Shown here: positions 1 through 64,000 of the stretch, in pieces | Layout: each line of letters begins with the position of its first letter | Numbering within the stretch: position 1 is the stretch's first letter | Origin: Mytilus edulis | Taxonomy: Eukaryota | Assembly: GCF_963676685.1 (NCBI RefSeq) | Contig: NC_092353.1 | Span: forward strand, 20,371,307 to 20,435,306 | DNA length: 64,000 bases | Direction: 5' to 3' | Notes under the pieces: generated by a model | Seen by the model: the letters and a program-made list of their open reading frames with translations, nothing else | Database searches by the model: none | Told to the model about the DNA's origin: nothing | Translations under genes and position numbers: made by a program

Positions 1-419
1 ACCCTTTGTACGCCTGAATGAGCTATATGCTAATGATAGTTTTTAAACTAGTCGACTGAATCTACAGAGTGGTTATACTCTGGATTGTTATATATATGTG
101 TGTATATATATTCAATTAGTTAGACCAACCATACCAGGAACCCAACCAAACCAGACCAGAAACAGCTAGAGCCTTCACAGCCATTTTAAGATTGTTAAAT
201 AAATTATCACAACTTTTATATGCTTTGTCTTTTATTTATAAATAATAATTATATAACATTTTTCTAGGTTAACGAAGCTGTAAAGTGTGTTGGTTCGACG
301 GTATTCCAATTAGACGTCGGGCCATACATCTTATAGTAATATAAACCATACCAGTTAAAGAAATCCCTTTTATTTGTAACCTGTTATCTCTGGTGTCCGA
401 CTCTAACACCAGGGAGGCA

Positions 420-835
420 GCGTTATAATATATCCGTTTCAGATCCGTTGATCATCCGTTTTATCCGTTATACGTCCGGTAGAAGTCCGATCTCATTCGT
501 TCCACATCCGTTTTATCCGTTATACGTCCGGTAGAAGTCCGTTGGTGAGTTTATCATCCAGACCACCAACAGATGTATAACGGACACGTAACGTATACAA
601 AATGGAAACGAAACGGACGAGTACCGTACAAAATGGACGCCTAACGGACGTTCACGGACATTCTATCCGTTGGACGTCCGTTCAACGTTTTGAATATGCT
701 CAAAATTTTCGACCGGACAGAACGGACGTCGACGGATAAAACGTACGCTTAACGGACATGCAACGGATATGGACGGACGTCTTACGAATAAGAACGGACG
801 TCTAACGGACATGAACGGATGGAAAAAAGGTTTTC
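420..835. repeat. Dyad-symmetric cluster of short ACGGA/TCCGT-core motifs; left half is rich in (A)TCCGTT, right half in the complementary AACGGAC/TAACGGA. Foldback-like.
   Basis: Direct reading: more than 12 TCCGTT-type motifs at 420-560 and more than 15 AACGGA(C/T) motifs at 596-835 around a centre near 575. Several sub-palindromes, e.g. AACGGACGT...ACGTCCGTT. Confidence 0.6.
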
Positions 836-904
836 CGTTAGGCGTGCGTTCGAGATATTCGGTAAGATGTGACCGAGGCTTTTCTTGCATCCTTATTTGC
901 AACA

Positions 905-1000
905 CACTATAAAACACGATTTTACATTTCTAGCGATAGACTTTACATCTACAGCGCTTGAATTTACATCTTCAGTGCTACACTTTATACGGATTTGGCT
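905..1000. repeat. Short array (about 4 copies) of the 21-bp unit related to TACATCTCCAGCGCTAGACTT
   Basis: Units such as ttacatctacagcgcttgaat and ttacatcttcagtgctacact share the same period and consensus as the large array at 1500-2335. Confidence 0.6.
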
Positions 1001-1160
1001 ATAATTTTTGGACCTTTTGTATTATAGCTCTTCATCTTTTTTTTATAAGCTTTGGATTTCAATATTTTGGCCACGAGCATCACTGAAGAGACATGTATTG
1101 TCGAATTGCGCATCTGGTGCAAGAAAATTGATACCGTTAATTTTATTACTACCACTGGGT
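1000..1160 (+). repeat. About 160-bp direct repeat, copy 1 (core TTGGCCACGAGCATCACTGAAGAGACATGTATTGTCGAA)
   Basis: Near-identical to 1338-1500, with only a few substitutions or indels over about 160 bp. Confidence 0.75.
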
Positions 1161-1337
1161 CGATGCCTCTGGTGATGGACTATTAGTCCCCGGGGGTATC
1201 ACTAGCCCAATAGCCAGTACTTCGGTACTGGCATGAAAATACGGATTTTTTATGTGTTATTAAAATTTGCTATTACAAAATGATAGAAACTGTTATAAAT
1301 TAAGGAATGTATCTCCCTCATGCAAAGCTCTGATTCC

Positions 1338-1500
1338 TTTCACAGATTTGGCTATAATTTTTGGACCTATTGGGTTATAGCTCTTCATCTTTTTTATAAG
1401 CTTTGGATTTCAAATATTTTGGCCACGAGCATCACTGAAGAGACATGTATTGTCGAAATGCGCATCTAGTGCAAGAAAATTGATACCGTTAATTTTATTA
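1338..1500 (+). repeat. About 160-bp direct repeat, copy 2
   Basis: Aligns to 1000-1160 (GATTTGGCTATAATTTTTGGACC...GATACCGTTAATTTTATTA). Confidence 0.75.
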
Positions 1501-2335
1501 TATCTTCAGCGCTAGACTTTACATTTTCAGCGCTTGACTTTACATCTCAAGCGCTAGACTTTATATCTCCAGCGCTTAACTTTACATCTCCAGCGCTTGA
1601 TTTTACATCTTCAGCGCCAGACTTTACATCTCCAGCGCTTGATTTTACATCTCCAGCGCTTAACTTTACATCTTGAGCGCTAGACTTTGCATATCTCTAG
1701 CGCTAGATATTACACATCTCCAGCGCTAGACTTTACATCCCCAACGCTAGACTTTACATCTACAGCGCTTGACTTTACATATCCAGCTCTAGACTTTAGA
1801 TCTCCAGCGCTGGAGTCTACATTTTCAGCGCTTGACTTTACATCTCCAGCGCTATACTTTATATCTCCAGCGCTATACTTTATATCTCCAGCGCTTGACT
1901 TTACATCTAGATCTCCAGCGCTTAACTTTACATCTCAAGCGCTTGATAGTACATCTTCAGCGCTAGACTTTACATCTCCAGCGCTTGGTTTTACATCTGC
2001 AGCGCTTGACTTTACATCTCCAGCGCTAGACTTTGCATATCTCCAGCGCTAGATTTTACACATCTCCAGTGCTAGACTTTACATCCCCAGCGCTAGACTT
2101 TACATCTCCAGCGCTTGACTTTACATATTCAGCGCTAGACTTTAGATCTCCAGCGCTGGACTTTACATCTCCAGCGCTAGACATTACATCTTCAGCGCTG
2201 AACTTTACATATCCAGCGCTAGACTTTACATCTCTAGCGCTAGACTCTATATCTCCAGCGCTAGACTTTACATCTCTAGCGCTAGACTCTATATCTCCAG
2301 CGCTAGACTTTACACATCATCAGCGCAGGACTTTA
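1500..2335. repeat. Tandem minisatellite, 21-bp unit (consensus about ACATCTCCAGCGCTAGACTTT), about 40 copies
   Basis: Strict 21-bp periodicity is visible across the region. The open plus-strand frames here translate to SPALDFT heptads, which is a repeat artefact. Confidence 0.9.
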
Positions 2336-3168
2336 AAAGACACTTTATAATCTGTGTGAGACCAACAGGGCTTCGTACTTTAGAGCCTCTAGTTATTTAT
2401 TATAAAGAAATCGCATGTATAGGCGCACCTGTATTCTGGTTGATATTCGCATGTGTTACGGAGAATATATCTCCCAATTGAAACTATATTCCGCGCTTGT
2501 ATGACAGTTATGAATATTTTTATATTTTTCTCATAGTATTTGTTATATGATATATTTTATAACAATTGCATTAGGATTTTTTGTAATTTCACATTTAAAT
2601 TTGCAAAAGTATCATCTCCTCTAAAGCAGTGACATCGAATGTTTTCTTATAACTAATTTTTTTTTATCCAATATTTACAACATTTATTATAATTTCACAA
2701 CATTGTTTTCGCTTTAATAAAAGCGAACTGTTTACGTCTGCAACATTAGACAGAAAATTTCACACTAAGTTAACCTGATTCCCAGAGATGATAAAAACAA
2801 TGTAATTAAATATCCACCAGCTGCATTTGCAGACGACTATTATTTGAACTCTTAATGACTAGACTGACCTACTGAAGGTGTCATAACATTTAGGAATCCC
2901 GTAAAGATTAACGTTCAACTTTCTACACTGTAATAAACTATTTAAAAAATACTGTTATTTTTAAAAGAAATTGTAACTTTGTTTCAACATAATTCATATT
3001 GTACTGAAAAATAACGATTAGATTAATTTAACTTGCAAAATTATAAGTAAAACTATAAAAACGAGTTCTACTCTAATTAAATTCAATCATACTCCTTAAA
3101 ACTATTTAAAACTATTAACTATTGTTTTTCAATAATTTAAAACTATTTAAGTTAAGATATCTAATCGG

Positions 3169-3780
3169 GTCCTACTAAAAAGCGTCGGGAGCGCCCGGAT
3201 GAAGAAAAAGCGCCCGTGGAAAAAAATTAGCGCCCGGGGAAAATATATAGATATCAATTTTAACAATAATATATGAATACTATTTCGAAAAGCTAATAAT
3301 GGATCACAGTTTATGCTGAAGATTTATAAATCGTTAAACACCGACAGATACGTTTCTCAAATTTCCCAGATAAATATTAATTTTATAAAATTAAAAGAGT
3401 TGCACATTATTTAAGAACGGTAAAAGTAATTGAACAAGTGTTCACCATGCAGTTGCGAATATTAGACCTCGGGAACTGAATTTTTTTAAACTAACTAAAT
3501 ATACGTTTTGATCGAGGACAATATCGTTCATGATTCTTCTATATACTTATATTTACCAACTTATATACAATTTTTAAATCTAAAATGTAAAAGTGCAACA
3601 ACACTATCTAAACACTTTAGATTTAGCATCGTTAATATCCCCATTTATACGGGTGAAACACGCAATGTTTTTTTTTTTCATTCAGGAAATCACTTATTCT
3701 CCCGGGCCTTTTTTTCTTCCTCGGGCGCTTTTTCTTTTCTCGGGCGCTCTCGGGCGTTCCCAAGCGCTTTTTAGTAGGAC
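3169..3780. mobile_element. MITE-like non-autonomous element with about 75-bp terminal inverted repeats that contain GCGCCCG(R) subrepeats
   Basis: The left end (GTCCTACTAAAAAGCGTCGGGAGCGCCCGGATGAAGAAAAAGCGCCCG...) is the reverse complement of the right end (...CGGGCGTTCCCAAGCGCTTTTTAGTAGGAC). The interior is AT-rich and non-coding. No clear TSD. Confidence 0.6.
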
Positions 3781-4720
3781 AGATCTTATCGTATTATTTA
3801 TTTATCGTAGGACATGTAGAAAAAAATCCGTCCTTTCGGATAAGTAGTTTTATACATATCACCCCAAGGTTATCCTAGTAACGTGTCGAGTAACGAGTTG
3901 CAGCATGAAAACAAATAAATGGTGGTGTCAAACTGTCAAATCCAATGTATCTGTGTTTTCCCCCCAAAATGTTTTTATACGGAGCACTCAGGGGAGGACA
4001 AGATAACTTCTTTAACACCGAAAAATATATTAGAAAAAAAAATGAATAAATGAAATGTTTTAGAAATTGTATGTAATCACAATGACTGACATGCTTGAAA
4101 TCCTAAATTGGATGCGCAGTTGCTTATTATTTTCTTTTCTTCAATTTTACCCCACCCCCCTTTTTTTTAAGAAATGAATATATTTCATAGATTAGACTAC
4201 ATCCATTTTTTTTGGGGTAAAATATGGTTCTTTAACTCCCAACATTGGTAGAGCCTTCAAACACCAAACCCTGGATCAGTGCATTTAGTCTGTTATGATT
4301 ATGGCAGAAGACATGCAGAGAAATGACTAATGACCAGTGCATTATAGGATTTACATTTTTCCTTTTGGTCAATCATCTTGCAGGGTCCAAACGAGTTCAC
4401 CTGTATGTGTGCCATTTGTTTTCTTAATTTCTTTATCAGCTATTGACTTGGTATCTTCTTATCAAATAATGTGTGTGAAATTTAAATCTCATTTAGATAT
4501 ACATGTTAGTTTCTTACCCTTTTTACTTTAAAAAAAGCCATTTGCCAATGTAATAAAAAGAATAACGAATCAAAGAATTCAAATAGGCTGCGCGCATTAT
4601 CAAATTCATGTGTTGTTCGGTCACTCGTTGAATATTTTTCTTTTTGGATTCTTCGATAATTTATTCTATAAATCTCATTTTAATTTCAATTGTACGTACA
4701 CGTACTTATGTATATGTCGT

Positions 4721-4888
4721 GTACAAGTTGCGATTTTGTACAGGTTATAACATGTACAAAAATATTGTACATGTTATAACTTGTATAACGCAAAAATACA
4801 AGTTATAACATGTACAAAAGTACCTCATGCATGTTATAACCTGTACAAAATATTGCTTAAAAATGGTTTTAACTTGTACAAAATTTAA
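4721..4888 (+). repeat. Left TIR of the long-TIR element
   Basis: See the element entry (4721-6366). Confidence 0.75.
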
Positions 4889-6192
4889 AATTAAGTAAAA
4901 TATACATTTAAATTCACCAATGCATAAAGAACAACAATAAATAGACCAGAACTTGTCTTTTTCTGTAGAGGACAATGATCACAAAGTTTCAGAAATATAT
5001 GTTTCATGACTTATGTTGGCAAAATGTGTTTTCATATTAGTGTATGGTAATGCAGTCCATCATGGCTTAAATAAGTGTGAAACTATTTACTAAAAGCTTG
5101 CATTCCTCAACGACAATTACATTAGATACTAGTAACTAAATTCATCCAAAAATTTGTAGAAAGATTCCTAATAATTTTGGGAAATACTCCTCCCTCTCGA
5201 TTTTATAGCGTGCAAGACTAAAACAATGTCTTATATGCTTACTCTGTAAAAGTAAGAGAGAGAGAGCTGAAATAGTTTTCATTGGACCACGCTTCATTAT
5301 CAATATCTTTGTATCTACTCTTCAACATTTTTGGCCTACAACATGACTTATGTAAATTTATAACTTAATTTTTGTTTATAAACTATAAGATCATTGCATG
5401 AGGCGAATGTCATTTTGATATGTTTTAAATATATATCCTCTACTTTGAAAGCATGTATTTGTGGCCTTTGGATGTTGTCTGCTTCACGGGCAGGTTGTTT
5501 TTTTAGACACATACCCCATTTCAATTCTCAATTTTATTTGTAAACACATCCATCCTGGCTATCCTCTTATGTCTTTTAGTGTCAACTAGAATAAAAGTAT
5601 TTTACTATTGCCTTCAAAGAGGACATTAACTGGGACAACATCCCTAATGCGCCTCGAAATGAGGAACTCAAAAGTCATGTGTAAAGAAAAAATCTCTATG
5701 TAGTGATATTGGATATGTTTCTAATTTTTACAAATGACTGAACTTAACCATTTGTGGTGATTAGGAAAGTAGAGGAACATAGAATAAATGTGTTAAAAAA
5801 ATAGAGCTATAAAATGTGTTCAAAGTATTCAATTTTCAAAGAACTTATTGTGTTAAAAAGTGGATATTTTACCACAAGGAGCCACATCACAAAAGGATGT
5901 TCGGGGTATGCTAATTTACGGAAAAAGTAATCTCACTTTGTACCCGGAAAATTTAACCACATTTGTGAAAATGTCACAGCTAACTAACAAGCTATCCAAG
6001 TTAACGATATGGACTGAGCTACAGGAAAAAACGTTACCATTACCGCCTATGTAAAAACAATTAAAGATATTGACCCAACTGTAGCAAAAAGAGACAAACA
6101 CACTAACATGAAGGAATAATAAAAAAGTTATGAAAATGTTATTGAGGTCAATATCATCTATTGCGATAATAGAAAAATATCCTTATTTTTTG

Positions 6193-6366
6193 ATTTTGTA
6201 CAAGTTAAAACCATTTTTAAGCAATATTTTGTACAGGTTATAACATGTATGGGGTACTTTTGTACATGTTATAACTTGTATTTTTGCATTATACAAGTTA
6301 TAACATGTACAATATTTTTGTACATGTTATAACCTGTACAAAATCGCAACTTGTACACGACATATA
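6193..6366 (-). repeat. Right TIR of the long-TIR element
   Basis: See the element entry (4721-6366). Confidence 0.75.
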
Positions 6367-6779
6367 TATGTTTGTTAACTGGAAAATATTTCTCGGTCTT
6401 AAAATCAATTATACGTCGTATACTTTTCTATGTTAAACTTATATAGTTAGGCACTTTTGTTGTATGTTTATATCATTCGGTTTTTTTAGACATTTATTTC
6501 TTCCATTAGTTCACTGTTGTAGCCTAAACATATATTCAAAAGGCTAAGTCTAAGAAATCAAGTTGAACCCCATCATGAGTTGAAACATCAATATATATAG
6601 TCTTAGGTCTCTACTTTTTATATTTTGTTGTAAGAGATGTATAAATACTCTGTCACGTCCGGTCTATGTTTTAGTTAGTTTTTTTCTGTTTGTATCGATC
6701 TGATGAGACAAGCCATTTTCAACTGGCTTCTATAGTTTGTTCATATGTTAGAAGGTTGAGCGCTCACAAACATGTTTAA

Positions 6780-7080
6780 ACCCGCCACATTATGTATGCG
6801 CCTGTCTTTTGTATAGAACCTGCAATTTAGTGGTTGTAATGGTTCATGTCATTAATTTTTGTTTTTCCCAATTGATTTGTGAATTATGCCGTTATTTTTC
6901 TCAATTTATTTGTTTCACTTTTTATTTATGTCTTGGCCTTTCATAATCGACTTTAAGGTATCGGCTTTTGTCATTGTTGAAAGTCGTACCGTTACCTCTT
7001 ATTGCTAACATCTACTAAATATGAACTTTGGTGGAAAGTTGTCTCATTGGCAATCATACAACATCGCCTTATATTTATAA
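6780..7080 (-). mobile_element. Copy of a roughly 300-bp interspersed repeat family (SINE/MITE-like), reverse orientation
   Basis: Carries the family head in reverse complement (GGAGAGTTGTCTCATTGGCAATCATAC) and the family tail (ACCCGCCACAT...). Confidence 0.5.
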
Positions 7081-7424
7081 TCTTAGGAAAGGTATAGGAA
7101 ATAGTAAGGAAATTGGAAATATATATGCACGCCATTTAATAAAATTCATGCTAGTGCTTTATTACAGAAAATAACATGCAAAACATTAAACGTTTGAAGT
7201 TGTAAATTGTGTTAAAGCTTGCGGAAGAATATATCAAAAACGTTTTACGACACTCCCGATAAGGACCGGTAACTCTGTATTTTTATGCGGGAAAATATGA
7301 ATGGCTTCTCATATCTAATCTTTCAGAAAAATCGATTTCTTACAAAAGAGTGTCCACCATGCACTTACACTGCACTATTAAAAGCATAGTAGAATATATT
7401 GATATACAAATGGATGAAATATAA

Positions 7425-7730
7425 AAAAAGAAGATGTGCATGGTATGATTGCCAATGAGACAACTATCCACAAAAGACCAAAATGACACAAACATTAACA
7501 ACTATAGGTCACCGTAAGGCCTTCAACAATGAGCAAAGCCCATACCGCGTAGTCAGCTATAAAAGGCCCCGATAAGATAATGTAAAACAATTCAAACGAG
7601 AAAACTAACGGCCTTATTTATGTTTAAAAAATGAACGAAAAACAAATTTGTAACACTTGAACAAACGACAACCACTGAATTACAGGCTCCTGACTTGGGA
7701 AGGGCATATACATAAATAATGTGGAAATTA
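7425..7730 (+). mobile_element. Full-length copy of the roughly 300-bp interspersed repeat family (head AAGATGTG..TATGATTGCCAATGAGACAACTCTCC, core ATAGGTCACCGTA(A/C)GGCCTTCAACAATGAGCAAA, tail CAACCACTGAATTACAGGCTCCTGACTTGGGA)
   Basis: Aligns along its length to the copy at 20678-20935 at about 85% identity, and to the reverse copies at 15828-16105 and 41275-41480. Confidence 0.65.
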
Positions 7731-7744
7731 TATATACAGCCCTT

Positions 7745-8215
7745 GGATGGTGTTAACTTTCCAAAAAATTGTATAGTGTACTGGTGTAATGGTGTAATGG
7801 TGTAAGGTGTATGGTGCTGTGGTGTATGGTGCTGTGGTGTATGGTGCTGTGGTGTATGGTGCTGTGGTGTATGGTGTAAGGGGAATGGTGTAATGGTGTT
7901 TGAGGAATGGTGTGATTGTGTAACTAGCGATCGGGAATGGTGTGAATGATGGTGTACGACATCTCATTGGTTGAAACGAATTTCTTTTTATTTTATTTTT
8001 TCGAGTTGTAAACATACTCAATAATAATATTCTTAATATTTGAAATTTAATTGCATTATGGGTAATTTCGGATCGTGTAGATAGAATGGGGAATGGTGCA
8101 TGGTGTAATGTGTAAGGTGTATGGTGCAAAGGTGTAACGTGTATGGTGTAATGGTACAAGGTGTATGGTGTAATGCTGTAAGGTGTATGGTGTAATGGTG
8201 TATGGTGTTAGTGGG
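7745..8215. repeat. GT-rich minisatellite: GGTGTAA/GGTGTAT heptamers, including 4 copies of a 15-bp GGTGTATGGTGCTGT unit. Two blocks (7745-7975 and 8090-8215).
   Basis: Direct reading. The minus-strand 143-aa ORF spanning this region is a repeat artefact (HYT/PYT repeats). Confidence 0.8.
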
Positions 8216-10007
8216 AAGTTTACACCATCCAAGGACTGTACATGTAACTGTTATATTAATAATAAAATAACAACAAACCAGTACATACTCTGTGACGTTT
8301 ATTATAATATGAGGCAGGCATTACCTGTAAATGGGGACGAAGTCTGTATGAATTATTATTTTGTAACTTAAATATTTGTTCAAAAAAAAAGAAACGGAAA
8401 TACCGTAACGTTTCCGATTTTGGTTCTGTTGTTAGGGATTTTAGTTATGACGTTATTTAAATTATAACGTCATATACAATGTAAACAAAGAAACGCTATC
8501 ATCAGGTAACGTTTTTTCATATCAAGGAATTATGTAAAATGAAATTGGTATTGCGCGTTCCTTCCTATTTTTATACTAGACTGATAAATATATATTTTAC
8601 TCAAAGATTCACGCAAACGAGACCGGAAAGGGGACGTACATAGTACATTTCTGCGCAGGTCCGGGATTTCAAAACATGACATAAAAAAAATTGAACGATT
8701 TTGAGTTCATTAGTACAATGAAAAATTCGGGAAATTTTCCCGAATTTTTTTTTTATTGAATTTTCTACTGTAATTGGGGACTTCGTCCCTATATTAGTAT
8801 AATAGTCCCAAGTAAACTGATTTGTATCTCAATAATATCATAGTTATTACGGTGCGGTTGAATTTCCTGTCATTTATTCATCATCCACGCAAGAACTTGT
8901 CTCAGAAAAAATATCATCTGTACATTAAACTCAGTTTCAGGTATAGCAAATGTACAGAGGTGTGATCTTTTTCTGTGACATCTGCTTTTGACCATCCACA
9001 AGAACTTGAGTCATCCGATGTTCAGTACTTCAGTACTTTGATTAAGTTGGAAGTTTTCAGTTCAAAATCGATTCATGAATTTTTTTGGTGAAAATAAGAT
9101 TTTTGAAATATCAATTATTGCAACAACAGAAATCGCGTATTTGTCTTCAATAGTTTTAATAAGAACATAACACTTTTTAAATATAGGACCAATTGGCCTA
9201 TTATTTTCCTTATTACAGTGTATTCAATTTAATGATATACATTGCCTTGTATTGTTTCTTGTGTTCGTCCGGAACCATTCATGAACTATTTGCCACTGGC
9301 GTCCAATCAAATCGTTTCCTTTGTTGACTAGTATATATAAATCGATTGAAGCTTGTTTATATCAAGTGACTAATTACATGTAATATTTTTTTTATAAACT
9401 GTAGTATCAAAGCTCCTCTATGCACACAAGACGTTATTTATTATTAATTATGGACTTCTTCCAGTAGTTATTTTATATCTATGTTAATCTTTGGTACACC
9501 ATTCTTACATGTCAGTCCTCTCCCACCATAACATCACTCGATTTTGGTTAATAAGTTGAAAAGTTAAATTTCGTTTATTGTAAGTGTAATGTATCAAGAA
9601 AACAAAGACGGGTTCAAACAGAAAGGTTTTGAAATCAAAGATAACTGTGCACCTTAAGATCAGCATGGGTTTATTAGTCGTCAATACGTGTACTTAAAGT
9701 CCAGTCTAAAAATAAGCATACTAGGTACTTTGATTCAAGGACGAAACCACGATGTCTAGTCTTACTAAAAAATATAATCAATATTCAAACTCTACTTATG
9801 AAGATTAGAACAGATTATACCCATGTCATATCTTTTACCAATTCAATTCAAATATTTATTGTCATATAAACTCTGAACAATAAGTTTGTGACAAATAATA
9901 TAAACATACACAAAATACATTTAACAAACAAAACCATGAAAACAAAAAAAGCAAAAAAGCAAAACAATCTATCTATATGATATATAAATATATATTTTAT
10001 AAATAAA

Positions 10008-10502
10008 TCAAGAGTCCCCTGTCCTCAGTTCTAATGCCTGTTTAAAATAGGACCCTAAGCTTTCTACTTCTTTTGAGGTTGATGGACAAAGAAGATATGT
10101 ATTTTTTTCATTTTCTTGCCAGGACATAAAATCTGGCATATGTTTAATTACATTTCCTATAAAGTTCTCTCTTAGTTTAGCAATTTTTTTGCAGTATAAA
10201 ATAAAATGGGCTTCATCCTCCATTGTATTACAGGATGTGCATAGTCTTTTTTCTCTAGGTATTTTTAAATGTCTGCCTTTTTCTATCATTAAATTATGAT
10301 CGCTAATTCTCATTTTTGTTATGTTACTTCTCTTTTCAAAAGATTTACAGTTTAAGTAGTTTTCCATTTCTAAATTTTGCTTTAAACTTTTATATAAATA
10401 CAATTTACTTTTTTTATTTATTTTTTCAAATTTTTGTTCAAATATATTTGTGTAGAAATTTAAGAATTGATGTTTTAAGGTTTTTTTTAACAACTTTACC
10501 AC
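10008..10502 (-). pseudogene. Fragment of a non-LTR (LINE-type) retrotransposon ORF2: C-terminal reverse-transcriptase zinc-binding region, 5'-truncated
   Basis: The translation contains ISDHNLMIEKGRH...LCTSCNTMEDEAHFILYCKK, the H-x-L-x-E-x-GR...C-x2-C...H...C pattern typical of the C-terminal domain of LINE reverse transcriptases. No RT core lies upstream, so the copy is truncated. An AT-rich tail follows the stop. Confidence 0.6.
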
Positions 10503-12099
10503 TTAATCATAAAAGAATCGCGTCTTGTCATTGCCAGTGGCGATCTATGATAGGGCGTGTGCAAGATGTTCACCCCCTCCTTTCATCGAAATAGACAGAA
10601 AATAGTATGGTTCTCACAGTTATATGTATCTAAAGGATAAAGTAGTCCTTCACCTAGCTCCTCTCGCCAGTATGAATTGCCTTTTTGGGATTTACACTCC
10701 CTTTTCACATTTCATGGATTCTCCCTGATTGTACTAACTATTGTACAGAAATGAGTTAAATCAGTCTAGAAAATACTTAAGGTGGTATGGGAGTCTAAAT
10801 AAAAATGATAGAATTTGTTCGTTACTTTGCCAAAACGTAGTATCTATTGATACATGTCGAAAAATATAATAAAAATGATAAGTCAACGCGTATTTCTCAA
10901 GCTACAGGACGGGACAAAATGACACATTTTGTATGGATTATACAGGAAAAAACACCATTTTGTGATTAGAAACTAAACAAAATGATAGAATTATTAAATA
11001 CTTCAGGAACATATAGATTTCAGACACTGCTTTGAGAATATCAAAAGAAAAGATAGGGTCACCGTACTTTTTTCCGTCTAAAATACAAAATAGGAAAATT
11101 CCATGAATCCTTCAGAAAATGCACTGTTTTAGAGATACCTCCCCCTAAAATGCCAATTAAAAAAACCTAAAAACAAGCCAAAATAGTTAACATTTGCAAT
11201 AATATTAATATTTATAAGTTCTATTCTTATAAATTGGCTCTTATAAATGAAAATTCGCATTAAATATCTGCATTCCTGCATCAAATTTTGCTATCTTGAT
11301 GGAAAATCTAGATCTTTGGTTCTCTGTTTTTTACAATCCAAGATGGAGGAAGACACTAATACCACCTTAAGACTAGATCATCTTGTATTTAAATTTTCTC
11401 AACTTGTAATTTTTTTAAGAAAAATATGTATTAGGTTTTCAATCAAATTAGTATTATCACAACTGCATGTGACCATGATGACTTTGTGTACTTTTGAAAA
11501 TATTACAATTACTGTTACACAGTAGCATATCAGATTCCTAACCATATATATAATTATCTATAGATGAAGGCTATTCATTGGGGAACCGTCGTGTAATGCA
11601 TTAAATTTTTGCTCGCGTAATTAACATAATTTAAAGAAAGATGTGATATTGTAATCAATGAGTCAATTTTTCACAACAGACCAAGTGACACAAAAATTAC
11701 CAACTTAAGGTCACCGTACGACCTTCACTAATAAAAAAAAATACCAAACTGCAAAATCAGTTACAAAGACTCGAAATGATAGGTAAAACAATACAAACAA
11801 GTTAACAAACAGCCTGACTTATGGTTTAATTGGTGAACGACAGAAAATGAATTATACTTCATAGGAAAATGCAATATTTTGATGGCTGATACGAGGGTGT
11901 TAATTTACTCTATCACATGGCCGAGAGAGTGACAATTTTTTTTAATGTTACCTTTTCGTCTAGAAAATCGATAGTTTAAAGGACAATGGGTTGACTATAC
12001 ATCAAGTAAATAAAAACACGGCTAAAGTTCCGCTACGTTTTGACTCAGATTTTATCATTTGACTGTCAATCCCCCCCCCCACCCACCCACCCCCAAAAA

Positions 12100-12300
12100 A
12101 ACAAGACCGTTCCTGTTTGTATATGGTTTAACACTAGTAATTTTTAAGACACTTTATAGCTTGTTGTCCGGTATAAGCTAAGGCTCCGTGTTGAAGGTCG
12201 TACCTTGACCTATAATGGTTTACTTTTATAAATTGATACTTGGATAGAGAGTTGTCTCATTGGCACTAGCACATGCCACATCTTCTTATATATATGTATA
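12100..12300 (-). mobile_element. Copy of the interspersed repeat family (subfamily shared with 18630-18835), reverse orientation
   Basis: The reverse complement matches GTGCCAATGAGACAACTCT..CCAAGTATCAATTTATAAAAGTAAACCATTATAGGTCAAGGTACGACCTTCAACACGGAGCCTTAGC. Confidence 0.55.
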
Positions 12301-13017
12301 CTATATAAATAGAAAAACTGATTACCAAAAACAAGATGAATAAAAAATATCAAACGAAAATTACAAATACATCATTTAGTGAAATATTCCATGTGGAACA
12401 CCTAATAAAATTATTATTTAGCGAAACAATATTGGGAGGAACATATATAAATTTGCATATAGGAAAACACATCAACTTAACATTGAATACAATGTTTTTT
12501 TGAGGATTTTATATTAAATGGTCTTCAAGTGAAATATGCCAATTTTCAACATTGAAGTGTTCTGTTAGGGGAACATAGAAATATTACACTAAGAACACAT
12601 TTACATTGTACAAGTTACAGTTTGGTAAATAATTATCTAGGGAACCCACACACCTTTTAAAAGACACATATTTATGGTAAACACATACATGTATCACTTA
12701 AAAATGAAGCGATCCCACATAACCCGTTATTTCCTGAGAGACGGACAGAGATAAAGGAACATGGGAAGGGAAGCGGGGGTTAGCGGGCGGGCAGTTGGGG
12801 TCAAGGGATTAGGAACTGGATGAAGAGAAGAGGTAAAAGATGTGATATTCTGGTGAAAATGATTTGACGGATTTTCGTATAGGGGTTAAGAAAATTGAAA
12901 GTAGGAATCATCCCTCTTTTCTGTAACGCCAAACGTATTTTTTATAAATAATTTAACGACCGAAAATAGCAGATTTTATATAAACATGTACATACATGTA
13001 TGTTATAAACATAAACA

Positions 13018-13150
13018 TGTTTACCCCCGCCACATTTTTGCGCCTGTCCCAAGTCAGCTGCCTCTGGCCTTTGTTAGTCTTGTATTATTTTTAATTCTAG
13101 TTTCTTGTGTACAATTTGGAGTTTAGTATGGTGTTCATTATCACTGAACT
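13018..13150 (-). mobile_element. Partial copy (tail portion) of the interspersed repeat family
   Basis: CCCGCCACATTTTTGCGCCTGTCCCAAGTCAG matches the family tail in reverse complement. Confidence 0.35.
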
Positions 13151-13168
13151 AGTATATATTTATTTAAT

Positions 13169-13195
13169 AGGGACCAGGACCAGGACCAGGTGCGG
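13169..13195. repeat. (GGACCA)n microsatellite
   Basis: gggaccaggaccaggaccagg. Confidence 0.8.
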
Positions 13196-13382
13196 GAATT
13201 TCTCGCTACGTTGAAGACATGTTGGTTACCTTCTGCTGTTGACTTTTCTATGGTCGGGTAGTTGTCTCTTTGACAAATTCCCCATTTCCTTTCTCAATTT
13301 TATGACTTCCTCAAGTTTTATAAACAAAATGGAAAACAATTTTCATGCAAGTAACTTTTGTAGATTTGTAAATTAAAATTTT

Positions 13383-13516
13383 ACTACAGTTTGGGGATTC
13401 CGGAGTGGAGGTGGGTGAGGTTCTAGGGGTTGAACCCCCCTTTTTTTCTTAACTATTATTGCATTTGAATTGGGACTTATGTTGGACCCCCCTTTTTTTA
13501 AATGGCTGGATCCGCC
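13383..13516. mobile_element. Small G/C-tract MITE family (termini GGNGGATCCAG / CTGGATCCGCC), copy 1 with a degenerate left end
   Basis: Shares GTTGGACCCCCC...TTTTTAAATGGCTGGATCCGCC with the copies at 18942-19079 and 21241-21396. Confidence 0.45.
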
Positions 13517-14924
13517 TCTCAGGTATACGTTATGTTAGGTTTCATTGCAAATTTATTGTGTAGCATTTTAAAACAACATATTTTATACAACCTTGAAAAT
13601 ATATATCAAAGTTCACCAATATTTACCGCAGAAAGAAAAAGGCGCGTTGTTGAAACAATCAAATGTGATTATCAAACAAGATAGGAATGTTAAAGTTAGG
13701 CTTGTTGCTAATTAGAATAAACAGGCTGGGAGTTCCGATAATAAATCTCAGACAAACGCTCCAACTAAACTGTCAACAATTGAGATTTCCTGTCGAAATA
13801 ATTATCCGCTATATAAAGAAGAATTGCATGTGTTGGACGTTATAAAATGCGAGTTTCATTTTAGTATTATAATACTAGTGTAGCCAGGTGTAGGGTGAGG
13901 CTGTATAAAGAACTAGCTTTATACATTTTTTTTTCTAAAACATTATTATATTACTACATATTACTTTTAACTGATTCGCTGTAATTGATTGTTATTTTCT
14001 TTACGTCCAGTCACAAATATTTCGAACATGTTCAAGACAAGAACAGATAAATCATAAGTACAACATGTAGGTCCTTTATGCAACTGTATGGAGTTTAAAC
14101 ATCACGATTTTAATTGTTGTGAAATAATTCTGACTCTGACCATTTAGATATTGACAAATATAATGTCTATCAATATTAGAATAGTATAAAGCATGACATT
14201 ATTCTCATTGGAAACTTTAGAACTTAAAATTGGGAATGAAAATTGGGAATGTGTCAAAGAGACAGTAACCCGTCCAAAGAGCAGAAAACAGCACAGGGCC
14301 ACCAATTGTTCGACACAGTGAGGAAATCCCACAAGTGAGGTTTTGCTTGCATCTAAACAGTATGTTTGTATCCAAGTTCAGCAAATATGAAATTTAATAA
14401 AAAAAAAATCTCCGAAACATATAAAGGAACCAAAATAAGTAGTAAAAAAAACCATACTAAACTAACATAGGCCAGAGAATCCCGACTTAGAATAGCCGCA
14501 CAAATGCGGCATGTATATATATAATGGCAGTCAGCAGGGTTAAAGAACATCAGTTGTTCGACCTGTTAGTCAAATGAGTTTTGTTTAAATATACTTTTTC
14601 ACTATTTTGGTCTTATGGAAAATGTTGTTTGTGCTGTTTTAAGACCCTTCTACAACGAAATTTGGTTTACATGCACGAGTATAATAATTGCGGTTTTTAT
14701 CCAACGCAATCATAGGTTTGAACGTAGTTTTCAATTTAGACTCGTATAAATATATATAATTATATATATAAAACTCGTCTTAACATCAACCCAACAATGT
14801 TAGATCTGTAAACTTGCTTTCGCAAATTTTTTGTTTTTCCCTCGCCGGGACACCCAATCGCCTGCACTGTTGCCGTCCTGCTAGACCTCAATTTATATAT
14901 AACTTGTTTAGTGAAATCTTACCC

Positions 14925-14946
14925 CCCCCCCCCCCCCCCCCCCCAT
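14925..14946. repeat. Poly(C) homopolymer of about 22 nt
   Basis: Direct reading. Confidence 0.9.
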
Positions 14947-15509
14947 GTATACATCTATCCTATGTGGAATCAACAAACACACAGCAATATGCAAAGTAAA
15001 AAGAAGTCCGGAACCGATCTTAGAATAGGTAACACAAGAATATTTTAAGACACGTTCGAAAGGCGGCTATTGTGATTGTGTCAGCTCGACAGGGACACAT
15101 TCAAATGTCTGAATGTTGCAAAACTGCACGAAAAACGTATCGCATGTAACACACCCACGAAGAGGCTGCCCAACGGAAATAAACCCTAGTACTGAAATGT
15201 TGCAAAACTACAAAAAGACAAAGAGTACACAAAACAACATTAAATACTGAGTAACAAAACACCTACAAAACAAACAACAGAAAAGTAAACAGATGAATGC
15301 ATCTCTTACAAAAAATTAATTGTTTAGCTCTACCATGATTTATTCTGAAAGTTATAGATTTTTTTTGGGGAAAAAGATCGTGGATTAAGACTTGTGCCTG
15401 ATCAAGCATATAAATTTAAAATCAGTATTTGCTGCTTGACAGGTGTAAAAGAAAATCTTGTCTGCCAGGAGTCAGAATAATGTATTCGAGTAGAAACTCT
15501 GCAATTTCG

Positions 15510-16421
15510 AACTTTATTCGATCGTCACTGATGAGCCTTTTGTAGACGAAACGCGCGTCTGGCTCAAATACAAAATTTAAATCCTTGTATCTACGATGAG
15601 TTTATTAGGCTTACTGTGAGTACTCTCATATTTGTACTTAGTGTCTATTTGGTTTTGTTTGGGATGTACAAGTACCCGGACACGTCCACGTGTAATTTCA
15701 TGTAGTATTTGTATCTTTAATCATCTGTCGAGTTAAGACTTTCAACTGATTTTTATAGATCGTTCTTATGTTGTACTATTACACCACTGTTTCATGTAAG
15801 GGAGTGGGTTGCGATCACGCAAACATGTTTGACCCCGCCACGTCCAGTATGTATGTGTCTATCCCAAATCTGGAGCCTGTAATTCAGTGGCTGTCGCTTG
15901 TTTCTGTAGCATATTTGTTTTTCGTTCATTTTTTGGTACATAAATTAGGCCGTTATTTTTCTCGTTTAAATTGTTTTATATTATCATTTTGGGGTCTTTT
16001 ATAGCTGACTTTGCGGTATGTTGACCTATAGTTATTAATTTCTGTGCCATTTTTGGTCGTTTGTGAAGAGTTGATGCATTGGCCATCATACCATTTCTTC
16101 TTTTTTCTATATTTGCCTTGTGAACTAGCACGCTTAATAAACTGACCCAGTGCGTCATTGTAGTACAAAGTTTTGAAAATTTTCAAACCTCATATATCAA
16201 TTGCCGCCATAAGACGGCATGCTGGACTCAGTCGTATCTTGGACTGTTCGCATTCGGGATGCAATCTGGACTCAATCGGCAAAAAAACAGCAATGGTAAA
16301 TCTTTCTAGATCATGCCCGTTCCACATGACACTGTCCAGAAAATAGTTATCAAAGACACAAGGATTATAGTTTTTTAAGGCAGACGCGCGTTTCGTCTAC
16401 ATAAGACTGATCAGTGACGTT
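15510..16421. mobile_element. About 0.9-kb element bounded by about 38-bp TIRs (CGTCACTGATGAGCCTTTTGTAGACGAAACGCGCGTCT), with an interspersed-repeat copy nested inside
   Basis: 15510-15548 is the reverse complement of 16384-16421 with 3-4 mismatches. Confidence 0.5.
15828..16105 (-). mobile_element. Copy of the roughly 300-bp interspersed repeat family, reverse orientation
   Basis: GGAGCCTGTAATTCAGTGGCTGTCGCTTGTT is the reverse complement of the family tail. The head CATTGGCCATCATACC lies at the 3' side. Confidence 0.6.
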
Positions 16422-16839
16422 AAGTTTCAAAATAGTTATTAAGCCAAACAAGTACAAAGAAGAAGAGCATTGAGGACCAACAATTCCAAAAAGTTGTGCC
16501 AAATACGGCTAAGGTGATCAATTCCTGGGATAATGAAATTCTTAGTCACAGATCAATGTTACGATTTTGATCATCGCGATACTAGAGAATTTGTCACGAC
16601 ATAATAACGATTGTAATTCGACTAGACAAAATTGATTGAGACTTCCCGAATGTTAAGGGACGCACCTTACTGTCGGGGTGCTTGTCCAAACTCTCCGATC
16701 CGTAGGAGTCCGAGTGTTACGAACGTATACTACAGCGTTCAGGCAATAACAGGACATTCCATATCATTGAGGATAGTAATCCGACTTTTTAACTTTTCGA
16801 GTCTAAGCGCAGTCTGATCTCAAACGGGAGCAATAATCG

Positions 16840-17720
16840 CCCTGTGTAAACCCCGCTTTAAAGATCATAGAACGATTCTAGCACGCTCATGCCGTCCTAA
16901 TCACGCACGTCTTACGACCTTACTACGTTCATATTACGACCATTTTTACTTATAGCCATGCTCGGGCTCATTCCCAGTGTCAAATAAAGCATGTAAAAGC
17001 TCTCCAGGTTTTATTCGTCTGTATATAATTTGGACCTAATGTCGCTAGTCTCCAACAGCTCAGCCATGCTTGACACATTTGTATCATCCCACTATTAATT
17101 GTTCAATAAAATATCTTCATTTGATCTTGATAGATCAGCAATATACGTTGTGATAGGTTAATCCGACATCTCATCTGGATCAGGATTCGTATCAGAGGCC
17201 CCACTGACTCTACCTCTATCCATATCATGCACAAATACAAAATATTGTAGATTTTGGTGGCCTGTCTGTGTTGTTATCGAGAATTTTACGTATAAATGAA
17301 AATAAGGAGGAATGGAACAGTATTTATATTGACTCCGACAACATGATATTGACGTTATTATATTACCGAGAGCGTAGTAAAATCGCCATATGAACATGGT
17401 AAGATCGTAGAATGATCGTGATAAAATCGTTCTTTAATCGCAGAAGAAACGTGCTAAGATCGTTTTTTAATCGGATAAAGTGTGATATAATCGTAGTAAG
17501 AACGTGATGAGCGTAGCAAGATCGTGATTATCGTAGTGAGGTCGCAAAACAAGCGTGGTGAAAACGGGGTATACTCTTGGCGGAATCGTTGTAGAAAAGT
17601 AATGAGGTCGTAGTAGCATCGTGAACTCATCCAAAATTTACATTTTCATGCCGCCCATACCGCGACCTCAACACGATCTGAATACTTTTTAGATCGTGCT
17701 GAGCGTGGTGCGATCGTGGT
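16840..17720. repeat. Inverted arrangement of short ACGAT/ATCGT-core motif clusters: left 16840-16960 rich in ACGA(T/C), right 17380-17720 rich in (G)ATCGT(G/A), around a roughly 400-bp unique centre
   Basis: Right arm reads taagatcgtagaatgatcgtgataaaatcgttctttaatcg...; left arm reads the complementary gatcatagaacgattctagcacgctcatgccg...tacgacc. Confidence 0.45.
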
Positions 17721-18629
17721 CTAGTGTGACTTGTTCATAAAATAACAGCGGGCAAGCTGAAGAGATGCCGTGCATTTACATTGATACATGTATACATTGT
17801 ATATTTAGTATTGACCATTTACTGAAATAACTATCTATTCTGTCTTTTTGGAACATTACCATTGAACTTTCATTGTAACTCTTTTGCACTATTGAGGAAG
17901 TTATATAATATAAAACATCGTAAAGCTTAACTTATAGCTGTTTTGATTTTAGCCAGTGGCTTTATCTCCGAAATCTAAAAATAACAGGAAAGACGAAAAC
18001 ACCTGTTATATTTACCTGAATGTGTGATCTTGGATTGGGTTTTAAATAAAAAGACACTTTTCTATTATTACTGTTACTATTACAAAATAGAAAAGAAATG
18101 AATTTCATCTTCAAATTGGTTGCAGTTAATCTTTCTTCTATATATATTGGCATTCTACATTTCTAAGATATCTTCCTTTTTCTATTAATAAATTATGATC
18201 TCTTATTCTAGTTTTGTTATTAGTTTTCTAAATTAAAATTTTGAGTAAGTTAAATATTTTTCATTTGTATTATTAAGTCTTACAAGATTATAAATAGTGA
18301 GTTTGCTGTTATCCTTCATATCTTATCATTTACTCTCTTTTCATAAAAATCCTTCAATTTTAATTTTATTTGTTCTCTAATAGTTTTATTTATCTTATGA
18401 GAGGAATATTTCTTGAAAGTGTCTAAATCCATACCAGTTTCTTCTGATACATATTTTACAAATGAGAACCAACTGAAGAATAAATTCGAACAGAGTCTAA
18501 GCTTTGAGACAAAAAAAAATGATTCCTTTACAAGAGGATAAATGGCATGAGAATATAAACGTATACCATACAATATAGATTGAAATTTAATATGTAGTTC
18601 CAGGGGAAGTCTCTCAAGACCAGCTCTTA

Positions 18630-18835
18630 GATATAGGAAGATGTGGTGTGCAGTGCCAATGAGACAACTCTCCATCCAAATAACAATTTAAAAAAAAAGT
18701 AAACCATTATAGGTCAATGTACGGCCTTCAACACGGAGCCTTGGCTCACACCGATCAACAAGCTATAAAGGGCTCCAAAATTACTAGTGTAAAACCATTC
18801 AAACGGGAAAACCAACGGTATAAATTTGATGAAAC
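18630..18835 (+). mobile_element. Copy of the interspersed repeat family (subfamily B)
   Basis: GGAAGATGTGGTGTGCAGTGCCAATGAGACAACTCTCCATCC...ATAGGTCAATGTACGGCCTTCAACACGGAGCC...CAAACGGGAAAACCAACGG. Confidence 0.6.
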
Positions 18836-18941
18836 TATGCTTAAGCCACGTGTATATTTACAAAATTGTAAGTGTGACTTTTTAAAAGGTGGTTTGACAT
18901 GAAGTGAATCAAACTATCAAAGGGTATCAAATAGTTGCAGG

Positions 18942-19079
18942 GGCGGATCCAGCCATTTTAAAAAAGGGGGAGGGGTCCTAACCCAGGACAAAAGGGGGGG
19001 TCCAATTACATGTCCCCATTCAAATGCATTGTTCGTCCAACAAACCCCCGGACCCCCTCCCCCCTCTGGATCTGCACCT
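18942..19079. mobile_element. G/C-tract MITE family, copy 2 (GGGGCGGATCCAGCC...CTGGATCTGCACC)
   Basis: Terminal inverted repeat GGCGGATCCAG / CTGGATC(C/T)GC; interior of G and C homopolymer runs. Confidence 0.55.
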
Positions 19080-19149
19080 GAGTTGCCACTGACACATTGA
19101 GTCTTTTTAGTTTCATGCTCTCTTAATCAACTCAAGATCCAGAAAACTA

Positions 19150-19400
19150 GTAAATGGTACATATAAGACTGTACTTTGACCTTCAATGGTTTATCTTTAA
19201 AAATTATGACTTTAATGGAGAGTTGTCTCATTGGCAATCATATGTTATCTCCTTATATCTATAAAGGTCATGATACGACTTTCAACTATGAGTAAAATTC
19301 GTGCAGCATAGTCTGCTATATGAAAGGCCCCGAAATTACAAATGATAAAACAATTCAAACGAGATGCATTATGATTAGTTTGTTTTTTTTTCAATCCAAG
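19150..19400. mobile_element. Rearranged copy of the interspersed repeat family: reverse-oriented head and 5' body abutting a forward-oriented body
   Basis: GGAGAGTTGTCTCATTGGCAATCAT (reverse-complement head) at 19212-19236 is followed by forward GGTCATGATACGACTTTCAACTATGAGTAAAA...CAATTCAAACGAGA. Confidence 0.45.
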
Positions 19401-19554
19401 AAAATATGTATAACTGTGTATATAAAATTTACAAATTGCCAATATCTCCTTTTAAGCTCACCAGGCCAAAAGTGACAAAGTGCGATTATTTATTAAACTT
19501 TTCTCATCAATTGTCGTCCTTCGTCCGTCGTTGTCGTCTGATAGCTTTTACAAA

Positions 19555-20210
19555 GATATTCCACTCTGAATCTGCTGGGCCAAATAAAACCAATTTCGGC
19601 CTAAATCATTATTAGGGTATGTAGATAAAAAATTCATTCCGATGCATATGACCACGCTTGTGCCCCGAGATGGCAGTCATCGCTAAAAACAGAACATCGG
19701 GGTAAAATGCAGTTTTTGGCGTATAAATCTCTGAAACTAAACCATTTATAGCAAATCTTATGTTCGTTCAGTCAAAAGTTATCTGCCAATGCAGTAGACA
19801 ACCCGTTGTTGTGTTGTTTCCCCTTGAACTGATAGTTGAAAGAAAATTTTGCAGTTTTTGGCTATCATCCTGAATATTACCATGCATGAAGAAAAACTGT
19901 TGACAGCAAACGTTTTCAGCAAAACAAGGTCTACAAAAAGTAGTTATTGCCTTTTACAGTTAATTTCCCACAATTTGTCTTACATTTCGGTAATCCTTTG
20001 CCAAAAAATTCTCCTCTGAAACTACTTGTCCAAATTAAAACAAACTTTGCATAAACAATCCCTAGGGTATCTAGTTCAAAAAAATGTATCCATTGACCAA
20101 ACATCAACCAAGATGGCAGAATGGCTAAATAGTAAATAAGCGGGGATGCAGTGTTTGATTTATATCTCTGAAACTTGAAGCATTTAGTCCTAAATAAGAT
20201 ATAAATGAGA
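19555..20210 (+). repeat. Two diverged (about 70% identity) direct copies of a roughly 450-bp unit (19555-19770 and 20008-20210)
   Basis: Shared blocks TAGGGTAT.TAG.T.AAAAAAT..AT.CATTGACCA...GATGGCAG...CGGGGAT/TAAAATGCAGT...ATCTCTGAAAC. Confidence 0.5.
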
Positions 20211-20677
20211 GAAACTGAACAGACTTAAATGACCGCCAATATAAGATAAAAAAAAAAACATATCTGTTTTTGTCATTTAATAATACTTTTCTCGTCTACA
20301 ATGTTGAAGTGTGTCTTTGTCTAATATGATATAGATCAAGATGAGCAACACAGGCTATTTTGAGCCTCCTAAAAACTGGCGTTTTGTTGTGTTGTTTTAA
20401 CTCGCACAATATTCCGGGACAGTAGTGAAAATAGAGGTAATTTGGAATCTTTCATTACAGTGCAGACAATGAATGAATAAATAAAATTGAAAGACTTTTT
20501 CTAGCTGCAATATTCCTTTTTTCCTCTTTCAGTATGCAATGCTAAAAACTCGACATGAAATATTAGTTAGGACTTCGATATGGGGAAAATATCACTCGAA
20601 AAACAATTTTCACTGTGTAAGTGATTCTTGATGTTGAAAGATTTCAGAAATCATGAACTAAACTTTATCTTATAAAA

Positions 20678-20935
20678 AATATGTTGTATGATTGCCAATG
20701 AGACAACTCTCCACAAGAGACCAAATGACATAGAAACTAACAATTATAGGTCACCGTACGGTCTTCAACAATGAGCAAAACCCATACCACATAGTCAGCT
20801 ATAATAGGTTCCGAAATGACAAATATAAAACAATGCAAACCTAAATTACGTACAAAAATGAACGAAAAACAAATATGTAATACATCAACAAACGACAACC
20901 ACTGAATTACATGATCCTGACTTGGGACAGCTTGT
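20678..20935 (+). mobile_element. Full-length copy of the roughly 300-bp interspersed repeat family
   Basis: TATGATTGCCAATGAGACAACTCTCCACAAGAGACCAAATGACA...ATAGGTCACCGTACGGTCTTCAACAATGAGCAAAACCCATACCACATAGTCAGCTATAA...CAACCACTGAATTACATGATCCTGACTTGGGAC. Confidence 0.65.
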
Positions 20936-21240
20936 TTGTAGTTCTTTTGTGTGATGAATGCAATAATATTGAAGGTCGACTTGTTACTCATTTTTTTCCT
21001 GCAGGAAATATTAATTCTCTACCGTATTATTAGAATGAAATTAAGCAAAAACTCCTAGAAAAGTTTAATAAATTAATTGAACATATGAACAATTCTGCTT
21101 ATGTTAAAAGAAAGATTACAATACATGTATTGCAATATAATTAAATGTGTCATGTCATGTTCAAACCGACCCGTCAGTTTCGTGCTGGCATAGACATCTT
21201 TCGTATGAGTGATATTTTTCGAGGCAATTAATAAGAACTA

Positions 21241-21396
21241 TTACATTAGCGGATCCAGGGGGAGGGGGTCCGAGTGTTTGAACCCTCCTCTTTTTGGCCG
21301 ATCAATGCATTTGAATGGGAACATATAGTTGGACCCCCCCTTTTGTCCTGAGTTGGGACCCCCCTTAAAGCTTTTAATATGGCTAGATCCGCCCCT
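21241..21396. mobile_element. G/C-tract MITE family, copy 3 (GCGGATCCAGGGGGAGGGGGTCC...CTAGATCCGCCCCTG)
   Basis: Same termini and internal GGACCCCCCC motifs as 18942-19079. Confidence 0.55.
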
Positions 21397-23649
21397 GTAT
21401 TATATGTAAGAGGAAAGACTGTGGTGCTCGCGGAGTCATATTAAGTTTTGTTGACTATTTAAATCTACATGTACATTAGCACGTAAACAAAATATAGCGC
21501 TGCTTCCCAGTTTAGTTGAATATGCCATAACATTAGTCATATAATTCAAACAAACGCGAGAAGAAAAGAGTTCTAGTATTTCACAAGCTTTTAGCATTGA
21601 TTATAAATTTAATTTAAATTCCAGCAACCTTTCACGTTGAAGTCCGTGAAAGTTAGAACATACGAAAAAAAAAATCAAACGAATTTAACATTCAAACAAA
21701 CTCATAAATTTGTTGCGAGTGTTTTTCTATTATATAGACTTTTTCAAATGATTAATTTAGTTTTATTTTATTTTGTGTCGTCGATTAGTTTGTTTTCCTT
21801 CAGAAGCATATTAACAATTAAAGTTAAAACAAAAATAATAATTTATAACTAATATCTACGCTTGTGTATTATGATGCGTTGTCTGTTTTCAAAGTTGGCG
21901 ATTATAAATCTCTAAACTTTTATCACAAAATATTATATATTAAAGTGGCAAGTGCAATTTGAGGGATCAGCGTACCAATGTGACCTCTAGCTTAAGAGAA
22001 ATGTCTAATCGTTGAACTATCATTAGTTATAATGAGGTTTCCTGATGCACTTGAGCCATTAAAAATCAAATACCTTGTTACTGTAGCTTACAGTACACAG
22101 ATGTATTAGTATCGTATTTCACTTCATTGATAAAACACAATATTTTGTAGCTTAGACGATTTATAATTACACAGTTTATATATCTCTGCAGATTATAATG
22201 TATTTATAGCACACATATGGAAACAGATACGCATACGTCAATGTGATTGCATCAACAATTTGTCAATAGTTGTATTTATGTCCTGCAATTATACTATCTA
22301 ATATTTTTCGATAATTAAAATACGAATCGAATATTTCCGCTTAGCTCTCATTTAAAATTCTCCCAAACAGAGGTATGCCATGAACAAGATCAGTTTTCAA
22401 AATCTTACACTTTAAGCTAATCTAAGTCATTCCCTCTCCATTTATACCGTCAGAGCATATATTTTCATCAGCAGGACTGTTAGTTACAAATAAAGTTGAG
22501 AATTAGCCTCATCCCAGGCACAGTTGTCAAGATACTACTTTTAGATCAGACAAATTCAATGCACCTTATGTCGATCCTCAGAAAATTATTAAAGTCATCA
22601 GTGATCATCAGTTAGTTCAAACATCACCCCTTTGTTGATTATTTTAAAAATGTGTTTTTTACGGTCTGTTGTTTGAGTAATAATTTTTCTATAGATATCA
22701 CTTTATTACTGGATTAGATAATTGTCAGTTTACATAATAAAATAAGAACATGTATGTCATGTATCAAATAAGCTTTTAATTATGATTTATATGGTATATA
22801 ATTCATATTATCTAGTCCATTGTTATAATGTTGAGGGTTTTACGTTTATAAGTCCTAAAATTCTTTATTGAAAAGCACTTTACGCCCATATGAGCCCTCA
22901 GTATGAGCCAATGGCTTAAAACATTATACATAATATACAGTTTACATATATATAAAACAATGAAAAGACAACGACCCACAATACATAAAATGGATATAAT
23001 TTTGTGTTTCCATTTTGTAAATGTTTTACCGAGCGAGTACTCTTCACCGAGGTAACATCCCTTCATGTTATTATATATTTTTTTCCATTGTAGTTAAGAA
23101 AACAATAAATAGATTTCATTTGTCTCCCTTGTTTTTTTTTAGAGAATCAGTTTCAAAATATAGTTATCTCCCATCTTAAATTTAGCCTGTTAGTCAAAGG
23201 GAGACAACTTTAATTTTCCACAAAAATTACGGAATTCCATAATATTATGGAGTTCGCTAAGTGCCCCGACTGCAAATGTTTTATATAATAATTTAACTCA
23301 CAGTTGACTCATTAATTTAACCATACACATTAAAAAGGTACAACTATATACTGTTAAAACATTATTTCTGTAGTATTACTAACAGGAGATGTGGGAAAAT
23401 AGCAACAAGACAACAACAAAATAATGAGTACAATAAAACAAAGCAGCAAGTATATAATTCGCTGTTTAAGAATCTAATGCATTCTGGGTAATATTTTCAT
23501 AAGTGTACACCAAAGCGTCATGATTGGTTAAAAATGTCCTAAATAATTGAAATTAGACCAATGCTGTGGTGTTATTTTCAATGTTGGGTACAAACAATTG
23601 AGTAACCCATAGACCTTTAGATTCTGAAACGGCCTATTATTTAACCTAC

Positions 23650-23874
23650 GGGAGTTTCTTCATCCTGATCCATGAGATAAGCTCCATGTCCTTCACTTAT
23701 TGCCTTCTTGTATTCCTTGTGAGCCGTCTCCTTCTCTTTTACTTCTCCCACGATATGTTTACCGTTGATAAAAGCTTCAAATCCACAAACAGCAGCCATA
23801 TCATCTAATGGAAACACATACTTAGCTTCTAGAGTAGAGGTACTAGTATTGTGGTACTCCTGTAAAACTACTAC
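23650..23874 (-). CDS. PARP4: PARP4-like gene, coding exon 14 of those seen: VIT domain, second part (VVVLQEYHNTSTSTLEAKYVFPLDDMAAVCGFEAFINGKHIVGEVKEKETAHKEYKKAISEGHGAYLMDQDEETP)
   Basis: Acceptor TTTCAG and donor GTAGGT, phase 0/0. The translation carries the hallmark VIT motif FPLDD-AAVCGFEAFINGK-IVGE-KEKE...GHGAYL shared by PARP4, VWA5A and ITIH proteins. Confidence 0.85.
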
Positions 23875-24484
23875 CTGAAATATAAAGTATTGTCGTAAAA
23901 AATGTAACAGGCTTCCAATACATAAATGGCTTTGAAAGTAGGATTACAGCAAAACAGGTCTAAACAGAACCCATCAAGCCTATTCAGCTTATGAAATTAC
24001 ATAGGTGCATGTTGGGAGTATGCCTTCATAAAACCCAACTATTCTTGAATATTTTCTGAAATACAAAAAAAAACAACATTGTTCAATTCAATTTCCTAAT
24101 TATAACCTGTTGCATAAATGTCTTTTTTTTTTTTACAATGGCATAAGTTTCCTTCTAACAGTTTTGCAAGGATTGAATAATAGAATGAAAAGTGATATCA
24201 TTCCTTTACATGTTTTGGTTACATTGAGATCAATTTCTACTGAAGTCCTGCCTATTTCAGAAAAAAAACTTTTATTCAGAACTTATTCAGATTTTACTAC
24301 AAATTATCAATTTTTGTATACTTGACTTTTGAGATGTCTGAAAATGTTTAAACAGTCATCAATCTGTGACAGTAAAATCATGAATTATGAATTTGAAAAG
24401 TAAAAGTTGGCATTGCAGCCAGTGTGAAAGAGAAACAACTCTTTTGTTTTTTCCATTTGAATGGTTTTATTCTAGTCATTTTTG

Positions 24485-24630
24485 GGGCCCTATATAGCTT
24501 GCTGTTTGGTGTGGGCCAATGCTTCATATTGAAGACCGTTATTTGTTACCAAATTGTGACTTGGATTTGAGAGTTGTCTCATTGGCACTCATATCACATC
24601 TTCTTATATCTACTCACAAACATTTGAAGC
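24485..24630 (-). mobile_element. Partial copy of the interspersed repeat family, inside the PARP4 intron
   Basis: Reverse complement reads GTGCCAATGAGACAACTCTCAAATCCAAGTCACAATTTGGTAACAAATAACGGTCTTCAATATGAAGCATTGGCCCACACC. Confidence 0.5.
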
Positions 24631-24740
24631 CACAATTAATGACATTCCTTAAAGAAAATTGCCAAACAGCATATTGTAGTTTAATTTGTCCAGCAATGTG
24701 AATAGTTTTAAAATATTTTTCTATGTTAGGTACTGATGGT

Positions 24741-24874
24741 ATAATCATACCTTTGAGGCCAAGTCCATAAGCTGAGCTCTGATATGGACTGATTTAAGAA
24801 CACATGATTCTCCTGAGGTAGATACCAATCCTGGCTCTACTTTGTCCATGGGATTCTTTATTCCAGAAACATCT
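24741..24874 (-). CDS. PARP4: PARP4-like exon 13: VIT domain start (IDLKDVSGIKNPMDKVEPGLVSTSGESCVLKSVHIRAQLMDLASK)
   Basis: Acceptor TTTCAG, donor GTATGA. Incoming phase 1 matches the end of exon 12. Continues in frame into exon 14 (…SVHIRAQLMDLASK|VVVLQEY…). Confidence 0.8.
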
Positions 24875-25363
24875 TTTAAATCAACTGAAATATAAAAGAA
24901 TATTTGGGACAGTTAATGCACACTGCACTAAAGAAACATACAATGAGGTTAAGACTTTACTAAATTATTTTGATTGATAATAAGTTGGTTGGTTAACGTC
25001 CATTGGCAAAACTATTTTGAGAGTTATTTAAGATAAGACAACAGTTAAGTTAAAATATTTCTGATATTTCATACTTAAGGATGAAATGATTTTAAGCAAA
25101 TAAATTATGTTGAATATTTAGTAAATTAATAAAAGTCACAATTGTCATAAGAGTCAGTAAGTATAATGGGACCAAAATGACTATAATGAGTACTGCCATC
25201 AGTTTTAGTCTATTCAGTGAATATGTTCCACAGTCATTTGTTTTTCAATAATATCAAAATTCATAGGTAAATTAAAATTTACTTATGAAATTCACACCGA
25301 TTGAACAGTTTGAATTTCCTTAAGGGTATTAACTGCAAAAGTGATATCAAATAATAATTTTAC

Positions 25364-25511
25364 TTTGCTGGTTAACATTATCATCCTGGTCTTCTTCCAT
25401 GGTGGACAGTGATTCTATGTTTAACGATTGTTTGATATCCCCTTCCACAGAAAACTCCACTAAGTACTCTACGATCTGCTGGTTTGTATTGTAAATTACA
25501 TATTCATCATC
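25364..25511 (-). CDS. PARP4: PARP4-like exon 12: C-terminal end of the PARP catalytic domain (DDEYVIYNTNQQIVEYLVEFSVEGDIKQSLNIESLSTMEEDQDDNVNQQ)
   Basis: Acceptor TTTATACAG, donor GTAAAA. Contains the conserved catalytic-Glu motif (D/N)EY(I/V)VY, comparable to PARP1 NEYIVYD. Confidence 0.85.
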
Positions 25512-25736
25512 CTGTATAAATTAAAATAAAAATTGTAACATATAATTAAATTGTACAATATACTGCGGTATGTACACAAAACTTTACTAGGACAAGTGCT
25601 GGTGGTTGTCTTGGAATTGCAGAAGGGTGGGAGTTTCTTTGCTCAGCGTTGTAGGCCTAACTGATACCCCTAGAAGAAGAACATCTATAAATGCACTGTT
25701 TGCTTCTTGTGCTTTTTTGGTGTGCACCTACTGATT

Positions 25737-28700
25737 TTGTGTCATGGATGGATATCCCATATCCTTTGTTTTGTCTATTAGGAATGTACTTGTGACATGG
25801 ATGGATAGACCATATCCTTTGTTTTGTCTATTAGGAATGTGTCATGGATGGATACCCCATATCCTTTGTATTGTCTATTAGGAATGTACTTGTGTCATGG
25901 ATGGATACCCCATATCCTTTGTTTTGTCTATTAGGAATGTGCTTGTGTCATGGATGGATACCCCATATCCTTTGTTTTGTCTATTAGGAATGTGCTTGTG
26001 TCATGGATGGATACCCCATATCCTTTGTTTTGTCTATTAGGAATGTACTTGTGACATGGATGGATACCCCATATCCTTTGTTTTGTCTATTAGGAATGTG
26101 CTTGTGTCATGGATAGATACCCCATATCCTTTGTTTTGTCTATTAGGAATGTACTTGTGTCATGGATGGATACCCCATATCCTTTGTTTTGTCTATTAGG
26201 AATGTGCTTGTGTCATGGATGGATACCCCATATCCTTTGTTTTGTCTATTAGGAATGTACTTGTGACATGGATGGATACCCCATATCCTTTGTATTGTCT
26301 ATTAGGAATGTACTTGTGTCATGTATGGATATCCCATATCCTTTGTATTGTCTATTAGGAATGTGCTTGTGTCATGTATGGATACCCCATATCCTTTGTT
26401 TTGTCTATTAGGAATGTACTTGTGTCATGGATGGATATCCCATATCCTTTGTATTGTCTATTAGGAATGTGCTTGTGTCATGGATGGATACCCCATATCC
26501 TTTTTTTGTCTATTAGGAATGTACTTGTGTCATGGATGGATATCCCATATCCTTTGTATTGTCTATTAGGAATGTGCTTGTGTCATGGATGGATACCCCA
26601 TATCCTTTGTTTTGTCTATTAGGAATGTACTTGTGTCATGGATGGATATCCCATATCCTTTGTATTGTCTATTAGGAATGTGCTTGTGTCATGGATGGAT
26701 ACCCCATATCCTTTGTTTTGTCTATTAGGAATGTGCTTGTGTCATGGATGGATAGCCCATATCCTTTGTATTGTCTATTAGGAATGTACTTGTGTCATGG
26801 ATGGATAGCCCATATCATTTGTTTTGTCTATTAGGAATGTACTTGTGACATGGATGGATAGACCATATCCTTTGTTTTGTCTATTAGGAATGTGTCATGG
26901 ATGGATACCCCATATCATTTGTATTGTCTATTAGGAATGTACTTGTGACATGGATGGATACCCCATATCATTTGTATTGTCTATTAGGAATGTACTTGTG
27001 TCATGGATGGATATCCCATATCATTTGTATTGTCTATTAGGAATGTACTTGTGACATGGATGGATAGACCATATCCTTTGTATTGTCTATTAGGAATGTA
27101 CTTGTGACATGGATGGATACCCCATATCATTTGTTTTGTCTATTAGGAATGTACTTGTGACATGGATGGATACCCCATATCATTTGTATTGTCTATTAGG
27201 AATGTACTTGTGACATGGATGGATAGACCATATCCTTTGTATTGTCTATTAGGAATGTACTTGTGTCATGGATGGATAGCCCATATCCTTTGTTTTGTCT
27301 ATTAGGAATGTACTTGTGACATGGATGGATACCCCATATCCTTTGTTTTGTCTATTAGGAATGTACTTGTGACATGGATGGATACCCCATATCATTTGTT
27401 TTGTCTATTAGAAATGTACTTGTGACATGGATGGATAGACCATATCCTTTGTTTTGTCTATTAGGAATGTGTCATGGATGGATACCCCATATCATTTGTA
27501 TTGTCTATTAGGAATGTACTTGTGACATGGATGGATACCCCATATCATTTGTATTGTCTATTAGGAATGTACTTGTGTCATGGATGGATACCCCATATCA
27601 TTTGTATTGTCTATTAGGAATGTACTTGTGACATGGATGGATACCCCATATCCTTTGTTTTGTCTATTAGGAATGTACTTGTGTCATGGATGGATACCCC
27701 ATATCATTTGTATTGTCTATTAGGAATGTACTTGTGACATGGATAGATACCCCATATCCTTTGTTTTGTCTATTAGGAATGTACTTGTGTCATGGATGGA
27801 TACCCCATATCATTTGTATTGTCTATTAGGAATGTACTTGTGTCATGGATGGATAGCCCATATCGTTTGTATTGTCTATTAGGAATGTACTTGTGTCATG
27901 TATGGATATCCCATATCCTTTGTATTGTCTATTAGGAATGTACTTGTGTCATGGATGGATATCCCATATCATTTGTATTGTCTATTAGGAATGTGCTTGT
28001 GACATGGATGGATACCCCATATCCTTTGTATTGTCTATTAGGAATGTGCTTGTGTCATGGATGGATTTCCATATCCTTTGTTTTGTCTATTAGGAATGTG
28101 CTTGTGACATGGATGGATATCCCATATCCTTTGTTTTGTCTATTAGGAATGTACTTGTGACATGGATGGATACCCCATATCATTCGTATTGTCTATTAGG
28201 AATGTACTTGTGACATGGATGGATACCCCATATCCTTTGTTTTGTCTATTAGGAATGTGTCATGGATGGATGTCCCATATCCTTTGTTTTGTCTATTAGG
28301 AATGTACTTGTGTCATGGATGGATACCCCATATCCTTTGTTTTGTCTATTAGGAATGTGTCATGGATGGATATCCCATATCCTTTGTTTTGTCTATTAGG
28401 AATGTGCTTGTGTCATGGATGGATACCCCATATCCTTTGTTTTGTCTATTAGGAATGTGCTTGTGACATGGATGGATACCCCATATCATTTGTTTTGTCT
28501 ATTAGGAATGTGCTTGTGACATGGATGGATACCCCATATCCTTTGTTTTGTCTATTAGGAATGTGCTTGTGACATGGATGGATACCCCATATCCTTTGTA
28601 TTGTCAATTAGGAATGTACTTGTGACATGGATGGATACCCCATATCCTTTGTTTTGTCTTTTAGGAATGTGCTTGTGTCATGGATGGATACCCCATATTA

Positions 28701-31073
28701 TTTGTTTTGTCTATTAGGAATGTACTTGTGACATGGATGGATACCCCATATCATTTGTTTTGTCTATTAGGAATGTGCTTGTGTCATGGATGGATAGCCC
28801 ATATCATTTGTTTTGTCTATTAGGAATGTACTTGTGACATGGATGGATACCCCATATCATTTGTATTGTCTATTAGGAATGTACTTGTGACATGGATGGA
28901 TACCCCATATCATTCGTATTGTCTATTAGGAATGTGCTTGTGTCATGGATGGATACCCCATATCCTTTGTATTGTCTATTAGGAATGTACTTGTGTCATG
29001 GATGGATAGCCCATATCATTTGTATTGTCTATTAGGAATGTACTTGTGACATGGATGGATATCCCATATCCTTTGTTTTGTCTATTAGGAATGTGCTTGT
29101 GACATGGATGGATACCCCATATCCTTTGTTTTGTCTATTAGGAATGTGTCATGGATGGATATCCCATATCCTTTGTTTTGTCTATTAGGAATGTACTTGT
29201 GTCATGGATGGATAGCCCATATCCTTTGTATTGTCTATTAGGAATGTACTTGTGTCATGGATGGATAGCCCATATCCTTTGTTTTGTCTATTAGGAATGT
29301 ACTTGTGACATGGATGGATACCCCATATCCTTTGTATTGTCTATTAGGAATGTACTTGTGTCATGGATGGATAGCCCATATCCTTTGTATTGTCTATTAG
29401 GAATGTACTTGTGACATGGATGGATACCCCATATCATTTGTATTGTCTATTAGGAATGTACTTGTGTCATGGATGGATAGCCCATATCATTTGTATTGTC
29501 TATTAGGAATGTACTTGTGACATGGATGGATAGCCCATATCATTTGTATTGTCTATTAGGAATGTACTTGTGTCATGGATAGATAGCCCATATCATTTGT
29601 ATTGTCTATTAGGAATGTACTTGTGACATGGATGGATACCCCATATCCTTTGTTTTGTCTATTAGGAATGTGCTTGTGACATGGATGGATACCCCATATC
29701 ATTTGTTTTGTCTATTAGGAATGTGCTTGTGACATGGATGGATAGCCCATATCATTTGTATTGTCTATTAGGAATGTACTTGTGTCATGGATAGATACCC
29801 CATATCCTTTGTTTTGTCTATTAGGAATGTACTTGTGTCATGGATGGATAGCCCATATCCTTTGTATTGTCTATTAGGAATGTACTTGTGACATGGATGG
29901 ATACCCCATATCATTTGTTTTGTCTATTAGGAATGTACTTGTGACATGGATGGATACCCCATATCCTTTGTTTTGTCTATTAGGAATGTACTTGTGACAT
30001 GGATGGATACCCCATATCCTTTGTTTTGTCTATTAGGAATGTACTTGTGTCATGGATGGATAGCCCATATCCTTTGTATTGTCTATTAGGAATGTACTTG
30101 TGTCATGGATGGATACCCCATATCCTTTGTTTTGTCTATTAGGAATGTGCTTGTGACATGGATGGATACCCCATATCCTTTGTATTGTCTATTAGGAATG
30201 TACTTGTGACATGGATGGATACCCCATATCCTTTGTTTTGTCTTTTAGGAATGTGCTTGTGTCATGGATGGATACCCCATATCATTTGTTTTGTCTATTA
30301 GGAATGTACTTGTGACATGGATGGATACCCCATATCATTTGTTTTGTCTATTAGGAATGTGCTTGTGTCATGGATGGATAGCCCATATCATTTGTTTTGT
30401 CTATTAGGAATGTACTTGTGACATGGATGGATAGACCATATCCTTTGTTTTGTCTATTAGGAATGTGTCATGGATGGATACCCCATATCATTTGTATTGT
30501 CTATTAGGAATGTACTAGTGACATGGATGGATATCCCATATCATTTGTATTGTCTATTAGGAATGTACTTGTGACATGGATGGATAGACCATATCCTTTG
30601 TATTGTCTATTAGGAATGTGCTTGTGTCATGGATGGATAGCCCATATCCTTTGTTTTGTCTATTAGGAATGTGCTTGTGTCATGGATGGATATCCCATAT
30701 CCTTTGTATTGTCTATTAGGAATGTACTTGTGACATGGATGGATACCCCATATCATTTGTATTGTCTATTAGGAATGTACTTGTGTCATGGATGGATAGC
30801 CCATATCATTTGTTTTGTCTATTAGGAATGTACTTGTGTCATGGATGGATAGCCCATATCCTTTGTATTGTCTATTAGGAATGTACTTGTGTCATGGATG
30901 GATACCCCATATCCTTTGTATTGTCTATTAGGAATGTACTTGTGTCATGGATGGATAGCCCATATCCTTTGTATTGTCTATTAGGAATGTACTTGTGTCA
31001 TGGATGGATACCCCATATCCTTTGTATTGTCTATTAGGAATGTACTTGTGACATGGATGGATACCCCATATTA
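25737..31073. repeat. Satellite array: about 100 tandem copies of a 53-bp unit (GGATGGATACCCCATATCCTTTGTTTTGTCTATTAGGAATGTACTTGTGTCAT), with 47-bp deletion variants
   Basis: Strict 53-bp periodicity over 5.3 kb. Variant positions recur (ACCCC/AGCCC/ATCCC/AGACC, TCCTTT/TCATTT, GTTTTG/GTATTG, TACTTGTGA/TGCTTGTGT). Lies wholly inside the intron between PARP4-like exons 11 and 12. Confidence 0.95.
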
Positions 31074-31299
31074 TTTTTTAATACCAATCAAAATTCATTA
31101 AAAATCTTAAACATATTGATAACTTGTATTCTACATTTGTTGTTGCAAAGAAGCTACACAAGTAAAAGTATTACAAGGTCATGGTGGACCCCATTTATCA
31201 AGAATCTCTTGAAATTTTACATCTTTTCTTGGTGAAAAAAAAACCCCAATGTACTGGTTATATTAAACCATTAGAGGCTTTTGTTATTTGTCTGTGTAC

Positions 31300-31483
31300 C
31301 TGAAATTCTGAAGATTGATCTTCTGACGAAGCTACACCATGACAGCTATCATACCCCTCTGGAGGCCCCTGTAGATCTTTGTGGTATTCTGTGAAATCTT
31401 TACAGTTGCCAAGGGCAACATTGCTGACTAGCATCATTCTGGTTCCCTTACATTTACTTTGGTCTGAGTATTGTATACTAGTA
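31300..31483 (-). CDS. PARP4: PARP4-like exon 11: PARP catalytic domain core (TSIQYSDQSKCKGTRMMLVSNVALGNCKDFTEYHKDLQGPPEGYDSCHGVASSEDQSSEFQ)
   Basis: Acceptor ATTACAG, donor GTACAC. Its phase joins exon 10 (…YFASSA-S-TSIQYS…). Conserved VALG and GYDS(V/C)HG motifs of the PARP acceptor site. Confidence 0.85.
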
Positions 31484-31831
31484 CTGTAATATTAAAATAA
31501 ATCATATTATGTTTATCATTCTCTGACTTGAATCTTACATTATTTAATTACTTTATTTATTTGTATATCTTGTTGACTTTCATATACACGAAAGATAAAG
31601 AGCTTACCTACTAACATGTCCAGAACTTTTCAAATTTGAATAACCTTCAAATAACATTGAATCTAATCCCAAGATAGAAGGAAAATTTTCAGTTACACTT
31701 TATTCTCATTTCAAGAATTAAAATAAAGAAAAATTGATTGCCACGCAAATATCTAACATTGAAAACAAAATATGACAAAAGTCCATTTTGTTTTACAGAA
31801 TTTTATTTGAGTTAATTTGACCTCTACATAC

Positions 31832-31930
31832 CTAGCAGAGCTGGCAAAGTAGACACCATTTCCAAGCATTCCTGCATCTGTTCTGGTTCCACCAAAATCA
31901 TCAACAATTATTTTAGGCAAAAGTAAACCC
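31832..31930 (-). CDS. PARP4: PARP4-like exon 10: PARP catalytic domain (GLLLPKIIVDDFGGTRTDAGMLGNGVYFASSA)
   Basis: Acceptor TTTTAG, donor GTATGT. Contains the catalytic Tyr motif G-x-G-(I/V)-YFA, comparable to PARP1 GKGIYFAD. Confidence 0.85.
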
Positions 31931-32518
31931 CTAAAAAAGAAAGATTAATACTTGTCACAAAATTGTGGTATAAAGCAGTTACATCAATTTTGTCATATCA
32001 TGGTTTTTTTTATATGTATAATCTACAAATGTAATTTTTAATTTAAATATTTTTTCTATTCCAGAAAAAAAAAAGGATTGGCTATATCAGAAAATAATAG
32101 ATTGGTTGTTGGAAGGCACTATATGTATTAACACAGACATATTTTTAAGTTTTTTTTTTTTTTTCTAAATTATTATGTGCGGGAGATCTTTATAACATTG
32201 CCTTTCAATTCTTTGTTTCAATTTTCTTAGATATTTTGGCTTTGCAACAGGATGTTTACAACTGAAGTTGTAAAGATTCATATGATACTACTGTTGAAAG
32301 GCCGAATCTGAAAATCATGCAAATGAACCTGGTTATTTAGTTATCAATCATATTGTGTAAAATGTTAAGAGATTTGGTGATATGGTTCATAAAAATCCCT
32401 TAGAAACTAATGAATTATAATATTTTAATAATGAAAGGCAAATCTCTTCAATAGTACATTCAGATTCTACTATGGTCCTATTTATTTGGCCATTTGTGAT
32501 TAAATTAAAACTTTTTAC

Positions 32519-32659
32519 CTAGATAATATTCCAACAAAGTTCTGAACTTTTGATGCATGAAACAACAACTTCTGAGGTCTCAAATTTTTTCTAAAATTGT
32601 CTTCTTCTACTTGTCGATGAACACAGAAAACATTACTAATGCTGATCTCAGGACTTCCT
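32519..32659 (-). CDS. PARP4: PARP4-like exon 9: PARP catalytic domain start (GSPEISISNVFCVHRQVEEDNFRKNLRPQKLLFHASKVQNFVGILSR)
   Basis: Acceptor TTTCAG, donor GTAAAA. Contains LLFHAS (the H-G-S NAD-binding motif, here H-A-S) followed by N-x-x-GIL, comparable to PARP1 [23 protein letters not shown]. Confidence 0.85.
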
Positions 32660-33572
32660 CTGAAATAAAAAAGGGGAAGTAAATCAAAATCATTATCATA
32701 TTTCACTTATTTGATGATCAATTACTGATAAGTTGTAAATCCTGAACTGACCAGAAATAAACTTAATAGCTATACTACCCCTAAAAAACAAGCAAAATAC
32801 AACATATTGCCATTAATTTCTCAATGGCAGCTGATTCAAAGAATACAAATTGAAAAAAAATATCCATTGAGAAATGACTGGATGTAGAACATTTTTTTCA
32901 AACTTTTTCAGATGGGTGTCTTTCTGACACTATATAAATACATAAATCTTGTGGTACCATTAAAGCTTAACTACTTATATACAAGTAATAAAATTATTGA
33001 CTTTGATGTTTTCTCTTTAAGATTTTTATTAAATATTAACGTCCAAAAACACAATGACCAAAGAAAAAGACATCTAGAGGTGACTTTTAATCAGTATGAT
33101 AATCTAGAAATTGATACAAACATAAATCTGTTATTTCTTGGTAATCTCCTGCAATCAGTTGTTGGAGGAAAACTAAGGATTCATTTTAATTGTTTTGAAC
33201 CCATACATCATGATTTAATAAAGACCTAATTAATCAGGTTTTTGATTCTAAATATGTCCTAGAGATGACAATTACATATACTATAGAAGATTTGATTTGA
33301 TTTAATTTCTTGTGTTTAAATTCCACTTTTTAGCACCACTTTATGGCTATTTGGTAGCAGTTAGGAAATCTGACAATTCTAGTCAATTAAGATTTGAGTC
33401 AAGTGCACCTGCAGGAGCTACTAAGACCACTTGGCCTCTCCATCATAGAAGACAACAACCAGGTTTTATTGCACCCAAATTTCATTGATTACCATTGATA
33501 TATAAAAATACATTAAAATGTTATTGAATCATCATCAACAACAAAATAATGTATGATATCAAAAATACAAAC

Positions 33573-33733
33573 TGTTTGAGAGACTGTATAATGTGTTCCT
33601 TGATCAGTTTATATTCTGTATCTGTAATCTGTAAACCATCAAGTCTACATCGTAATGCTTTATACTTGGCCTCGGTACTACTTCTGGTCGACCAGTTTGT
33701 AGACTCACTCACAGCTACCATATCTTTAATCAT
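33573..33733 (-). CDS. PARP4: PARP4-like exon 8: end of the PARP regulatory (helical) domain (MIKDMVAVSESTNWSTRSSTEAKYKALRCRLDGLQITDTEYKLIKEHIIQSLKQ)
   Basis: Acceptor ATTTCAG at 33734-33739. The donor was placed at a weak GTTTGT site to keep phase with exon 9, so the 3' boundary is uncertain by a few nt. AKYKALRC motif as in the vertebrate PARP4 regulatory domain. Confidence 0.65.
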
Positions 33734-34052
33734 CTGAAATACATAATCTTAAAATACATACATCATGTCAAAAACATACACTAAAAATTTAAAGTCAGGA
33801 AACTAGTGATTTACCTCCTTTTGTAATAGGGAAATGATAAAAAGAAACATCTAATTTTGTAATAGAGCATTTCTTTACTCAGACTTACAAAATCTTCCTT
33901 CAAAATGTGTTTTTATTTTGTCCTGACATTTCTATATACAAGAACAATAAAGGTCACTAATTGTAATGGAAAATGAGTGAAGAAAGTTTTTCTGTATGAA
34001 TATTAACTAACATGACTCTTTTCTGTGGAAGTGTTTGGTTTTATGTGACATA

Positions 34053-34218
34053 ATTTTATATCATATATATTTTTACTTACCAGTCAAGGAATATACATAA
34101 GGATTATCTCCCTTACAACGTTCTCATAACTCGCAACACCTGGATGATTTCAAACATCTATCTAACATTGATCATCCGGGTGAATGCCTCCTCAGTTTAT
34201 CTTTCGGCGGCAACAAAA
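34053..34218 (+). repeat. DIRS-like element, left ITR (inner about 150 bp identical to the right ITR in inverse orientation; outer about 15 bp unique)
   Basis: TTTTTACTTACCAGTCAAGGAATATACATAAGGATTATCTCCC...CCTCAGTTTATC is the reverse complement of 39296-39447. Confidence 0.85.
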
Positions 34219-34312
34219 TAAGACGTTCTCACTTTGAGACTTTCTATTATAGTCTCGTCGTTGCAATTTTTATTTATGTACGTTTAATATTATCGTCCGC
34301 TCATATTGGACG

Positions 34313-35974
34313 ATGGCTGAAGAATATAGACACTCACTGACTGACGCAAATGCTGATTCAGATAGTGCAGGTGAAACGCCAACGGGTGATTTTCTCGTGA
34401 AAAAGATGGCGAGGACAACAAAAGACGCTTCTTCAAAGAAAAAGAAACGTGTGTCAAAGACGGCTGAACTTGAGAATAAGTTAAACAGTATGGAAGACAG
34501 GTTTGATAAGAAAATGGATATGTTATTTGCTGTTATGAACAAGTCATGTGCTACTATAGGTAGTTCGACTGTTGCACAGGTTTCTCAATCTGGTGGTTTA
34601 GCCACGCAGAGAGAACAAAGTTCGGATAACGTCCCAAGTACAGGGGAGCGTAGACCGGTAATTTCTTTGAATGCAAATCTTGATGAGGACTTGGGAAGTC
34701 CTAGAATCATCAGAAATATTGATTTTGACAATAGGTCAGAAATTTCTCTTCATATAGACAGTCGTGAAAAGGCTGATTTACTTGGTTTATGTTCATCAGA
34801 GGATGAATATTCTCGTGGCCTCAGTAGTCCTGTTTATTCTCAGGCTGGCAATAAATCTAGAAATGTTGAAAGATTTAGTCAATATCTACAAACTCAACCT
34901 ACTATTAGTAACAATGTTGAAAGTCAGTCAAATCAGAGACTAACAAGTAACATTGATAATAATAACAATAAAACTGTAGACAAGCAGTCAGATAATTTAA
35001 ATTTATTGTCTAAACTTTTCAAGGAAGATATTCCTTCAGAATCTTCTGATAATTCTGGTGGCTTGATCATTGATGAGGCACAGGTTAGAATTCTAGAACG
35101 TTCCTGGAGAACAAAAAATCCAGAGAAACTTACAGCTTATAAAGATGAATACCGTAGTTGTTTTCCGGTTAATGATAAATCTAAAAGCTTTTTGCAAGTA
35201 CCCAGTTTGGATGATTTATTAGAACCAATGATAAGAACTGTTCATGGTACAAATAGTGTTAAGTCATGGGACAAACATAAGCAGTTGGTTACTCAACCTT
35301 TAAAACAGATAGAGAATCTAGCCTATCAAGGGCAGGTGGCTTCACGTATGGGTATTATATCAGTGTTGTATATGCAACAAACATTAGGAACCTTATTAGA
35401 GAGGGTTGAAAATGAAAATGTTAGTGATGAAACTTGTCAAATGGTGAAGGACTTGTTTGCAATTTCGACAAAGTCTCTTGATCAGGTAGGACGCACAGGT
35501 GCGTTTAACCATATGATACGCAGGAAGGCTGCAGCTACTGAGTCTGGTTTAAATAACTTGAAAGATATACAGGCTAAAGTTTTGTATTTACCTCTTTCGA
35601 ATGAAGGTGTATTTGGTAAAGGTTTGGAAGACAAACTTGAGAAACGTAAAGAACAACGTGAGCAACTAGACGATCTGTTACCAGAGTATAAAAACAATAA
35701 TAAGAGAAAGTTTGAATCTACTCAGGTGCGTCAAGATTGGCAAAATAAAGCTCCTAGATATAGTTCTAACAATAGTTCTACTCATGTTAATTATAACAAT
35801 GCTAATTCAGCTGATAAACGTTCAGGTTTTAGTTATAATAAATCTTCTGTGAGATCTGCTCCTAGGAAGTTCCAGAAAGACAATAAAGCTGATGACTTTG
35901 GGAAAAAAGATAAAGAAAAGAAAGCAGGTGGCAACTGGAATTCTTTTCGGATCCCAAAGAAAAACAGTAGCTGA
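34313..35974 (+). CDS. DIRS-like ORF1 (gag-like, 553 aa; acidic N-terminus, basic, Ser/Asn-rich C-terminus)
   Basis: Long intact ORF immediately after the left ITR. Low-complexity, charged composition typical of DIRS gag-like ORF1. Overlaps ORF2 by about 80 nt in a different frame. Confidence 0.6.
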   Translation: MAEEYRHSLTDANADSDSAGETPTGDFLVKKMARTTKDASSKKKKRVSKTAELENKLNSMEDRFDKKMDMLFAVMNKSCATIGSSTVAQVSQSGGLATQREQSSDNVPSTGERRPVISLNANLDEDLGSPRIIRNIDFDNRSEISLHIDSREKADLLGLCSSEDEYSRGLSSPVYSQAGNKSRNVERFSQYLQTQPTISNNVESQSNQRLTSNIDNNNNKTVDKQSDNLNLLSKLFKEDIPSESSDNSGGLIIDEAQVRILERSWRTKNPEKLTAYKDEYRSCFPVNDKSKSFLQVPSLDDLLEPMIRTVHGTNSVKSWDKHKQLVTQPLKQIENLAYQGQVASRMGIISVLYMQQTLGTLLERVENENVSDETCQMVKDLFAISTKSLDQVGRTGAFNHMIRRKAAATESGLNNLKDIQAKVLYLPLSNEGVFGKGLEDKLEKRKEQREQLDDLLPEYKNNNKRKFESTQVRQDWQNKAPRYSSNNSSTHVNYNNANSADKRSGFSYNKSSVRSAPRKFQKDNKADDFGKKDKEKKAGGNWNSFRIPKKNSS

Positions 35975-38042
35975 CTCAGAGTTAAAGGTAATAATTTATC
36001 AGAATCAGGCCGAGATACCAGTTGGGGGTCGTCTAAGATTTTTTCGAGACAATTGGGAAAAAATAACAGACGATCAATGGGTCTTGTCAGTAATAGCAGA
36101 GGGTTACAAACTAGAGTTTCTAGAAATGCCATTTGGGACAGGCATACGGAAAACCTCTGTGTCTTTAAAAGACTCGGATATTTTAATCCAAGAAATAAAT
36201 ACTCTTATAGAAAAAGATGCTATAGAACCTGTTCGCCAGCAAGATGCAGCAACAGGTTTCTACAGTACGTTTTTTCTAGTCCCCAAAAAGAACGGGACAA
36301 TGAGACCAGTAATAAATCTCAGACCCCTCAACAGGTATCTCAAGAAAATACATTTCAAAATGGACACTCTCACAAAAGTATTAAACTTAGTAAAAATAGG
36401 AGACTGGGCCATTTCTCTGGATCTAAGCGATGCTTATTTACACATCCCAATTTTTCAGAAGCATCCCAAGTTTCTCAGATTTTCGGTTCAGAACCGGTGT
36501 TATCAGTGGAAAGTTCTTTGTTTCGGACCAACTTCGGCTCCGAGAGTCTTTACAAAAATGGTTTCCGTAGTAGCGGCTTTTTTGAGAACTCAAAATGTAA
36601 GACTAGTAGTATATCTAGACGATTGGCTAGTAGTCAATCAAAGCAAGAATCAATTATATCAAGATCGAAAGAAATGTCTCGATCTCCTAAATTCACTAGG
36701 TTTTCTCATCAACAGAGAAAAATCAAGTCTAGTGCCAACTCAAAACTTGATATACTTAGGGGGGCAGTTTCATTTGGACAAGGGACTTGTTTGCCCAACT
36801 CAGGAAAGAATAGACAAATTGAATATGGCAATACTAATTCTTTCATCAGGGAATGCAGTGTCAGCATTTCACTTCCTACAATTACTAGGCATAATGGCAT
36901 CTTGCATAGAGTTAATTCCGAATGCACGCTTGTTCATGAGACCGGTTCAACTACATCTCCTCTCATTTTGGAGACCAAGTTGTCAGGATCTTTCCATAAA
37001 GATCCCAGTTACACCACATCTGAAATCACATCTCAGTTGGTGGAAAGATTCAGCAAACACGCTGAGAGGCCAATATTTTCAACTGGCTCAAACCTCTGTA
37101 ACCATAACGACAGATGCTTCGAAAACCGGGTATGGGGGTTTTATGAACAATCAAATTTTTCAAGGGGAATGGTCAGAAATGCAGAGCAAGAAACATATAA
37201 ATTCCCTAGAATTGGAAGCAGTGTTTTTAACGCTGAAACACTTCCTAAATCAGTTGAAAGGTCAATATGTTCTGATAAGATCGGACAATACCACAGTGGT
37301 CCAATATATAAACAAACAAGGGGGGACGAAATCGCCCACTCTTTGCTACCAAACATGGGATTTATGGAATCTTGCAATTCAAAACAATATTCGAATGAAG
37401 GCTGCTCATATAACAGGAAAATTGAACATTTTAGCAGACCAACTCAGTCGAACCAAAATTCAACATACAGAATGGTCTCTGAACAAACTTGTGGTTCAGA
37501 ATCTATTTCAAATTTGGGGAACTCCTCTCATAGATTTATTTGCCTCAATAGACAATCGTCAGACAGAAATTTTTTGTTCATGGATCCCACATCAGAAAGC
37601 CTTAGCTCTGGATGCTTTGACAATTTCATGGGAGAGAATGTACGCCTATGCTTATCCCCCAATTTGTCTGATCCCAAAAGTCTTGCAATATATGAGGCAG
37701 TACCAGTGTCAGATTTTGTTGATAGCTCCCCAATGGCCACGGAGACATTGGTACCCAGAGCTGCTACAATTATTGATAGCAGTCCCCATCAGGATACCAG
37801 TAATTCCGGAATTGTTATGTCAACCGAAAACTCGGATTTATCATCCCAATCCACAAGTTTTCAAGCTGACTGCATGGCTTCTATCAACGAACGGTTTACA
37901 ACAGAAGGCTTTTCTAAAGGGGTTAGAGAGTTACTCTCCGCCTCATGGCGAAAAGGTACTCAAAAAGATTACTGCTCAAAATTCAGAAGGTTCAATAGCT
38001 GGTGTAGTACAAGGAAAATTGATCCCTATAAAATATCTTTAA
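35892..38042 (+). CDS. DIRS-like ORF2: reverse transcriptase, RNase H and a C-terminal DIRS-type domain (716 aa)
   Basis: RT motifs PVINLRPLN, LDLSDAYLHIP and VVYLDDWLV (YxDD box). RNase H motif ITTDASKTGYGG...HINSLELEAV. C-terminal conserved block LIDLFAS...AYAYPP...LLIAPQWP characteristic of DIRS elements. Confidence 0.85.
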   Translation: MTLGKKIKKRKQVATGILFGSQRKTVADSELKVIIYQNQAEIPVGGRLRFFRDNWEKITDDQWVLSVIAEGYKLEFLEMPFGTGIRKTSVSLKDSDILIQEINTLIEKDAIEPVRQQDAATGFYSTFFLVPKKNGTMRPVINLRPLNRYLKKIHFKMDTLTKVLNLVKIGDWAISLDLSDAYLHIPIFQKHPKFLRFSVQNRCYQWKVLCFGPTSAPRVFTKMVSVVAAFLRTQNVRLVVYLDDWLVVNQSKNQLYQDRKKCLDLLNSLGFLINREKSSLVPTQNLIYLGGQFHLDKGLVCPTQERIDKLNMAILILSSGNAVSAFHFLQLLGIMASCIELIPNARLFMRPVQLHLLSFWRPSCQDLSIKIPVTPHLKSHLSWWKDSANTLRGQYFQLAQTSVTITTDASKTGYGGFMNNQIFQGEWSEMQSKKHINSLELEAVFLTLKHFLNQLKGQYVLIRSDNTTVVQYINKQGGTKSPTLCYQTWDLWNLAIQNNIRMKAAHITGKLNILADQLSRTKIQHTEWSLNKLVVQNLFQIWGTPLIDLFASIDNRQTEIFCSWIPHQKALALDALTISWERMYAYAYPPICLIPKVLQYMRQYQCQILLIAPQWPRRHWYPELLQLLIAVPIRIPVIPELLCQPKTRIYHPNPQVFKLTAWLLSTNGLQQKAFLKGLESYSPPHGEKVLKKITAQNSEGSIAGVVQGKLIPIKYL

Positions 38043-38875
38043 GTCAGATAGCTGATTTTTTATCATATTTATTTGATAGTGGTTTGCAATACAGAACAAT
38101 TGCAGGGTATCGCTCAATGTTGTCCACGGTATTACCTCCAATAGATAATTTCCAAATTGGACAACATCCTAAAATAATTCGATTGATTAAAGGTGTTTTC
38201 AATACAAGACCTCCAGTTGCAAAACTATTACCTGAATGGGATTTGCACGTAGTATTAAGAATGTTAGAAAATAGTCCTTTTGACAATGTTGAACAAATGA
38301 CTTTAAAAGATTTGACTTTAAAAACTGTATTCTTAACTGCCATTACTACTTTCAGGAGATGTAGCGATCTGCAGGCACTAAGAACGGATGAAGGCTCCAT
38401 GAGAATACAGACTAAAGGAATTACGTTTATAAGACATGGCCTAGCCAAACAGGATAGGGAGAAACATTTTGGAGCAAAAATTTTCGTACCTACATACACT
38501 GAGAATACCTCTTTAGATCCACGGAAAAGTCTGTTACAATATTTAGATAAAACAAAACCGTTGCGTAAAAAATTACAACAGGACCAAAGAGGAAAATTAT
38601 TTTTAGCTTTATGTGAACCTCACAAACCAGTTACCTCTCAGACAATTTCACATTGGATTGTTCAAATTATTAAACAGGCTTATTCTGATTTTGAATATCC
38701 AGGGAAAGGGAAAATACATGCGCATTCTACAAGAGCTATTGGCCCAACTTGGGCATTCTTTAAAGGAGCATCTATCAATTCGATCTTAGAATCTGCAGAT
38801 TGGAGTTCAGAATCTACCTTTAGTAGATTTTATTTGCGTGAATTAGATGTAAATGTGTTACAGAAAATAGACTAA
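37733..38875 (+). CDS. DIRS-like ORF3: tyrosine recombinase (C-terminal about 380 aa of the 940-aa open frame 36053-38875, which overlaps ORF2 in another frame)
   Basis: N-terminal core-binding-like region (LLSASWRKGTQKDYCSKFRRFNSWC). Catalytic-domain motifs: R in TTFRRCSDLQAL, HAHSTRA (H-x-x-R) and the terminal SESTFSRFYLRE (catalytic Tyr). Confidence 0.75.
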   Translation: MATETLVPRAATIIDSSPHQDTSNSGIVMSTENSDLSSQSTSFQADCMASINERFTTEGFSKGVRELLSASWRKGTQKDYCSKFRRFNSWCSTRKIDPYKISLSQIADFLSYLFDSGLQYRTIAGYRSMLSTVLPPIDNFQIGQHPKIIRLIKGVFNTRPPVAKLLPEWDLHVVLRMLENSPFDNVEQMTLKDLTLKTVFLTAITTFRRCSDLQALRTDEGSMRIQTKGITFIRHGLAKQDREKHFGAKIFVPTYTENTSLDPRKSLLQYLDKTKPLRKKLQQDQRGKLFLALCEPHKPVTSQTISHWIVQIIKQAYSDFEYPGKGKIHAHSTRAIGPTWAFFKGASINSILESADWSSESTFSRFYLRELDVNVLQKID

Positions 38876-39146
38876 GTTGATATTTTCGGCGAGTTGCACA
38901 GTATGTTTTTGTTATTCATTAAAATGTTAGTGGTGGAAGCATTTTAAATGGTGGAAGTATTTTATATGTTTTTAAATATGAACATGAACTACATTTCAAC
39001 TTATGATGAAGTTTGAAATGACAAAGAATCACAGAGAAGTTTTGCTGTTATTAGATGTGTACATGTGTTGTAGAAAGTCTCTTCAGGTGAGATAATTTAT
39101 TTATAACACTCCTCCTAAGGTTCAGACTGCTTTGAAATCAGTAGTA

Positions 39147-39254
39147 ATCCTTATGTATATTCCTTGACTGGTAAGTAAAAATATATATGATATAAAATTG
39201 AGAATTTGTTATCAAGTTCTAATTTTATGAATTATTTTTACTTACCAGTCAAGG
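39147..39254 (+). repeat. DIRS-like internal complementary region (ICR)
   Basis: ATCCTTATGTATATTCCTTGACTGGTAAGTAAAAATATATATGATATAAAAT is the reverse complement of the left terminus 34053-34105. TGAGAATTTGTTATCAAGTTCTAATTTTATGAATTATTTTTACTTACCAGTCAAGG is the reverse complement of the right terminus 39428-39483. The two halves abut with AAATT microhomology. Confidence 0.85.
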
Positions 39255-39291
39255 CTCCCACCACCTCCCCAGTTATAAATAATTTTCGGTA

Positions 39292-39485
39292 AAAGGGAAT
39301 ATTTTGTTCCCGCCGATAAACTGAGGAGGCATTCACCCGGATGATCAATGTTAGATAGATGTTTGAAATCATCCAGGTGTTGCGAGTTATGAGAACGTTG
39401 TAAGGGAGATAATCCTTATGTATATTCCTTGACTGGTAAGTAAAAATAATTCATAAAATTAGAACTTGATAACAAATTCTCAATT
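39292..39485 (-). repeat. DIRS-like element, right ITR (inner about 150 bp identical to the left ITR, plus an about 38-bp unique outer extension)
   Basis: See the left ITR. One 4-bp indel relative to the left copy (TTTCGGCGGCAAC vs CGGCGGGAAC). Confidence 0.85.
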
Positions 39486-39742
39486 TGGAGTCAATAATGG
39501 GTTTGCTAGGCATATAGTTTATGTCAGTGCGTTCAGCCAAAGGATGAATATTCTAATGGTGATAAATTCTATGTGACTGCTTTGTAAGTGTTTTTAAAGG
39601 ATAAAATTTAATATATTTCTATAGGCAGGTTTTGATTATGTTCAAAGATTCAAGGATCCACTTAACCCATTAAAAGTTGCATGAGAAGTCAGAAAAGAGT
39701 TAAATAGTATTTCTGGTAATTGAAATGGATCAAACATATTAC

Positions 39743-39910
39743 CTGACATATATCTTGTTTCTTTGATAGCCATGCTCTCCTTTGTGATTTGACTGGTTGA
39801 GTTTTGTTTTTGTGTGGTAATGTTTCATTGAATTCTTTAAACAACTGTTCTACTTTTAAGTCATCCTTGCAATCCTTTATCTTCAACAGAATAGCTTCTG
39901 CTTTCTCTAT
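39743..39910 (-). CDS. PARP4: PARP4-like exon 7: PARP regulatory helical domain (IEKAEAILLKIKDCKDDLKVEQLFKEFNETLPHKNKTQPVKSQRRAWLSKKQDICQ)
   Basis: Acceptor TATTATAG, donor GTAATA, phase 0/0. F-x-x-LPH motif of the PARP regulatory domain (PARP1 FYTLIPHDFG). Joins exon 8 to give …KQDICQ|MIKDMVAV…, comparable to PARP1 …SVQAKVEMLDNLLDIEVA…. Confidence 0.7.
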
Positions 39911-40355
39911 CTATAATATTTGGCAAAAGAAAAATAGTGTATTACATAGTTTTATCAGATCAACATATGCATAATTGCAACGATGTCACAAGCAGGGTTT
40001 GAACTAAAATCACATTCTCATTTTCTGATAAACACAAATATTATTTTTTGTCTGGAGCGTTGCCATTTTTTTCAACCAAATTAAATTGCAAAAAAATATT
40101 ATGCATCTTCACTTCAGGAAAAAAACAAGGACAACTGAAGACAAAATTATAAATAAATATAAACAAATACATTTATAAACTTCTAAATAACTGTGTTTTT
40201 CAACATATGGTTTTTAAATTCAAGCATTAATGCATTTAAAACATTTTGTTATTGTTTGAAATATATAGCCAAAATCGTTGGTGATCAATACTTATTGCAT
40301 AACACTGTATAAATCATTCCAGTTTGTAATCTAGATTATAAATAAGTTTGCATAC

Positions 40356-40493
40356 CTGTTCTAACTTGATGCTCTGTAAAGGTACGCTTATCACCTGCTC
40401 TATTTCACCTGTAGCCTCTTTCCAAATATGTTCAATCAACTCTTCGGTTGATGGTGACAAGGGACGACTGTCCATTCCATATATGTCTACCAT
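40356..40493 (-). CDS. PARP4: PARP4-like exon 6: start of the regulatory domain (MVDIYGMDSRPLSPSTEELIEHIWKEATGEIEQVISVPLQSIKLEQ)
   Basis: Acceptor TTTTTCAG, donor GTATGC, phase 0/0. Comparable to PARP1 …IDYGQD…PVQDLIKMIFDVESMKKA…LGKLSKRQI. Confidence 0.7.
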
Positions 40494-41274
40494 CTGAAAA
40501 ACAAATTTTACCTCACTTAAATTTGCTTTTAAGAATAAGCAAACTAAACAATAAACTCACCCAATTATGATCCAGTTTCAATTTCTGACATGTCAATTGA
40601 ACAGTTTTACCTTTCCCAGAATGCATGTATACAGAAAAAAAATGTACCTCAATGGTCATTCTATTTGTTTTCTGATAGAAAATGTTTAATCTGGTTCTCA
40701 AAATTAAGGCTCATACTAGCTAGCGTACTTGACATGTTAAATCTTTAAGGTTAAAGTTAACCATAGGCTGTTACTTCTCATGATTTTATATACAGATTCT
40801 TTGAAACCAGTAAATTATCGGATTTATCCAATCCAGATAGTTAAAAGGTAAAATCACAAAAATACTGAACTTAGAGGAAAATCAATTTGGAAAGTCCATA
40901 ATCACATGGCAAAATCAAATAACAAAACGCATCAAAAACGAATGGACAAGAACTGTCAATTTTAAAGTCTGAGCCTCGATAAATTGGATAATCCAAGAGG
41001 TAACTATGTAAGAATTTTTTGCTAAACTAAAATCCCCTTCAAGTGCCTGCAACATTCTAAGATGTTGTCAATTTCATTAACATCTGTTAGAATATTTTGA
41101 TTCATTCAGTAGGCTGATAAAGATTATGACCCTTTAATTCATACAAACATCTTCTGAGATCACCGGCAACCACACGTTGATTAAATGTTTTTGTACAATG
41201 GGTTTTGGAAAGGTACAAATTTCCATAGAATTAGAGATATATTTATATGGAAACAATGAGGGTTGAGCACCAGC

Positions 41275-41480
41275 AAACTATAGCTTGACCCCATCACATT
41301 CTGTAAGTGCTTGTCCCAAGTCAGGAGTATTTCATTCAGTGGTGGTTGTTTGTTGCTGTCATTTCAAGGACTCATATGGCTGACTTTGTGATATGGGTCA
41401 TTTGCTCATTCAAGAAGGTTGTACAGTGACTTATAGTTCTATGTCATTTTCTCTCATTAGCAATCATACCAAATCTTCAA
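41275..41480 (-). mobile_element. Copy of the interspersed repeat family inside a PARP4 intron
   Basis: GTCCCAAGTCAGGAGTATTTCATTCAGTGGTGGTTGTTTGTTG is the reverse complement of the family tail. Head TCTCATTAGCAATCATACC. Confidence 0.55.
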
Positions 41481-41514
41481 TTTTTATATTTTATCAACTT
41501 TTTATACAACCTAC

Positions 41515-41667
41515 CTTTTGAAAGTTTGTAGAACCAATTTTTCTTGACAAGGGTTGGTATATAACATCCATGTTGTATGGAGGTCGAGTTTGTTCAGTAT
41601 GTAAATAGGTATACACATGTAGGGCATCATCTGATGTGGCAACATACCGACATTCTGTAACACCTCT
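41515..41667 (-). CDS. PARP4: PARP4-like exon 5 (RGVTECRYVATSDDALHVYTYLHTEQTRPPYNMDVIYQPLSRKIGSTNFQK); C-terminal part of a WGR-like region
   Basis: Acceptor TTTTTCAG, donor GTAGGT, phase 0/0. The …STNFQK end is comparable to PARP1 …WHSKNFTK just before the regulatory domain. Confidence 0.6.
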
Positions 41668-42201
41668 CTGAAAAATAATATCAAATCATTATTACAGACT
41701 GCTGTTTATATGGTTTTCTTCCACACTACACACTGGTGTTCATTTTATAATTAACTGTAAATGTTCAGATATTAGATCTCAATAATAAATACAGGTTAAC
41801 AAAATATGTCATCAATGTTTGTATCAATCAGAGACATAAGAACAATGGCAATTTTATGAACAAAAATATTGCACAGCACAACTTATTAACCAATCAATTA
41901 TATTAATATGACAGATATTGTGGATACATTTATTTTCATGGGTATCAATGTTCGTGGCTTAAGGAAAACTTATATGTTCATCGATATTTAATTTCATGGT
42001 TTTTGCCAAATTGTGAACACATTTAGCCAATAGAAAATTTGTTATTGGTCAAACTTTTACTTTCATGGTTTACCTGTACCCCATAATCCACAAAAAATGG
42101 TATCCAACGAATAATAATGAATCCACAGTAGTTGTTCTTTAACTTATGAATCTTCTAAATATTTGGAAATCAAGAAATTACAATCTGATAATCTTATCTA
42201 C

Positions 42202-42336
42202 CTCAATATCAGTCAGTGAACCAAAATGTGAATAGACCCTGAATCTATAACAGTCTGATCTGTTCAAATCCACCGGCTCAGCTACATGTATCTCCAAATT
42301 ATAAAACAGCGTGGTCTCTTTTAACTTGTCATATTT
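42202..42336 (-). CDS. PARP4: PARP4-like exon 4: WGR-like segment (KYDKLKETTLFYNLEIHVAEPVDLNRSDCYRFRVYSHFGSLTDIE)
   Basis: Acceptor ATTTCAG, donor GTAGAT, phase 0/0. Comparable to PARP1 [26 protein letters not shown], with the WGR triplet replaced by HFG. Confidence 0.6.
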
Positions 42337-43173
42337 CTGAAATATATATAACTACAATAACAGTAACATGTTAGCTATCATTTAAAAAAGTTTTACTGAT
42401 AAGAAATACTGTAAACCAACTTATTTTTGAGAGCGATTTATTTTTGCGCTTTCACAAATAAAAAATAACGCTGATATAAATAGTGGTAAATATGTAAAAC
42501 TTTTATCTCTCCTTATTTAAATACGTAAATCAAATTTGAAATCGTGAAACTAAATCACCATGAAAAGGGCTAGTAAGGGCTAAAACACAAAATAAAGTAT
42601 CTGCGAAAATAAGTTGGTTTACATTATTGTATGTTTAGTAACAAACTTACACAGTGCATGTATAGCAGCATGAATAACTGGTATTTTTAAATAAAATAGA
42701 CTTCTCTAAAAATTGGTTCGGTGCAAAATCTTTTGAAACAGACACAAATGAACAATTAAAAAAATTTAAAATGTATTAACCAAAAAAAAATGATATATAG
42801 TTTATAATAATTGGTTTTTAACTATTTATTTTCCTCACTACAAGGGTATATATATACTTTTTATTTGTGCATGATGTCACATTTTCCTTAAGTATTTCAT
42901 ATAGATGGGAATCAATTTTTTAACACACTCAATGTGAAATTAACTTCAGGTAATCACTAATAAATGTAGACAACAGAAAACACATTTTTTTCCACTGCAA
43001 ATTACTAACTTAAGAACTCTGTAATTAAAATACTATCTGACTGCAGGCTCAGCACAGACAAAGAGATAAGAACCAAATTATCATTTAAAATCGCTTTCAT
43101 CTAAAAAAAAAAAAAATCTAATACAAAATTGTTAATTTCTATAATTCTAAAAAATAAGAGCATTATTCCTTAC

Positions 43174-43316
43174 CTGAAATATGGCATACTTAGCCACCTC
43201 ATAGTCTTTTTCATTGTACTCTGGGGCATTTTTATCTTCTATCTTCCAAACTTTAACATTTTTAGGGTCAATTTTAAATTTCTTCTTCTTGGGTTCTTTG
43301 CTCTGATATTTTGAGG
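43174..43316 (-). CDS. PARP4: PARP4-like exon 3: basic linker with an NLS-like stretch (SKYQSKEPKKKKFKIDPKNVKVWKIEDKNAPEYNEKDYEVAKYAIFQ)
   Basis: Acceptor TTGCAG, donor GTAAGG. Its phase joins exon 2 (phase 1) and exon 4 (phase 0). Confidence 0.6.
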
Positions 43317-43820
43317 CTGCAAATCAAAACAAATCATTCCTCTTTTATATATTCATCATGTCTAAATATTTTAATATTTAACAATTCATTACATTTCTGC
43401 TAATTTTTACCTCATCTGTAAGCCAGGTAAATGTTGTGTTGTAAAGACAAATACATATTGATATAAATGGAGAATGTGTCCATTATGAGGACCCAGATAA
43501 TGCCCTTGCTTGTGTAACAATACACTTACGCTTCTACAATAAATGGACATAACATAATTTTAAAAGCGTAATGTAAAATATTTTTCACTAAAGTACGTTC
43601 AGACCTACTGAACAATTTTTGAAGTCTGAAAAAACTAATGTCATACATATTGTATTCAGAGATTTGTACTTTGGAAATCTTTAGAATATTGAAAAATTAT
43701 TTCTAATTTTGATTTCAAGTTTTAAAACTTCAATCAAACAGTAGGCCAAACATGAGATATTGGTAGATACCCCTTTTCCATTTATGAAATAAGTTTGTTT
43801 ATTTTTCCTTTTCCTTTTAC

Positions 43821-44019
43821 CTGTTATCTTTCCTGAGCTGAATTCTTGTGACTTTGTTTTTCCTACAAGGATGTAATTATCTGTATTGAGTAGTCTCCCC
43901 TGGTCTACACAGTCATGGATATAATCAAGTGACACTACTGGTAATCCATACTTTGAGGCCATCTTACATTTGTAACTGATATCTGCCTTTTCTGGGTCAT
44001 TACATACAACATGTGTACT
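43821..44019 (-). CDS. PARP4: PARP4-like exon 2: BRCT domain, C-terminal half (STHVVCNDPEKADISYKCKMASKYGLPVVSLDYIHDCVDQGRLLNTDNYILVGKTKSQEFSSGKIT)
   Basis: Acceptor TTTACAG, donor GTAAAA. BRCT signature THVV...A...G.PVVS..(W/Y)I..C...G.LL....Y. Confidence 0.8.
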
Positions 44020-44544
44020 CTGTAAATAAACCAGAAACATATAATAAACAAGACAACAAATATGATAATGATCGATCTTTAGGGAAGACATGTAGACATT
44101 AGGGAGGTTTTGAAATTTGTGTCAAATGTTAATAGCTCATAAAAAGGTCATTACATACAACATGTGTACTCTGTAAATATATTCGTTAATAGTCAAGTGA
44201 AATTATTAGTTAAATTTGGGGATACATATAGATACATGATATATATAGTCCTGTATACAGTGAATTCAAAAATTCTTGTGAGGTTCACATTCATCTGAAT
44301 AATGTGACTGGGAGTGGGTTTGTATCACATTAATTGAAACTTTCATTCTGATATCAAGTTAACAACTCTGTATGAATATTTTCCTGGAATCACAATAATT
44401 AAACTTGCCTTTAAGTCCATTCTTAACCAGATGCTCTGCAGGGTGCAGCTTTATACGGCCGCAGAGTTCGAACCCTGAACAGTTGACACAGAATAAATGT
44501 GGTCTAAGAACTTAAACTTAAAAACTTATAAATTTTTTAAATTG

Positions 44545-45200
44545 GACATTTACCTATTATGGTCCAATATCCAAAATCTAAATACATGGTTAGATTCAGC
44601 ATATCAAAGAACCCCAAGAATTCAATTTTTGATGAAATCAAATATAGTTCAATTTTGGACCCTTTAGACCTCAATGTGGACCAATTTGATAACCGGGCCC
44701 AAATATCATAATTCTAAATGCATGGTTAGATTCAGCATATATCAAAGAACCCCATATATTCAATTTTTGTTGAAATCAAACAAAGTTTAATTTTGGACCC
44801 CGATTTGAACCAACTTGAAAACTGGGCCTATAATCAAAAATCTAAATACATGTTTAGATTCAGCATATCAAAGAACCCCAAAGTTTCAATTTTTGTTGAT
44901 ATCAAACAAAGTTTAATTTTGGGACCACGATTTGGACCAACTTGAAAACTGGGCCCATAATCAAAAATCTAAGTACATGTTTAAATTCAGCATATCAAAG
45001 AACCCCAAGAATTCAATTTTTGTTAAAATCAAACTAAGTTTAATTTTGGACCCTTGGACCTTATTGTAGACCAATTTGAAAACGGGACCAAAAATTAAGA
45101 ATCTACATACACAGTTAGATTCGGCATATCAAAGAACCCCAATTATTCAATTTTTGATGAAATCAAACTAAGTTTAATTTTGGACCCTTTGGGCCCCTAA
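44545..45200. repeat. Tandem repeat family 1: 5 copies, period about 117-138 bp (unit contains TTAGATTCAGCATATCAAAGAACCCCAAGAATTCAATTTTTGATGAAATCAAA...TTTTGGACCC)
   Basis: The TTAGATTCAGCATATCAAAG motif recurs at 44590, 44726, 44864, 44981 and 45113. Confidence 0.85.
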
Positions 45201-45660
45201 TTTTTAAACTGTGGGGACTAAAACTCCCAAAATCAATCTCAACCTTCCTTTTATGGTGTTTAAATTTCATAGATTTCTATTTACTCATACTAAAGTTATG
45301 GTGCCAAAACCAAGAAAAATGCTTATTTGGGCCCCTTTTTGGCCCCTAATTCCTAAACTGTTGAGACCAAAACTCCCAAATCAATTCCAACCTTCCTTTT
45401 GTGTTCATAAACCTTGTGTTTAAATTTCATAGATTTCTATTTACTTTTACTAAAGTTATTGTGCGAAAACCAAGAAAAATGCTTATTTGGGCCCTTTTTT
45501 GGCCCCTAATTCCTAAACTGTTGGGACCAAAACACCCAAAATCAATCCCAACCTTCCTTTAGTGGTCACAAACCTTGCGTTTAATTTTCATAGATTACTA
45601 TTTACAAAAACTAAAGTTATAGTGCGAAAACCAATGTGCCAACGTCATACCAATATACGA
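45191..45660. repeat. Tandem repeat family 2: 3 copies, period about 150-160 bp (GGCCCCTAATTCCTAAACTGTTGGGACCAAAACTCCCAAAATCAATCCCAACCTTCCTTT...CATAGATTTCTATTTAC...CCAAGAAAAATGCTTATTTGGGCCC)
   Basis: GGCCCCTAAT recurs at 45191, 45341 and 45501. Confidence 0.85.
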
Positions 45661-45793
45661 CCGCAAACATTTTTTGCGGTCGTATAAAAAGTCACAATAA
45701 TAATATAAATGCACACAATAATTTCTTAATTCACAGTTTTAAATCCAAGAAATGAAATTTGGGCAACTAATAAAAATGCTCTTTGAACAGTAG

Positions 45794-45817
45794 GTATATA
45801 TATATATATATATATAG
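45794..45817. repeat. (TA)n microsatellite, about 12 units
   Basis: Direct reading. Confidence 0.9.
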
Positions 45818-46728
45818 TGTCTGGCAAAGATCGTGTTCTTTTCAAGTGAATTCGTCCACTTTTTTTCGGATGCAGATCTTGTGGGGTTTTTTTTTCGTGA
45901 TAAAACAAGTGCTATTTCCTAATTATAACAGTCTTATTTGTGACTGTCCATCTTATTTTGAATACTATACATGTTTAGAGCAAAAAAGTCACAAAATATT
46001 ATTGTACAGTGAAACCTGTTTTTAGAGACCAGTAAAGTTAAGGGAGAACAAAAAAGTGGTCTCTCATGAAGACATGTAGTCTTTTATTACAGGTTCAAAC
46101 TATATGAAATGTACTACAGCTAGAGGGATCTAAATTTATGGTCGTATGATACAGGGTTTTGCTTAATACAGATGGTCTCTTAAGCAGGTTTGACTGTATT
46201 TAACTTAAAATTTTGTGATTTGCATTGTCCATGTTTTTTCGAGAGCAACATTTAAACATCCAGGTTTTGTAACAAATGGTCTGAGTTTGAAACAACATAT
46301 CTGAATTTGAAAAATTATGTCAAAGCGTTGCATGTTAATGAATGGACATTGTTTGGCAGCCTACTCACCGCCATATATCACCAAATCAATAACTGACTTT
46401 TTTTCCTTAAAAAATCTAGTTTAAAATCAACCACCTTCAAAATGATGACTAAGGGAAATAACTCCAGCTCAGTTTATGCCATTTATTGAAACCCTAATAT
46501 CTATATGGTTTCTCATACTTCAATTTTTTTTTTTTTATTTCTTGATAACATTTAAATTCAACTGTCCAGATGAATGAAAACTAATAAAAAAAAGGTAAAA
46601 TTGTTGTTATATTGGTCATTTGAATTCTGTTGGATTATAGTTTTCGCATTGTAATCATACCCCACATCTTCTTAGTATAAAATTCTAAAATCTGGAAATT
46701 GGTAAATGGCGAGTTCTATGATGTTTAC

Positions 46729-46857
46729 CTTTTTAGTGACAATATATGATATAACTCCTCCATTATTAGTTATCTTTTTCCTGATTTCTGTCTTTTTCTT
46801 AAAGTTGACACTGGTTGTCAAATCAAGGACAATTTGACAATCACTAAATATCGACAT
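46729..46857 (-). CDS. PARP4: PARP4-like exon 1 (coding): initiator Met and BRCT domain, N-terminal half (MSIFSDCQIVLDLTTSVNFKKKTEIRKKITNNGGVISYIVTKK)
   Basis: ATG at 46855-46857 (minus strand), donor GTAAAC. Comparable to the human PARP4 N-terminus …GIFANCIF…KKKLQTDIKENGGKFSFSLNPQCTHII. Confidence 0.75.
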
Positions 46858-48427
46858 CTTTTATCTGAAAAAAAAATCATGGATCAAACACAGATTATAA
46901 ACCATTCATGATAGAGATACTAAATAAATAGACTCATAGAAGTATGCTGGTCTTGGAATTTCACACAGGATGATAATCATTGTTAAAGGCCAAGCAATGA
47001 TCTACAGGCCTGCATAAATACATGTCACTTGGTCATTGGTGGATATGTGACTCATTGGCAATCATACCACTTCATCTTTTAATTGAGAAAATAAAGAGAC
47101 GTTTAAGAGTATGTGTCTATGTGAACAGGCTTGAAAAGAAGATGGATAATATGAAAAGATATACCTGTTACAGCTACAATTGTTCCAAATTCTCATCTGA
47201 AAAACACTCTAGCTATTGTGATTCTACTTTAATTGATTGACTGCAAATAAAAAAAAATGTATATTTAGTTATGGTATAAATTTTAATTTGGTAGTTTGGC
47301 TTATACATGTACAAAGAATCATTTAAAAATACCAATTAAGGTATTACAGTTATGAACAAATTAATTATAAAGACTTTGTAACTTATTATTCTACTGAATA
47401 AAGTTATATATAGGAAAGGCATCAATTGCTTTCACAATATATATGATCTTACATCCAACAACACATTACTTTTTTTACATGTTCTTTTTCTCAAACCCTT
47501 TTCTCCTGATACAACTTCAGTCAGATTATCCGATTTTTTCTTAAAGTCATAAGAAACGAGTGACAGGTGAAAAATAAGGTTCTTCCAATTCTTGAACCAA
47601 TGCATACAAACATCATAAACTTAGTCTTCTGTGCACAAATTTATCATTTTGTTCGTGTAATTTTCGTATAATCGTCAATTTTTTTTCTCAATTAGTCAGT
47701 GTTGTTGTGAAAATATGGCAGGTAATTAAAGTTCGTGTTTTGAAGACAAAGTTTAACGATTGTCACCTGTTTGTAAACAATCAACAAAATATCAACAAAA
47801 AAGCATGGAATTGAGCACATGTTTAACATGTAAATTCAGATAATAGTTTATTTTAAGGACATCCATGCGTATTGCGATCACCAGATTTTTACGAGATGGG
47901 TCACACTGAGGTCACTTTGCATACGGAAAATATGTCAGGGAAATGCTTCCTGGAAGGAAGCAATTAAAATAAAGTAAACTTCTTCTTAATATGAATAAAT
48001 TAAAGAATTTTCTTCAGAAAAAAGTATATGAACATAAGTTTTATAATGAAAACTATCCATTGAGTTATAATAAAACATATGCATTATTTGTTTCTTATGA
48101 CTTTAAAACCTTTCTATTCCTGTGCATTGTTTGTTTATAATTCCTCTTTAAGGAGCATAGCAAGTACTAATCAAGTTAGAAAGTATGAGTGGAGGTGTAA
48201 AGGGTGGGTATGTTGGTATTTGAGGTGGGGGTGGCAAGATTAATAAATGTCTTCCTTGAAAGGTATTTGAAATTAGACATTAGAAATCACAACTTCATAA
48301 TTTCCAAGGAAATTTTTTCAATTGAAATTTTCCCTGGCATTTTTTCAATTGAAATTTTCTGACAGATATCCGGTCCCATCACTAGTGGACTCTATATAAC
48401 TTCAATTAATATAGTGAAGTTTCCTTA

Positions 48428-48709
48428 GGCAGCAATCATTTGATTTTCTGGGGGGGGGCTATGGTTTTTTTTTGAAAAAAAAGTTTGTTTCCAGGTTTTG
48501 GTGAAAAAAATAATTTGTTTTGGACCCTGAGTAAAAAAAATTGTTTGTTTCACCCTCAGCTGCCACTATATGTAATGCTAAAATTGAAAGAAAAAAATTG
48601 TCTTCGGTTTGTGCCTAAAAAAATAGATTGTTCTTCGCCAAAGGCGAAAAAAAAAGTTTGCACAGAAAAAAAAACCATAGCCCCCCCAGAAAATCAAATG
48701 GTTGCTGCC
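48428..48709. mobile_element. MITE, about 280 bp, with about 43-bp TIRs (GGCAGCAATCATTTGATTTTCTGGGGGGGGCTATGGTTTTTTTT) flanked by the 3-bp target-site duplication TTA; PIF/Harbinger (Tourist)-like
   Basis: 48428-48472 is the reverse complement of 48667-48709 with 1-2 mismatches. TTA sits at 48425-48427 and 48710-48712. The interior consists of A-run and GTTTG repeats. Confidence 0.65.
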
Positions 48710-49778
48710 TTAGCATTTGCTTAGAGTGAAAGCAATTACATTAGGTATGTGCACTCAAACAAGATTGTTATACGAGTAAAAATAGAGCAAAAATTACATT
48801 TATCTTATACTGACTAGTGCAGCTAAAAATACAAATCTCTTTAATAAGGCCATAAATGCATATATGTTTACCTACCTAGAAAATAGCTGCCTACTCAAAA
48901 TCTTTTATTGTACTGATGTGATCAAGTTTTTTCTTCTAATCATGAAGACTAAAAATATCTGACTTGAGTTTGCCATTAAAAAAAAACCCAAAATGTCTAC
49001 CTACATGTAGCTACCATGAGGGTAGTAAATGCCCTTTACCAAAAGGACGTCCAACGGTAATTTCTGGCTACCATTAGCATCAAATTGGTTAAATTTTACT
49101 GTGATTTGTCTACATATATATCCTTATTGTGATTAGTCAGAAGTCCCAAATAATAATCATAACAGTCATATTTGAATTTTTTTAAGTGATTTTTTGTCAA
49201 AATTGGTCGATTTTTTTATCATTAAAAATAAAGTACATTTTAACGTCATGCACCAAAAATTACTGATACTTTTATTATTTCCTCACTACATGAACTAGTG
49301 ACAGGAATTGCTTCCCTTAGAATATACAGTCCTCGGACAAAAGTGAGTTCCCACTCAAAAAATGTCATATCATTTTAACTAAAATCAATATTTTCAAAAA
49401 ATTATTACCAAGTAGCTCTTTGAGTGATTTTTATAAAATAGATACCATAAGATGCAGAATTATGTCTAAAGTTTTATTGTTTATTTGGCCATGATATTAT
49501 TCATGCTTATTTTAAATTTCTGACGAGGTGAACATGATGAAGAAAAATATTTCTTGAAAAGTTTGCTATGTATTCTAACCAAATTAAAATCGAAAAATTT
49601 GCATTAGTGTTTAACCCATTAGATAATGAAAACAAACCTCACCAAAATTATGGCCAAATAAACAAAAAAACTTCAGACATTTCTGCATCTTATGGTATTT
49701 TTTTTATTTATAAAAAGATTTACTTGGTAATAATTTTAAGATATATTTCGCCAAATCCAGGTCTGTTCGCGCCCATAA

Positions 49779-49896
49779 CAAGTTTTGGCATGCGCATTGC
49801 AATGGCCGGACAAATAGCCCTGGCACTGTCCGGCTAGCCAGACAAATAGTGCCAGGGCTATTTGTCCGGCCATTGCAATGCGCATGTCAAAACTTG
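49779..49896. repeat. Near-perfect palindrome: 47-bp arms (CAAGTTTTGGCATGCGCATTGCAATGGCCGGACAAATAGCCCTGGCA) with a 24-bp spacer
   Basis: The arms are reverse complements with one mismatch. A weaker dyad extends further out (49745-49770 AAATCCAGGTCTGTTCGCGCCC vs 50030-50060 GGGCGCAAACAGACCTGGATT). Confidence 0.85.
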
Positions 49897-49934
49897 ATTA
49901 CAAAGTCATTAAACACAAAACCAATAAAAAATTG

Positions 49935-50330
49935 GGCGCGAATGTGTAGGGTGTGAACGGACTTTGGGTGCAAATGTGTAGGGTGCGAAAGTGAAAGGGT
50001 GCGAACAAGACTGGGCGGGAACGGGAATGGGCGCAAACAGACCTGGATTCACAGGCTGAGGGTGCCCAGCCCCCTTATTTTGTTGAAAAAAATGGTTGAT
50101 TATTTAAGGAATCACTGAAGCTGGGAGTCCCTCCCCTTTCTAAAGCAGTCAGTGGTACACCCTAATAAAAATAGCCACTCCGTTTAAACAACAATCATGA
50201 TTTTCTAATTATTCAACTAGAATTTGCTTTAAAATTGGGTGCGAAAGTGTAAGGTGCGAACAGACTTTGGGTGCGAATGTGGGAGGTGCAAACGTGTAGG
50301 GTGCGAAAGTGTATTGGTGGGTGCAAACGG
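49935..50330. repeat. Degenerate tandem 16-18-bp GGGTGCGAA(AGTGT)-type repeats in two blocks (49935-50040 and 50225-50330) around the palindrome's outer arm
   Basis: gcgaatgtgtagggtgtgaacgg…gggtgcaaatgtgtagggtgcgaaagtgaaagggtgcgaacaag… and gggtgcgaaagtgtaaggtgcgaacag…gggtgcgaatgtgggaggtgcaaacgtgtagggtgcgaaagtg. Confidence 0.7.
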
Positions 50331-51452
50331 AGCTGATACCCACCGTGCCACTGCACCCCCCCTTTCCACCAAATTCTGCCCCTGCAAGTTTAAGAAGTTA
50401 TCAGTCAGTTAGTTAGTTGACATGATCCCGATTACCGATACCTTTTGTTTATTGCTATGCAGGTGAGTGTCAGTGTGTTTAGCCTACCGAATATTTTCCT
50501 GTCCTTCCCTAAAAGTAAATATTGAAATATTTGGAAATTCCCTAGAATTTTGCTGTTTTTGATCATTTGTAATTCAATATGATATCTACCTATGCAAATT
50601 AGTTGTTAACTTTAACAAATTTCTCGTTGCTGTTTGATTAATGCAGCATACTTTGCTTCAACAGGTCCCTGTCATGATGAATACAATAACTGCGTTTTTT
50701 TGTAAAATATTTGACAGTGATCGGGAAATTTATTTAAATGTTTAGGTTAACCTGAATGACTTCCTGTTCTAAAAATAACAATGATCTATAGATTTGTTTC
50801 TACAAAGTTCAAAGTTCAAAGTTCTTTATTTTCCAATTATTTTTTTCAAATATTTTATTGGACAAAGCACATATGATACAATGCGTATTCCAAGATACAA
50901 ACACATTAAACATGACAATTTATGCAAATACAACATAAAGAAACATTTCAAGTACTAATTATATATAATATCACAGTATTACACAGTATTATCACTTATG
51001 GTTAATGGCCCCTGACGGGACATTATGACATAATGACAACAATACACAATACATTCTGATTCTTAACACATAAACATATAATGAAGATAAAATTAAAATT
51101 ATAATTACACCTTATATAAGAATGCCAGCTTTTGATTGGCTGATAGCCAGTGTATTTTTCGCATATTCTAACATTTTTCCTCATTTCAAACGAATCTGGC
51201 TGTTTTTCACCACTGCCGGTGAATATGCCTCAAATACCATGGTATTTGCCATTTTGGATATTCCTTTTTTACCCTCGCGAGTATCTTCCCGCCATTTTTT
51301 TTCGGATATGACGTTACATAAAGACAGCGCGAACGCGTATAAGTACTTGTATAGTTCCCGCGGTATATTTTATGATAGAACTTGTCCTCAAATAAATATT
51401 TCCTTTTCCTAGTACAGAGAGTTTAAATTTAAATGTATTCGGTGTAATTAAA

Positions 51453-51591
51453 CAGATATATCATGTTATGGAGGGGTATTTGCAAAAAATACAAGTCTTG
51501 GGACAAAATTTCCCTTGCCTAGCGGCTCGGGAAATTTAAGTCCCTCGACTTGTATTTTTCGCAAATACCCCTCCATAACATGATATATCTG
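51453..51591. repeat. Inverted repeat: 45-bp arms (CAGATATATCATGTTATGGAGGGGTATTTGCAAAAAATACAAGTC) separated by about 50 bp. Hairpin-forming, MITE-like.
   Basis: 51453-51497 is the reverse complement of 51547-51591 with one mismatch. The loop itself contains GGGACAAAATTTCCC / GGGAAATTTAAGTCCC dyads. Confidence 0.8.
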
Positions 51592-52125
51592 TTCATAATT
51601 CACATGAAGAGGATGAGATAATATCATAATTTATATAATCATGCATATATATCATATATATAAAATATCACAAGTCAACATAAAACAATTGTTATTGTTA
51701 TTATTTTACAGTTATGTTCTTTCAAAGTTTCAAATCTATGTTGGCTAACAGAGGTCCACCTTGTCTCTTATCCAGAAAAATATGTTGAAGGAATAAATAA
51801 TACAAATCACTAAAATCATGAAAATGGAAAAGAGAGTCAGACCAAGGGCAAATGCACTTGGACATGTTAGTAAGTGGAATTTTAGATACCGTCTTAACCT
51901 CCTCGTGACTAGTGCACTGTAAAAGTTAAAAAAAAAAAATTGTTCACTTTAATGCAGAATTCACCAAGGGATGATACTAAAAGGTTTTCACCGGGCATCC
52001 AAAATCGTATGTAATTATATTTACAAATGCATATATATACATAGTCAACACTCTAGCATAGCAGTAGCAGGTGCAAGTGAAGTGACAAAGTCCCACTACT
52101 ATTTAATTAGTATGTTCATGTTTGG

Positions 52126-54066
52126 CTATAAGACAACAAATTTTACATAAAATTCATGATCTTCATTATTCGTCATCCAAATAAATTTTTTAGGATTTTG
52201 TAATTGGGTAAAATTAGGACAAATAGCATTAATAAGATCATAACGTTCAACTTTATACTTTGTACATGTTAGTAAAAAATGGTTCTCATCTTCTACCTTG
52301 CCAGATGTGCAATGAACACACAATCTATTTTGCCTGATAATACCTTGACATCTTCCCAACTCTATTTGAAGTCTATGAGCTGATATTCTGAATCTGGTGA
52401 AAATTCTCCTCTGCCCAAAATCTTTTAAAATATTCAAATAATTTTCAAATCCAAAATTTTGTTTAAACTTGAAAAAAAAGTATGTACACAGTTTGCCATC
52501 TGATAATGATGGGGTTTTTTTTTGCCAACGATTAATATAATGAATTTTCATATATTTTTTACATGTCTTCTAAAAACTATTTGTTTTCATTCACCTTAAG
52601 CATGTTAAGTCAGTATGGTTATCAAAAATTCTTTTTTTCTGTATATAAACAGAGCCATACCAAGAAGGATGTTTATTTTCGTCCATTTTCATACAACTCT
52701 ATGGAAGTTAAATAGGCATCTTTTAGAATTGGAAATCGATTATCTAAATTTTCTAAACAGTGCCAATATTTAAGCATTGAACTGACGATATTGAAATGTG
52801 TGGTTAATCTGCCAAGTTATGACAAGGAGGCAAAATGTGTACTCTTTTTCCCACAACCTAAAACAAATTTACATAATTTAACATGCATTTCTTCACATTT
52901 AACATGTTTAAGTCTTTTATAAATTTCATTTGAAGGAAAAATCAGGGTTTTTTCAATTTTGTTGTAAAGGGATTAAAATAACCCAAAATTTCACAACCAT
53001 ATAATAATATTGGCATAATAGAATGATCGAATACATGTAATGAGATTTTAGGTGAAGGACAGTGAGAAATAAATTCCTTGCACAGTTTAAAATAAGCTTT
53101 TAGACCCTTCTGATAAAGTTCATTTGGAGCATAGCAGAAAGGAGATGTCTGCCTGCCTTATTGAATATAAGTACTTTGGTTTCAGATAAATTTACAGGAA
53201 GACACCACTGTTTTGCAAAACTTATCTAACATGTCTAAATTATCTAGTTTTTGTTGAAAACCACGCGATGAAGAAGAGAGCAGAAAAATATCATCTGCAT
53301 ACATCAAACAATGTATAGGCCGAGAGTTTAGTATAATTGGATCTGATGTTTGTATCAGTAATGAAGGAAGGTCATTAATAAAAATTTTAAACAAGTTAGG
53401 ACTTAGGTTGTCGCATTGCTTAACTCCCAATTTACTATCAAACATTTCAGTGCGAGCAGTGTTACTTGTTTTTATACAAGATTTACTTACAGAATACATA
53501 TTCTTAATAACATTATAAAATTTAGTACCAACCCCTATTTCTAAGAGTTTAAGTCTTTAATAATCCTGTATGAATTACAGTGTCAACAGCCTTTCTTAAA
53601 TCAACAAAGCAGACAAACACTCGATCTATCATCCTTATCATATGTGAACAATATTTTTCAATAATGCATTTTAATATAAATATATGATCAGATGTTCTAG
53701 TCTTTTTTGTGAAACCAATCTGAGAGTCATCTATTAGATTATGCTTTATTAAAAAATTATCCAATCTAGAGTTTAATATATGCAATTGAATAATTGGTGA
53801 TTGTCAGGCCTCTATATATATAAATATAGTATTTGGCCACTTTTAAAAATGTTGTTGCTAATATGATCTAATCCAGGAGCTTTATCCCTTTTAATCTTAG
53901 CAGAATATATTTCTGAGTCCTTTATTGGAAAATCTAGATCATTGAAACATTTATTTTTTTCAGTATCTTCTAGCTTTTTATCAAGTTCTTTTAAACGAGA
54001 GTCCCCTGTCCTCAGTTCAATAGACTCATGAGACTGTGTTAAAAGGGATCCTAGCTTTATATGCAT
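52126..54066 (-). pseudogene. Degenerate non-LTR (LINE-type) retrotransposon ORF2 remnant: RT motif 0 through the C-terminal zinc-binding region, broken by frameshifts and stops
   Basis: Minus-strand ORF fragments in order: KAPGLDHISNNIF (RT motif 0, 53812-54066); GFTKKTRTSDH…VFVCFVDLRKAVDTVIHTGLL (motifs 1-2, 53549-53785); GVKQCDNLSPNLF…LMYADDIFLLSSS (motifs 3-5 with YADD, 53182-53499); FRISAHRLQIELGRC…CVHCTSGKVEDENHFLLTC (C-terminal zinc-binding region, 52126-52551). Confidence 0.75.
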
Positions 54067-55207
54067 GTGTTATCTTCGGTTGAGTATATGTTATTTTATC
54101 TATGTCATATAAATTTATAAAGTGCATATTCTCATTTATCAAAAAATAAAATAAACTTTTCTATTATTATGGTTTCTATTACAATACAAAAAGAAATGAA
54201 TGTGATCTTCAATTTGTTTGCAGTTTTTACATAATCTTTTACAAGAAGGCACATACTAGGGAAATAATTTAAAATCTAAACATATTTTATACAATAATTT
54301 CATAAACTTTTTTTTTTATTGTGTATATACATTGTATATAGATAAAACATGGTTTTGATCTAGCAATATATATATATATAAACTGGGAACAGTATATCAT
54401 AAACATGGTTAATATATATGTTCCTGATATAAACGAGTCTAAATTGAAAACTACGTTCAAACCTATGGATAAAAACCGCAATTTTTATACGTGTGAATGT
54501 AAAACAAATTTCGTTGTAGAATGGTCTAAATACAGCACAAACAACATTTTCCAAAAGACCAAAAAAGTGAAAAAAGTATATTTAAACAAAACGCATTTGA
54601 CTAATATATATACTGTATTTAGACCTACTACAACGAAACTTGTTTTACATGCACACGTATAAAAATTGCGGTTTTTATTCAACGCAATCATAGGTTTGAA
54701 CGTAGTTTTCAATTTAGACGTGTATATATATATTCGACCTTTTAGTCAAATGCGTTTTGTTTAAATATACTTTTTCACTTTTTTGGTCTTTTGGTCGGTT
54801 TATCATTAGTATTCGGAGAGACCGAAGCATGACCAACGGTGGTCTTTAGCAGGGTTGTTGCTGCTGTGTAGGTAGTTTCGTCACATGTTGGTTCGCGAGG
54901 CTGAGAAACAGTAGTTGTACCTTCTGTGTTTGTCAAATGTGTATCGGTAATATTACCAATGGTCCTAGTGGTTATACCAGCAGTATTAAATATCGAGGTA
55001 AGTTAGATGGTTTTTGCAGCTGTTATACTAGTTTCGCAAGTTGTTTTGTCTGTAATCGTAGTATCATCTGTTGTAAATCTGATCGTCTGAATGTCAATTA
55101 TGAATGTAGACATTTTTGTTGCTGTTTCCGAGCTAGCTATTAATTCTGTCGTTACCGTCGATTTATTATTAAATAATTATCAGTGATAGTACCAATGGTC
55201 CTTGGGG

Positions 55208-55648
55208 TTATGCCAACAGTATTAGATATCGGGGTAAGTTGGATGGGTTTTTTTCAGCTTTTACAGTAGCTTCGCTAGTTGTTGTGTATGTCATCGTAGT
55301 ATCATCTGTTGTAAAGCCGGTCGTTGGAGTGTCATATATGAATGTAGACGGTTTTGTTTGAGTTTCCGAGCTAGCTATGATTTCCGATGGTTTATCATTA
55401 GTAATCGGAGAGACAGAAGCTTGACCAGCGGTGGTCTTTACCAGGGTTGTTACTGCTGTGTAAGTTGTTTCGTCAGATATTGGTCCATGAGTCACAGAAA
55501 CAGTAGCTGTACCTTTAGTGGTTGTTACATGTTTCTCGCTGATAGAACCAATGGTCCTAGTGGTTAAGCCAACAATATTAGATATCGAGGTTAGTTGGAT
55601 GGTTTTTGAGGTTGTGTCAGTAGGGTCACTAGTTGTTTTGTCTGTCAT
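55208..55648 (-). CDS. Mucin-like Thr/Ser-rich tandem-repeat gene: 3' ORF segment (146 aa), separated from the next segment by a 1-bp homopolymer indel
   Basis: Same 123-aa repeat consensus as the upstream segments. Ends where a T7 run (GGGTTTTTTTCAGC, near 55255) shifts the frame relative to sister repeats. Confidence 0.5.
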   Translation of the reverse strand: MTDKTTSDPTDTTSKTIQLTSISNIVGLTTRTIGSISEKHVTTTKGTATVSVTHGPISDETTYTAVTTLVKTTAGQASVSPITNDKPSEIIASSETQTKPSTFIYDTPTTGFTTDDTTMTYTTTSEATVKAEKNPSNLPRYLILLA

Positions 55649-55991
55649 CGTAGTAGCATATGTTGTAAAGCCGATCGTTTGAGTGTCATATATGAATGTA
55701 GATGTTTGTGTTGTCGTTTTCGAGCTTGCTATGGTTTCCGTCGTTTCCGTCGGTTTATCATTAGTAATTAGAGAGACCGAAGCTTGATCAGCAGTGGTCT
55801 TTAGCAGGGTTGTTGCTGCTGTGTAAGTTGTTTCGTCAGATATTGGTCCATGAATCTCAGAAACAGTAGTTGTACCTTGTGTGCTTGTTAAATAATTATC
55901 GGTGATAGTACCAATGTTCCTTGTAATTATGCCGACAGTATTAGATATCGAGGTAAGTTGGATGGTTTTGGCGGGTGTGTCAGTAGCGTCA

Positions 55992-57794
55992 CTAGTTGTT
56001 TTTTTCTATCATCGTAGTATCATCTGTTTTAAAGCCGATCGTTTGAGTGTTAGATATGGATGTAGACGTTTTTGTTGGCGTTTTCGAGCTAGATATTGTT
56101 TTCGTCGTTTCCGTCGGTTTATCATTAGTAATCGGAGAGACCGAAGCTTGATCAGCGGTGGTCTTTAGCAGAGTTGTTGCTGCTGTGTGAGTTGATTCGT
56201 CAGATATTGGTCCATGAATCTCAGAAACAGAAGTTGTACCTTGTGTGTTTGTTAAATAATTATCGGTGATACTAGTAGTACCAATGTTCCTTGTGGTTGT
56301 GCCAACAGTATTAGACATCGAGGTAAGTTGGATGGTTTTGGCGGGTGTGTCAGTAGCGTTACTAGTTGTTTTTTCTATCATCGTAGTATCATCTGTTTTA
56401 AAGCCGATCGTTTGAGTGTCAGATATGGATGTAGACGTTTTTGTTGGCGTTTTCGAGCTAGCTATGGTTTCCGTCGTTTCCGTCGGTTTATTAATAGTAA
56501 TCGGAGATACCGAAGCTTGATCAGCGGTGGTCTTTAGCAGGGTTATTGCTGCTGTGTAAGTTGTTTCGTCAGATATCGGTCCATGAATCTCAGAAACAGA
56601 AGTTGTACCTTGTGTGTTTGTTAAATAATTATCGGTGATACTAGTAGTACCAATGTTCCTTGTGGTTGTGCCAACAGTATTAGACATCGATGTAAGTTGG
56701 ATGGTTTTGGCGGGTGTGTCAGTAGCGTCACTAGTTGTTTTTTCTATCATCGTAGTATCATCTGTTTTAAAGCCGATCGTTTGAGTGTCAGATATGGATG
56801 TAGACGTTTTTGTTGGCGTTTTCGAGCTAGCTATGGTTTCCGTCGTTTCCGTCGGTTTATTAATAGTAATTGGAGATACCGAAGCTTGATCAGCGGTGGT
56901 CTTTAGCAGAGTTGTTGCTGCTGTGTGAGTTGATTCGTCAGATATTGGTCCATGAATCTCAGAAACAGAAGTTGTACCTTGTGTGTTTGTTAAATAATTA
57001 TCGGTGATACTAGTAGTACCAATGTTCCTTGTGGTTGTGCCAACAGTATTAGACATCGAGGTAAGTTGGATGGTTTTGGCGGGTGTGTCAGTAGCGTCAC
57101 TAGTTGTTTTTTCTATCATCGTAATATCATCTGTTTTAAAGCCGATCGTTTGAGTGTCAGATATGGATGTAGACGTTTTTGTTGGCGTTTTCGAGCTAGC
57201 TATGGTTTCCGTCGTTTCCGTCGGTTTATTAATAGTAATCGGAGATACCGAAGCTTGATCAGCGGTGGTCTTTAGCAGGGTTATTGCTGCTGTGTAAGTT
57301 GTTTCGTCAGATATCGGTCCATGAATCTCAGAAACAGAAGTTGTACCTTGTGTGTTTGTTAAATAATTATCGGTGATACTAGTAGTACCAATGTTCCTTG
57401 TGGTTGTGCCAACAGTATTAGACATCGATGTAAGTTGGATGGTTTTGGCGGGTGTGTCAGTAGCGTCACTAGTTGTTTTTTCTATCATCGTAGTATCATC
57501 TGTTTTAAAGCCGATCGTTTTAGTGTCAGATATGGATGTAGACGTTTTTGTTGGCGTTTTCGAGCTAGCTATGGTTTCCGTCGTTTCCGTCGGTTTATTA
57601 ATAGTAATCGGAGATACCGAAGCTTGATCAGCGGTGGTCTTTAGCAGGGTTGTTGCTGCTGTGTAAGTTGTTTCGTCAGATATTGGTTCATGAATCTCAG
57701 AAACAGAAGTTGTACCTTGTGTGTTTGTTAAATAATTATCGGTGATACTAGTAGTACCAATGTTCCTTGTGGTTGTGCCAACAGTATTAGACAT
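55992..57794 (-). CDS. Mucin-like gene: middle ORF segment (600 aa; about 5 near-identical 123-aa repeats with consensus …TTRNIGTTSITDNYLTNTQGTTSVSEIHGPISDETTYTAAITLLKTTADQASVSPITINKPTETTETIASSKTPTKTSTSISDTQTIGFKTDDTTMIEKTTSDATDTPAKTIQLTSMSNTVG…)
   Basis: Open frame kept across repeats whose length is a multiple of 3. About 40% Thr+Ser. Bounded at both ends (55991-56010 and 57843-57851) by T7 runs where sister repeats have T6. Confidence 0.55.
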   Translation of the reverse strand: MSNTVGTTTRNIGTTSITDNYLTNTQGTTSVSEIHEPISDETTYTAATTLLKTTADQASVSPITINKPTETTETIASSKTPTKTSTSISDTKTIGFKTDDTTMIEKTTSDATDTPAKTIQLTSMSNTVGTTTRNIGTTSITDNYLTNTQGTTSVSEIHGPISDETTYTAAITLLKTTADQASVSPITINKPTETTETIASSKTPTKTSTSISDTQTIGFKTDDITMIEKTTSDATDTPAKTIQLTSMSNTVGTTTRNIGTTSITDNYLTNTQGTTSVSEIHGPISDESTHTAATTLLKTTADQASVSPITINKPTETTETIASSKTPTKTSTSISDTQTIGFKTDDTTMIEKTTSDATDTPAKTIQLTSMSNTVGTTTRNIGTTSITDNYLTNTQGTTSVSEIHGPISDETTYTAAITLLKTTADQASVSPITINKPTETTETIASSKTPTKTSTSISDTQTIGFKTDDTTMIEKTTSNATDTPAKTIQLTSMSNTVGTTTRNIGTTSITDNYLTNTQGTTSVSEIHGPISDESTHTAATTLLKTTADQASVSPITNDKPTETTKTISSSKTPTKTSTSISNTQTIGFKTDDTTMIEKNN

Positions 57795-57837
57795 CGATGT
57801 AAGTTGGATCGTTTTGGCGGGTGTGTCAGTAGCGTCA

Positions 57838-60800
57838 CTAGTTGTTTTTTTCTATCATCGTAATATCATCTGTTTTAAAGCCTATCGTTTGAGTGTCAGA
57901 TATGGATGTAGACGTTTTTGTTGGCGTTTTCGAGCTAGCTATGGTTTCCGTCGTTTCCGTCAGTTTATTAATAGTAATCGGAGATATCGAAGCTTGATCA
58001 GCGGTGGTCTTTAGCAGGGTTATTGCTGCTGTGTAAGTTGTTTCGTCAGATATTGGTCCATGAATCTCAGAAACAGAAGTTGTACCTTGTGTGTTTGTTA
58101 AATAATTATCGGTGATACTAGTAGTACCAATGTTCCTTGTGGTTGTGCCAACAGTATTAGACATCGAGGTAAGTTTGATGGTTTGTGCAGCTGTTACAGT
58201 AGCTTCACTAGTTGTTGTGTCTGTCATCGGAGTATCATCTGTTGTAAAGCCAATCGTCCGAGTGTCAAATATGGACGTAGGCGTTATTGAGCTAGATATG
58301 GTTTCTGTCGTTTGACTTGGTTTATCATTATTAATCGGAGAGACCGAAGTTTGATCAGCTGTGGTCTTTAGCAGGGTTGCTGCTGCTGTAAAAAATGTTT
58401 CGTCAGATGTTGGTTCATGAGTCTCAGAAAGAGTAGTTGTATCTTCTGTGTTTGTCAAATGTTTATCGGTAATACTACCAACAATCTTAGTGGTAATGCC
58501 AGCAGTATTAGACATCGAAGTAAGTTGAATGGTATTTAGGTCTGTGTCAATAGCTTCACTAGTTGTTGTATCTGTCGCCGTAGTATCTTCTGTTGCAAAG
58601 CCGATCGTTTGAGTGTCAGATATGGACGTAGACGTTTTTGTTGGCGTTTCGTGTCTAGCTGAGGGTTCCATCGTTTTTGTCCATTTGTAATTAGTAATCG
58701 AAGAGACCGTAGATTGATCAGTGGTTGTCTCTAGCAAGTTTGTGGCTGCTGTGTGAGTGGTTTCGTCAGGTGGTGGTCCACGAGTCTCAGAGACAAAAGA
58801 TGTACTTTCTGTGTTTGTGAACTGTATTTCTGCGGTTGTACTAATAGTCTTGGTAGAAGTGCCAATATTAAGAGACATATGTTTAATAGTTGTAACAGTA
58901 TTTTCATCAGTTGTTGCGTCTGTCAAAGTCGTATCATTTATGCTAGTCCCAATAGTCTCAGTGTCAGAAATGGATGCCGGTGTTTTCACTGTATTTACTG
59001 TGCTCGCTATAGTATCCAACGTTTTCGTCGTGTTGTCATTGGTAATCGGAGAATTCGAAACTTGATCAGAAGTTATTTCTAGCAAGGTTATTGCTGCTGT
59101 GTGAGTGTTTTTGTCAAATGTTGGTCCTTGAGTCGCAGAGACAGTTGTACCTTTAACCTTTGTCAACGGAGTAGTTATAGTGTTTGTGGTAGTGTCAACA
59201 GCATAAGATATAGAGGTAAGTTCGATTGGTTTTGCGGATGTGACAATAGCTTCCCTTATAGTTGTGGCTGTCATAGCTGTTTCATCGGTCGTAGTGCCAA
59301 TCGTCAGACTGGAAGAAATGAATGCTGGAGTTTTAATTGGCATTGCTGTGCTAGCTATAGTCTCCGTCATTTCCCTCAGTTTATTATTGGTAGTCGGAGA
59401 GACCAGGGCTTGTTCGATGGTTGTCTCTAGCAAGGTTGTTGCTGCTGTGTGAGTTGTTGCGTCGGATGCTAGTTCGTAAGTCTCAGAGACAGTAGTTGTA
59501 CCTTCGGTGTTTATCAATGGGGTTTCTTCGGTAGTACCAATAGTATTTGATATAGAGGAAAGTTTGATGGTTTTTACAGCTGTTACAGAAACTTCACGAA
59601 TTGTTGTGTCTGTCATAGTCGTACCATCTGTTCTAGAGCCAATTGGCTGAGTGTTAGAAATGAATGCAGGTGTTTTCGTTTGGGTTTTTGAGCCAACCAC
59701 AGTTTCTGTCGTCTCCGTTAGTTTTGTATAAGTAGGCGGAGAGTACGAAGCTTGCTGAGCGGTTGTTGTTACGGTGCGAGTTGTTTCGTCAGATTTCGAC
59801 CCATGAGTCTCAAAGAAAGTTGTCCCTTCGGTATTTATCAACGGCTGTTCGGCAGAAATACCAACAATGTGAGTGGTAGTGCCAACATTATACGATATAG
59901 AAGTATGTTTGATGGTTTCTGCGGCTGTGACAGCATCTTCATCAGGTATTGCGTCTGTCACAGTGCTCCCATCTATTGTAAAGTCAGTTGTTTGACTCTC
60001 AGAAATGGTTGCTGCTGTTTTTGTTGGCGTTGCTGAGTGAGTTATAGTGTTCGATATTTCCCTCGGTTCATCATAAGTAATCGGAGAACTCGAAGCTTGA
60101 TCAGCGGTAGTCTCCATTAATGATATTGCTGCTGTGTGAGCCGTGTCGTCAAATGGTGATCCATGAGTCTCGGAAACAGTAGTTGTACCGTCGGTGTCTA
60201 TCAACCGTTTTTCTGCGGTAGTACCAACAGTGGTAGTTGTAGTGCCAACAATATTTGATGAAGAAGTGGGTTCGATAGTTTTTGCGGCTGTGACAGTAGT
60301 TTCATTAGTGGTTGTGTCTGTTGCCGTAGTATCATCTGTTGTAAAGCCGATCGCCATACTGTCAGATATGGATGTAGACGTTTGTGTTGGCGTTTCTGGT
60401 CTAGCTATGGTTTCCGTCGTTTCTGTCAATTTGTTATTAGTAATCTGAGAGACCGAAGATTGATCAGCGGTTGTCTCTAGCAAGTTTGCTGCAGCTCTGT
60501 GAGTGGTTTCGTCAGATGGTGATTTATGAGTCTTAGAGACAGTAAATGTACCTTCTGTGTTTGTCAATGGTGTGTCTGCAGTAGTACCAACAGTCTTAGT
60601 GGAAGTGACAGTATTAGAAGATAAAGAGGTAAGTTGGAAGGTTTCTGCGGCTGTAACAGTATCTCCATCAGTTATTGCGGCTGTACCAGTCGTATCATTT
60701 GTTTTAGTACCTATAGTCTGAGTGTCAGAAATGAATGGCGGTGTACTCCCAGGATTTGTTGTGCTTGCTATTTTTTTCGTTTCATTAGTAATCGGAGAGT

Positions 60801-62098
60801 TCGAAGCTTGAGTGGTTGTTTTATATAACGTTGATGCTGATGTGCGAGTTACTTCGTCAGATGTTGACCCATGAGTTTCAAACACAGTTGTACTTTCGGC
60901 TTTTATCAACGGCTGTTGGGCAGAAGTACCAACAGTGTTAGTGGTAGTGCCACCAGTTGTCGATATAGAAGTAAGTTTTATGGTGTCTGCGGATGTGACA
61001 GTACTAGTATCTTTATCAGTTATTGCGTCTGTAAAAGTACTACCATCTGTTGTAAAACCAATCGTTTGACTCTCAGAAATAAACGCCGGTGTTTTCGTTT
61101 GCGTTGCTGATCTAGCTATAGTGTCTGTCATTTCATTCTGTTCATCATAATTAATCGGAGAGCTCGAAGCTTTAGCAGCAGTTGTCTCTAGCAATGTTGA
61201 AGTTGCTGTGTAAGTTGCTTCGTCGAATTTTGGTCCTTGTGTCTCAGAGGCAGTTGTACCTTCTGTGTTTGTCAATTGAATGTAAGCGGTAGTGCCAGAA
61301 GTATTATATATAGATGTAAGTTCAATGGTTTTGGCAGTTGTGACAGGAGCTTCATCAATCGTTAAAAAGCCAATCGTATGACTCTCAGAAATGAATGCTG
61401 ACGTTTTTATTGGGGTTACTGAGCTAACTATAGTGTTTGTAGTTTCCATCAGTCTAATATCAGTAATTAGAGAGACTGAAGCTTGCTCAGCTGTTGTGTC
61501 TAGCAATGTTGTTGCTACTTGAAGATTTGCATCATCAGATGTTCGTCTATGAGTCTCAGATACAGTAGTACCTTCTGTGTTTGTCAATAGAATATCATCA
61601 GTTTTGTCAATAGTCTTAGTGGTAATGCCAGTAGTACTATATTTAGAAATAAGTTCGATGTTTTCTGTCGCTGCGAAAGCATCTGTATCAATTGATGTGT
61701 CTGTCACAGTCGTATCATCTGTATTAGAGGCAATCGTCTGAATGTCAGAGAGGGATGTAAATGTTTTTGTTGGCGCCATAGAGCTAGCTATAGTGTCTGC
61801 AAATCCCATTGGTTGGTCATGAGTAATTGGAGAGACCGATGATTTATAAGCGGTTGTCTCTAGCAAAGTTGTTGCTGTTGTAGGAGTTGTTTTGTAAGAT
61901 TTTGATCCATGGGTCTCAGAGACAATTGTACTTTTGGTTGTTGTTAACGGTATCCCAGCAGTAGTATCAAACGTGACGATTTTAGCTGCTTCAGTTGTTG
62001 TGGCTATTCGAGAAATTGATGTTAGTGTTTTCATTTGCGTTGTTGAAGTACCAGTATTGAGAAATTTTGTATTGTCTTTTGTTGTAGTGGTAATAGGT
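57838..62098 (-). CDS. Mucin-like gene: 5' ORF segment (about 1420 aa of diverged Thr/Ser-rich 123-aa repeats). The segment probably begins at a splice acceptor (TTTTTCAG at 62099-62106), not at a start codon.
   Basis: A 4.3-kb open frame through diverged repeats argues for selection on coding capacity. There is no ATG at the 5' end: the ORF opens at GTG/…RKKHIVKCIYSFSEPITTTTK with a strong acceptor immediately upstream. The true 5' exon(s) were not identified. Confidence 0.55.
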
Positions 62099-64000
62099 TC
62101 TGAAAAAGAGTAAATACACTTCACTATATGCTTCTTTCTTTACTGGTTGATGCTCTAAGTAAAACCTTTTATAAATGGGCTGCAGGCAATAGGCACGTTA
62201 TCTGATTCTATATCATGTAAAAGATGAGAGCTGAGAAAATATTTTAATAGGGCCGAAACTATCTTACGTGACTTTGGAGAACATGTTTCTTGATTTACAT
62301 GAAGACAATTTGCATAATTATTCCTCTCAAGATTAATCAAACTAGATGTAAAAATCGGCATTGATCATACTTTTTGTTTGATTTTCAGCCAAATCTGGAT
62401 CGTACTCGACTGTTAAACGTTCAATTTCAATGTTTTGCGACGTGTTCTTTTACTTGTATATGAATATCTTTAGCCTATACTGTTAAGTCCATTTTCCCTG
62501 AAATTTTTTTGACATGCCTCGGTATTCATATACTAGTATCCAGTCATTTTTGTATTGTGCTATGAACATTTTTTGTACTCTTGTCTTCCATTTTGGCTGA
62601 AGTGATGTGCTATTGGCCATTTTATTGACAGAGTTGTTTGTTTTTATAGTAATTAAATTTTAACACAATAATGACTACTCAGTTTTTGACATTTCTATCA
62701 TTTAAGTCTGTTTGTTTTGTTCACACATTGTTGTCAATATATTGCAATTTTAAGCGACTGCCATACAAAAGAGAGGATAAGCTAGCTAGAAAACCATGTT
62801 CAATCCACCATTTTCTACATAAGAAAATGTATGTGCCAAGTCAAGAATATGACAGTTGTTATCTATTCCTTTAATGTGTTTGAGCTTTTGATTTTGCCAT
62901 TTGATAAGCGACTTTCCGACTTGAATTTTCCTTGGAGTTCGGAATTTTTTGTCATATTATTTTTATGTTGCACGATGCTATTTTTACGAAGTGCTATAGG
63001 CAACAACGTTATTGGAATTTCGTCCTAATGCTTTTAGAGACACGGCGTTAATTTTTTTTGCTTTTTGCTATCAAACATACATTGTGCTTTATTTGTTGTT
63101 TTTGAATAAATCATGCCGTTGGTTTTTACTTTCGAATTGTTTCGTATTTTTTTTTTTATCCGATGGCATAGTATTTGTAGGTTAGACATTACTATGTCAA
63201 ACGTTATAATCATTAAATGACAATGATAAAACTTTATCAATAAATATTAAAATTACTAGTCGTTCCGTCATTAGACGCTTAATTATTTTGATAAACGTAT
63301 TGTTTTTATACTATAGCATCATTTCCTTTATAATCATTGTTTCTTAAAAAAAAATTACATTAAATTTTTTGTAAAGTATGAATAAATCAAGGCAAGAATT
63401 ATTCCACCTAACCTTTCCCTCCCTTTTCTAAATTCATTACAACAAAAAATCTTTTTGATCATGCACAAAACAGAAATTTTACAAATGTTTTAGATAATCA
63501 AAGATACCTTTATCTTAAATTGTGTACTTACTATCTTTTACACAAAATGTGTTTCCATCCAGTTTTATTTCACAAATCTCTGCTGACTGGCAGGGCTTTC
63601 TATGACATGGATCCAGTAGCGAGTCCTGAAAATATTGAGACGGAATCATGAGATAAAAGTATATAATACCAATGTAACCGCTGGTGTCTTTAATGATCTT
63701 CACAATGAACAAACAAGGCCAATATTTAATATTGAACAAAAACCAACTGGATAGATAATTATTCCACTTTTAAATGTGTTCTTGCTCATCCTCATCCGTA
63801 AGATCTTACAATTACAATAATATACACCAATTCATCTTTGAAATTTTGTATTTGCGCCAGACGCTCGTTTCATCTACAAAAGGCTCATCAGTAACGCTCG
63901 AATGATTAAAAGTTGAAAAGGCCAAATAAAGTATGAAGTTGAAGAGCATTGAGGATACAAAAAAATCCTTAGAGTGTTGTAGCCAAATACAGTCAAAGTA

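Follow-up and report, generated by a model that had tools for sequence, protein, structure and literature searches.

PARP4, or vault PARP (PARP clade 5A), is an ADP-ribosylating enzyme of the vault particle. Human PARP4 (PDB 11jf, 9bw6, 9bw7, 8sx1 and 8swy) has, from its N-terminus, a BRCT domain, a degenerate WGR domain, an N-terminal helix with a helical domain (HD), an ADP-ribosyltransferase (ART) domain with an H-Y-E triad, a linker and a VIT domain. Parts containing a vWA domain and a domain that interacts with the major vault protein (MVP) are also present. According to the literature, the BRCT domain is a nucleic-acid or vault-RNA binding module, BRCT and WGR together damp rather than activate the catalytic domain, autoinhibition of that domain by the HD is incomplete, and the acceptor-site positions make the enzyme a mono-ADP-ribosyltransferase. 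Absence of the W-G-R residues from the WGR domain is a published characteristic of PARP4, human PARP4 having F-L-L at these positions (Frigon et al., 2023, PMC10711553). Vault PARP is known from animals with vaults (PMC2964712), and MVP is abundant in the gill of Mytilus edulis (PMC5302490).

A stretch of 64,000 nucleotides from M. edulis (contig NC_092353.1, positions 20,371,307 to 20,435,306), referred to here as the window, was analysed. It contains the 5' part of a PARP4 gene in 14 exons on the minus strand, from 46857 to 23650. Coordinates within the window are listed below, together with two repeats that occupy introns.

46729–46857, minus strand: exon 1, residues 1–43; start codon at 46857; first half of BRCT
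43821–44019, minus strand: exon 2, residues 44–109; second half of BRCT
43174–43316, minus strand: exon 3, residues 110–157; Lys-rich linker, start of WGR-like domain
42202–42336, minus strand: exon 4, residues 158–202; core of WGR-like domain, RVYSHFGSL with F-G-S at the W-G-R positions
41515–41667, minus strand: exon 5, residues 203–253; end of WGR-like domain
40356–40493, minus strand: exon 6, residues 254–299; N-terminal helix, start of HD
39743–39910, minus strand: exon 7, residues 300–355; HD with LPH motif
34050–39487, plus strand: DIRS-like retroelement in intron 7, antisense to the gene; outside the product
33573–33733, minus strand: exon 8, residues 356–408; end of HD, start of ART
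32519–32659, minus strand: exon 9, residues 409–455; ART, catalytic His443 (H-A-S)
31832–31930, minus strand: exon 10, residues 456–488; ART, Tyr483, Met477 at the PARP1 M890 position
31300–31483, minus strand: exon 11, residues 489–550; ART, Thr490 (equivalent to PARP1 K903 and human PARP4 T484)
25737–31071, no strand assigned: 53-bp satellite in intron 11, 101.5 copies; outside the product
25364–25511, minus strand: exon 12, residues 551–599; catalytic Glu553 (DDEYVIY), end of ART, acidic linker
24751–24884, minus strand: exon 13, residues 600–644; linker, start of VIT
23650–23874, minus strand: exon 14, residues 645–719; VIT to profile position 88 of 111, phase-0 donor

Spliced together, the 14 exons gave a coding sequence of 2157 nt, or 719 codons without a stop. 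Every intron was bounded by GT...AG with a pyrimidine-rich acceptor (26/26 splice-site dinucleotides intact), and exons 1 to 14 started in phases 0,0,1,0,0,0,0,0,2,2,2,0,1,0. The 14 phase-consistent exons proposed in an earlier sequence-only reading were thus recovered at the same coordinates. A single codon separates the start ATG from a preceding in-frame stop, and the ATG lines up with the initiator Met of the homologues from snails and Solemya. With an AG 7 nt before the ATG, there may be a further, untranslated exon upstream. A profile built from homologues only was searched against the six-frame translation of the window and recovered 12 of the 14 exons in their correct order. Within the window the coding sequence ends at the phase-0 donor GTAGGT of exon 14, and reading through this donor reached a stop after two codons.

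The product had the domain order BRCT, WGR-like, HD, ART, VIT. Pfam placed a single BRCT domain at the extreme N-terminus (PF00533, E 2e-11, residues 2–81; PF16589, E 1e-10), the PARP catalytic domain at residues 394–571 (PF00644, E 3e-31) and VIT at residues 629–716 (PF08487, E 1e-27, profile positions 1–88 of 111), scores well outside the range of chance. These matches bear out the start on a BRCT domain and the VIT after the catalytic domain that had been read from the letters, and the motifs named at that time (H-(G/A)-S, YFA, EY(V/I)VY, LPH and VIT) were all found in the product: LLFHASK (H443), GVYFASS (Y483) and DDEYVIY (E553) in the catalytic domain, ETLPHKN in the HD and FPLDDMAAVCGFEAFINGK in VIT. 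The regulatory domain proposed earlier held as an HD but not as a Pfam PARP_reg domain, which scored 19.7 bits against its own threshold of 26.8 bits. The HD call was secured by a match to the human PARP4 HD and ART crystal sequence 8sx1 (E 9e-71, residues 259–575).

The segment between BRCT and HD was not matched by the Pfam WGR model. With hhalign it aligned to WGR-HD-ART proteins with a probability of 97.5% (E 6.5e-12), and a profile of the region had human PARP4 residues 139–253 as its sole match in the PDB. An AF2 model of the corresponding Solemya segment (41% identical, mean pLDDT 82) had the WGR domains of PARP1 and PARP2 as top Foldseek matches, with probabilities of 0.96–1.0 and E-values of only ~1e-2. 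The segment is a WGR homologue without the triplet, as had been suggested, but the residues at the three positions are F-G-S and not HFG, the His being the preceding residue. The mussel retains the Gly of W-G-R, in contrast to human F-L-L. This segment is a published PARP4 feature and is not novel.

Residues 1–716 of the model aligned to human PARP4 residues 3–710 in one collinear alignment (E 4e-118). Other PARPs in the PDB followed at 2e-22 (PARP2), 3e-15 (PARP3) and 3e-13 (PARP1). Identity as PARP1, PARP2 or PARP3, whose matches were about 100 orders of magnitude worse, was thereby ruled out, in agreement with the first assignment to PARP4. These three proteins share with the mussel product the WGR-HD-ART core and the H-Y-E triad, and PARP1 also a BRCT domain, whereas the mussel product has no zinc fingers, carries VIT after ART, and lacks the Trp and Arg of WGR. 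In a search of 5.8 billion proteins the top relatives were annotated as PARP4-like and came from Pomacea, Candidula, corals and Solemya; PARP4-type annotation or architecture was found in the best 43 matches. Proteins from Pomacea canaliculata (P0001), Candidula (P0002), Oculina (P0003) and Solemya (P0005) were 46–49% identical across a 688-residue first-draft query, the Pomacea homologue reaching 49% at 100% coverage. These invertebrate proteins have the start, the exon-encoded blocks and the motifs of the mussel product. The Pomacea and Candidula proteins reach vWA and extend past it, whereas the models from Oculina and Solemya stop inside vWA and inside the HD, respectively. As judged from its sequence, this mytilid gene is an ordinary and apparently intact PARP4 (vault-PARP) orthologue, a member of a known gene family. 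The layout of BRCT, degenerate WGR, HD, ART and VIT is conserved from molluscs to humans. The first 719 residues of a mussel PARP4 now have a clean 14-exon model, which is of little importance outside annotation.

H443, Y483 and E553 aligned with human PARP4 H438, Y477 and E547, so that the triad, which had been suggested at the outset, is intact. The ART fold would bind NAD+ through His443 and Tyr483 and transfer ADP-ribose with Glu553. Thr490 occupies the position of PARP1 Lys903, and Asp551 corresponds to human PARP4 Asp545; human PARP4 likewise has Thr and Asp at these positions. Because these two acceptor-site positions match human PARP4, we infer mono- rather than poly-ADP-ribosylation. 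Other positions differ from the human enzyme: N471 is Met477 in the mussel (the PARP1/2 state), K516 is Tyr522 and E544 is Gln550. Met was found at the PARP1 M890 position in the invertebrates compared. At the K903-equivalent position the two snails have Lys (ASKS), whereas mussel, coral and human have Thr. The comparison adds a small point to the question of why PARP4 mono-ADP-ribosylates.

Further exons would be expected to encode the remainder of VIT, then a vWA domain and an MVP-interaction domain, the last of which would tether the enzyme inside the vault. The rest of VIT, vWA and the vault-binding domain were found on neither strand of the window, and the earlier remark that the 3' part was not seen below 23650 stands. 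A profile HMM of 34 homologue C-termini searched against six frames of the window gave a best E-value of 0.59, the control being the HMM that found 12 of the 14 exons in the same window. Neither tblastn with query proteins from snails, coral and M. edulis nor a six-frame motif search (GNLPP, LIGLAE, HVPRMW and others) detected exon 15 or any later exon in the window, including the 23.6 kb downstream of exon 14, and the C-terminal MVP-interaction domain PF26156 was not found there. Either intron 14 extends over more than 23.6 kb or the copy is truncated. The long intron is the likeliest explanation in this repeat-rich locus, where two other introns are already inflated by about 5 kb each, one by the retroelement and one by the satellite. 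Counter to this, the other introns here measure 0.35–6 kb, and in a second M. edulis sequence (L001, below) exon 15 lies ~430 bp past exon 14. We put the probability at about 0.65 that the window carries the first 14 exons (719 codons) of a mytilid PARP4 orthologue whose remaining exons are expected beyond the window.

L001 (CAJPWZ010001022.1:3459991-3501072; gene model P0032, ‘PARP2_3_4’) matched exons 8–14 at 89–97% nucleotide identity with the same borders. Frameshifts and stops were found in its exons 9', 11', 13', 14' and 15' and in several later ones; the ORF in the window is intact. Exons 1–7 were absent within 10 kb upstream, and an MVP-interaction domain (PF26156) adjoins this decayed copy. 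Exons 8' to 14' span 3.9 kb, against 10 kb in the window copy. L001 looks like a decayed paralogue at a different locus. It was rejected as the continuation of the orthologous gene: its exons are decayed, and the 10 kb upstream of it contain no long match to positions 1–23650 of the window. Being decayed and without exons 1–7 within that distance, L001 does not settle whether the window copy is complete. The exon-14 border, which interrupts the VIT fold midway, is common to both copies, and in L001 exon 15 comes next. Differences between the copies amounted to 7.8, 3.4 and 15.5% at first, second and third codon positions, mostly third, which indicates long purifying selection. Introns of the two copies gave no alignment at standard sensitivity and 62–68% at best with a permissive scheme; the loss of alignment after exon 14 is therefore uninformative, and synteny across intron 14 cannot be judged from it.

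The foremost alternative, which we consider possible though doubtful, is a 3'-truncated partial copy with exons 1–14 only, derived from a segmental duplication or rearrangement and now a young pseudogene or a vault-independent protein. Exons 15 and later are absent across 23.6 kb downstream, a stop follows two codons past the exon-14 donor, and the complementary partial M. edulis copy (exons 8' to the end, without 1–7 within 10 kb upstream) shows that pieces of PARP4 have undergone duplication or rearrangement in this lineage. The protein collection contains no Mytilus model with the window exons, more precisely none with exons 1–7 or with an intact C-terminal half, and when an intact Mytilus C-terminal PARP4 protein was sought no Mytilus match was obtained (best match Lingula, 58%). 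Truncation is opposed by the open frame of 2157 nt with its full set of splice-site dinucleotides, by the third-position bias against L001, by the incomplete fold of any protein that stopped at position 88 of the 111 in the VIT profile, and by the downstream DNA, which is repeat-rich with no other gene apparent, as a long intron would be. If expressed, such a copy would comprise BRCT, WGR, HD, ART and half of VIT. The only Mytilus relative from either protein search was a frameshifted partial model.

A related and unlikely version is a naturally truncated PARP4 (BRCT, WGR, HD, ART) that ends at exon 14, lacks vWA and MVP-binding parts and would be uncoupled from the vault, having arisen in Mytilus by fission or partial duplication, the other remnant being the decayed M. 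edulis locus. A truly truncated gene would be a modest case of gene fission, in a genome already noted for its structural variants. Somewhat more unlikely still, the truncation may be only apparent and reflect an assembly mis-join, or a structural variant specific to one haplotype, past exon 14. High heterozygosity and abundant structural variation are features of mussel genomes, and the expected neighbouring exon vanishes abruptly, but the window contains no Ns and no recognisable breakpoint signature, and introns are nowhere alignable to L001, which leaves the alignment loss past exon 14 uninformative here too. Two genes, a PARP1/2/3-type gene (BRCT to ART) followed by an ITIH-like gene with the VIT exons, are very improbable: VIT also occurs in inter-alpha-trypsin inhibitor heavy chains and ITIH1 gave a weak match (E 5e-4), but the linker QIDLKDV resembles EIDLHDV of snail PARP4, neither a start codon nor a signal peptide context for an ITIH was found, PARP1–3 matched far worse than PARP4, and VIT is joined to ART in one polypeptide by phase-consistent GT-AG introns (phase-1 and phase-0 junctions between exons 12, 13 and 14), with the human PARP4 alignment unbroken through ART, linker and VIT, so that the VIT exons do not form a separate ITIH-like gene and belong, as first proposed, to this one.

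Rfam and tRNA scans of the window returned nothing, and no vault RNA was found. A mucin-like ORF in the window was not on record in public assemblies. Intron 11 measures 5.8 kb, of which the 53-bp satellite makes up 5.3 kb. The DIRS-like retroelement is young and forms most of the 6.0-kb intron 7; its gag ORF was found at four other places in public assemblies.

The window is AT-rich (G+C 29-42% per 2-kb block), contains no N and is clearly eukaryotic DNA. Short open segments with PARP motifs in translation were found on the minus strand from 46857 to 23650. Exon borders were set by hand from the sequence and tested by joining the exons, yielding 14 exons with start phases of 0,0,1,0,0,0,0,0,2,2,2,0,1,0 and a stop-free coding sequence of 2157 nt (719 residues). 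All introns are GT...AG with a pyrimidine-rich tract before the AG. By alignment, the ATG at 46857 corresponds to the initiator Met in the homologues from Pomacea and Solemya. An in-frame stop lies two codons before it, a single codon separating them, and an AG 7 nt before this ATG suggests a 5'UTR exon upstream. Exon 14 ends in a phase-0 donor (CCC, then GTAGGT) at 23650/23649. Joining and translating the exons confirmed the coordinates, exon count and motifs of the sequence-only reading throughout. A 34-nt duplicate of the exon 2 acceptor junction (44145-44178, minus strand; TATTTACAG before and AGTACACATGTTGTATGTAATGACC after the junction) precedes the genuine one by 151 nt, and splicing at this decoy acceptor (44170) would lead to a stop after 13 codons.

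Domains of the product were assigned using Pfam:

Residues 2-81: BRCT, E 2e-11
Residues 288-373: PARP_reg, E 1e-3 (19.7 bits, under the 26.8-bit threshold)
Residues 394-571: PARP catalytic, E 3e-31
Residues 629-716: VIT, E 1e-27 (profile positions 1-88 of 111)

Residues 1-716 were aligned to residues 3-710 of human PARP4 in a single collinear stretch (E 4e-118, all PDB sequences). The human PARP4 crystal construct 8sx1, comprising the helical regulatory (HD) and catalytic ADP-ribosyltransferase (ART) domains, was matched at E 9e-71 in the PDB search, and PARP2, PARP3 and PARP1 at 2e-22, 3e-15 and 3e-13. A search of 5.8 billion proteins with a first-draft exon join of 688 residues gave annotated PARP4-like proteins as the best relatives: that of Pomacea, at 49% identity over its full length of coverage, and those of Candidula, of stony corals and of the bivalve Solemya. 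Vertebrate PARP4 came next. Since the best homologues are PARP4-like and not PARP1-3, the interpretation as PARP4 stands. The VIT exons belong to this gene and not to a separate one, as the alignment with human PARP4 is unbroken through ART, linker and VIT. The motif QIDLKDV is recreated at the exon 12-13 junction (phase 1), its snail counterpart being EIDLHDV. The gene is typical of its family, which is well described and has a published domain architecture.

The Pfam WGR model matched neither the product nor snail or fish PARP4. A profile of product residues 105-260 and the same region of 12 homologues was compared using hhalign with an alignment of WGR-HD-ART proteins (probability 97.5%, E 6.5e-12, 107 columns); searched against the PDB, it matched human PARP4 residues 139-253 only. 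The 41%-identical Solemya segment was predicted to fold into a four-strand sheet and a helix (mean pLDDT 82). The top Foldseek matches of this fold were the WGR domains of PARP1 (2cr9) and PARP2 (6f1k, 6f5b), with probabilities of 0.96-1.0 but E-values of only about 1e-2 and TM of about 0.5. The non-typical WGR-like segment proposed earlier is therefore real; the triplet is replaced by F-G-S and not, as had been proposed, by HFG, since RVYSHFGSL is paired with RIYTHYGRT. In the 'PARP1-homology region' (BRCT-WGR-HD-ART) of human PARP4, the W-G-R triplet is replaced by F-L-L (Frigon et al., 2023; PMC10711553), and the degenerate segment is thus a family trait, not peculiar to the mussel gene.

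The H-Y-E triad was located by alignment at H443 (LLFHASK), Y483 (GVYFASS) and E553 (DDEYVIY), in agreement with the sequence-only reading. Mono-ADP-ribosylation by human PARP4 has been attributed to a disabled acceptor site formed by T484 (for PARP1 K903), E544/D545, N471 (for M890) and K516 (Frigon et al., 2023; PMC10711553). These positions were aligned as follows:

Human T484, PARP1 K903: mussel T490, same as human
Human E544/D545, PARP1 L985/Y986: mussel Q550/D551
Human N471, PARP1 M890: mussel M477, the PARP1/2 state
Human K516, Ala in PARP1/2 (residue number absent from the paper): mussel Y522

From two conserved positions we infer that the mussel product would catalyse NAD+-dependent mono-ADP-ribosylation. 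At the K903 position, the poly-/mono-ADP-ribosylation switch (model residue 490, exon 11, ~31480), two snail PARP4s have Lys (ASKS), and mussel, a coral and human PARP4 have Thr. The M890 position is a PARP1-type Met in all invertebrate PARP4s examined and Asn in human PARP4. In the human protein, the BRCT domain is the module that binds nucleic acid or vault RNA. BRCT and WGR jointly reduce catalytic-domain activity in human PARP4 (Frigon et al., 2023; PMC10711553). Mytilus gill is rich in major vault protein (PMC5302490), and animals with vaults are known to have vPARP (PMC2964712). Vault association would need the C-terminal domain, which was not seen in the window.

The window contains no sequence similar to the remainder of VIT, to vWA or to the MVP-interaction domain (MVP-ID); the sequence-only reading had likewise found no vWA or MVP-binding part below 23650. 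Using tblastn, four homologues matched exons 1-14 and nothing further; conserved C-terminal motifs were not found in any of the six frames of the window, and a profile HMM (C-terminal 911 alignment columns, 34 homologues) gave a best E of 0.59 against it. As a control, an HMM of the N-terminal part, made with the window sequence left out, picked up 12/14 exons in order. Repeats and neighbouring features were located at:

1498-2314: 21-bp minisatellite, 38 copies
6816-7059, 7417-7714, 11656-11840, 12110-12294, 15848-16114, 18628-18818, 20686-20930, 24444-24612: dispersed 190-300-bp repeat
10008-10502 and 52126-54066, minus strand: non-LTR retrotransposon remnants, with an RVT_1 fragment (3e-8) and two ORFs like the C-terminal tail of LINE ORF2
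25737-31071: 53-bp satellite, 101.5 copies, 93% matches, inside PARP4 intron 11
34050-39487, plus strand: full-length DIRS-like retroelement inside PARP4 intron 7
44569-45634: 127-bp and 160-bp tandem repeats, PARP4 intron 1
55208-62124, minus strand: very long Thr/Ser-rich ORFs of 1428, 600 and 146 aa

Downstream of exon 14, the minisatellite, a LINE-tail-like ORF and at least 8 copies of the short dispersed repeat were identified over 23.6 kb, and no convincing gene. Introns 7 (6.0 kb, with the 5.4-kb DIRS-like element) and 11 (5.8 kb, with the 5.3-kb satellite) are already enlarged by insertions, so a very long intron 14 is plausible. The preferred reading is that the gene extends beyond the window (probability about 0.65); the remaining exons would then lie on the minus strand and begin with 'DVFTVSVGNLPPG...' in phase 0.

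That the gene is instead a partial, truncated copy is unlikely, but this reading is kept alive by an M. edulis locus, L001 (CAJPWZ010001022.1:3459991-3501072), which demonstrates duplication or rearrangement of PARP4 fragments in this lineage. The sole Mytilus match of the protein search, gene model P0032, maps to this contig. Exons 8-14 are common to both loci, with 89-97% nucleotide identity and the same borders; the introns could not be aligned at normal sensitivity and reached at most 62-68% identity. About 430 bp separate exon 15' from exon 14', and the later exons follow within 9 kb. The feature is:

L001 9993-22600: decayed PARP4 copy, exon 8' to end, with frameshifts and stops

Small indels and stops occur in exons 9', 11', 13', 14', 15' and several later ones, and none of exons 1-7 was found in the 10 kb upstream. 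The M. edulis assembly that carries L001 seems base-accurate, since a 553-residue retroelement ORF is identical between it and the window; this makes it probable that the L001 indels are real. The two PARP4 copies differ by 7.8, 3.4 and 15.5% at codon positions 1, 2 and 3, which points to prolonged purifying selection and, more recently, decay of L001. Judging by the near-identical copies of the window's DIRS-like element in M. edulis and in GCA_965363235.1, the window probably derives from a genome like those of the Mytilus edulis complex; L001 would then be a diverged paralogue or remnant and not the same locus as the window. Searches of public collections yielded neither the window's own locus nor an intact Mytilus C-terminal half of PARP4. 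An assembly or structural artefact after exon 14 is more improbable still. The L001 copy is annotated as a chimeric 'PARP2_3_4' fused to EF-hand exons, and the adjacent gene model is a fusion of Snf7, HSP70 and the PARP4 MVP-ID.

The DIRS-like element has 153-bp inverted terminal repeats (34068-34220 and 39300-39448, 96.7% identical), an intact gag-like ORF (553 aa), a 716-aa reverse-transcriptase ORF (RVT_1, 9e-22) and, at the C-terminus, a tyrosine-recombinase region (Phage_integrase, 1e-4). It is 99.8-99.9% identical to copies in M. edulis and in assembly GCA_965363235.1, so the family is young and probably active. The Thr/Ser-rich ORFs consist of 369-bp (123-aa) tandem units of about 90% identity and have no Pfam domain; they resemble a mucin-like gene lying upstream of PARP4 in the same orientation. 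A search of the assembly collection gave no record of the 600-aa ORF. The dispersed repeat, probably a SINE or MITE, is 68-85% identical between copies, occurs in both orientations and is also present several times in L001. On both strands, the 53-bp satellite gives spurious ORFs of 45-48 aa by the dozen; it is also the cause of the strong GC/AT skew seen at 26-30 kb. The intron-1 tandem repeats recur at several places in L001.

Follow-up and report, generated by a model that had tools for sequence, protein, structure and literature searches.

The segment at positions 34053-39485 (+ strand, 5,433 bp) of the window, the whole 64,000-nt stretch of Mytilus edulis DNA that was analysed, represents with a probability of about 93% a complete, young and autonomous DIRS1-like tyrosine-recombinase retrotransposon (order DIRS) that inserted recently, antisense to the gene, into a small PARP4-like intron of this mussel. 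[quoted passage not shown] An earlier note on this DNA had already described a structurally complete DIRS1-like element, and every part of it was re-found at essentially the same coordinates. What was observed directly comprises the anatomy and domain identities, the intactness of the motifs, the ATT-flanked ends and several near-identical copies at different loci, and no evidence contradicting the DIRS1-like classification was found. Since all features lie inside the ranges given by Piednoël et al. 2011, the element is a new representative of an already known type, i.e. a good specimen of a published architecture and not a new kind of element. It provides a candidate active tyrosine-recombinase retrotransposon for mussel genomics.

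Termini, inverted repeats and ICR

The left boundary was set by comparison with a second copy (L009, see below), whose flank differs from that of the window copy from position 34052 outwards. The left terminus (lTer; 34053-34106, + strand) begins with ATT and corresponds exactly to the reverse-complemented left half of the ICR (39145-39198). Its outermost part (34053-34067), termed "divergent ITR" in PMC3266345, pairs partially with 39449-39463 and perfectly with the ICR. It is followed by the conserved part of the left ITR (34068-34201, 134 nt), which is 100% complementary to that of the right ITR (39315-39448, + strand); the latter continues inwards to 39300 with one mismatch and one indel. 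The ITRs had been described as identical over about 150 bp apart from one indel, in agreement with a BLAST alignment of 153 positions (34068-34220 versus 39300-39448) that contains 1 mismatch and 1 gap. The outer part of the right terminus (39449-39485, + strand) ends with ATT and has its complement solely in the right half of the ICR. It comprises a divergent ITR (~39449-39462) and the right extension rE (~39463-39485; AACTTGATAACAAATTCTCAATT), which pairs with the ICR and has no counterpart in the left terminus.

The ICR (39145-39254, + strand) is 110 nt long, with its left half (39145-39198) being the reverse complement of the left terminus and its right half (39196-39254) that of the right terminus. 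With one flanking nucleotide included, the exact reverse complementarity extends over 55 nt (39145-39199 with 34052-34106) and 60 nt (39195-39254 with 39427-39486); perfect matches of this length cannot be due to chance. In an element bounded by ATT...ATT, the two halves overlap on AAT (39196-39198), the published "circular junction", or, with the flanking A and T added, on 5 nt (AAATT, 39195-39199). The order of the halves and their exact complementarity are thus as reported in the earlier note, whereas the extent needs correction: the ICR starts at 39145 and measures 110 nt instead of starting at 39147 and measuring 108 nt, and its halves overlap by 3-5 nt instead of just abutting.

A repeat search identified a 22-nt core (TATTTTTACTTACCAGTCAAGG) at 34068-34089 and 39233-39254 and, as reverse complement, at 39162-39183 and 39427-39448; these four occurrences match the short block common to both ITRs and both ICR halves described in PMC3266345. 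Six relatives (45-67% pol identity) were likewise found to have the lTer/lICR/rICR/rTer arrangement and an AAATT junction. Both ends carry ATT, and the flanks of three copies are unrelated, diverging exactly outside ATT...ATT, with no target-site duplication beyond (A)ATTT seen in them. All dimensions compared (ATT/ATT/AAT for the ends and junction, conserved ITR of 134 nt, divergent ITR of ~15 nt, rE of ~23 nt, ICR halves of 54 + 59 nt) are included in the ranges of PMC3266345 Table 3, and the ATT/AAT junction is typical of molluscan elements (PMC3266345). The predicted junction of the right and left ends in a circle, ...AACAAATTCTCAATTTTATATCATATAT..., could be searched directly in DNA or RNA reads.

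Coding regions

ORF1 (34313-35974, + strand; 553 aa) is uninterrupted and ends with a TGA (35972-35974) followed by C. Its position and size fit the first, Gag-encoding ORF of DIRS elements. The annotations of M. edulis, M. galloprovincialis and M. coruscus include homologues that share 92-96% identity with ORF1, and a bivalve homologue family exists. The protein is predicted to be mostly disordered, with a helical core at ~aa 288-460, and AlphaFold2 yielded a poor model (pLDDT 53.5) limited to this core. No fold matches were obtained with Foldseek at E <0.5 (the LAP2alpha dimerisation domain ranked second, with a non-significant E of 0.64), a profile of 56 ORF1 sequences had no matches in PDB, and Pfam searches at E up to 10 returned nothing meaningful; a CRISPR_Cse1 match (Pfam, E 0.003) was dismissed as chance. 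The designation "gag-like" is right as to position and is a positional label only; no homology was detectable, either to any capsid or to the LAP2alpha domain of vertebrate DIRS1 ORF1s. In the literature, too, "GAG" is assigned by position only (PMC4495291).

The pol ORF (35892-38042, + strand; 716 aa) lies in the +1 frame relative to ORF1 and is likewise uninterrupted. It encodes, on the + strand, RT (~36279-36761; YLDD at 36612-36623), RNase H (~37095-37454; TDAS at 37110-37121) and, downstream of the latter, a methyltransferase-fold domain (37479-38039; DLFAS at 37533-37547, YAYPP at 37647-37661). The profile search that had been proposed as a check returned RVT_1 with an E of 9.4e-22 (Pfam); the RNase H models stayed below the Pfam gathering scores, but this domain is backed by the match of pol residues 101-521 to the Ty3 RT-RNase H in PDB (4ol8/7q5b; E 9e-16, about 1e-15). 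The motifs YLDD, TDAS, LE..AV, DN and H..G..N..D as well as the C-terminal motifs are conserved across 91 homologues. No Pfam match to a protease or an integrase (rve) was found in the element, and the C-terminus of pol gave nothing meaningful in Pfam at E up to 10. Its methyltransferase-like domain carries YAYPP instead of the canonical (D/N)PP(Y/F), and this domain has been called inactive in such elements by others (PMC3537659).

The recombinase ORF (35975-38875, + strand; roughly 960 codons) is in the frame of ORF1 and directly follows its TGA, with the first ATG at 36077. The stretch up to ~37939, some 650 codons, is overprinted on pol and contains zero stops. It is followed, on the + strand, by a SAM-like/core-binding domain (~37940-38125) and the catalytic domain (~38306-38839), with R at 38354, K at 38447, HSTR at 38723-38734, W at 38801 and Y at 38831, the catalytic Tyr being part of SRFYL (38822-38836). 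In profile searches, Phage_integrase matched with an E of 1.1e-4 and 22.5 bits against a gathering cut-off of 27.1, and the SAM-like N-domain with an E of 3.9e-4, also below its gathering score. A profile of six YR sequences matched only Cre/Tre recombinases in PDB (E 1.5e-3), and the alignment of these six elements shows no variation at R, K, HxxR, W and Y. With three uninterrupted frames and all motifs located, the earlier statement that all ORFs are open and the catalytic motifs (YLDD, TDAS, HxxR...Y) intact is borne out.

The overprinted N-terminal 591 aa of the recombinase ORF gave nothing meaningful in Pfam at E up to 10. Amino-acid conservation in this frame beyond the constraint imposed by pol was evident among closer relatives (z 6.6-7.3) and weak among the most distant ones (z 1.3-3.2). 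Because the BLOSUM variant of the test was biased by stops in the null, stop avoidance was relied on instead.

Host gene and insertion site

The host gene is encoded on the minus strand and contains BRCT, PARP_reg, PARP catalytic and VIT domains in that order (PARP4-like). The intron carrying the element is bordered by an upstream exon (39692-39910, minus strand) encoding the N-terminal part of the PARP regulatory domain and a downstream exon (33524-33748, minus strand) encoding its C-terminal part. The element thus lies antisense in an intron of a PARP4-like gene, as had been claimed. This intron splits the PARP regulatory domain and has been enlarged by the insertion from roughly 0.6 kb to about 6 kb. 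The empty site is predicted to read GTGACATAATTTGGAGTC.

Copies at other loci and alternative explanations

A copy with 99.9% identity, identical termini and ICR and unrelated flanks (L009) is present in M. galloprovincialis contig UYJE01004430.1, where it is interrupted by a nested 1.1-kb insertion, and a second one with 96.9% identity (L010) in contig UYJE01009314.1, which is ~3% diverged and has many indels. In addition, three sequencing runs yielded Logan contigs with 99.5-99.8% identity to the element. No second copy was detected within the window, which contained self-matches only. An 11-nt similarity between the flanks of the window copy and L009 was rejected as an alignment artefact. 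The existence of near-identical copies (96.9-99.9%) at other loci with unrelated flanks indicates that the family has moved recently, and the element is not the single diverged copy that would have spoken against this reading. The earlier assessment "probably recently active" consequently holds for the family; for the window copy itself, recent activity is no more than plausible. It differs from the other copies by the private pol changes W82G and R192P and from its sister copies by a 9-nt in-frame deletion in ORF1, which count against its competence.

These private changes, the nested insertion in L009 and the divergence and indels of L010 speak for an alternative in which the element is a dead or silenced relic with an intact structure, belonging to an immobile family, its intactness reflecting young age only. 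We consider this unlikely, though worth keeping in mind: the three ORFs are open with every conserved motif intact, the 249 nt of paired ITR and ICR/terminus sequence are free of differences, copies at different loci share 99.9% identity, and the private changes fall outside conserved positions. A role of the element in its host gene, for instance as antisense regulatory or exonised PARP4-like sequence, could be suspected from its location in a conserved gene, the enlargement of the intron and the domestication of DIRS1 ORF1 in mammals (PMC4495291). Such co-option is very improbable: evolution specific to this locus is ruled out by the near-complete identity of the element with copies at other places in the genome, and the minus strand across it lacks a long ORF continuous with the host exons.

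Membership in another class of tyrosine-recombinase elements can be dismissed with still greater confidence. Ngaro, PAT-like, VIPER and Crypton elements all carry a YR, and the first three also RT/RNase H, but their assignment is refuted by the repeat geometry: the termini are inverted and do not form split direct (A1-B1...A2-B2) repeats, an ICR is present, and the only direct repeats in the element are those produced by the ICR/ITR geometry. Moreover, the methyltransferase-fold domain is absent from Ngaro and VIPER, and the intact RT from Cryptons. Least probable of all, with a negligible chance, is that the inverted repeats and ICR stem from misassembly or from a chimaera joining two elements. 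Short-read Logan contigs do break exactly at the repeats, but the full structure, with identical termini and ICR, is present in the independent M. galloprovincialis assembly (L009) and recurs in the six diverged relatives from other assemblies.

Comparison with known elements

The Mytilus element shares with DIRS-1, the founding member from Dictyostelium discoideum (model of Cappello et al. 1985; PMC7192593), the three ORFs (positional gag, RT/RNase H/methyltransferase-like pol and YR), the non-identical ITRs plus a right extension, an ICR in which the complements of both outer ends lie side by side and the long overlap of the YR ORF with pol. The two differ in the size of the ICR (88 nt [33+55] in DIRS-1 versus 110 nt [54+59 sharing 3]), ITR length (~300 versus ~150 nt), junction trinucleotide (TAA versus AAT) and host (Dictyostelium versus an animal), and there is no evidence in the Mytilus element for the nested, centromeric insertion preference of DIRS-1. 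Similar dimensions are seen in metazoan DIRS1-like elements (Piednoël et al. 2011, PMC3266345 Table 3; e.g. LgDIRS2 from Lottia, SkoDIRS1 from Saccoglossus and BmDIRS1 from Bombyx), which are likewise ~5-6 kb long, have ATT...ATT ends, an AAT junction and no left extension, combine a divergent ITR of ~15 nt with a conserved ITR of ~134-155 nt, an rE of ~23-30 nt and ICR halves of ~40-67 nt, and possess the block common to both ITRs and both ICR halves as well as the YLDD and HSTR motifs (PMC3266345). The long pol/YR overlap is absent from the five molluscan (gastropod) elements of that study, whereas it is complete in the bivalve element and its relatives, and the junction identity in the bivalve clade reaches 4-5 nt, (A)ATTT, in contrast to the metazoan elements described there.

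Ty3/gypsy LTR retrotransposons provide the closest solved RT-RNase H structure (Ty3, see above) and show the same gag-then-pol order. Assignment to this group was rejected: the Mytilus element lacks direct LTRs and matches to a protease or DDE integrase (rve), and has a YR and an ICR. PAT-like, Ngaro and VIPER elements also combine RT/RNase H with a tyrosine recombinase, and PAT additionally has a methyltransferase-like domain, but they are bounded by split direct repeats in place of ITRs and ICR; Ngaro and VIPER are devoid of the methyltransferase-like domain and usually of ORF overlaps.

Proposed replication and insertion mechanism

The following scheme is taken from the model and experiments on Dictyostelium DIRS-1 and is inferred for the Mytilus element, including its transcription limits, cDNA circularisation and recombinase specificity, by homology and anatomy. 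The transcript would run from within the left ITR to within the right ITR and hence lack the outermost ends, and the RT/RNase H of the element would copy it into single-stranded cDNA. The ICR, in which the complements of the two missing ends lie next to each other, could anneal to the cDNA termini and serve as template and splint, thereby regenerating the ends and joining the right to the left one. After conversion of the resulting circle into double-stranded DNA, the Cre-like YR is predicted to recombine the ATT of the circle junction with a target ATT (here A-ATT-T), which would leave ATT at both ends and no target-site duplication. In DIRS-1, the ICR is essential for retrotransposition (PMC7192593). 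Replication from RNA via single-stranded cDNA to a circular junction is known from Dictyostelium only, and even there the circle has not been demonstrated directly: the single-stranded cDNA observed was mostly linear, and PCR across the junction was unsuccessful (PMC7192593).

Frame layout and possible translational recoding

ORF1 and the recombinase ORF constitute one frame that is broken by a single TGA-C, with pol nested entirely in the +1 frame. This one-stop layout with pol in +1 was also found in 39 further DIRS1-like lineages, in which the ORF1 stop is TGA (27) or TAG (12) and never TAA (0) and is followed by C or G in 36/39 cases. In every one of these lineages, pol opens upstream of the ORF1 stop, and in at least 13 it has no ATG ahead of its conserved N-terminus. 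The combination of a single stop of the leaky type, never TAA, with a pol that often lacks its own ATG suggests stop-codon readthrough and +1 frameshifting. DIRS1-like elements, including the Mytilus copy, may accordingly use translational recoding to reach both downstream genes from ORF1, a tentative proposal to which we assign somewhat less than even odds. An RNA structure 3' of the ORF1 stop that could stimulate readthrough was not consistently detected in eight elements (z −2.4 to +0.95). No mention of ORF1/YR single-frame recoding was found in the accessible literature, to which two key reviews do not belong, and it may have been noted earlier.

Termination at the ORF1 stop would yield Gag alone, a +1 frameshift (possibly at TTT-CGN) would give Gag-Pol, and readthrough would produce Gag-X-recombinase, with X representing a ~600-residue Ser-rich polypeptide that is overprinted on the whole of pol and presumably kept open by selection. 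A speculative candidate for the +1 ribosomal frameshift site into pol is TTT CGG (35945-35950, + strand), which encodes Phe-Arg of the conserved ORF1 tail motif SFRIP and is located inside the ORF1/pol overlap. If true, recoding would account for the control of the Gag : Pol : recombinase ratio in DIRS elements and for the gene-length overlap kept by half of them, and it would add a large case of overprinting, so that this side observation may outweigh the main finding in worth.

Class assignment, termini and target

The element (34053-39485, plus strand) is an ordinary DIRS1-like member, and the recoding suggested by its frame layout is the one lead worth pursuing. The same architecture was described, and 28 elements were tabulated, by Piednoël et al. 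2011 (PMC3266345); since this architecture and the published ranges match the window element in all tabulated values, it falls into an already described class. [quoted passage not shown] The ATT/AAT type is the commonest and the one found in molluscs (PMC3266345).

A repeat search of 33500-40000 returned ITR arms at 34068-34201 and 39315-39448 that were 100% complementary over 134 nt; by BLAST, the pairing was longer (34068-34220 versus 39300-39448, 153 aligned positions with one mismatch and one gap). In the same search, 39145-39199 was the exact reverse complement of 34052-34106, and 39195-39254 that of 39427-39486, while a 22-nt core, TATTTTTACTTACCAGTCAAGG, was common to both ITRs and both ICR halves. 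The ICR (39145-39254, 110 nt) carries the reverse complement of the left end followed by that of the right end, as stated in the earlier note, which had however begun it 2 nt too far to the right and treated its halves as adjoining; for the element bounds proposed there, which fit ATT…ATT, they overlap on AAT (39196-39198). The replication mechanism, reportedly traceable to a model of Cappello et al. 1985, is inherited from published DIRS work and would apply here by analogy. The ICR is essential in Dictyostelium (PMC7192593).

At the left edge, the identity between copies ended outside ATT, position 34052 being A in the window and T in L009, a copy in Mytilus galloprovincialis; at the right edge, it ended after AATTT. 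ATT(T) flanks the element on both sides, the junction encoded by the ICR carries ATT once, and no target-site duplication was found at the element when copies and flanks were compared. This combination fits recombination of a circle junction with an identical short target sequence, as modelled previously (PMC3266345). The stretch common to the ends and the ICR junction comprised 5 nt (AATTT; 34052-34056 and 39482-39486 in the window) in the window copy and in the diverged relatives L004 and L007, at least 5 nt in the relatives L005, L006 and L008, and 4 nt in L009, whereas the "circular junction" of the literature has 3 bp. The 4-5 nt may mean that the recombination core is longer or that certain targets are preferred. 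A minor refinement, resting on few sites, is that elements of this clade may preferentially target (A)ATTT, a wider motif than the trinucleotide alone.

Coding capacity

Three open plus-strand ORFs were re-found, namely ORF1 (34313-35974), pol (35892-38042) and a recombinase-bearing frame ending at 38875, together with all previously named catalytic motifs: YLDD (36612-36623), TDAS (37110-37121), HSTR (38723-38734) and the tyrosine within SRFYL (38822-38836), all on the plus strand. The proposed reverse transcriptase (RT) was recovered as an RVT_1 match in pol (E 9.4e-22). RNase H models scored below their own cut-offs, but this domain is covered by the best match of pol among solved structures, Ty3 RT-RNase H (4ol8, 7q5b; E about 1e-15), whose alignment spans the RT and RNase H domains (pol residues 101-521). 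In an alignment of 91 homologues, conservation was at least 90% for the motifs in RT, in RNase H and at the C-terminus of pol (DLFA…N, YA.PP, LIAP.WPR). Its C-terminal 187 residues had no match in Pfam, and a confident AlphaFold2 model (49-sequence alignment, pLDDT 89.4) adopted a class I methyltransferase fold; by this predicted fold, they form the defining "MT" domain of DIRS1-like and PAT elements, a domain regarded elsewhere as an inactive adenine methylase (PMC3537659).

The tyrosine recombinase assignment was borne out by a Phage_integrase match, albeit a sub-threshold one (E 1.1e-4); SAM-like N-domains likewise scored sub-threshold in Pfam (E 4e-4 to 9e-4). A recombinase profile built from six elements retrieved only Cre/Tre recombinases from the PDB (E 1.5e-3), with HxxR, W and Y aligned, and the residues R, K, H, R, W and Y were invariant among relatives of just 38-62% identity.

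ORF1 homologues form a family in bivalves. Because ORF1 gave no Pfam match, no PDB profile match and no significant fold match, the term "gag-like" used in the earlier note holds as a positional label, in keeping with usage in the literature (PMC4495291). Disorder was predicted for most of ORF1 (34313-35971), and a helical core for about residues 288-460. In a Foldseek search with its model, the LAP2alpha dimerisation domain ranked second, at a non-significant E of 0.64. This domain originates from vertebrate DIRS1 ORF1; a sequence-level link between it and the ORF1 studied here was not detectable.

Copies, host range and age

The nearest pol and ORF1 proteins were found in Mytilus (ORF1 identity 96% in M. 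edulis, 94% in M. galloprovincialis and 92% in M. coruscus), and farther relatives in other bivalves. Among DIRS1 pol or ORF1 proteins (P0002, P0023, P0061, P0213; P0065, P0068), public records assign proteins to "Candidatus Thiodiazotropha" MAGs, probably through clam-host contamination of symbiont bins, and the JGI name "HigB toxin" on two of these proteins is a mis-annotation.

Logan contigs from three sequencing runs were 99.5-99.8% identical to the element interior and ended at the repeats, as expected of de Bruijn assembly. L009 (UYJE01004430.1, assembly GCA_900618805.1) is a full-length copy with 99.9% identity over 4.46 kb, termini and ICR identical to those of the window copy, and unrelated flanks; its ORF1 is split by a nested 1,119-bp insertion (5786-6904 of L009, equivalent to window 35034). 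A 96.9% copy in UYJE01009314.1 shares the right boundary. With such copies at other loci, the objection that this might be a single diverged copy does not hold, and the family, by sequence, is multi-copy and has moved recently. Over 249 nt in total, the ITR arms of the window copy and its two ICR-terminus pairings were free of differences. Private to this copy, relative to its sisters, were a 9-nt deletion that keeps the reading frame and about five substitutions, of which two alter pol at positions that are not conserved (G82, P192). The earlier suggestion of recent activity thus applies to the family, while the window copy itself looks competent, as predicted from its sequence.

Frame layout and possible recoding

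The recombinase frame is the ORF1 frame (position modulo 3 = 2): its only stop from 34250 to 38873 is a TGA (35972-35974), followed by C, and pol lies in the +1 frame wholly within this span. Across the 654-codon pol overlap, the recombinase frame had 0 stops, against 31-41 expected and a minimum of 19 in synonymous or codon-order shuffles (n=2,000); six relatives had 0-2, against 17-42 expected. A "long ORF overlap" was recorded in half of the elements of the 2011 survey and in 0/5 molluscan (gastropod) ones (PMC3266345), from which the window element differs in its long pol/recombinase overlap.

A scan of metagenome contigs added 80 DIRS1-like loci (35-65% pol identity), which with the earlier loci formed 82 clusters at 80% pol identity (loci L003-L091, from metagenome and assembly contigs). 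Inside pol, the recombinase frame of nearly all clusters had 0-1 stops, compared with 18-87 for the third frame. For 39 clusters, the recombinase ORF was directly preceded, in frame, by an ORF of at least 900 nt, with one stop separating the two; most of the others run into contig ends. This stop was TGA in 27/39, TAG in 12/39 and TAA in 0/39 clusters, with C or G as the next base in 36/39; in these elements, TAA closed 13 of 73 ORFs for pol or recombinase. Downstream of the ORF1 stop, the recombinase frame reached its first ATG after 24-1,629 nt. In 39/39 clusters, the pol frame opened 29-512 nt upstream of that stop, and in at least 13 it had no ATG until well inside the conserved N-terminal region.

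The one-stop shared frame, the use of TGA or TAG but never TAA, the upstream opening of pol and its missing early ATG suggest that ribosomes reading through the ORF1 stop produce the recombinase, and that pol arises from ORF1 by +1 frameshifting. Within the ORF1/pol overlap, the Phe-Arg of a conserved ORF1 tail motif is encoded by TTT CGG (35945-35950) in the window and by TTT-CGN or TTT-AGG in many elements (window, L003-L007, L012, L014, L029, L045, L047, L055, L059). These codons could form a candidate +1 slippery site, at which UUU would slip to UUC ahead of a rarely used Arg codon, or they could be simply a conserved peptide motif. Against readthrough and frameshifting stand the ATGs available in the window element for pol (35892) and the recombinase frame (36077), the lack of a consistent RNA structure after the ORF1 stop, and the relatedness of the lineages, which makes the stop counts non-independent. 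The arrangement is absent from the accessible DIRS papers and may be known already.

Host gene and neighbourhood

ORF fragments on the minus strand encode, in order, BRCT (46860-46675 and 44121-43684), a PARP catalytic domain (32706-31261) and VIT (23943-23644, E 4e-26). A host protein spliced by hand from six putative exons, with splice sites picked by eye, matched the PARP catalytic domain (E 1.5e-24) and, below the gathering score, PARP_reg (E 2.6e-4), the latter across the junction of exons 39692-39910 and 33524-33748. The order BRCT–PARP_reg–PARP–VIT is that of PARP4 (vault PARP). The domain order and the flanking PARP_reg exons confirm that the element lies antisense in an intron of a PARP4-like gene, between these two exons. 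With splice sites placed by eye, this intron spans approximately 33734-39742 and would measure about 0.6 kb without the element, so that the insertion enlarged it about tenfold. Another intron of the gene, which separates the PARP catalytic exons from that encoding VIT, is filled by a 53-bp tandem repeat (25737-31071, about 101 copies, 93% matches) with strong GC and AT skew.

Very long Thr/Ser-rich ORFs of 265, 619 and 1,433 aa without a Pfam match occupy 54778-62139 on the minus strand; their building block is a 369-nt unit, repeated in tandem about 10 times at 55187-58818, and they resemble a mucin-type gene. Remnants of a non-LTR-type reverse transcriptase, decayed and split over several ORFs, were found at 52129-54069 on the minus strand (RVT_1 E 2e-9, YADD motif), and a similar C-terminal fragment at 10011-10502. 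The stretch 1498-2314 consists of about 38 copies of a 21-bp minisatellite, which on the minus strand reads as a repeat resembling (S/K)AGDVKS.

Follow-up and report, generated by a model that had tools for sequence, protein, structure and literature searches.

A giant last exon in a Mytilus-specific mucin-like gene whose repeat frame probably ends at a homopolymer insertion between units

The 64,000-nucleotide stretch of Mytilus edulis DNA analyzed here (GCF_963676685.1 NC_092353.1:20371307-20435306; hereafter the window) carries a long array of Thr/Ser-rich repeats on its minus strand. The reading we consider probable is that the repeats occupy the giant last exon of a secreted mucin-like gene specific to Mytilus, that its repeat frame is ended by the insertion of one A into an A6 tract at a junction between units (A6 to A7), that the distal of these A7 tracts is old and real, and that the outcome is a shorter protein and not a null allele. 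The gene is an already annotated, Mytilus-specific mucin-like gene and in that respect nothing unusual; the RefSeq protein XP_071133558.1 ("mucin-22-like", M. edulis) is 100% identical over 1398 aa to the window ORF 62034..57838 on the minus strand.

Repeat array and exon structure

The array has a period of 369 bp, and TRF reported 9.9 copies with a 90% match at 55187-58818. A tblastn search with one unit recovered 19 full and three partial 123-aa units over 54790-62085, at 47-100% amino acid identity. The array coding frame contains no stop in 1420 codons, while the other five frames contain 44-151 stops and shuffled sequences approximately 80; with one of six frames open, the 7-kb minus-strand region of Thr/Ser-rich 123-aa repeats described in the first-pass annotation was confirmed. 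Threonine makes up 28.3% and serine 10.8% of the repeats, and proline only 3.7%. Open frames on this strand run from 62139 to 57841 (1433 codons, of which the end at 62100-62139 is intron and not coding), from 57851 to 55995 (619 codons) and from 56005 to 55211 (265 codons). Feature coordinates are collected in Table 1.

Table 1. Features of the repeat gene and its 3' boundary in the window
Feature	Position	Strand	Details
Exon 2	63532..63625	-	Acceptor TTTTCAG; donor GTAAGT starts at 63531; located by tblastn with the N-terminus of the M. galloprovincialis orthologue
Intron, exon 2 to giant repeat exon	62100..63531	-	GT...AG
Exon 3, translated part in the window haplotype	57838..62099	-	Units U1-U12; ends ...MIEKNN-TAG, stop at 57838-57840
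Diverged units U1-U11	58219..62085	-	47-65% aa identity to the canonical unit
Near-identical units U12-U17	56001..58215	-	369 bp each, copy-number-variable; tblastn, unit identity matrix
Proximal T7 (A7 on the coding strand), U12/U13 junction	57845..57851	-	+1 frameshift leading to stop at 57838-57840
Distal T7 (A7), U17/U18 junction	55999..56005	-	+1 frameshift leading to stop at 55992-55994
Units U18-U19	55292..55999	-	83% and 67% identical to the canonical unit
Third T7, +2-nt lesion	55248..55254	-	G-A7-CCC versus sister G-CA5-CC
Decayed tail, three partial units	54790..55250	-	TRF, tblastn, assembly comparison
Interleaved inverted repeats, foldback or MITE-like	54427..54794		Adjoin the truncated last unit; 3' boundary of the array

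One-to-one conservation of units U1-U11 extends to the other M. edulis and M. galloprovincialis assemblies; in M. trossulus it is partial. Units U12-U17 form a recently expanded block, in which U13-U16 share 97.8-99.7% DNA identity and U12 is approximately 5% diverged from the interior units. The recent concerted expansion proposed for the repeats at 55600-58100 is thus borne out by the unit identity matrix, and the comparison of repeat number between individuals that had been suggested also gave a positive answer: U12 and U17 can be matched clearly to orthologues in other haplotypes, and the number of interior units differs among haplotypes of independent assemblies. U18 and U19 lie downstream of a conserved frameshift, yet they are open (265 codons); TIQLTSISNTVGIITR is an example of a peptide unique to them. 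A skewed region at 26-31 kb, suspected of being a second mucin array, turned out to be a 53-bp non-coding satellite.

Orthologues of the gene are VDH98076.1 (A0A8B6BYW0, "Apple domain-containing protein", M. galloprovincialis), CAG2205454.1, one ENA contig and, in M. trossulus, XP_063404517.1 ("mucin-3A-like"). Exon 3 begins at 62099, after TTTTTCAG, and the splice junction VKD/KPITTTT agrees with the models VDH98076.1 and CAG2205454.1. Exon 2 encodes a short Cys-rich, EGF-like-looking segment (DSLLDPCHRKPCQSAEICEIKLDGNTFCVKD). Exon 1 (109 codons, putative signal peptide and PAN/Apple) lies approximately 1.7 kb upstream of exon 2 in assemblies L003 and L004 and hence outside the window. Exons 1 to 3 were mapped in assemblies L001, L003 and L004, exon 1 with its PAN/Apple domain is conserved in L001 and L003-L005, and exons 1 and 2 and their splice sites are intact across assemblies. 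The orthologue VDH98076.1 begins with MAPGDNMFIIRYVLFFLNVFSPGQTE, a hydrophobic leader judged by eye to be a putative signal peptide, and the N-terminus of the orthologue contains a PAN/Apple domain (PAN_1, PF00024; 27.0 bits against a gathering cutoff of 21.4). The predicted layout is therefore a putative signal peptide, the PAN/Apple domain, the Cys-rich exon and then approximately 19 Thr/Ser-rich 123-aa repeats, and the mucin-like protein may be expressed, secreted and O-glycosylated. Support for this three-exon structure comes from GenBank models of M. galloprovincialis and M. edulis; in the two RefSeq models (M. edulis, M. trossulus) the array is not connected with the Apple and Cys-rich exons.

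Public models end at the first frameshift or begin at internal or intronic ATGs, and none describes the out-of-frame continuation of the array. From part of that continuation (55208..55648) RefSeq makes a separate 146-aa "Sgs-3-like" protein, XP_071136882.1. Gene callers have in this way broken one repeat array into at least two "genes" (mucin-22-like and Sgs-3-like), and the three different mucin and glue-protein names given to one gene are driven by composition and not by homology. A full-text literature search returned no mention of the five protein accessions, and a keyword search (Mytilus, mucin, Apple domain, tandem repeat) returned nothing relevant.

Frame breaks at the unit junctions and their history

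Four assemblies from different projects and individuals were compared: the window (whose ORF is identical to the RefSeq protein of M. edulis), GCA_905397895.1 from M. edulis, GCA_900618805.1 from M. galloprovincialis and the ENA contig ERZ6864376. Below, W stands for the window, and L002, L003 and L004 are labels of the other three in no stated order. GCA_900618805.1 was polished with 110x Illumina data (PMC7653742). All 14 homopolymers of at least 5 nt in U1-U12, including a fourth T7 that is in frame (A7 at 60771-60777), have the same length in the four assemblies, and homopolymer calls in the unique part of the exon thus appear reliable.

The first-pass annotation had described the three frame breaks as 1-bp indels at T7 runs. 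For the first two this held: the junction ATGATAGA(n)CAACT reads n = 7,6,6,6,6,7 in the window, and since the outer two have 7 against 6 at the four sister junctions, the proximal and distal breaks are true +1 insertions. The third is a +2-nt lesion. The site is polymorphic, reading A8C in L002 and L004 and GG-A8-C in L003, and dropping one T there gains only 8 codons in a non-repeat frame. Junction states elsewhere are 6,7,7,6,7 in L004 and 6,7 in L002, the interior states being less certain than the distal one in these two assemblies, which may have collapsed near-identical units, and in L003, which has extra homopolymer differences even in the intron. The distal A7 is identical in four of four independent assemblies, from M. 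edulis and M. galloprovincialis, and for that reason it is a real and old mutation common to both species, which rules out an assembly homopolymer artefact at this site and removes the "very recently" that had been attached to the break. The proximal T7 occurs only in the window haplotype, and the U12/U13 junction is A6 in L002, L003 and L004; it is probably real, because M. galloprovincialis also has A7 at comparable internal junctions. Comparison of independent assemblies is thus a way to check coding-VNTR frameshifts of this kind even without reads.

Sequence 3' of 55999 is pseudogene-like, which contradicts the description of an array interrupted only by 1-bp indels. In addition to the +2-nt lesion, the tail has a 131-bp deletion (reducing a 369-bp unit to 238 bp, junction at about 55167-55170) and an in-frame TAA at 55003-55005 (ATC-TAA-CTT-ACC where the sisters read ATC-CAA), and the last unit is truncated at its position 87, at 54790, against the inverted-repeat element. 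These lesions are common to all four assemblies, though the site at 55248 itself varies, and two frame-breaking indel polymorphisms were found in the approximately 1.2-kb tail. With the distal T7 real and the tail lesions shared, the ORF does not reach 2300 codons in the M. edulis/M. galloprovincialis lineage. The M. trossulus syntenic locus, with the same PARP4-like neighbor downstream, has a single intact open frame of about 2404-2408 codons that ends within the array without a further domain; identity to the window gene is 97% for the M. galloprovincialis model and 61% for the M. trossulus model. As the distal break is a genuine and old one, the protein predicted for M. edulis and M. galloprovincialis is shorter than that of M. 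trossulus.

In the explanation that we favor, the frame in M. edulis and M. galloprovincialis would end not at a dedicated C-terminus but at the stop behind an A6-to-A7 junction, and everything 3' of the distal A7 would be an untranslated relic array in which decay has begun. U12-U17 would be a young block, gaining and losing units by unequal recombination, with A7 junctions inside it at differing places in different haplotypes; the A7 may have been spread by unequal crossing-over. In the window haplotype the proximal A7 would end the protein after 12 units (approximately 1560 aa); without it, 17 units (approximately 2175 aa) would be translated. The stop falls in the last exon, and the protein requires no C-terminal domain, so the expected product is a shorter protein and not a null allele. 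The alternative of the first-pass annotation, a very recently inactivated or variable glycoprotein gene, stands as regards variability, which is seen in repeat number and in the position of the first A7; the gene is shortened and not demonstrably inactivated, because the 5' 1419-1541 codons are open in all four haplotypes.

It is tempting to speculate that the A6/A7 tract is a heritable length switch, in which slippage between A6 and A7 together with unequal crossing-over moves the first A7 junction, so that 12, 13 or 17 repeats are translated and the rest is kept as an open, out-of-frame reserve that a single-base change would re-expose. We regard this as doubtful; if true, it would amount to contingency-locus-like diversification of a secreted surface or mucus glycoprotein, in an animal already noted for extreme gene presence/absence variation.

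Selection on the frame and rival explanations

Among the four haplotypes, U1-U12 show no frame-breaking change: a single in-frame indel of 3 nt was seen over 4239 nt of exon, against four indels over 1510 nt of intron. Against M. trossulus there are 190 substitutions and no stop, where approximately five would be expected with 2.6% of possible substitutions creating one. The reading frame of the 5' part thus appears to be under selection. Residues appear nearly unconstrained, with dN/dS of 0.72-0.94 among the haplotypes and of 0.89 when M. trossulus is the comparison, and diversity of 1.5% in the exon, not lower than the 1.0% in the intron; such near-neutral amino acid evolution is typical of mucin domains, and a dN/dS near 1 with exon diversity at least that of the intron is also compatible with recent loss of function. 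Because the value is 0.89 against the plainly intact M. trossulus gene, a dN/dS near 1 would seem to be the normal regime for this protein.

The whole gene might instead have died recently in M. edulis and M. galloprovincialis and be a unitary pseudogene there, killed by the distal frameshift or by an earlier lesion in the tail, with the 5' part still open for want of time. The dN/dS among haplotypes and the exon diversity fit such a history, no transcript-derived protein was found among the databases searched, and the openness of four haplotypes is a weak test when less than one new stop per haplotype is expected at approximately 1.5% divergence. Set against this are the lack of any frame-breaking indel in 4.2 kb of each of four haplotypes when the intron and tail have several, the intact exons 1 and 2 and splice sites in all assemblies, and the same dN/dS in the comparison with the intact M. 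trossulus gene; moreover, a truncation within a repeat domain that lacks a C-terminal module need not abolish function. We therefore consider death of the gene rather improbable. Somewhat less so, though still unlikely, is that the proximal T7 alone is a long-read consensus error and that the true ORF continues through U13-U17 to the distal A7, so that exon 3 would have approximately 2034 codons. Polishing is hardest in near-identical 369-bp units, the same junction is A6 in three other assemblies, and the next 616 codons are open in the +1 frame. That openness is expected regardless, because the units are at most approximately 2% diverged; four adjacent junctions of identical context were called A6 in the same assembly, the other homopolymers agree across assemblies (14/14), and the Illumina-polished assembly of M. 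galloprovincialis has A7 at internal junctions as well.

That every frame break is an artefact masking one real ORF of at least 2300 codons, as the first-pass annotation had allowed, we find scarcely credible. Deleting one T at each of the three T7 runs does yield a 2304-codon open frame, and an ORF of about 2404 codons exists in M. trossulus. The distal A7 and the tail lesions, however, are reproduced in four independent assemblies, and the third break is no homopolymer +1: it needs a 2-nt change and is then followed by the 131-bp deletion and the TAA. Recoding at A7, by ribosomal frameshifting or transcriptional slippage, could restore the repeat frame so that the downstream units are translated, and in phase GA-A_AAA_AAC is a canonical X_XXY_YYZ slippery heptamer with long open frames after each A7. 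A programmed -1 frameshift at A_AAA_AAC would go in the wrong direction, however: it is the +1 frame that carries the repeats onward (616 and 262 codons), whereas the -1 frame runs into a stop after 38 and 23 non-repeat codons, and the downstream open frames are accounted for by the youth of the units. For efficient slippage on A-runs an A7 is not long enough, and we consider recoding very unlikely. For the reading preferred here, a frame ended by the A7 insertion, the shifted frame in the window stops after two codons (...MIEK-NN-stop).

Relation to mucins and other repeat proteins

Pfam gave no match on the 1428-aa ORF or on two canonical units, and only PAN_1 on the orthologue N-terminus. 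A gel-forming or membrane mucin (a homologue of MUC2/5/6 or MUC1/3/22) was rejected, the VWD-C8-TIL, CK and SEA domains and a transmembrane segment being absent in the Pfam analysis. The large Ser/Thr-rich tandem repeat of the mucin-like class is present (19 units of 123 aa, with low P), and the term "mucin-like" therefore stands as a description of composition only, for a functional class and not a homology family; homology to true mucin domains was not found in Pfam. A profile search of 1.84 billion representatives confined the 123-aa unit to Mytilus, with otherwise one spurious match to CUB repeats (DMBT1-like, stingray), and AlphaFold2 on the 19-unit alignment gave no confident fold (pLDDT 48, pTM 0.21). 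The gene may be one more fast-evolving, copy-number-variable, genus-restricted secreted glycoprotein, and could bear on mussel mucus and surface biology.

The array resembles the PTS/VNTR domains of animal mucins and Drosophila Sgs-3 in having long Ser/Thr-rich tandem repeats in one huge exon, in variable copy number, in loosely constrained residues with frame and composition kept, and in yielding no confidently predicted fold. It differs from them in its low proline content and shares no sequence homology with them. In the human MUC1 VNTR frameshift (ADTKD-MUC1) a single C is inserted in the C7 run of one repeat unit. There, as in Mytilus, an extra base in a 6-7-nt homopolymer of one near-identical coding-VNTR unit shifts the rest of the array, and in both such changes are hard to assemble or genotype. 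The shifted frame of MUC1 encodes a long neo-peptide, in contrast to the early stop in Mytilus, and the MUC1 change is a rare pathogenic allele whereas that of Mytilus is fixed or common in two species.

Structure and reading frame of the repeat array

The window is eukaryotic sequence with a G+C content of about 32% and contains few long ORFs. A database search matched a 1428-aa minus-strand ORF (57838..62124) to Mytilus proteins, and all 1398 aa of one RefSeq model (XP_071133558.1, "mucin-22-like [Mytilus edulis]") are 100% identical to the part of this ORF between an ATG at 62034 and the stop codon at 57838. The window thus corresponds to the M. edulis chromosome-level RefSeq haplotype or to a sequence identical with it. 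TRF reported a period of 369 bp (9.9 copies, 90% match) at 55187-58818 and a 238-bp variant at 54942-55378. Using one canonical 123-aa unit as a tblastn query, we recovered 19 full units (U1-U19, 5' to 3') and 3 partial ones in the interval 62085-54790, with 47-100% identity; these form alignment A1. The repeat frame has no stops in 1420 codons, compared with 44-151 stops in the other five frames and about 80 in shuffled sequence. The repeats are rich in Thr (28%) and Ser (11%), contain 3.7% Pro and lack Cys. The unit had no match in a Pfam search and no confident AlphaFold2 fold (pLDDT 48), and profile searching, carried out exhaustively over 1.84 billion representatives, found it in no protein outside Mytilus. 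Since the unit is confined to Mytilus proteins, the names "mucin-22-like", "mucin-3A-like" and "Sgs-3-like" reflect composition and not homology.

Orthologous loci were compared from four assemblies representing separate projects and individuals: L001 (M. trossulus, GCA_036588685.2), L002 (an 8.6-kb contig, ENA ERZ6864376), L003 (M. edulis, GCA_905397895.1) and L004 (M. galloprovincialis, GCA_900618805.1). The predicted M. galloprovincialis protein VDH98076.1 (1682 aa) has a hydrophobic leader, a PAN/Apple domain (PAN_1 match of 27 bits, cutoff 21.4) and a short Cys-rich segment, followed by the repeats. L003 and L004 have exon 1 about 1.7 kb 5' of exon 2, which in the window corresponds to a position beyond base 64000. 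The sequence describes a lineage-specific, mucin-like gene, predicted to be secreted, whose repeat exon varies in copy number. The finding is real but ordinary, and public annotation already includes the gene; the one point to correct is that RefSeq breaks the array up into two or more gene models.

The Apple and Cys-rich exons are absent from both the M. edulis and M. trossulus RefSeq models, and GenBank models from M. galloprovincialis and M. edulis join them to the array. The M. edulis RefSeq model begins at an internal Met (62034). The start ATG of the M. trossulus model (L001 9989-10001) occupies the position of the intron 3' end in the window (62100-62139), where its MKYIFSFLE... aligns with V-KCIYSFSE, a polypyrimidine tract plus CAG.

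Features of the gene and its surroundings, in window coordinates, with the length of the A run at successive unit junctions
Feature	Position	Strand	Remark
Cys-rich exon (exon 2)	63625..63532	-	donor GTAAGT
Repeat exon (exon 3) start	62099	-	preceded by TTTTTCAG
Proximal T7 run	57845-57851	-	U12/U13 junction
Distal T7 run	55999-56005	-	U17/U18 junction
Third T7 run	55248-55254	-	third break
131-bp deletion			3' of third break; creates 238-bp unit
CAA->TAA change	55003-55005		3' of third break
Last-unit truncation	54790		adjoins inverted-repeat element
Inverted repeats	54427-54794		interleaved A-B-A'-B'
146-aa ORF	55208-55648	-	XP_071136882.1
53-bp satellite	25737-31071		101.5 copies, 93% match
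DIRS-like retrotransposon	34313-38875	+	overlapping ORFs of 553, 716 and 940 aa
Minisatellite	50235-50313		period 15 or 32 bp, 2.6-4.9 copies
Junction states, window			7,6,6,6,6,7
Junction states, L004			6,7,7,6,7
Junction states, L002			6,7
Junction states, L003			6,5,6,6,6, then distal A7

Frame breaks and the orthologous loci

The minus-strand open frame shifts +1 three times (62139->57841, 57851->55995 and 56005->55211). The first-pass annotation described an array interrupted only by 1-bp indels. For the proximal and distal breaks this was exact: the junction ATGATAGA(n)CAACT occurs in six near-identical copies, A7 in the outermost two and A6 in the four between, so that each break is a T7 where sister units have T6, and both yield ...MIEKNN-TAG. 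It was incorrect for the third break, which reads GCTG-A7-CCC-ATCC versus GCTG-CA5-CC-ATCC in sister units (+2 nt), where taking out one T extends a non-repeat frame by just 8 codons, and which is followed by three further 3' lesions, namely the deletion, the TAA and the truncated last unit.

The same annotation had proposed that homopolymer assembly errors might hide one continuous ORF of 2300 codons or more. Such an ORF exists only in M. trossulus, where the locus, syntenic with the window and with a PARP4-like gene downstream in both, is one open frame of 2408 codons and about 20 units. In all M. edulis and M. galloprovincialis assemblies compared, the explanation fails at the distal site: three of the three others (L002, L003 and L004) have A7 at the junction that leads into the U18-type unit, and also have the tail lesions and inverted-repeat boundary in common with the window. 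The distal frameshift is therefore genuine and predates the coalescence of haplotypes across the two species, in both of which a one-base insertion at a unit junction ends the ORF. The array 3' of this insertion is a decaying relic; site 55248 is polymorphic among assemblies (G-A7-CCC, G-A8-C and GG-A8-C), as is a second 1-nt indel near 55110, which is the behaviour of non-coding sequence.

The proximal A7 is specific to the window haplotype when its junctions are compared with those of L002, L003 and L004. It is probably real, since the same assembly has A6 at four junctions of identical context, homopolymer lengths agree elsewhere, and internal A7 junctions also occur in the M. galloprovincialis assembly GCA_900618805.1, polished with 110x Illumina data (PMC7653742). 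In a four-assembly alignment, the unique part of exon 3 (U1-U12, 4239 nt) contained one indel, of 3 nt and in frame, and 14 of 14 homopolymers of at least 5 nt were equal in length, including an in-frame A7 at 60771-60777; the 1.5-kb intron contained four indels. The proximal A7, a second and more 5' copy of the distal lesion, probably cuts the predicted protein of the window haplotype to 12 units. Clear orthologues of U12 (98.9%) and U17 (99.2%) exist in other haplotypes, and the interior units between them share 97.8-99.7% mutual identity and differ in count among assemblies. The extra homopolymer differences of L003 in the intron make its interior junction calls less trustworthy.

Selection and recoding

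Values of dN/dS were 0.72-0.94 between haplotypes and 0.89 against M. trossulus (dS 0.139; 544 aligned codons), indicating that residues are almost free to change. M. edulis and M. trossulus differ by 190 substitutions, none of which created a stop, versus about 5 expected from the stop-creating share of possible substitutions (2.6%), and every indel in the 5' part has a length divisible by three. The reading frame there is maintained despite residue drift, a pattern also seen in mucin-type domains, which keep frame and composition as residue identity drifts. Recoding was rejected, because ribosomes shifting by -1 at the in-phase heptamer A_AAA_AAC would run into a stop after 38 or 23 codons. 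The +1 frame is open after each A7 for 616 and 262 codons, which needs no special explanation because the units have diverged by only about 1-2%.

Neighboring and paralogous sequences

The inverted repeats (arms of 24-63 nt, 79-100% complementarity) directly adjoin the truncated last unit, and L002, L003 and L004 share this junction apart from small indels; the repeats are probably an old insertion of the foldback or MITE type, one that set the 3' end of the array. The 146-aa ORF is what remains, out of frame, of U19-U20; its RefSeq annotation as a separate protein, "salivary glue protein Sgs-3-like [Mytilus edulis]", is most likely an artefact caused by the frameshift in the array. Blocks at 44374-50791 (minus strand) share 73-85% identity with the first part of the gene that lies downstream of the array in M. 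trossulus. This gene is annotated in L001 and L004 with BRCT, PARP, VIT and VWA domains (PARP4-like), and M. edulis, M. galloprovincialis and M. trossulus agree in the order and orientation of the genes. The minisatellite is intergenic between the array and the PARP4-like gene.

A paralogous M. galloprovincialis locus (L005, UYJE01005694.1, 9983-22558) with different neighbors (SCAN, TRPM2-like) is built in the same way, with an Apple exon and a Cys-rich exon followed by about 12 repeat units. The model for this locus, VDI39534.1, stops after 1.5 units owing to a 10-nt deletion at about 16913 that shifts the frame, and past it a 1069-codon open frame continues in the new frame, making this a second frameshift-interrupted array of the family, with a break outside any homopolymer. 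The 53-bp satellite, source of the pronounced GC and AT skew between 26 and 31 kb, was rejected as a second mucin array because its period is not a multiple of three and it has only short ORFs. The retrotransposon ORFs matched reverse transcriptase (RVT_1, E = 9e-22) and, weakly, RNase H and tyrosine recombinase (Phage_integrase and SAM-like N-terminal domains).
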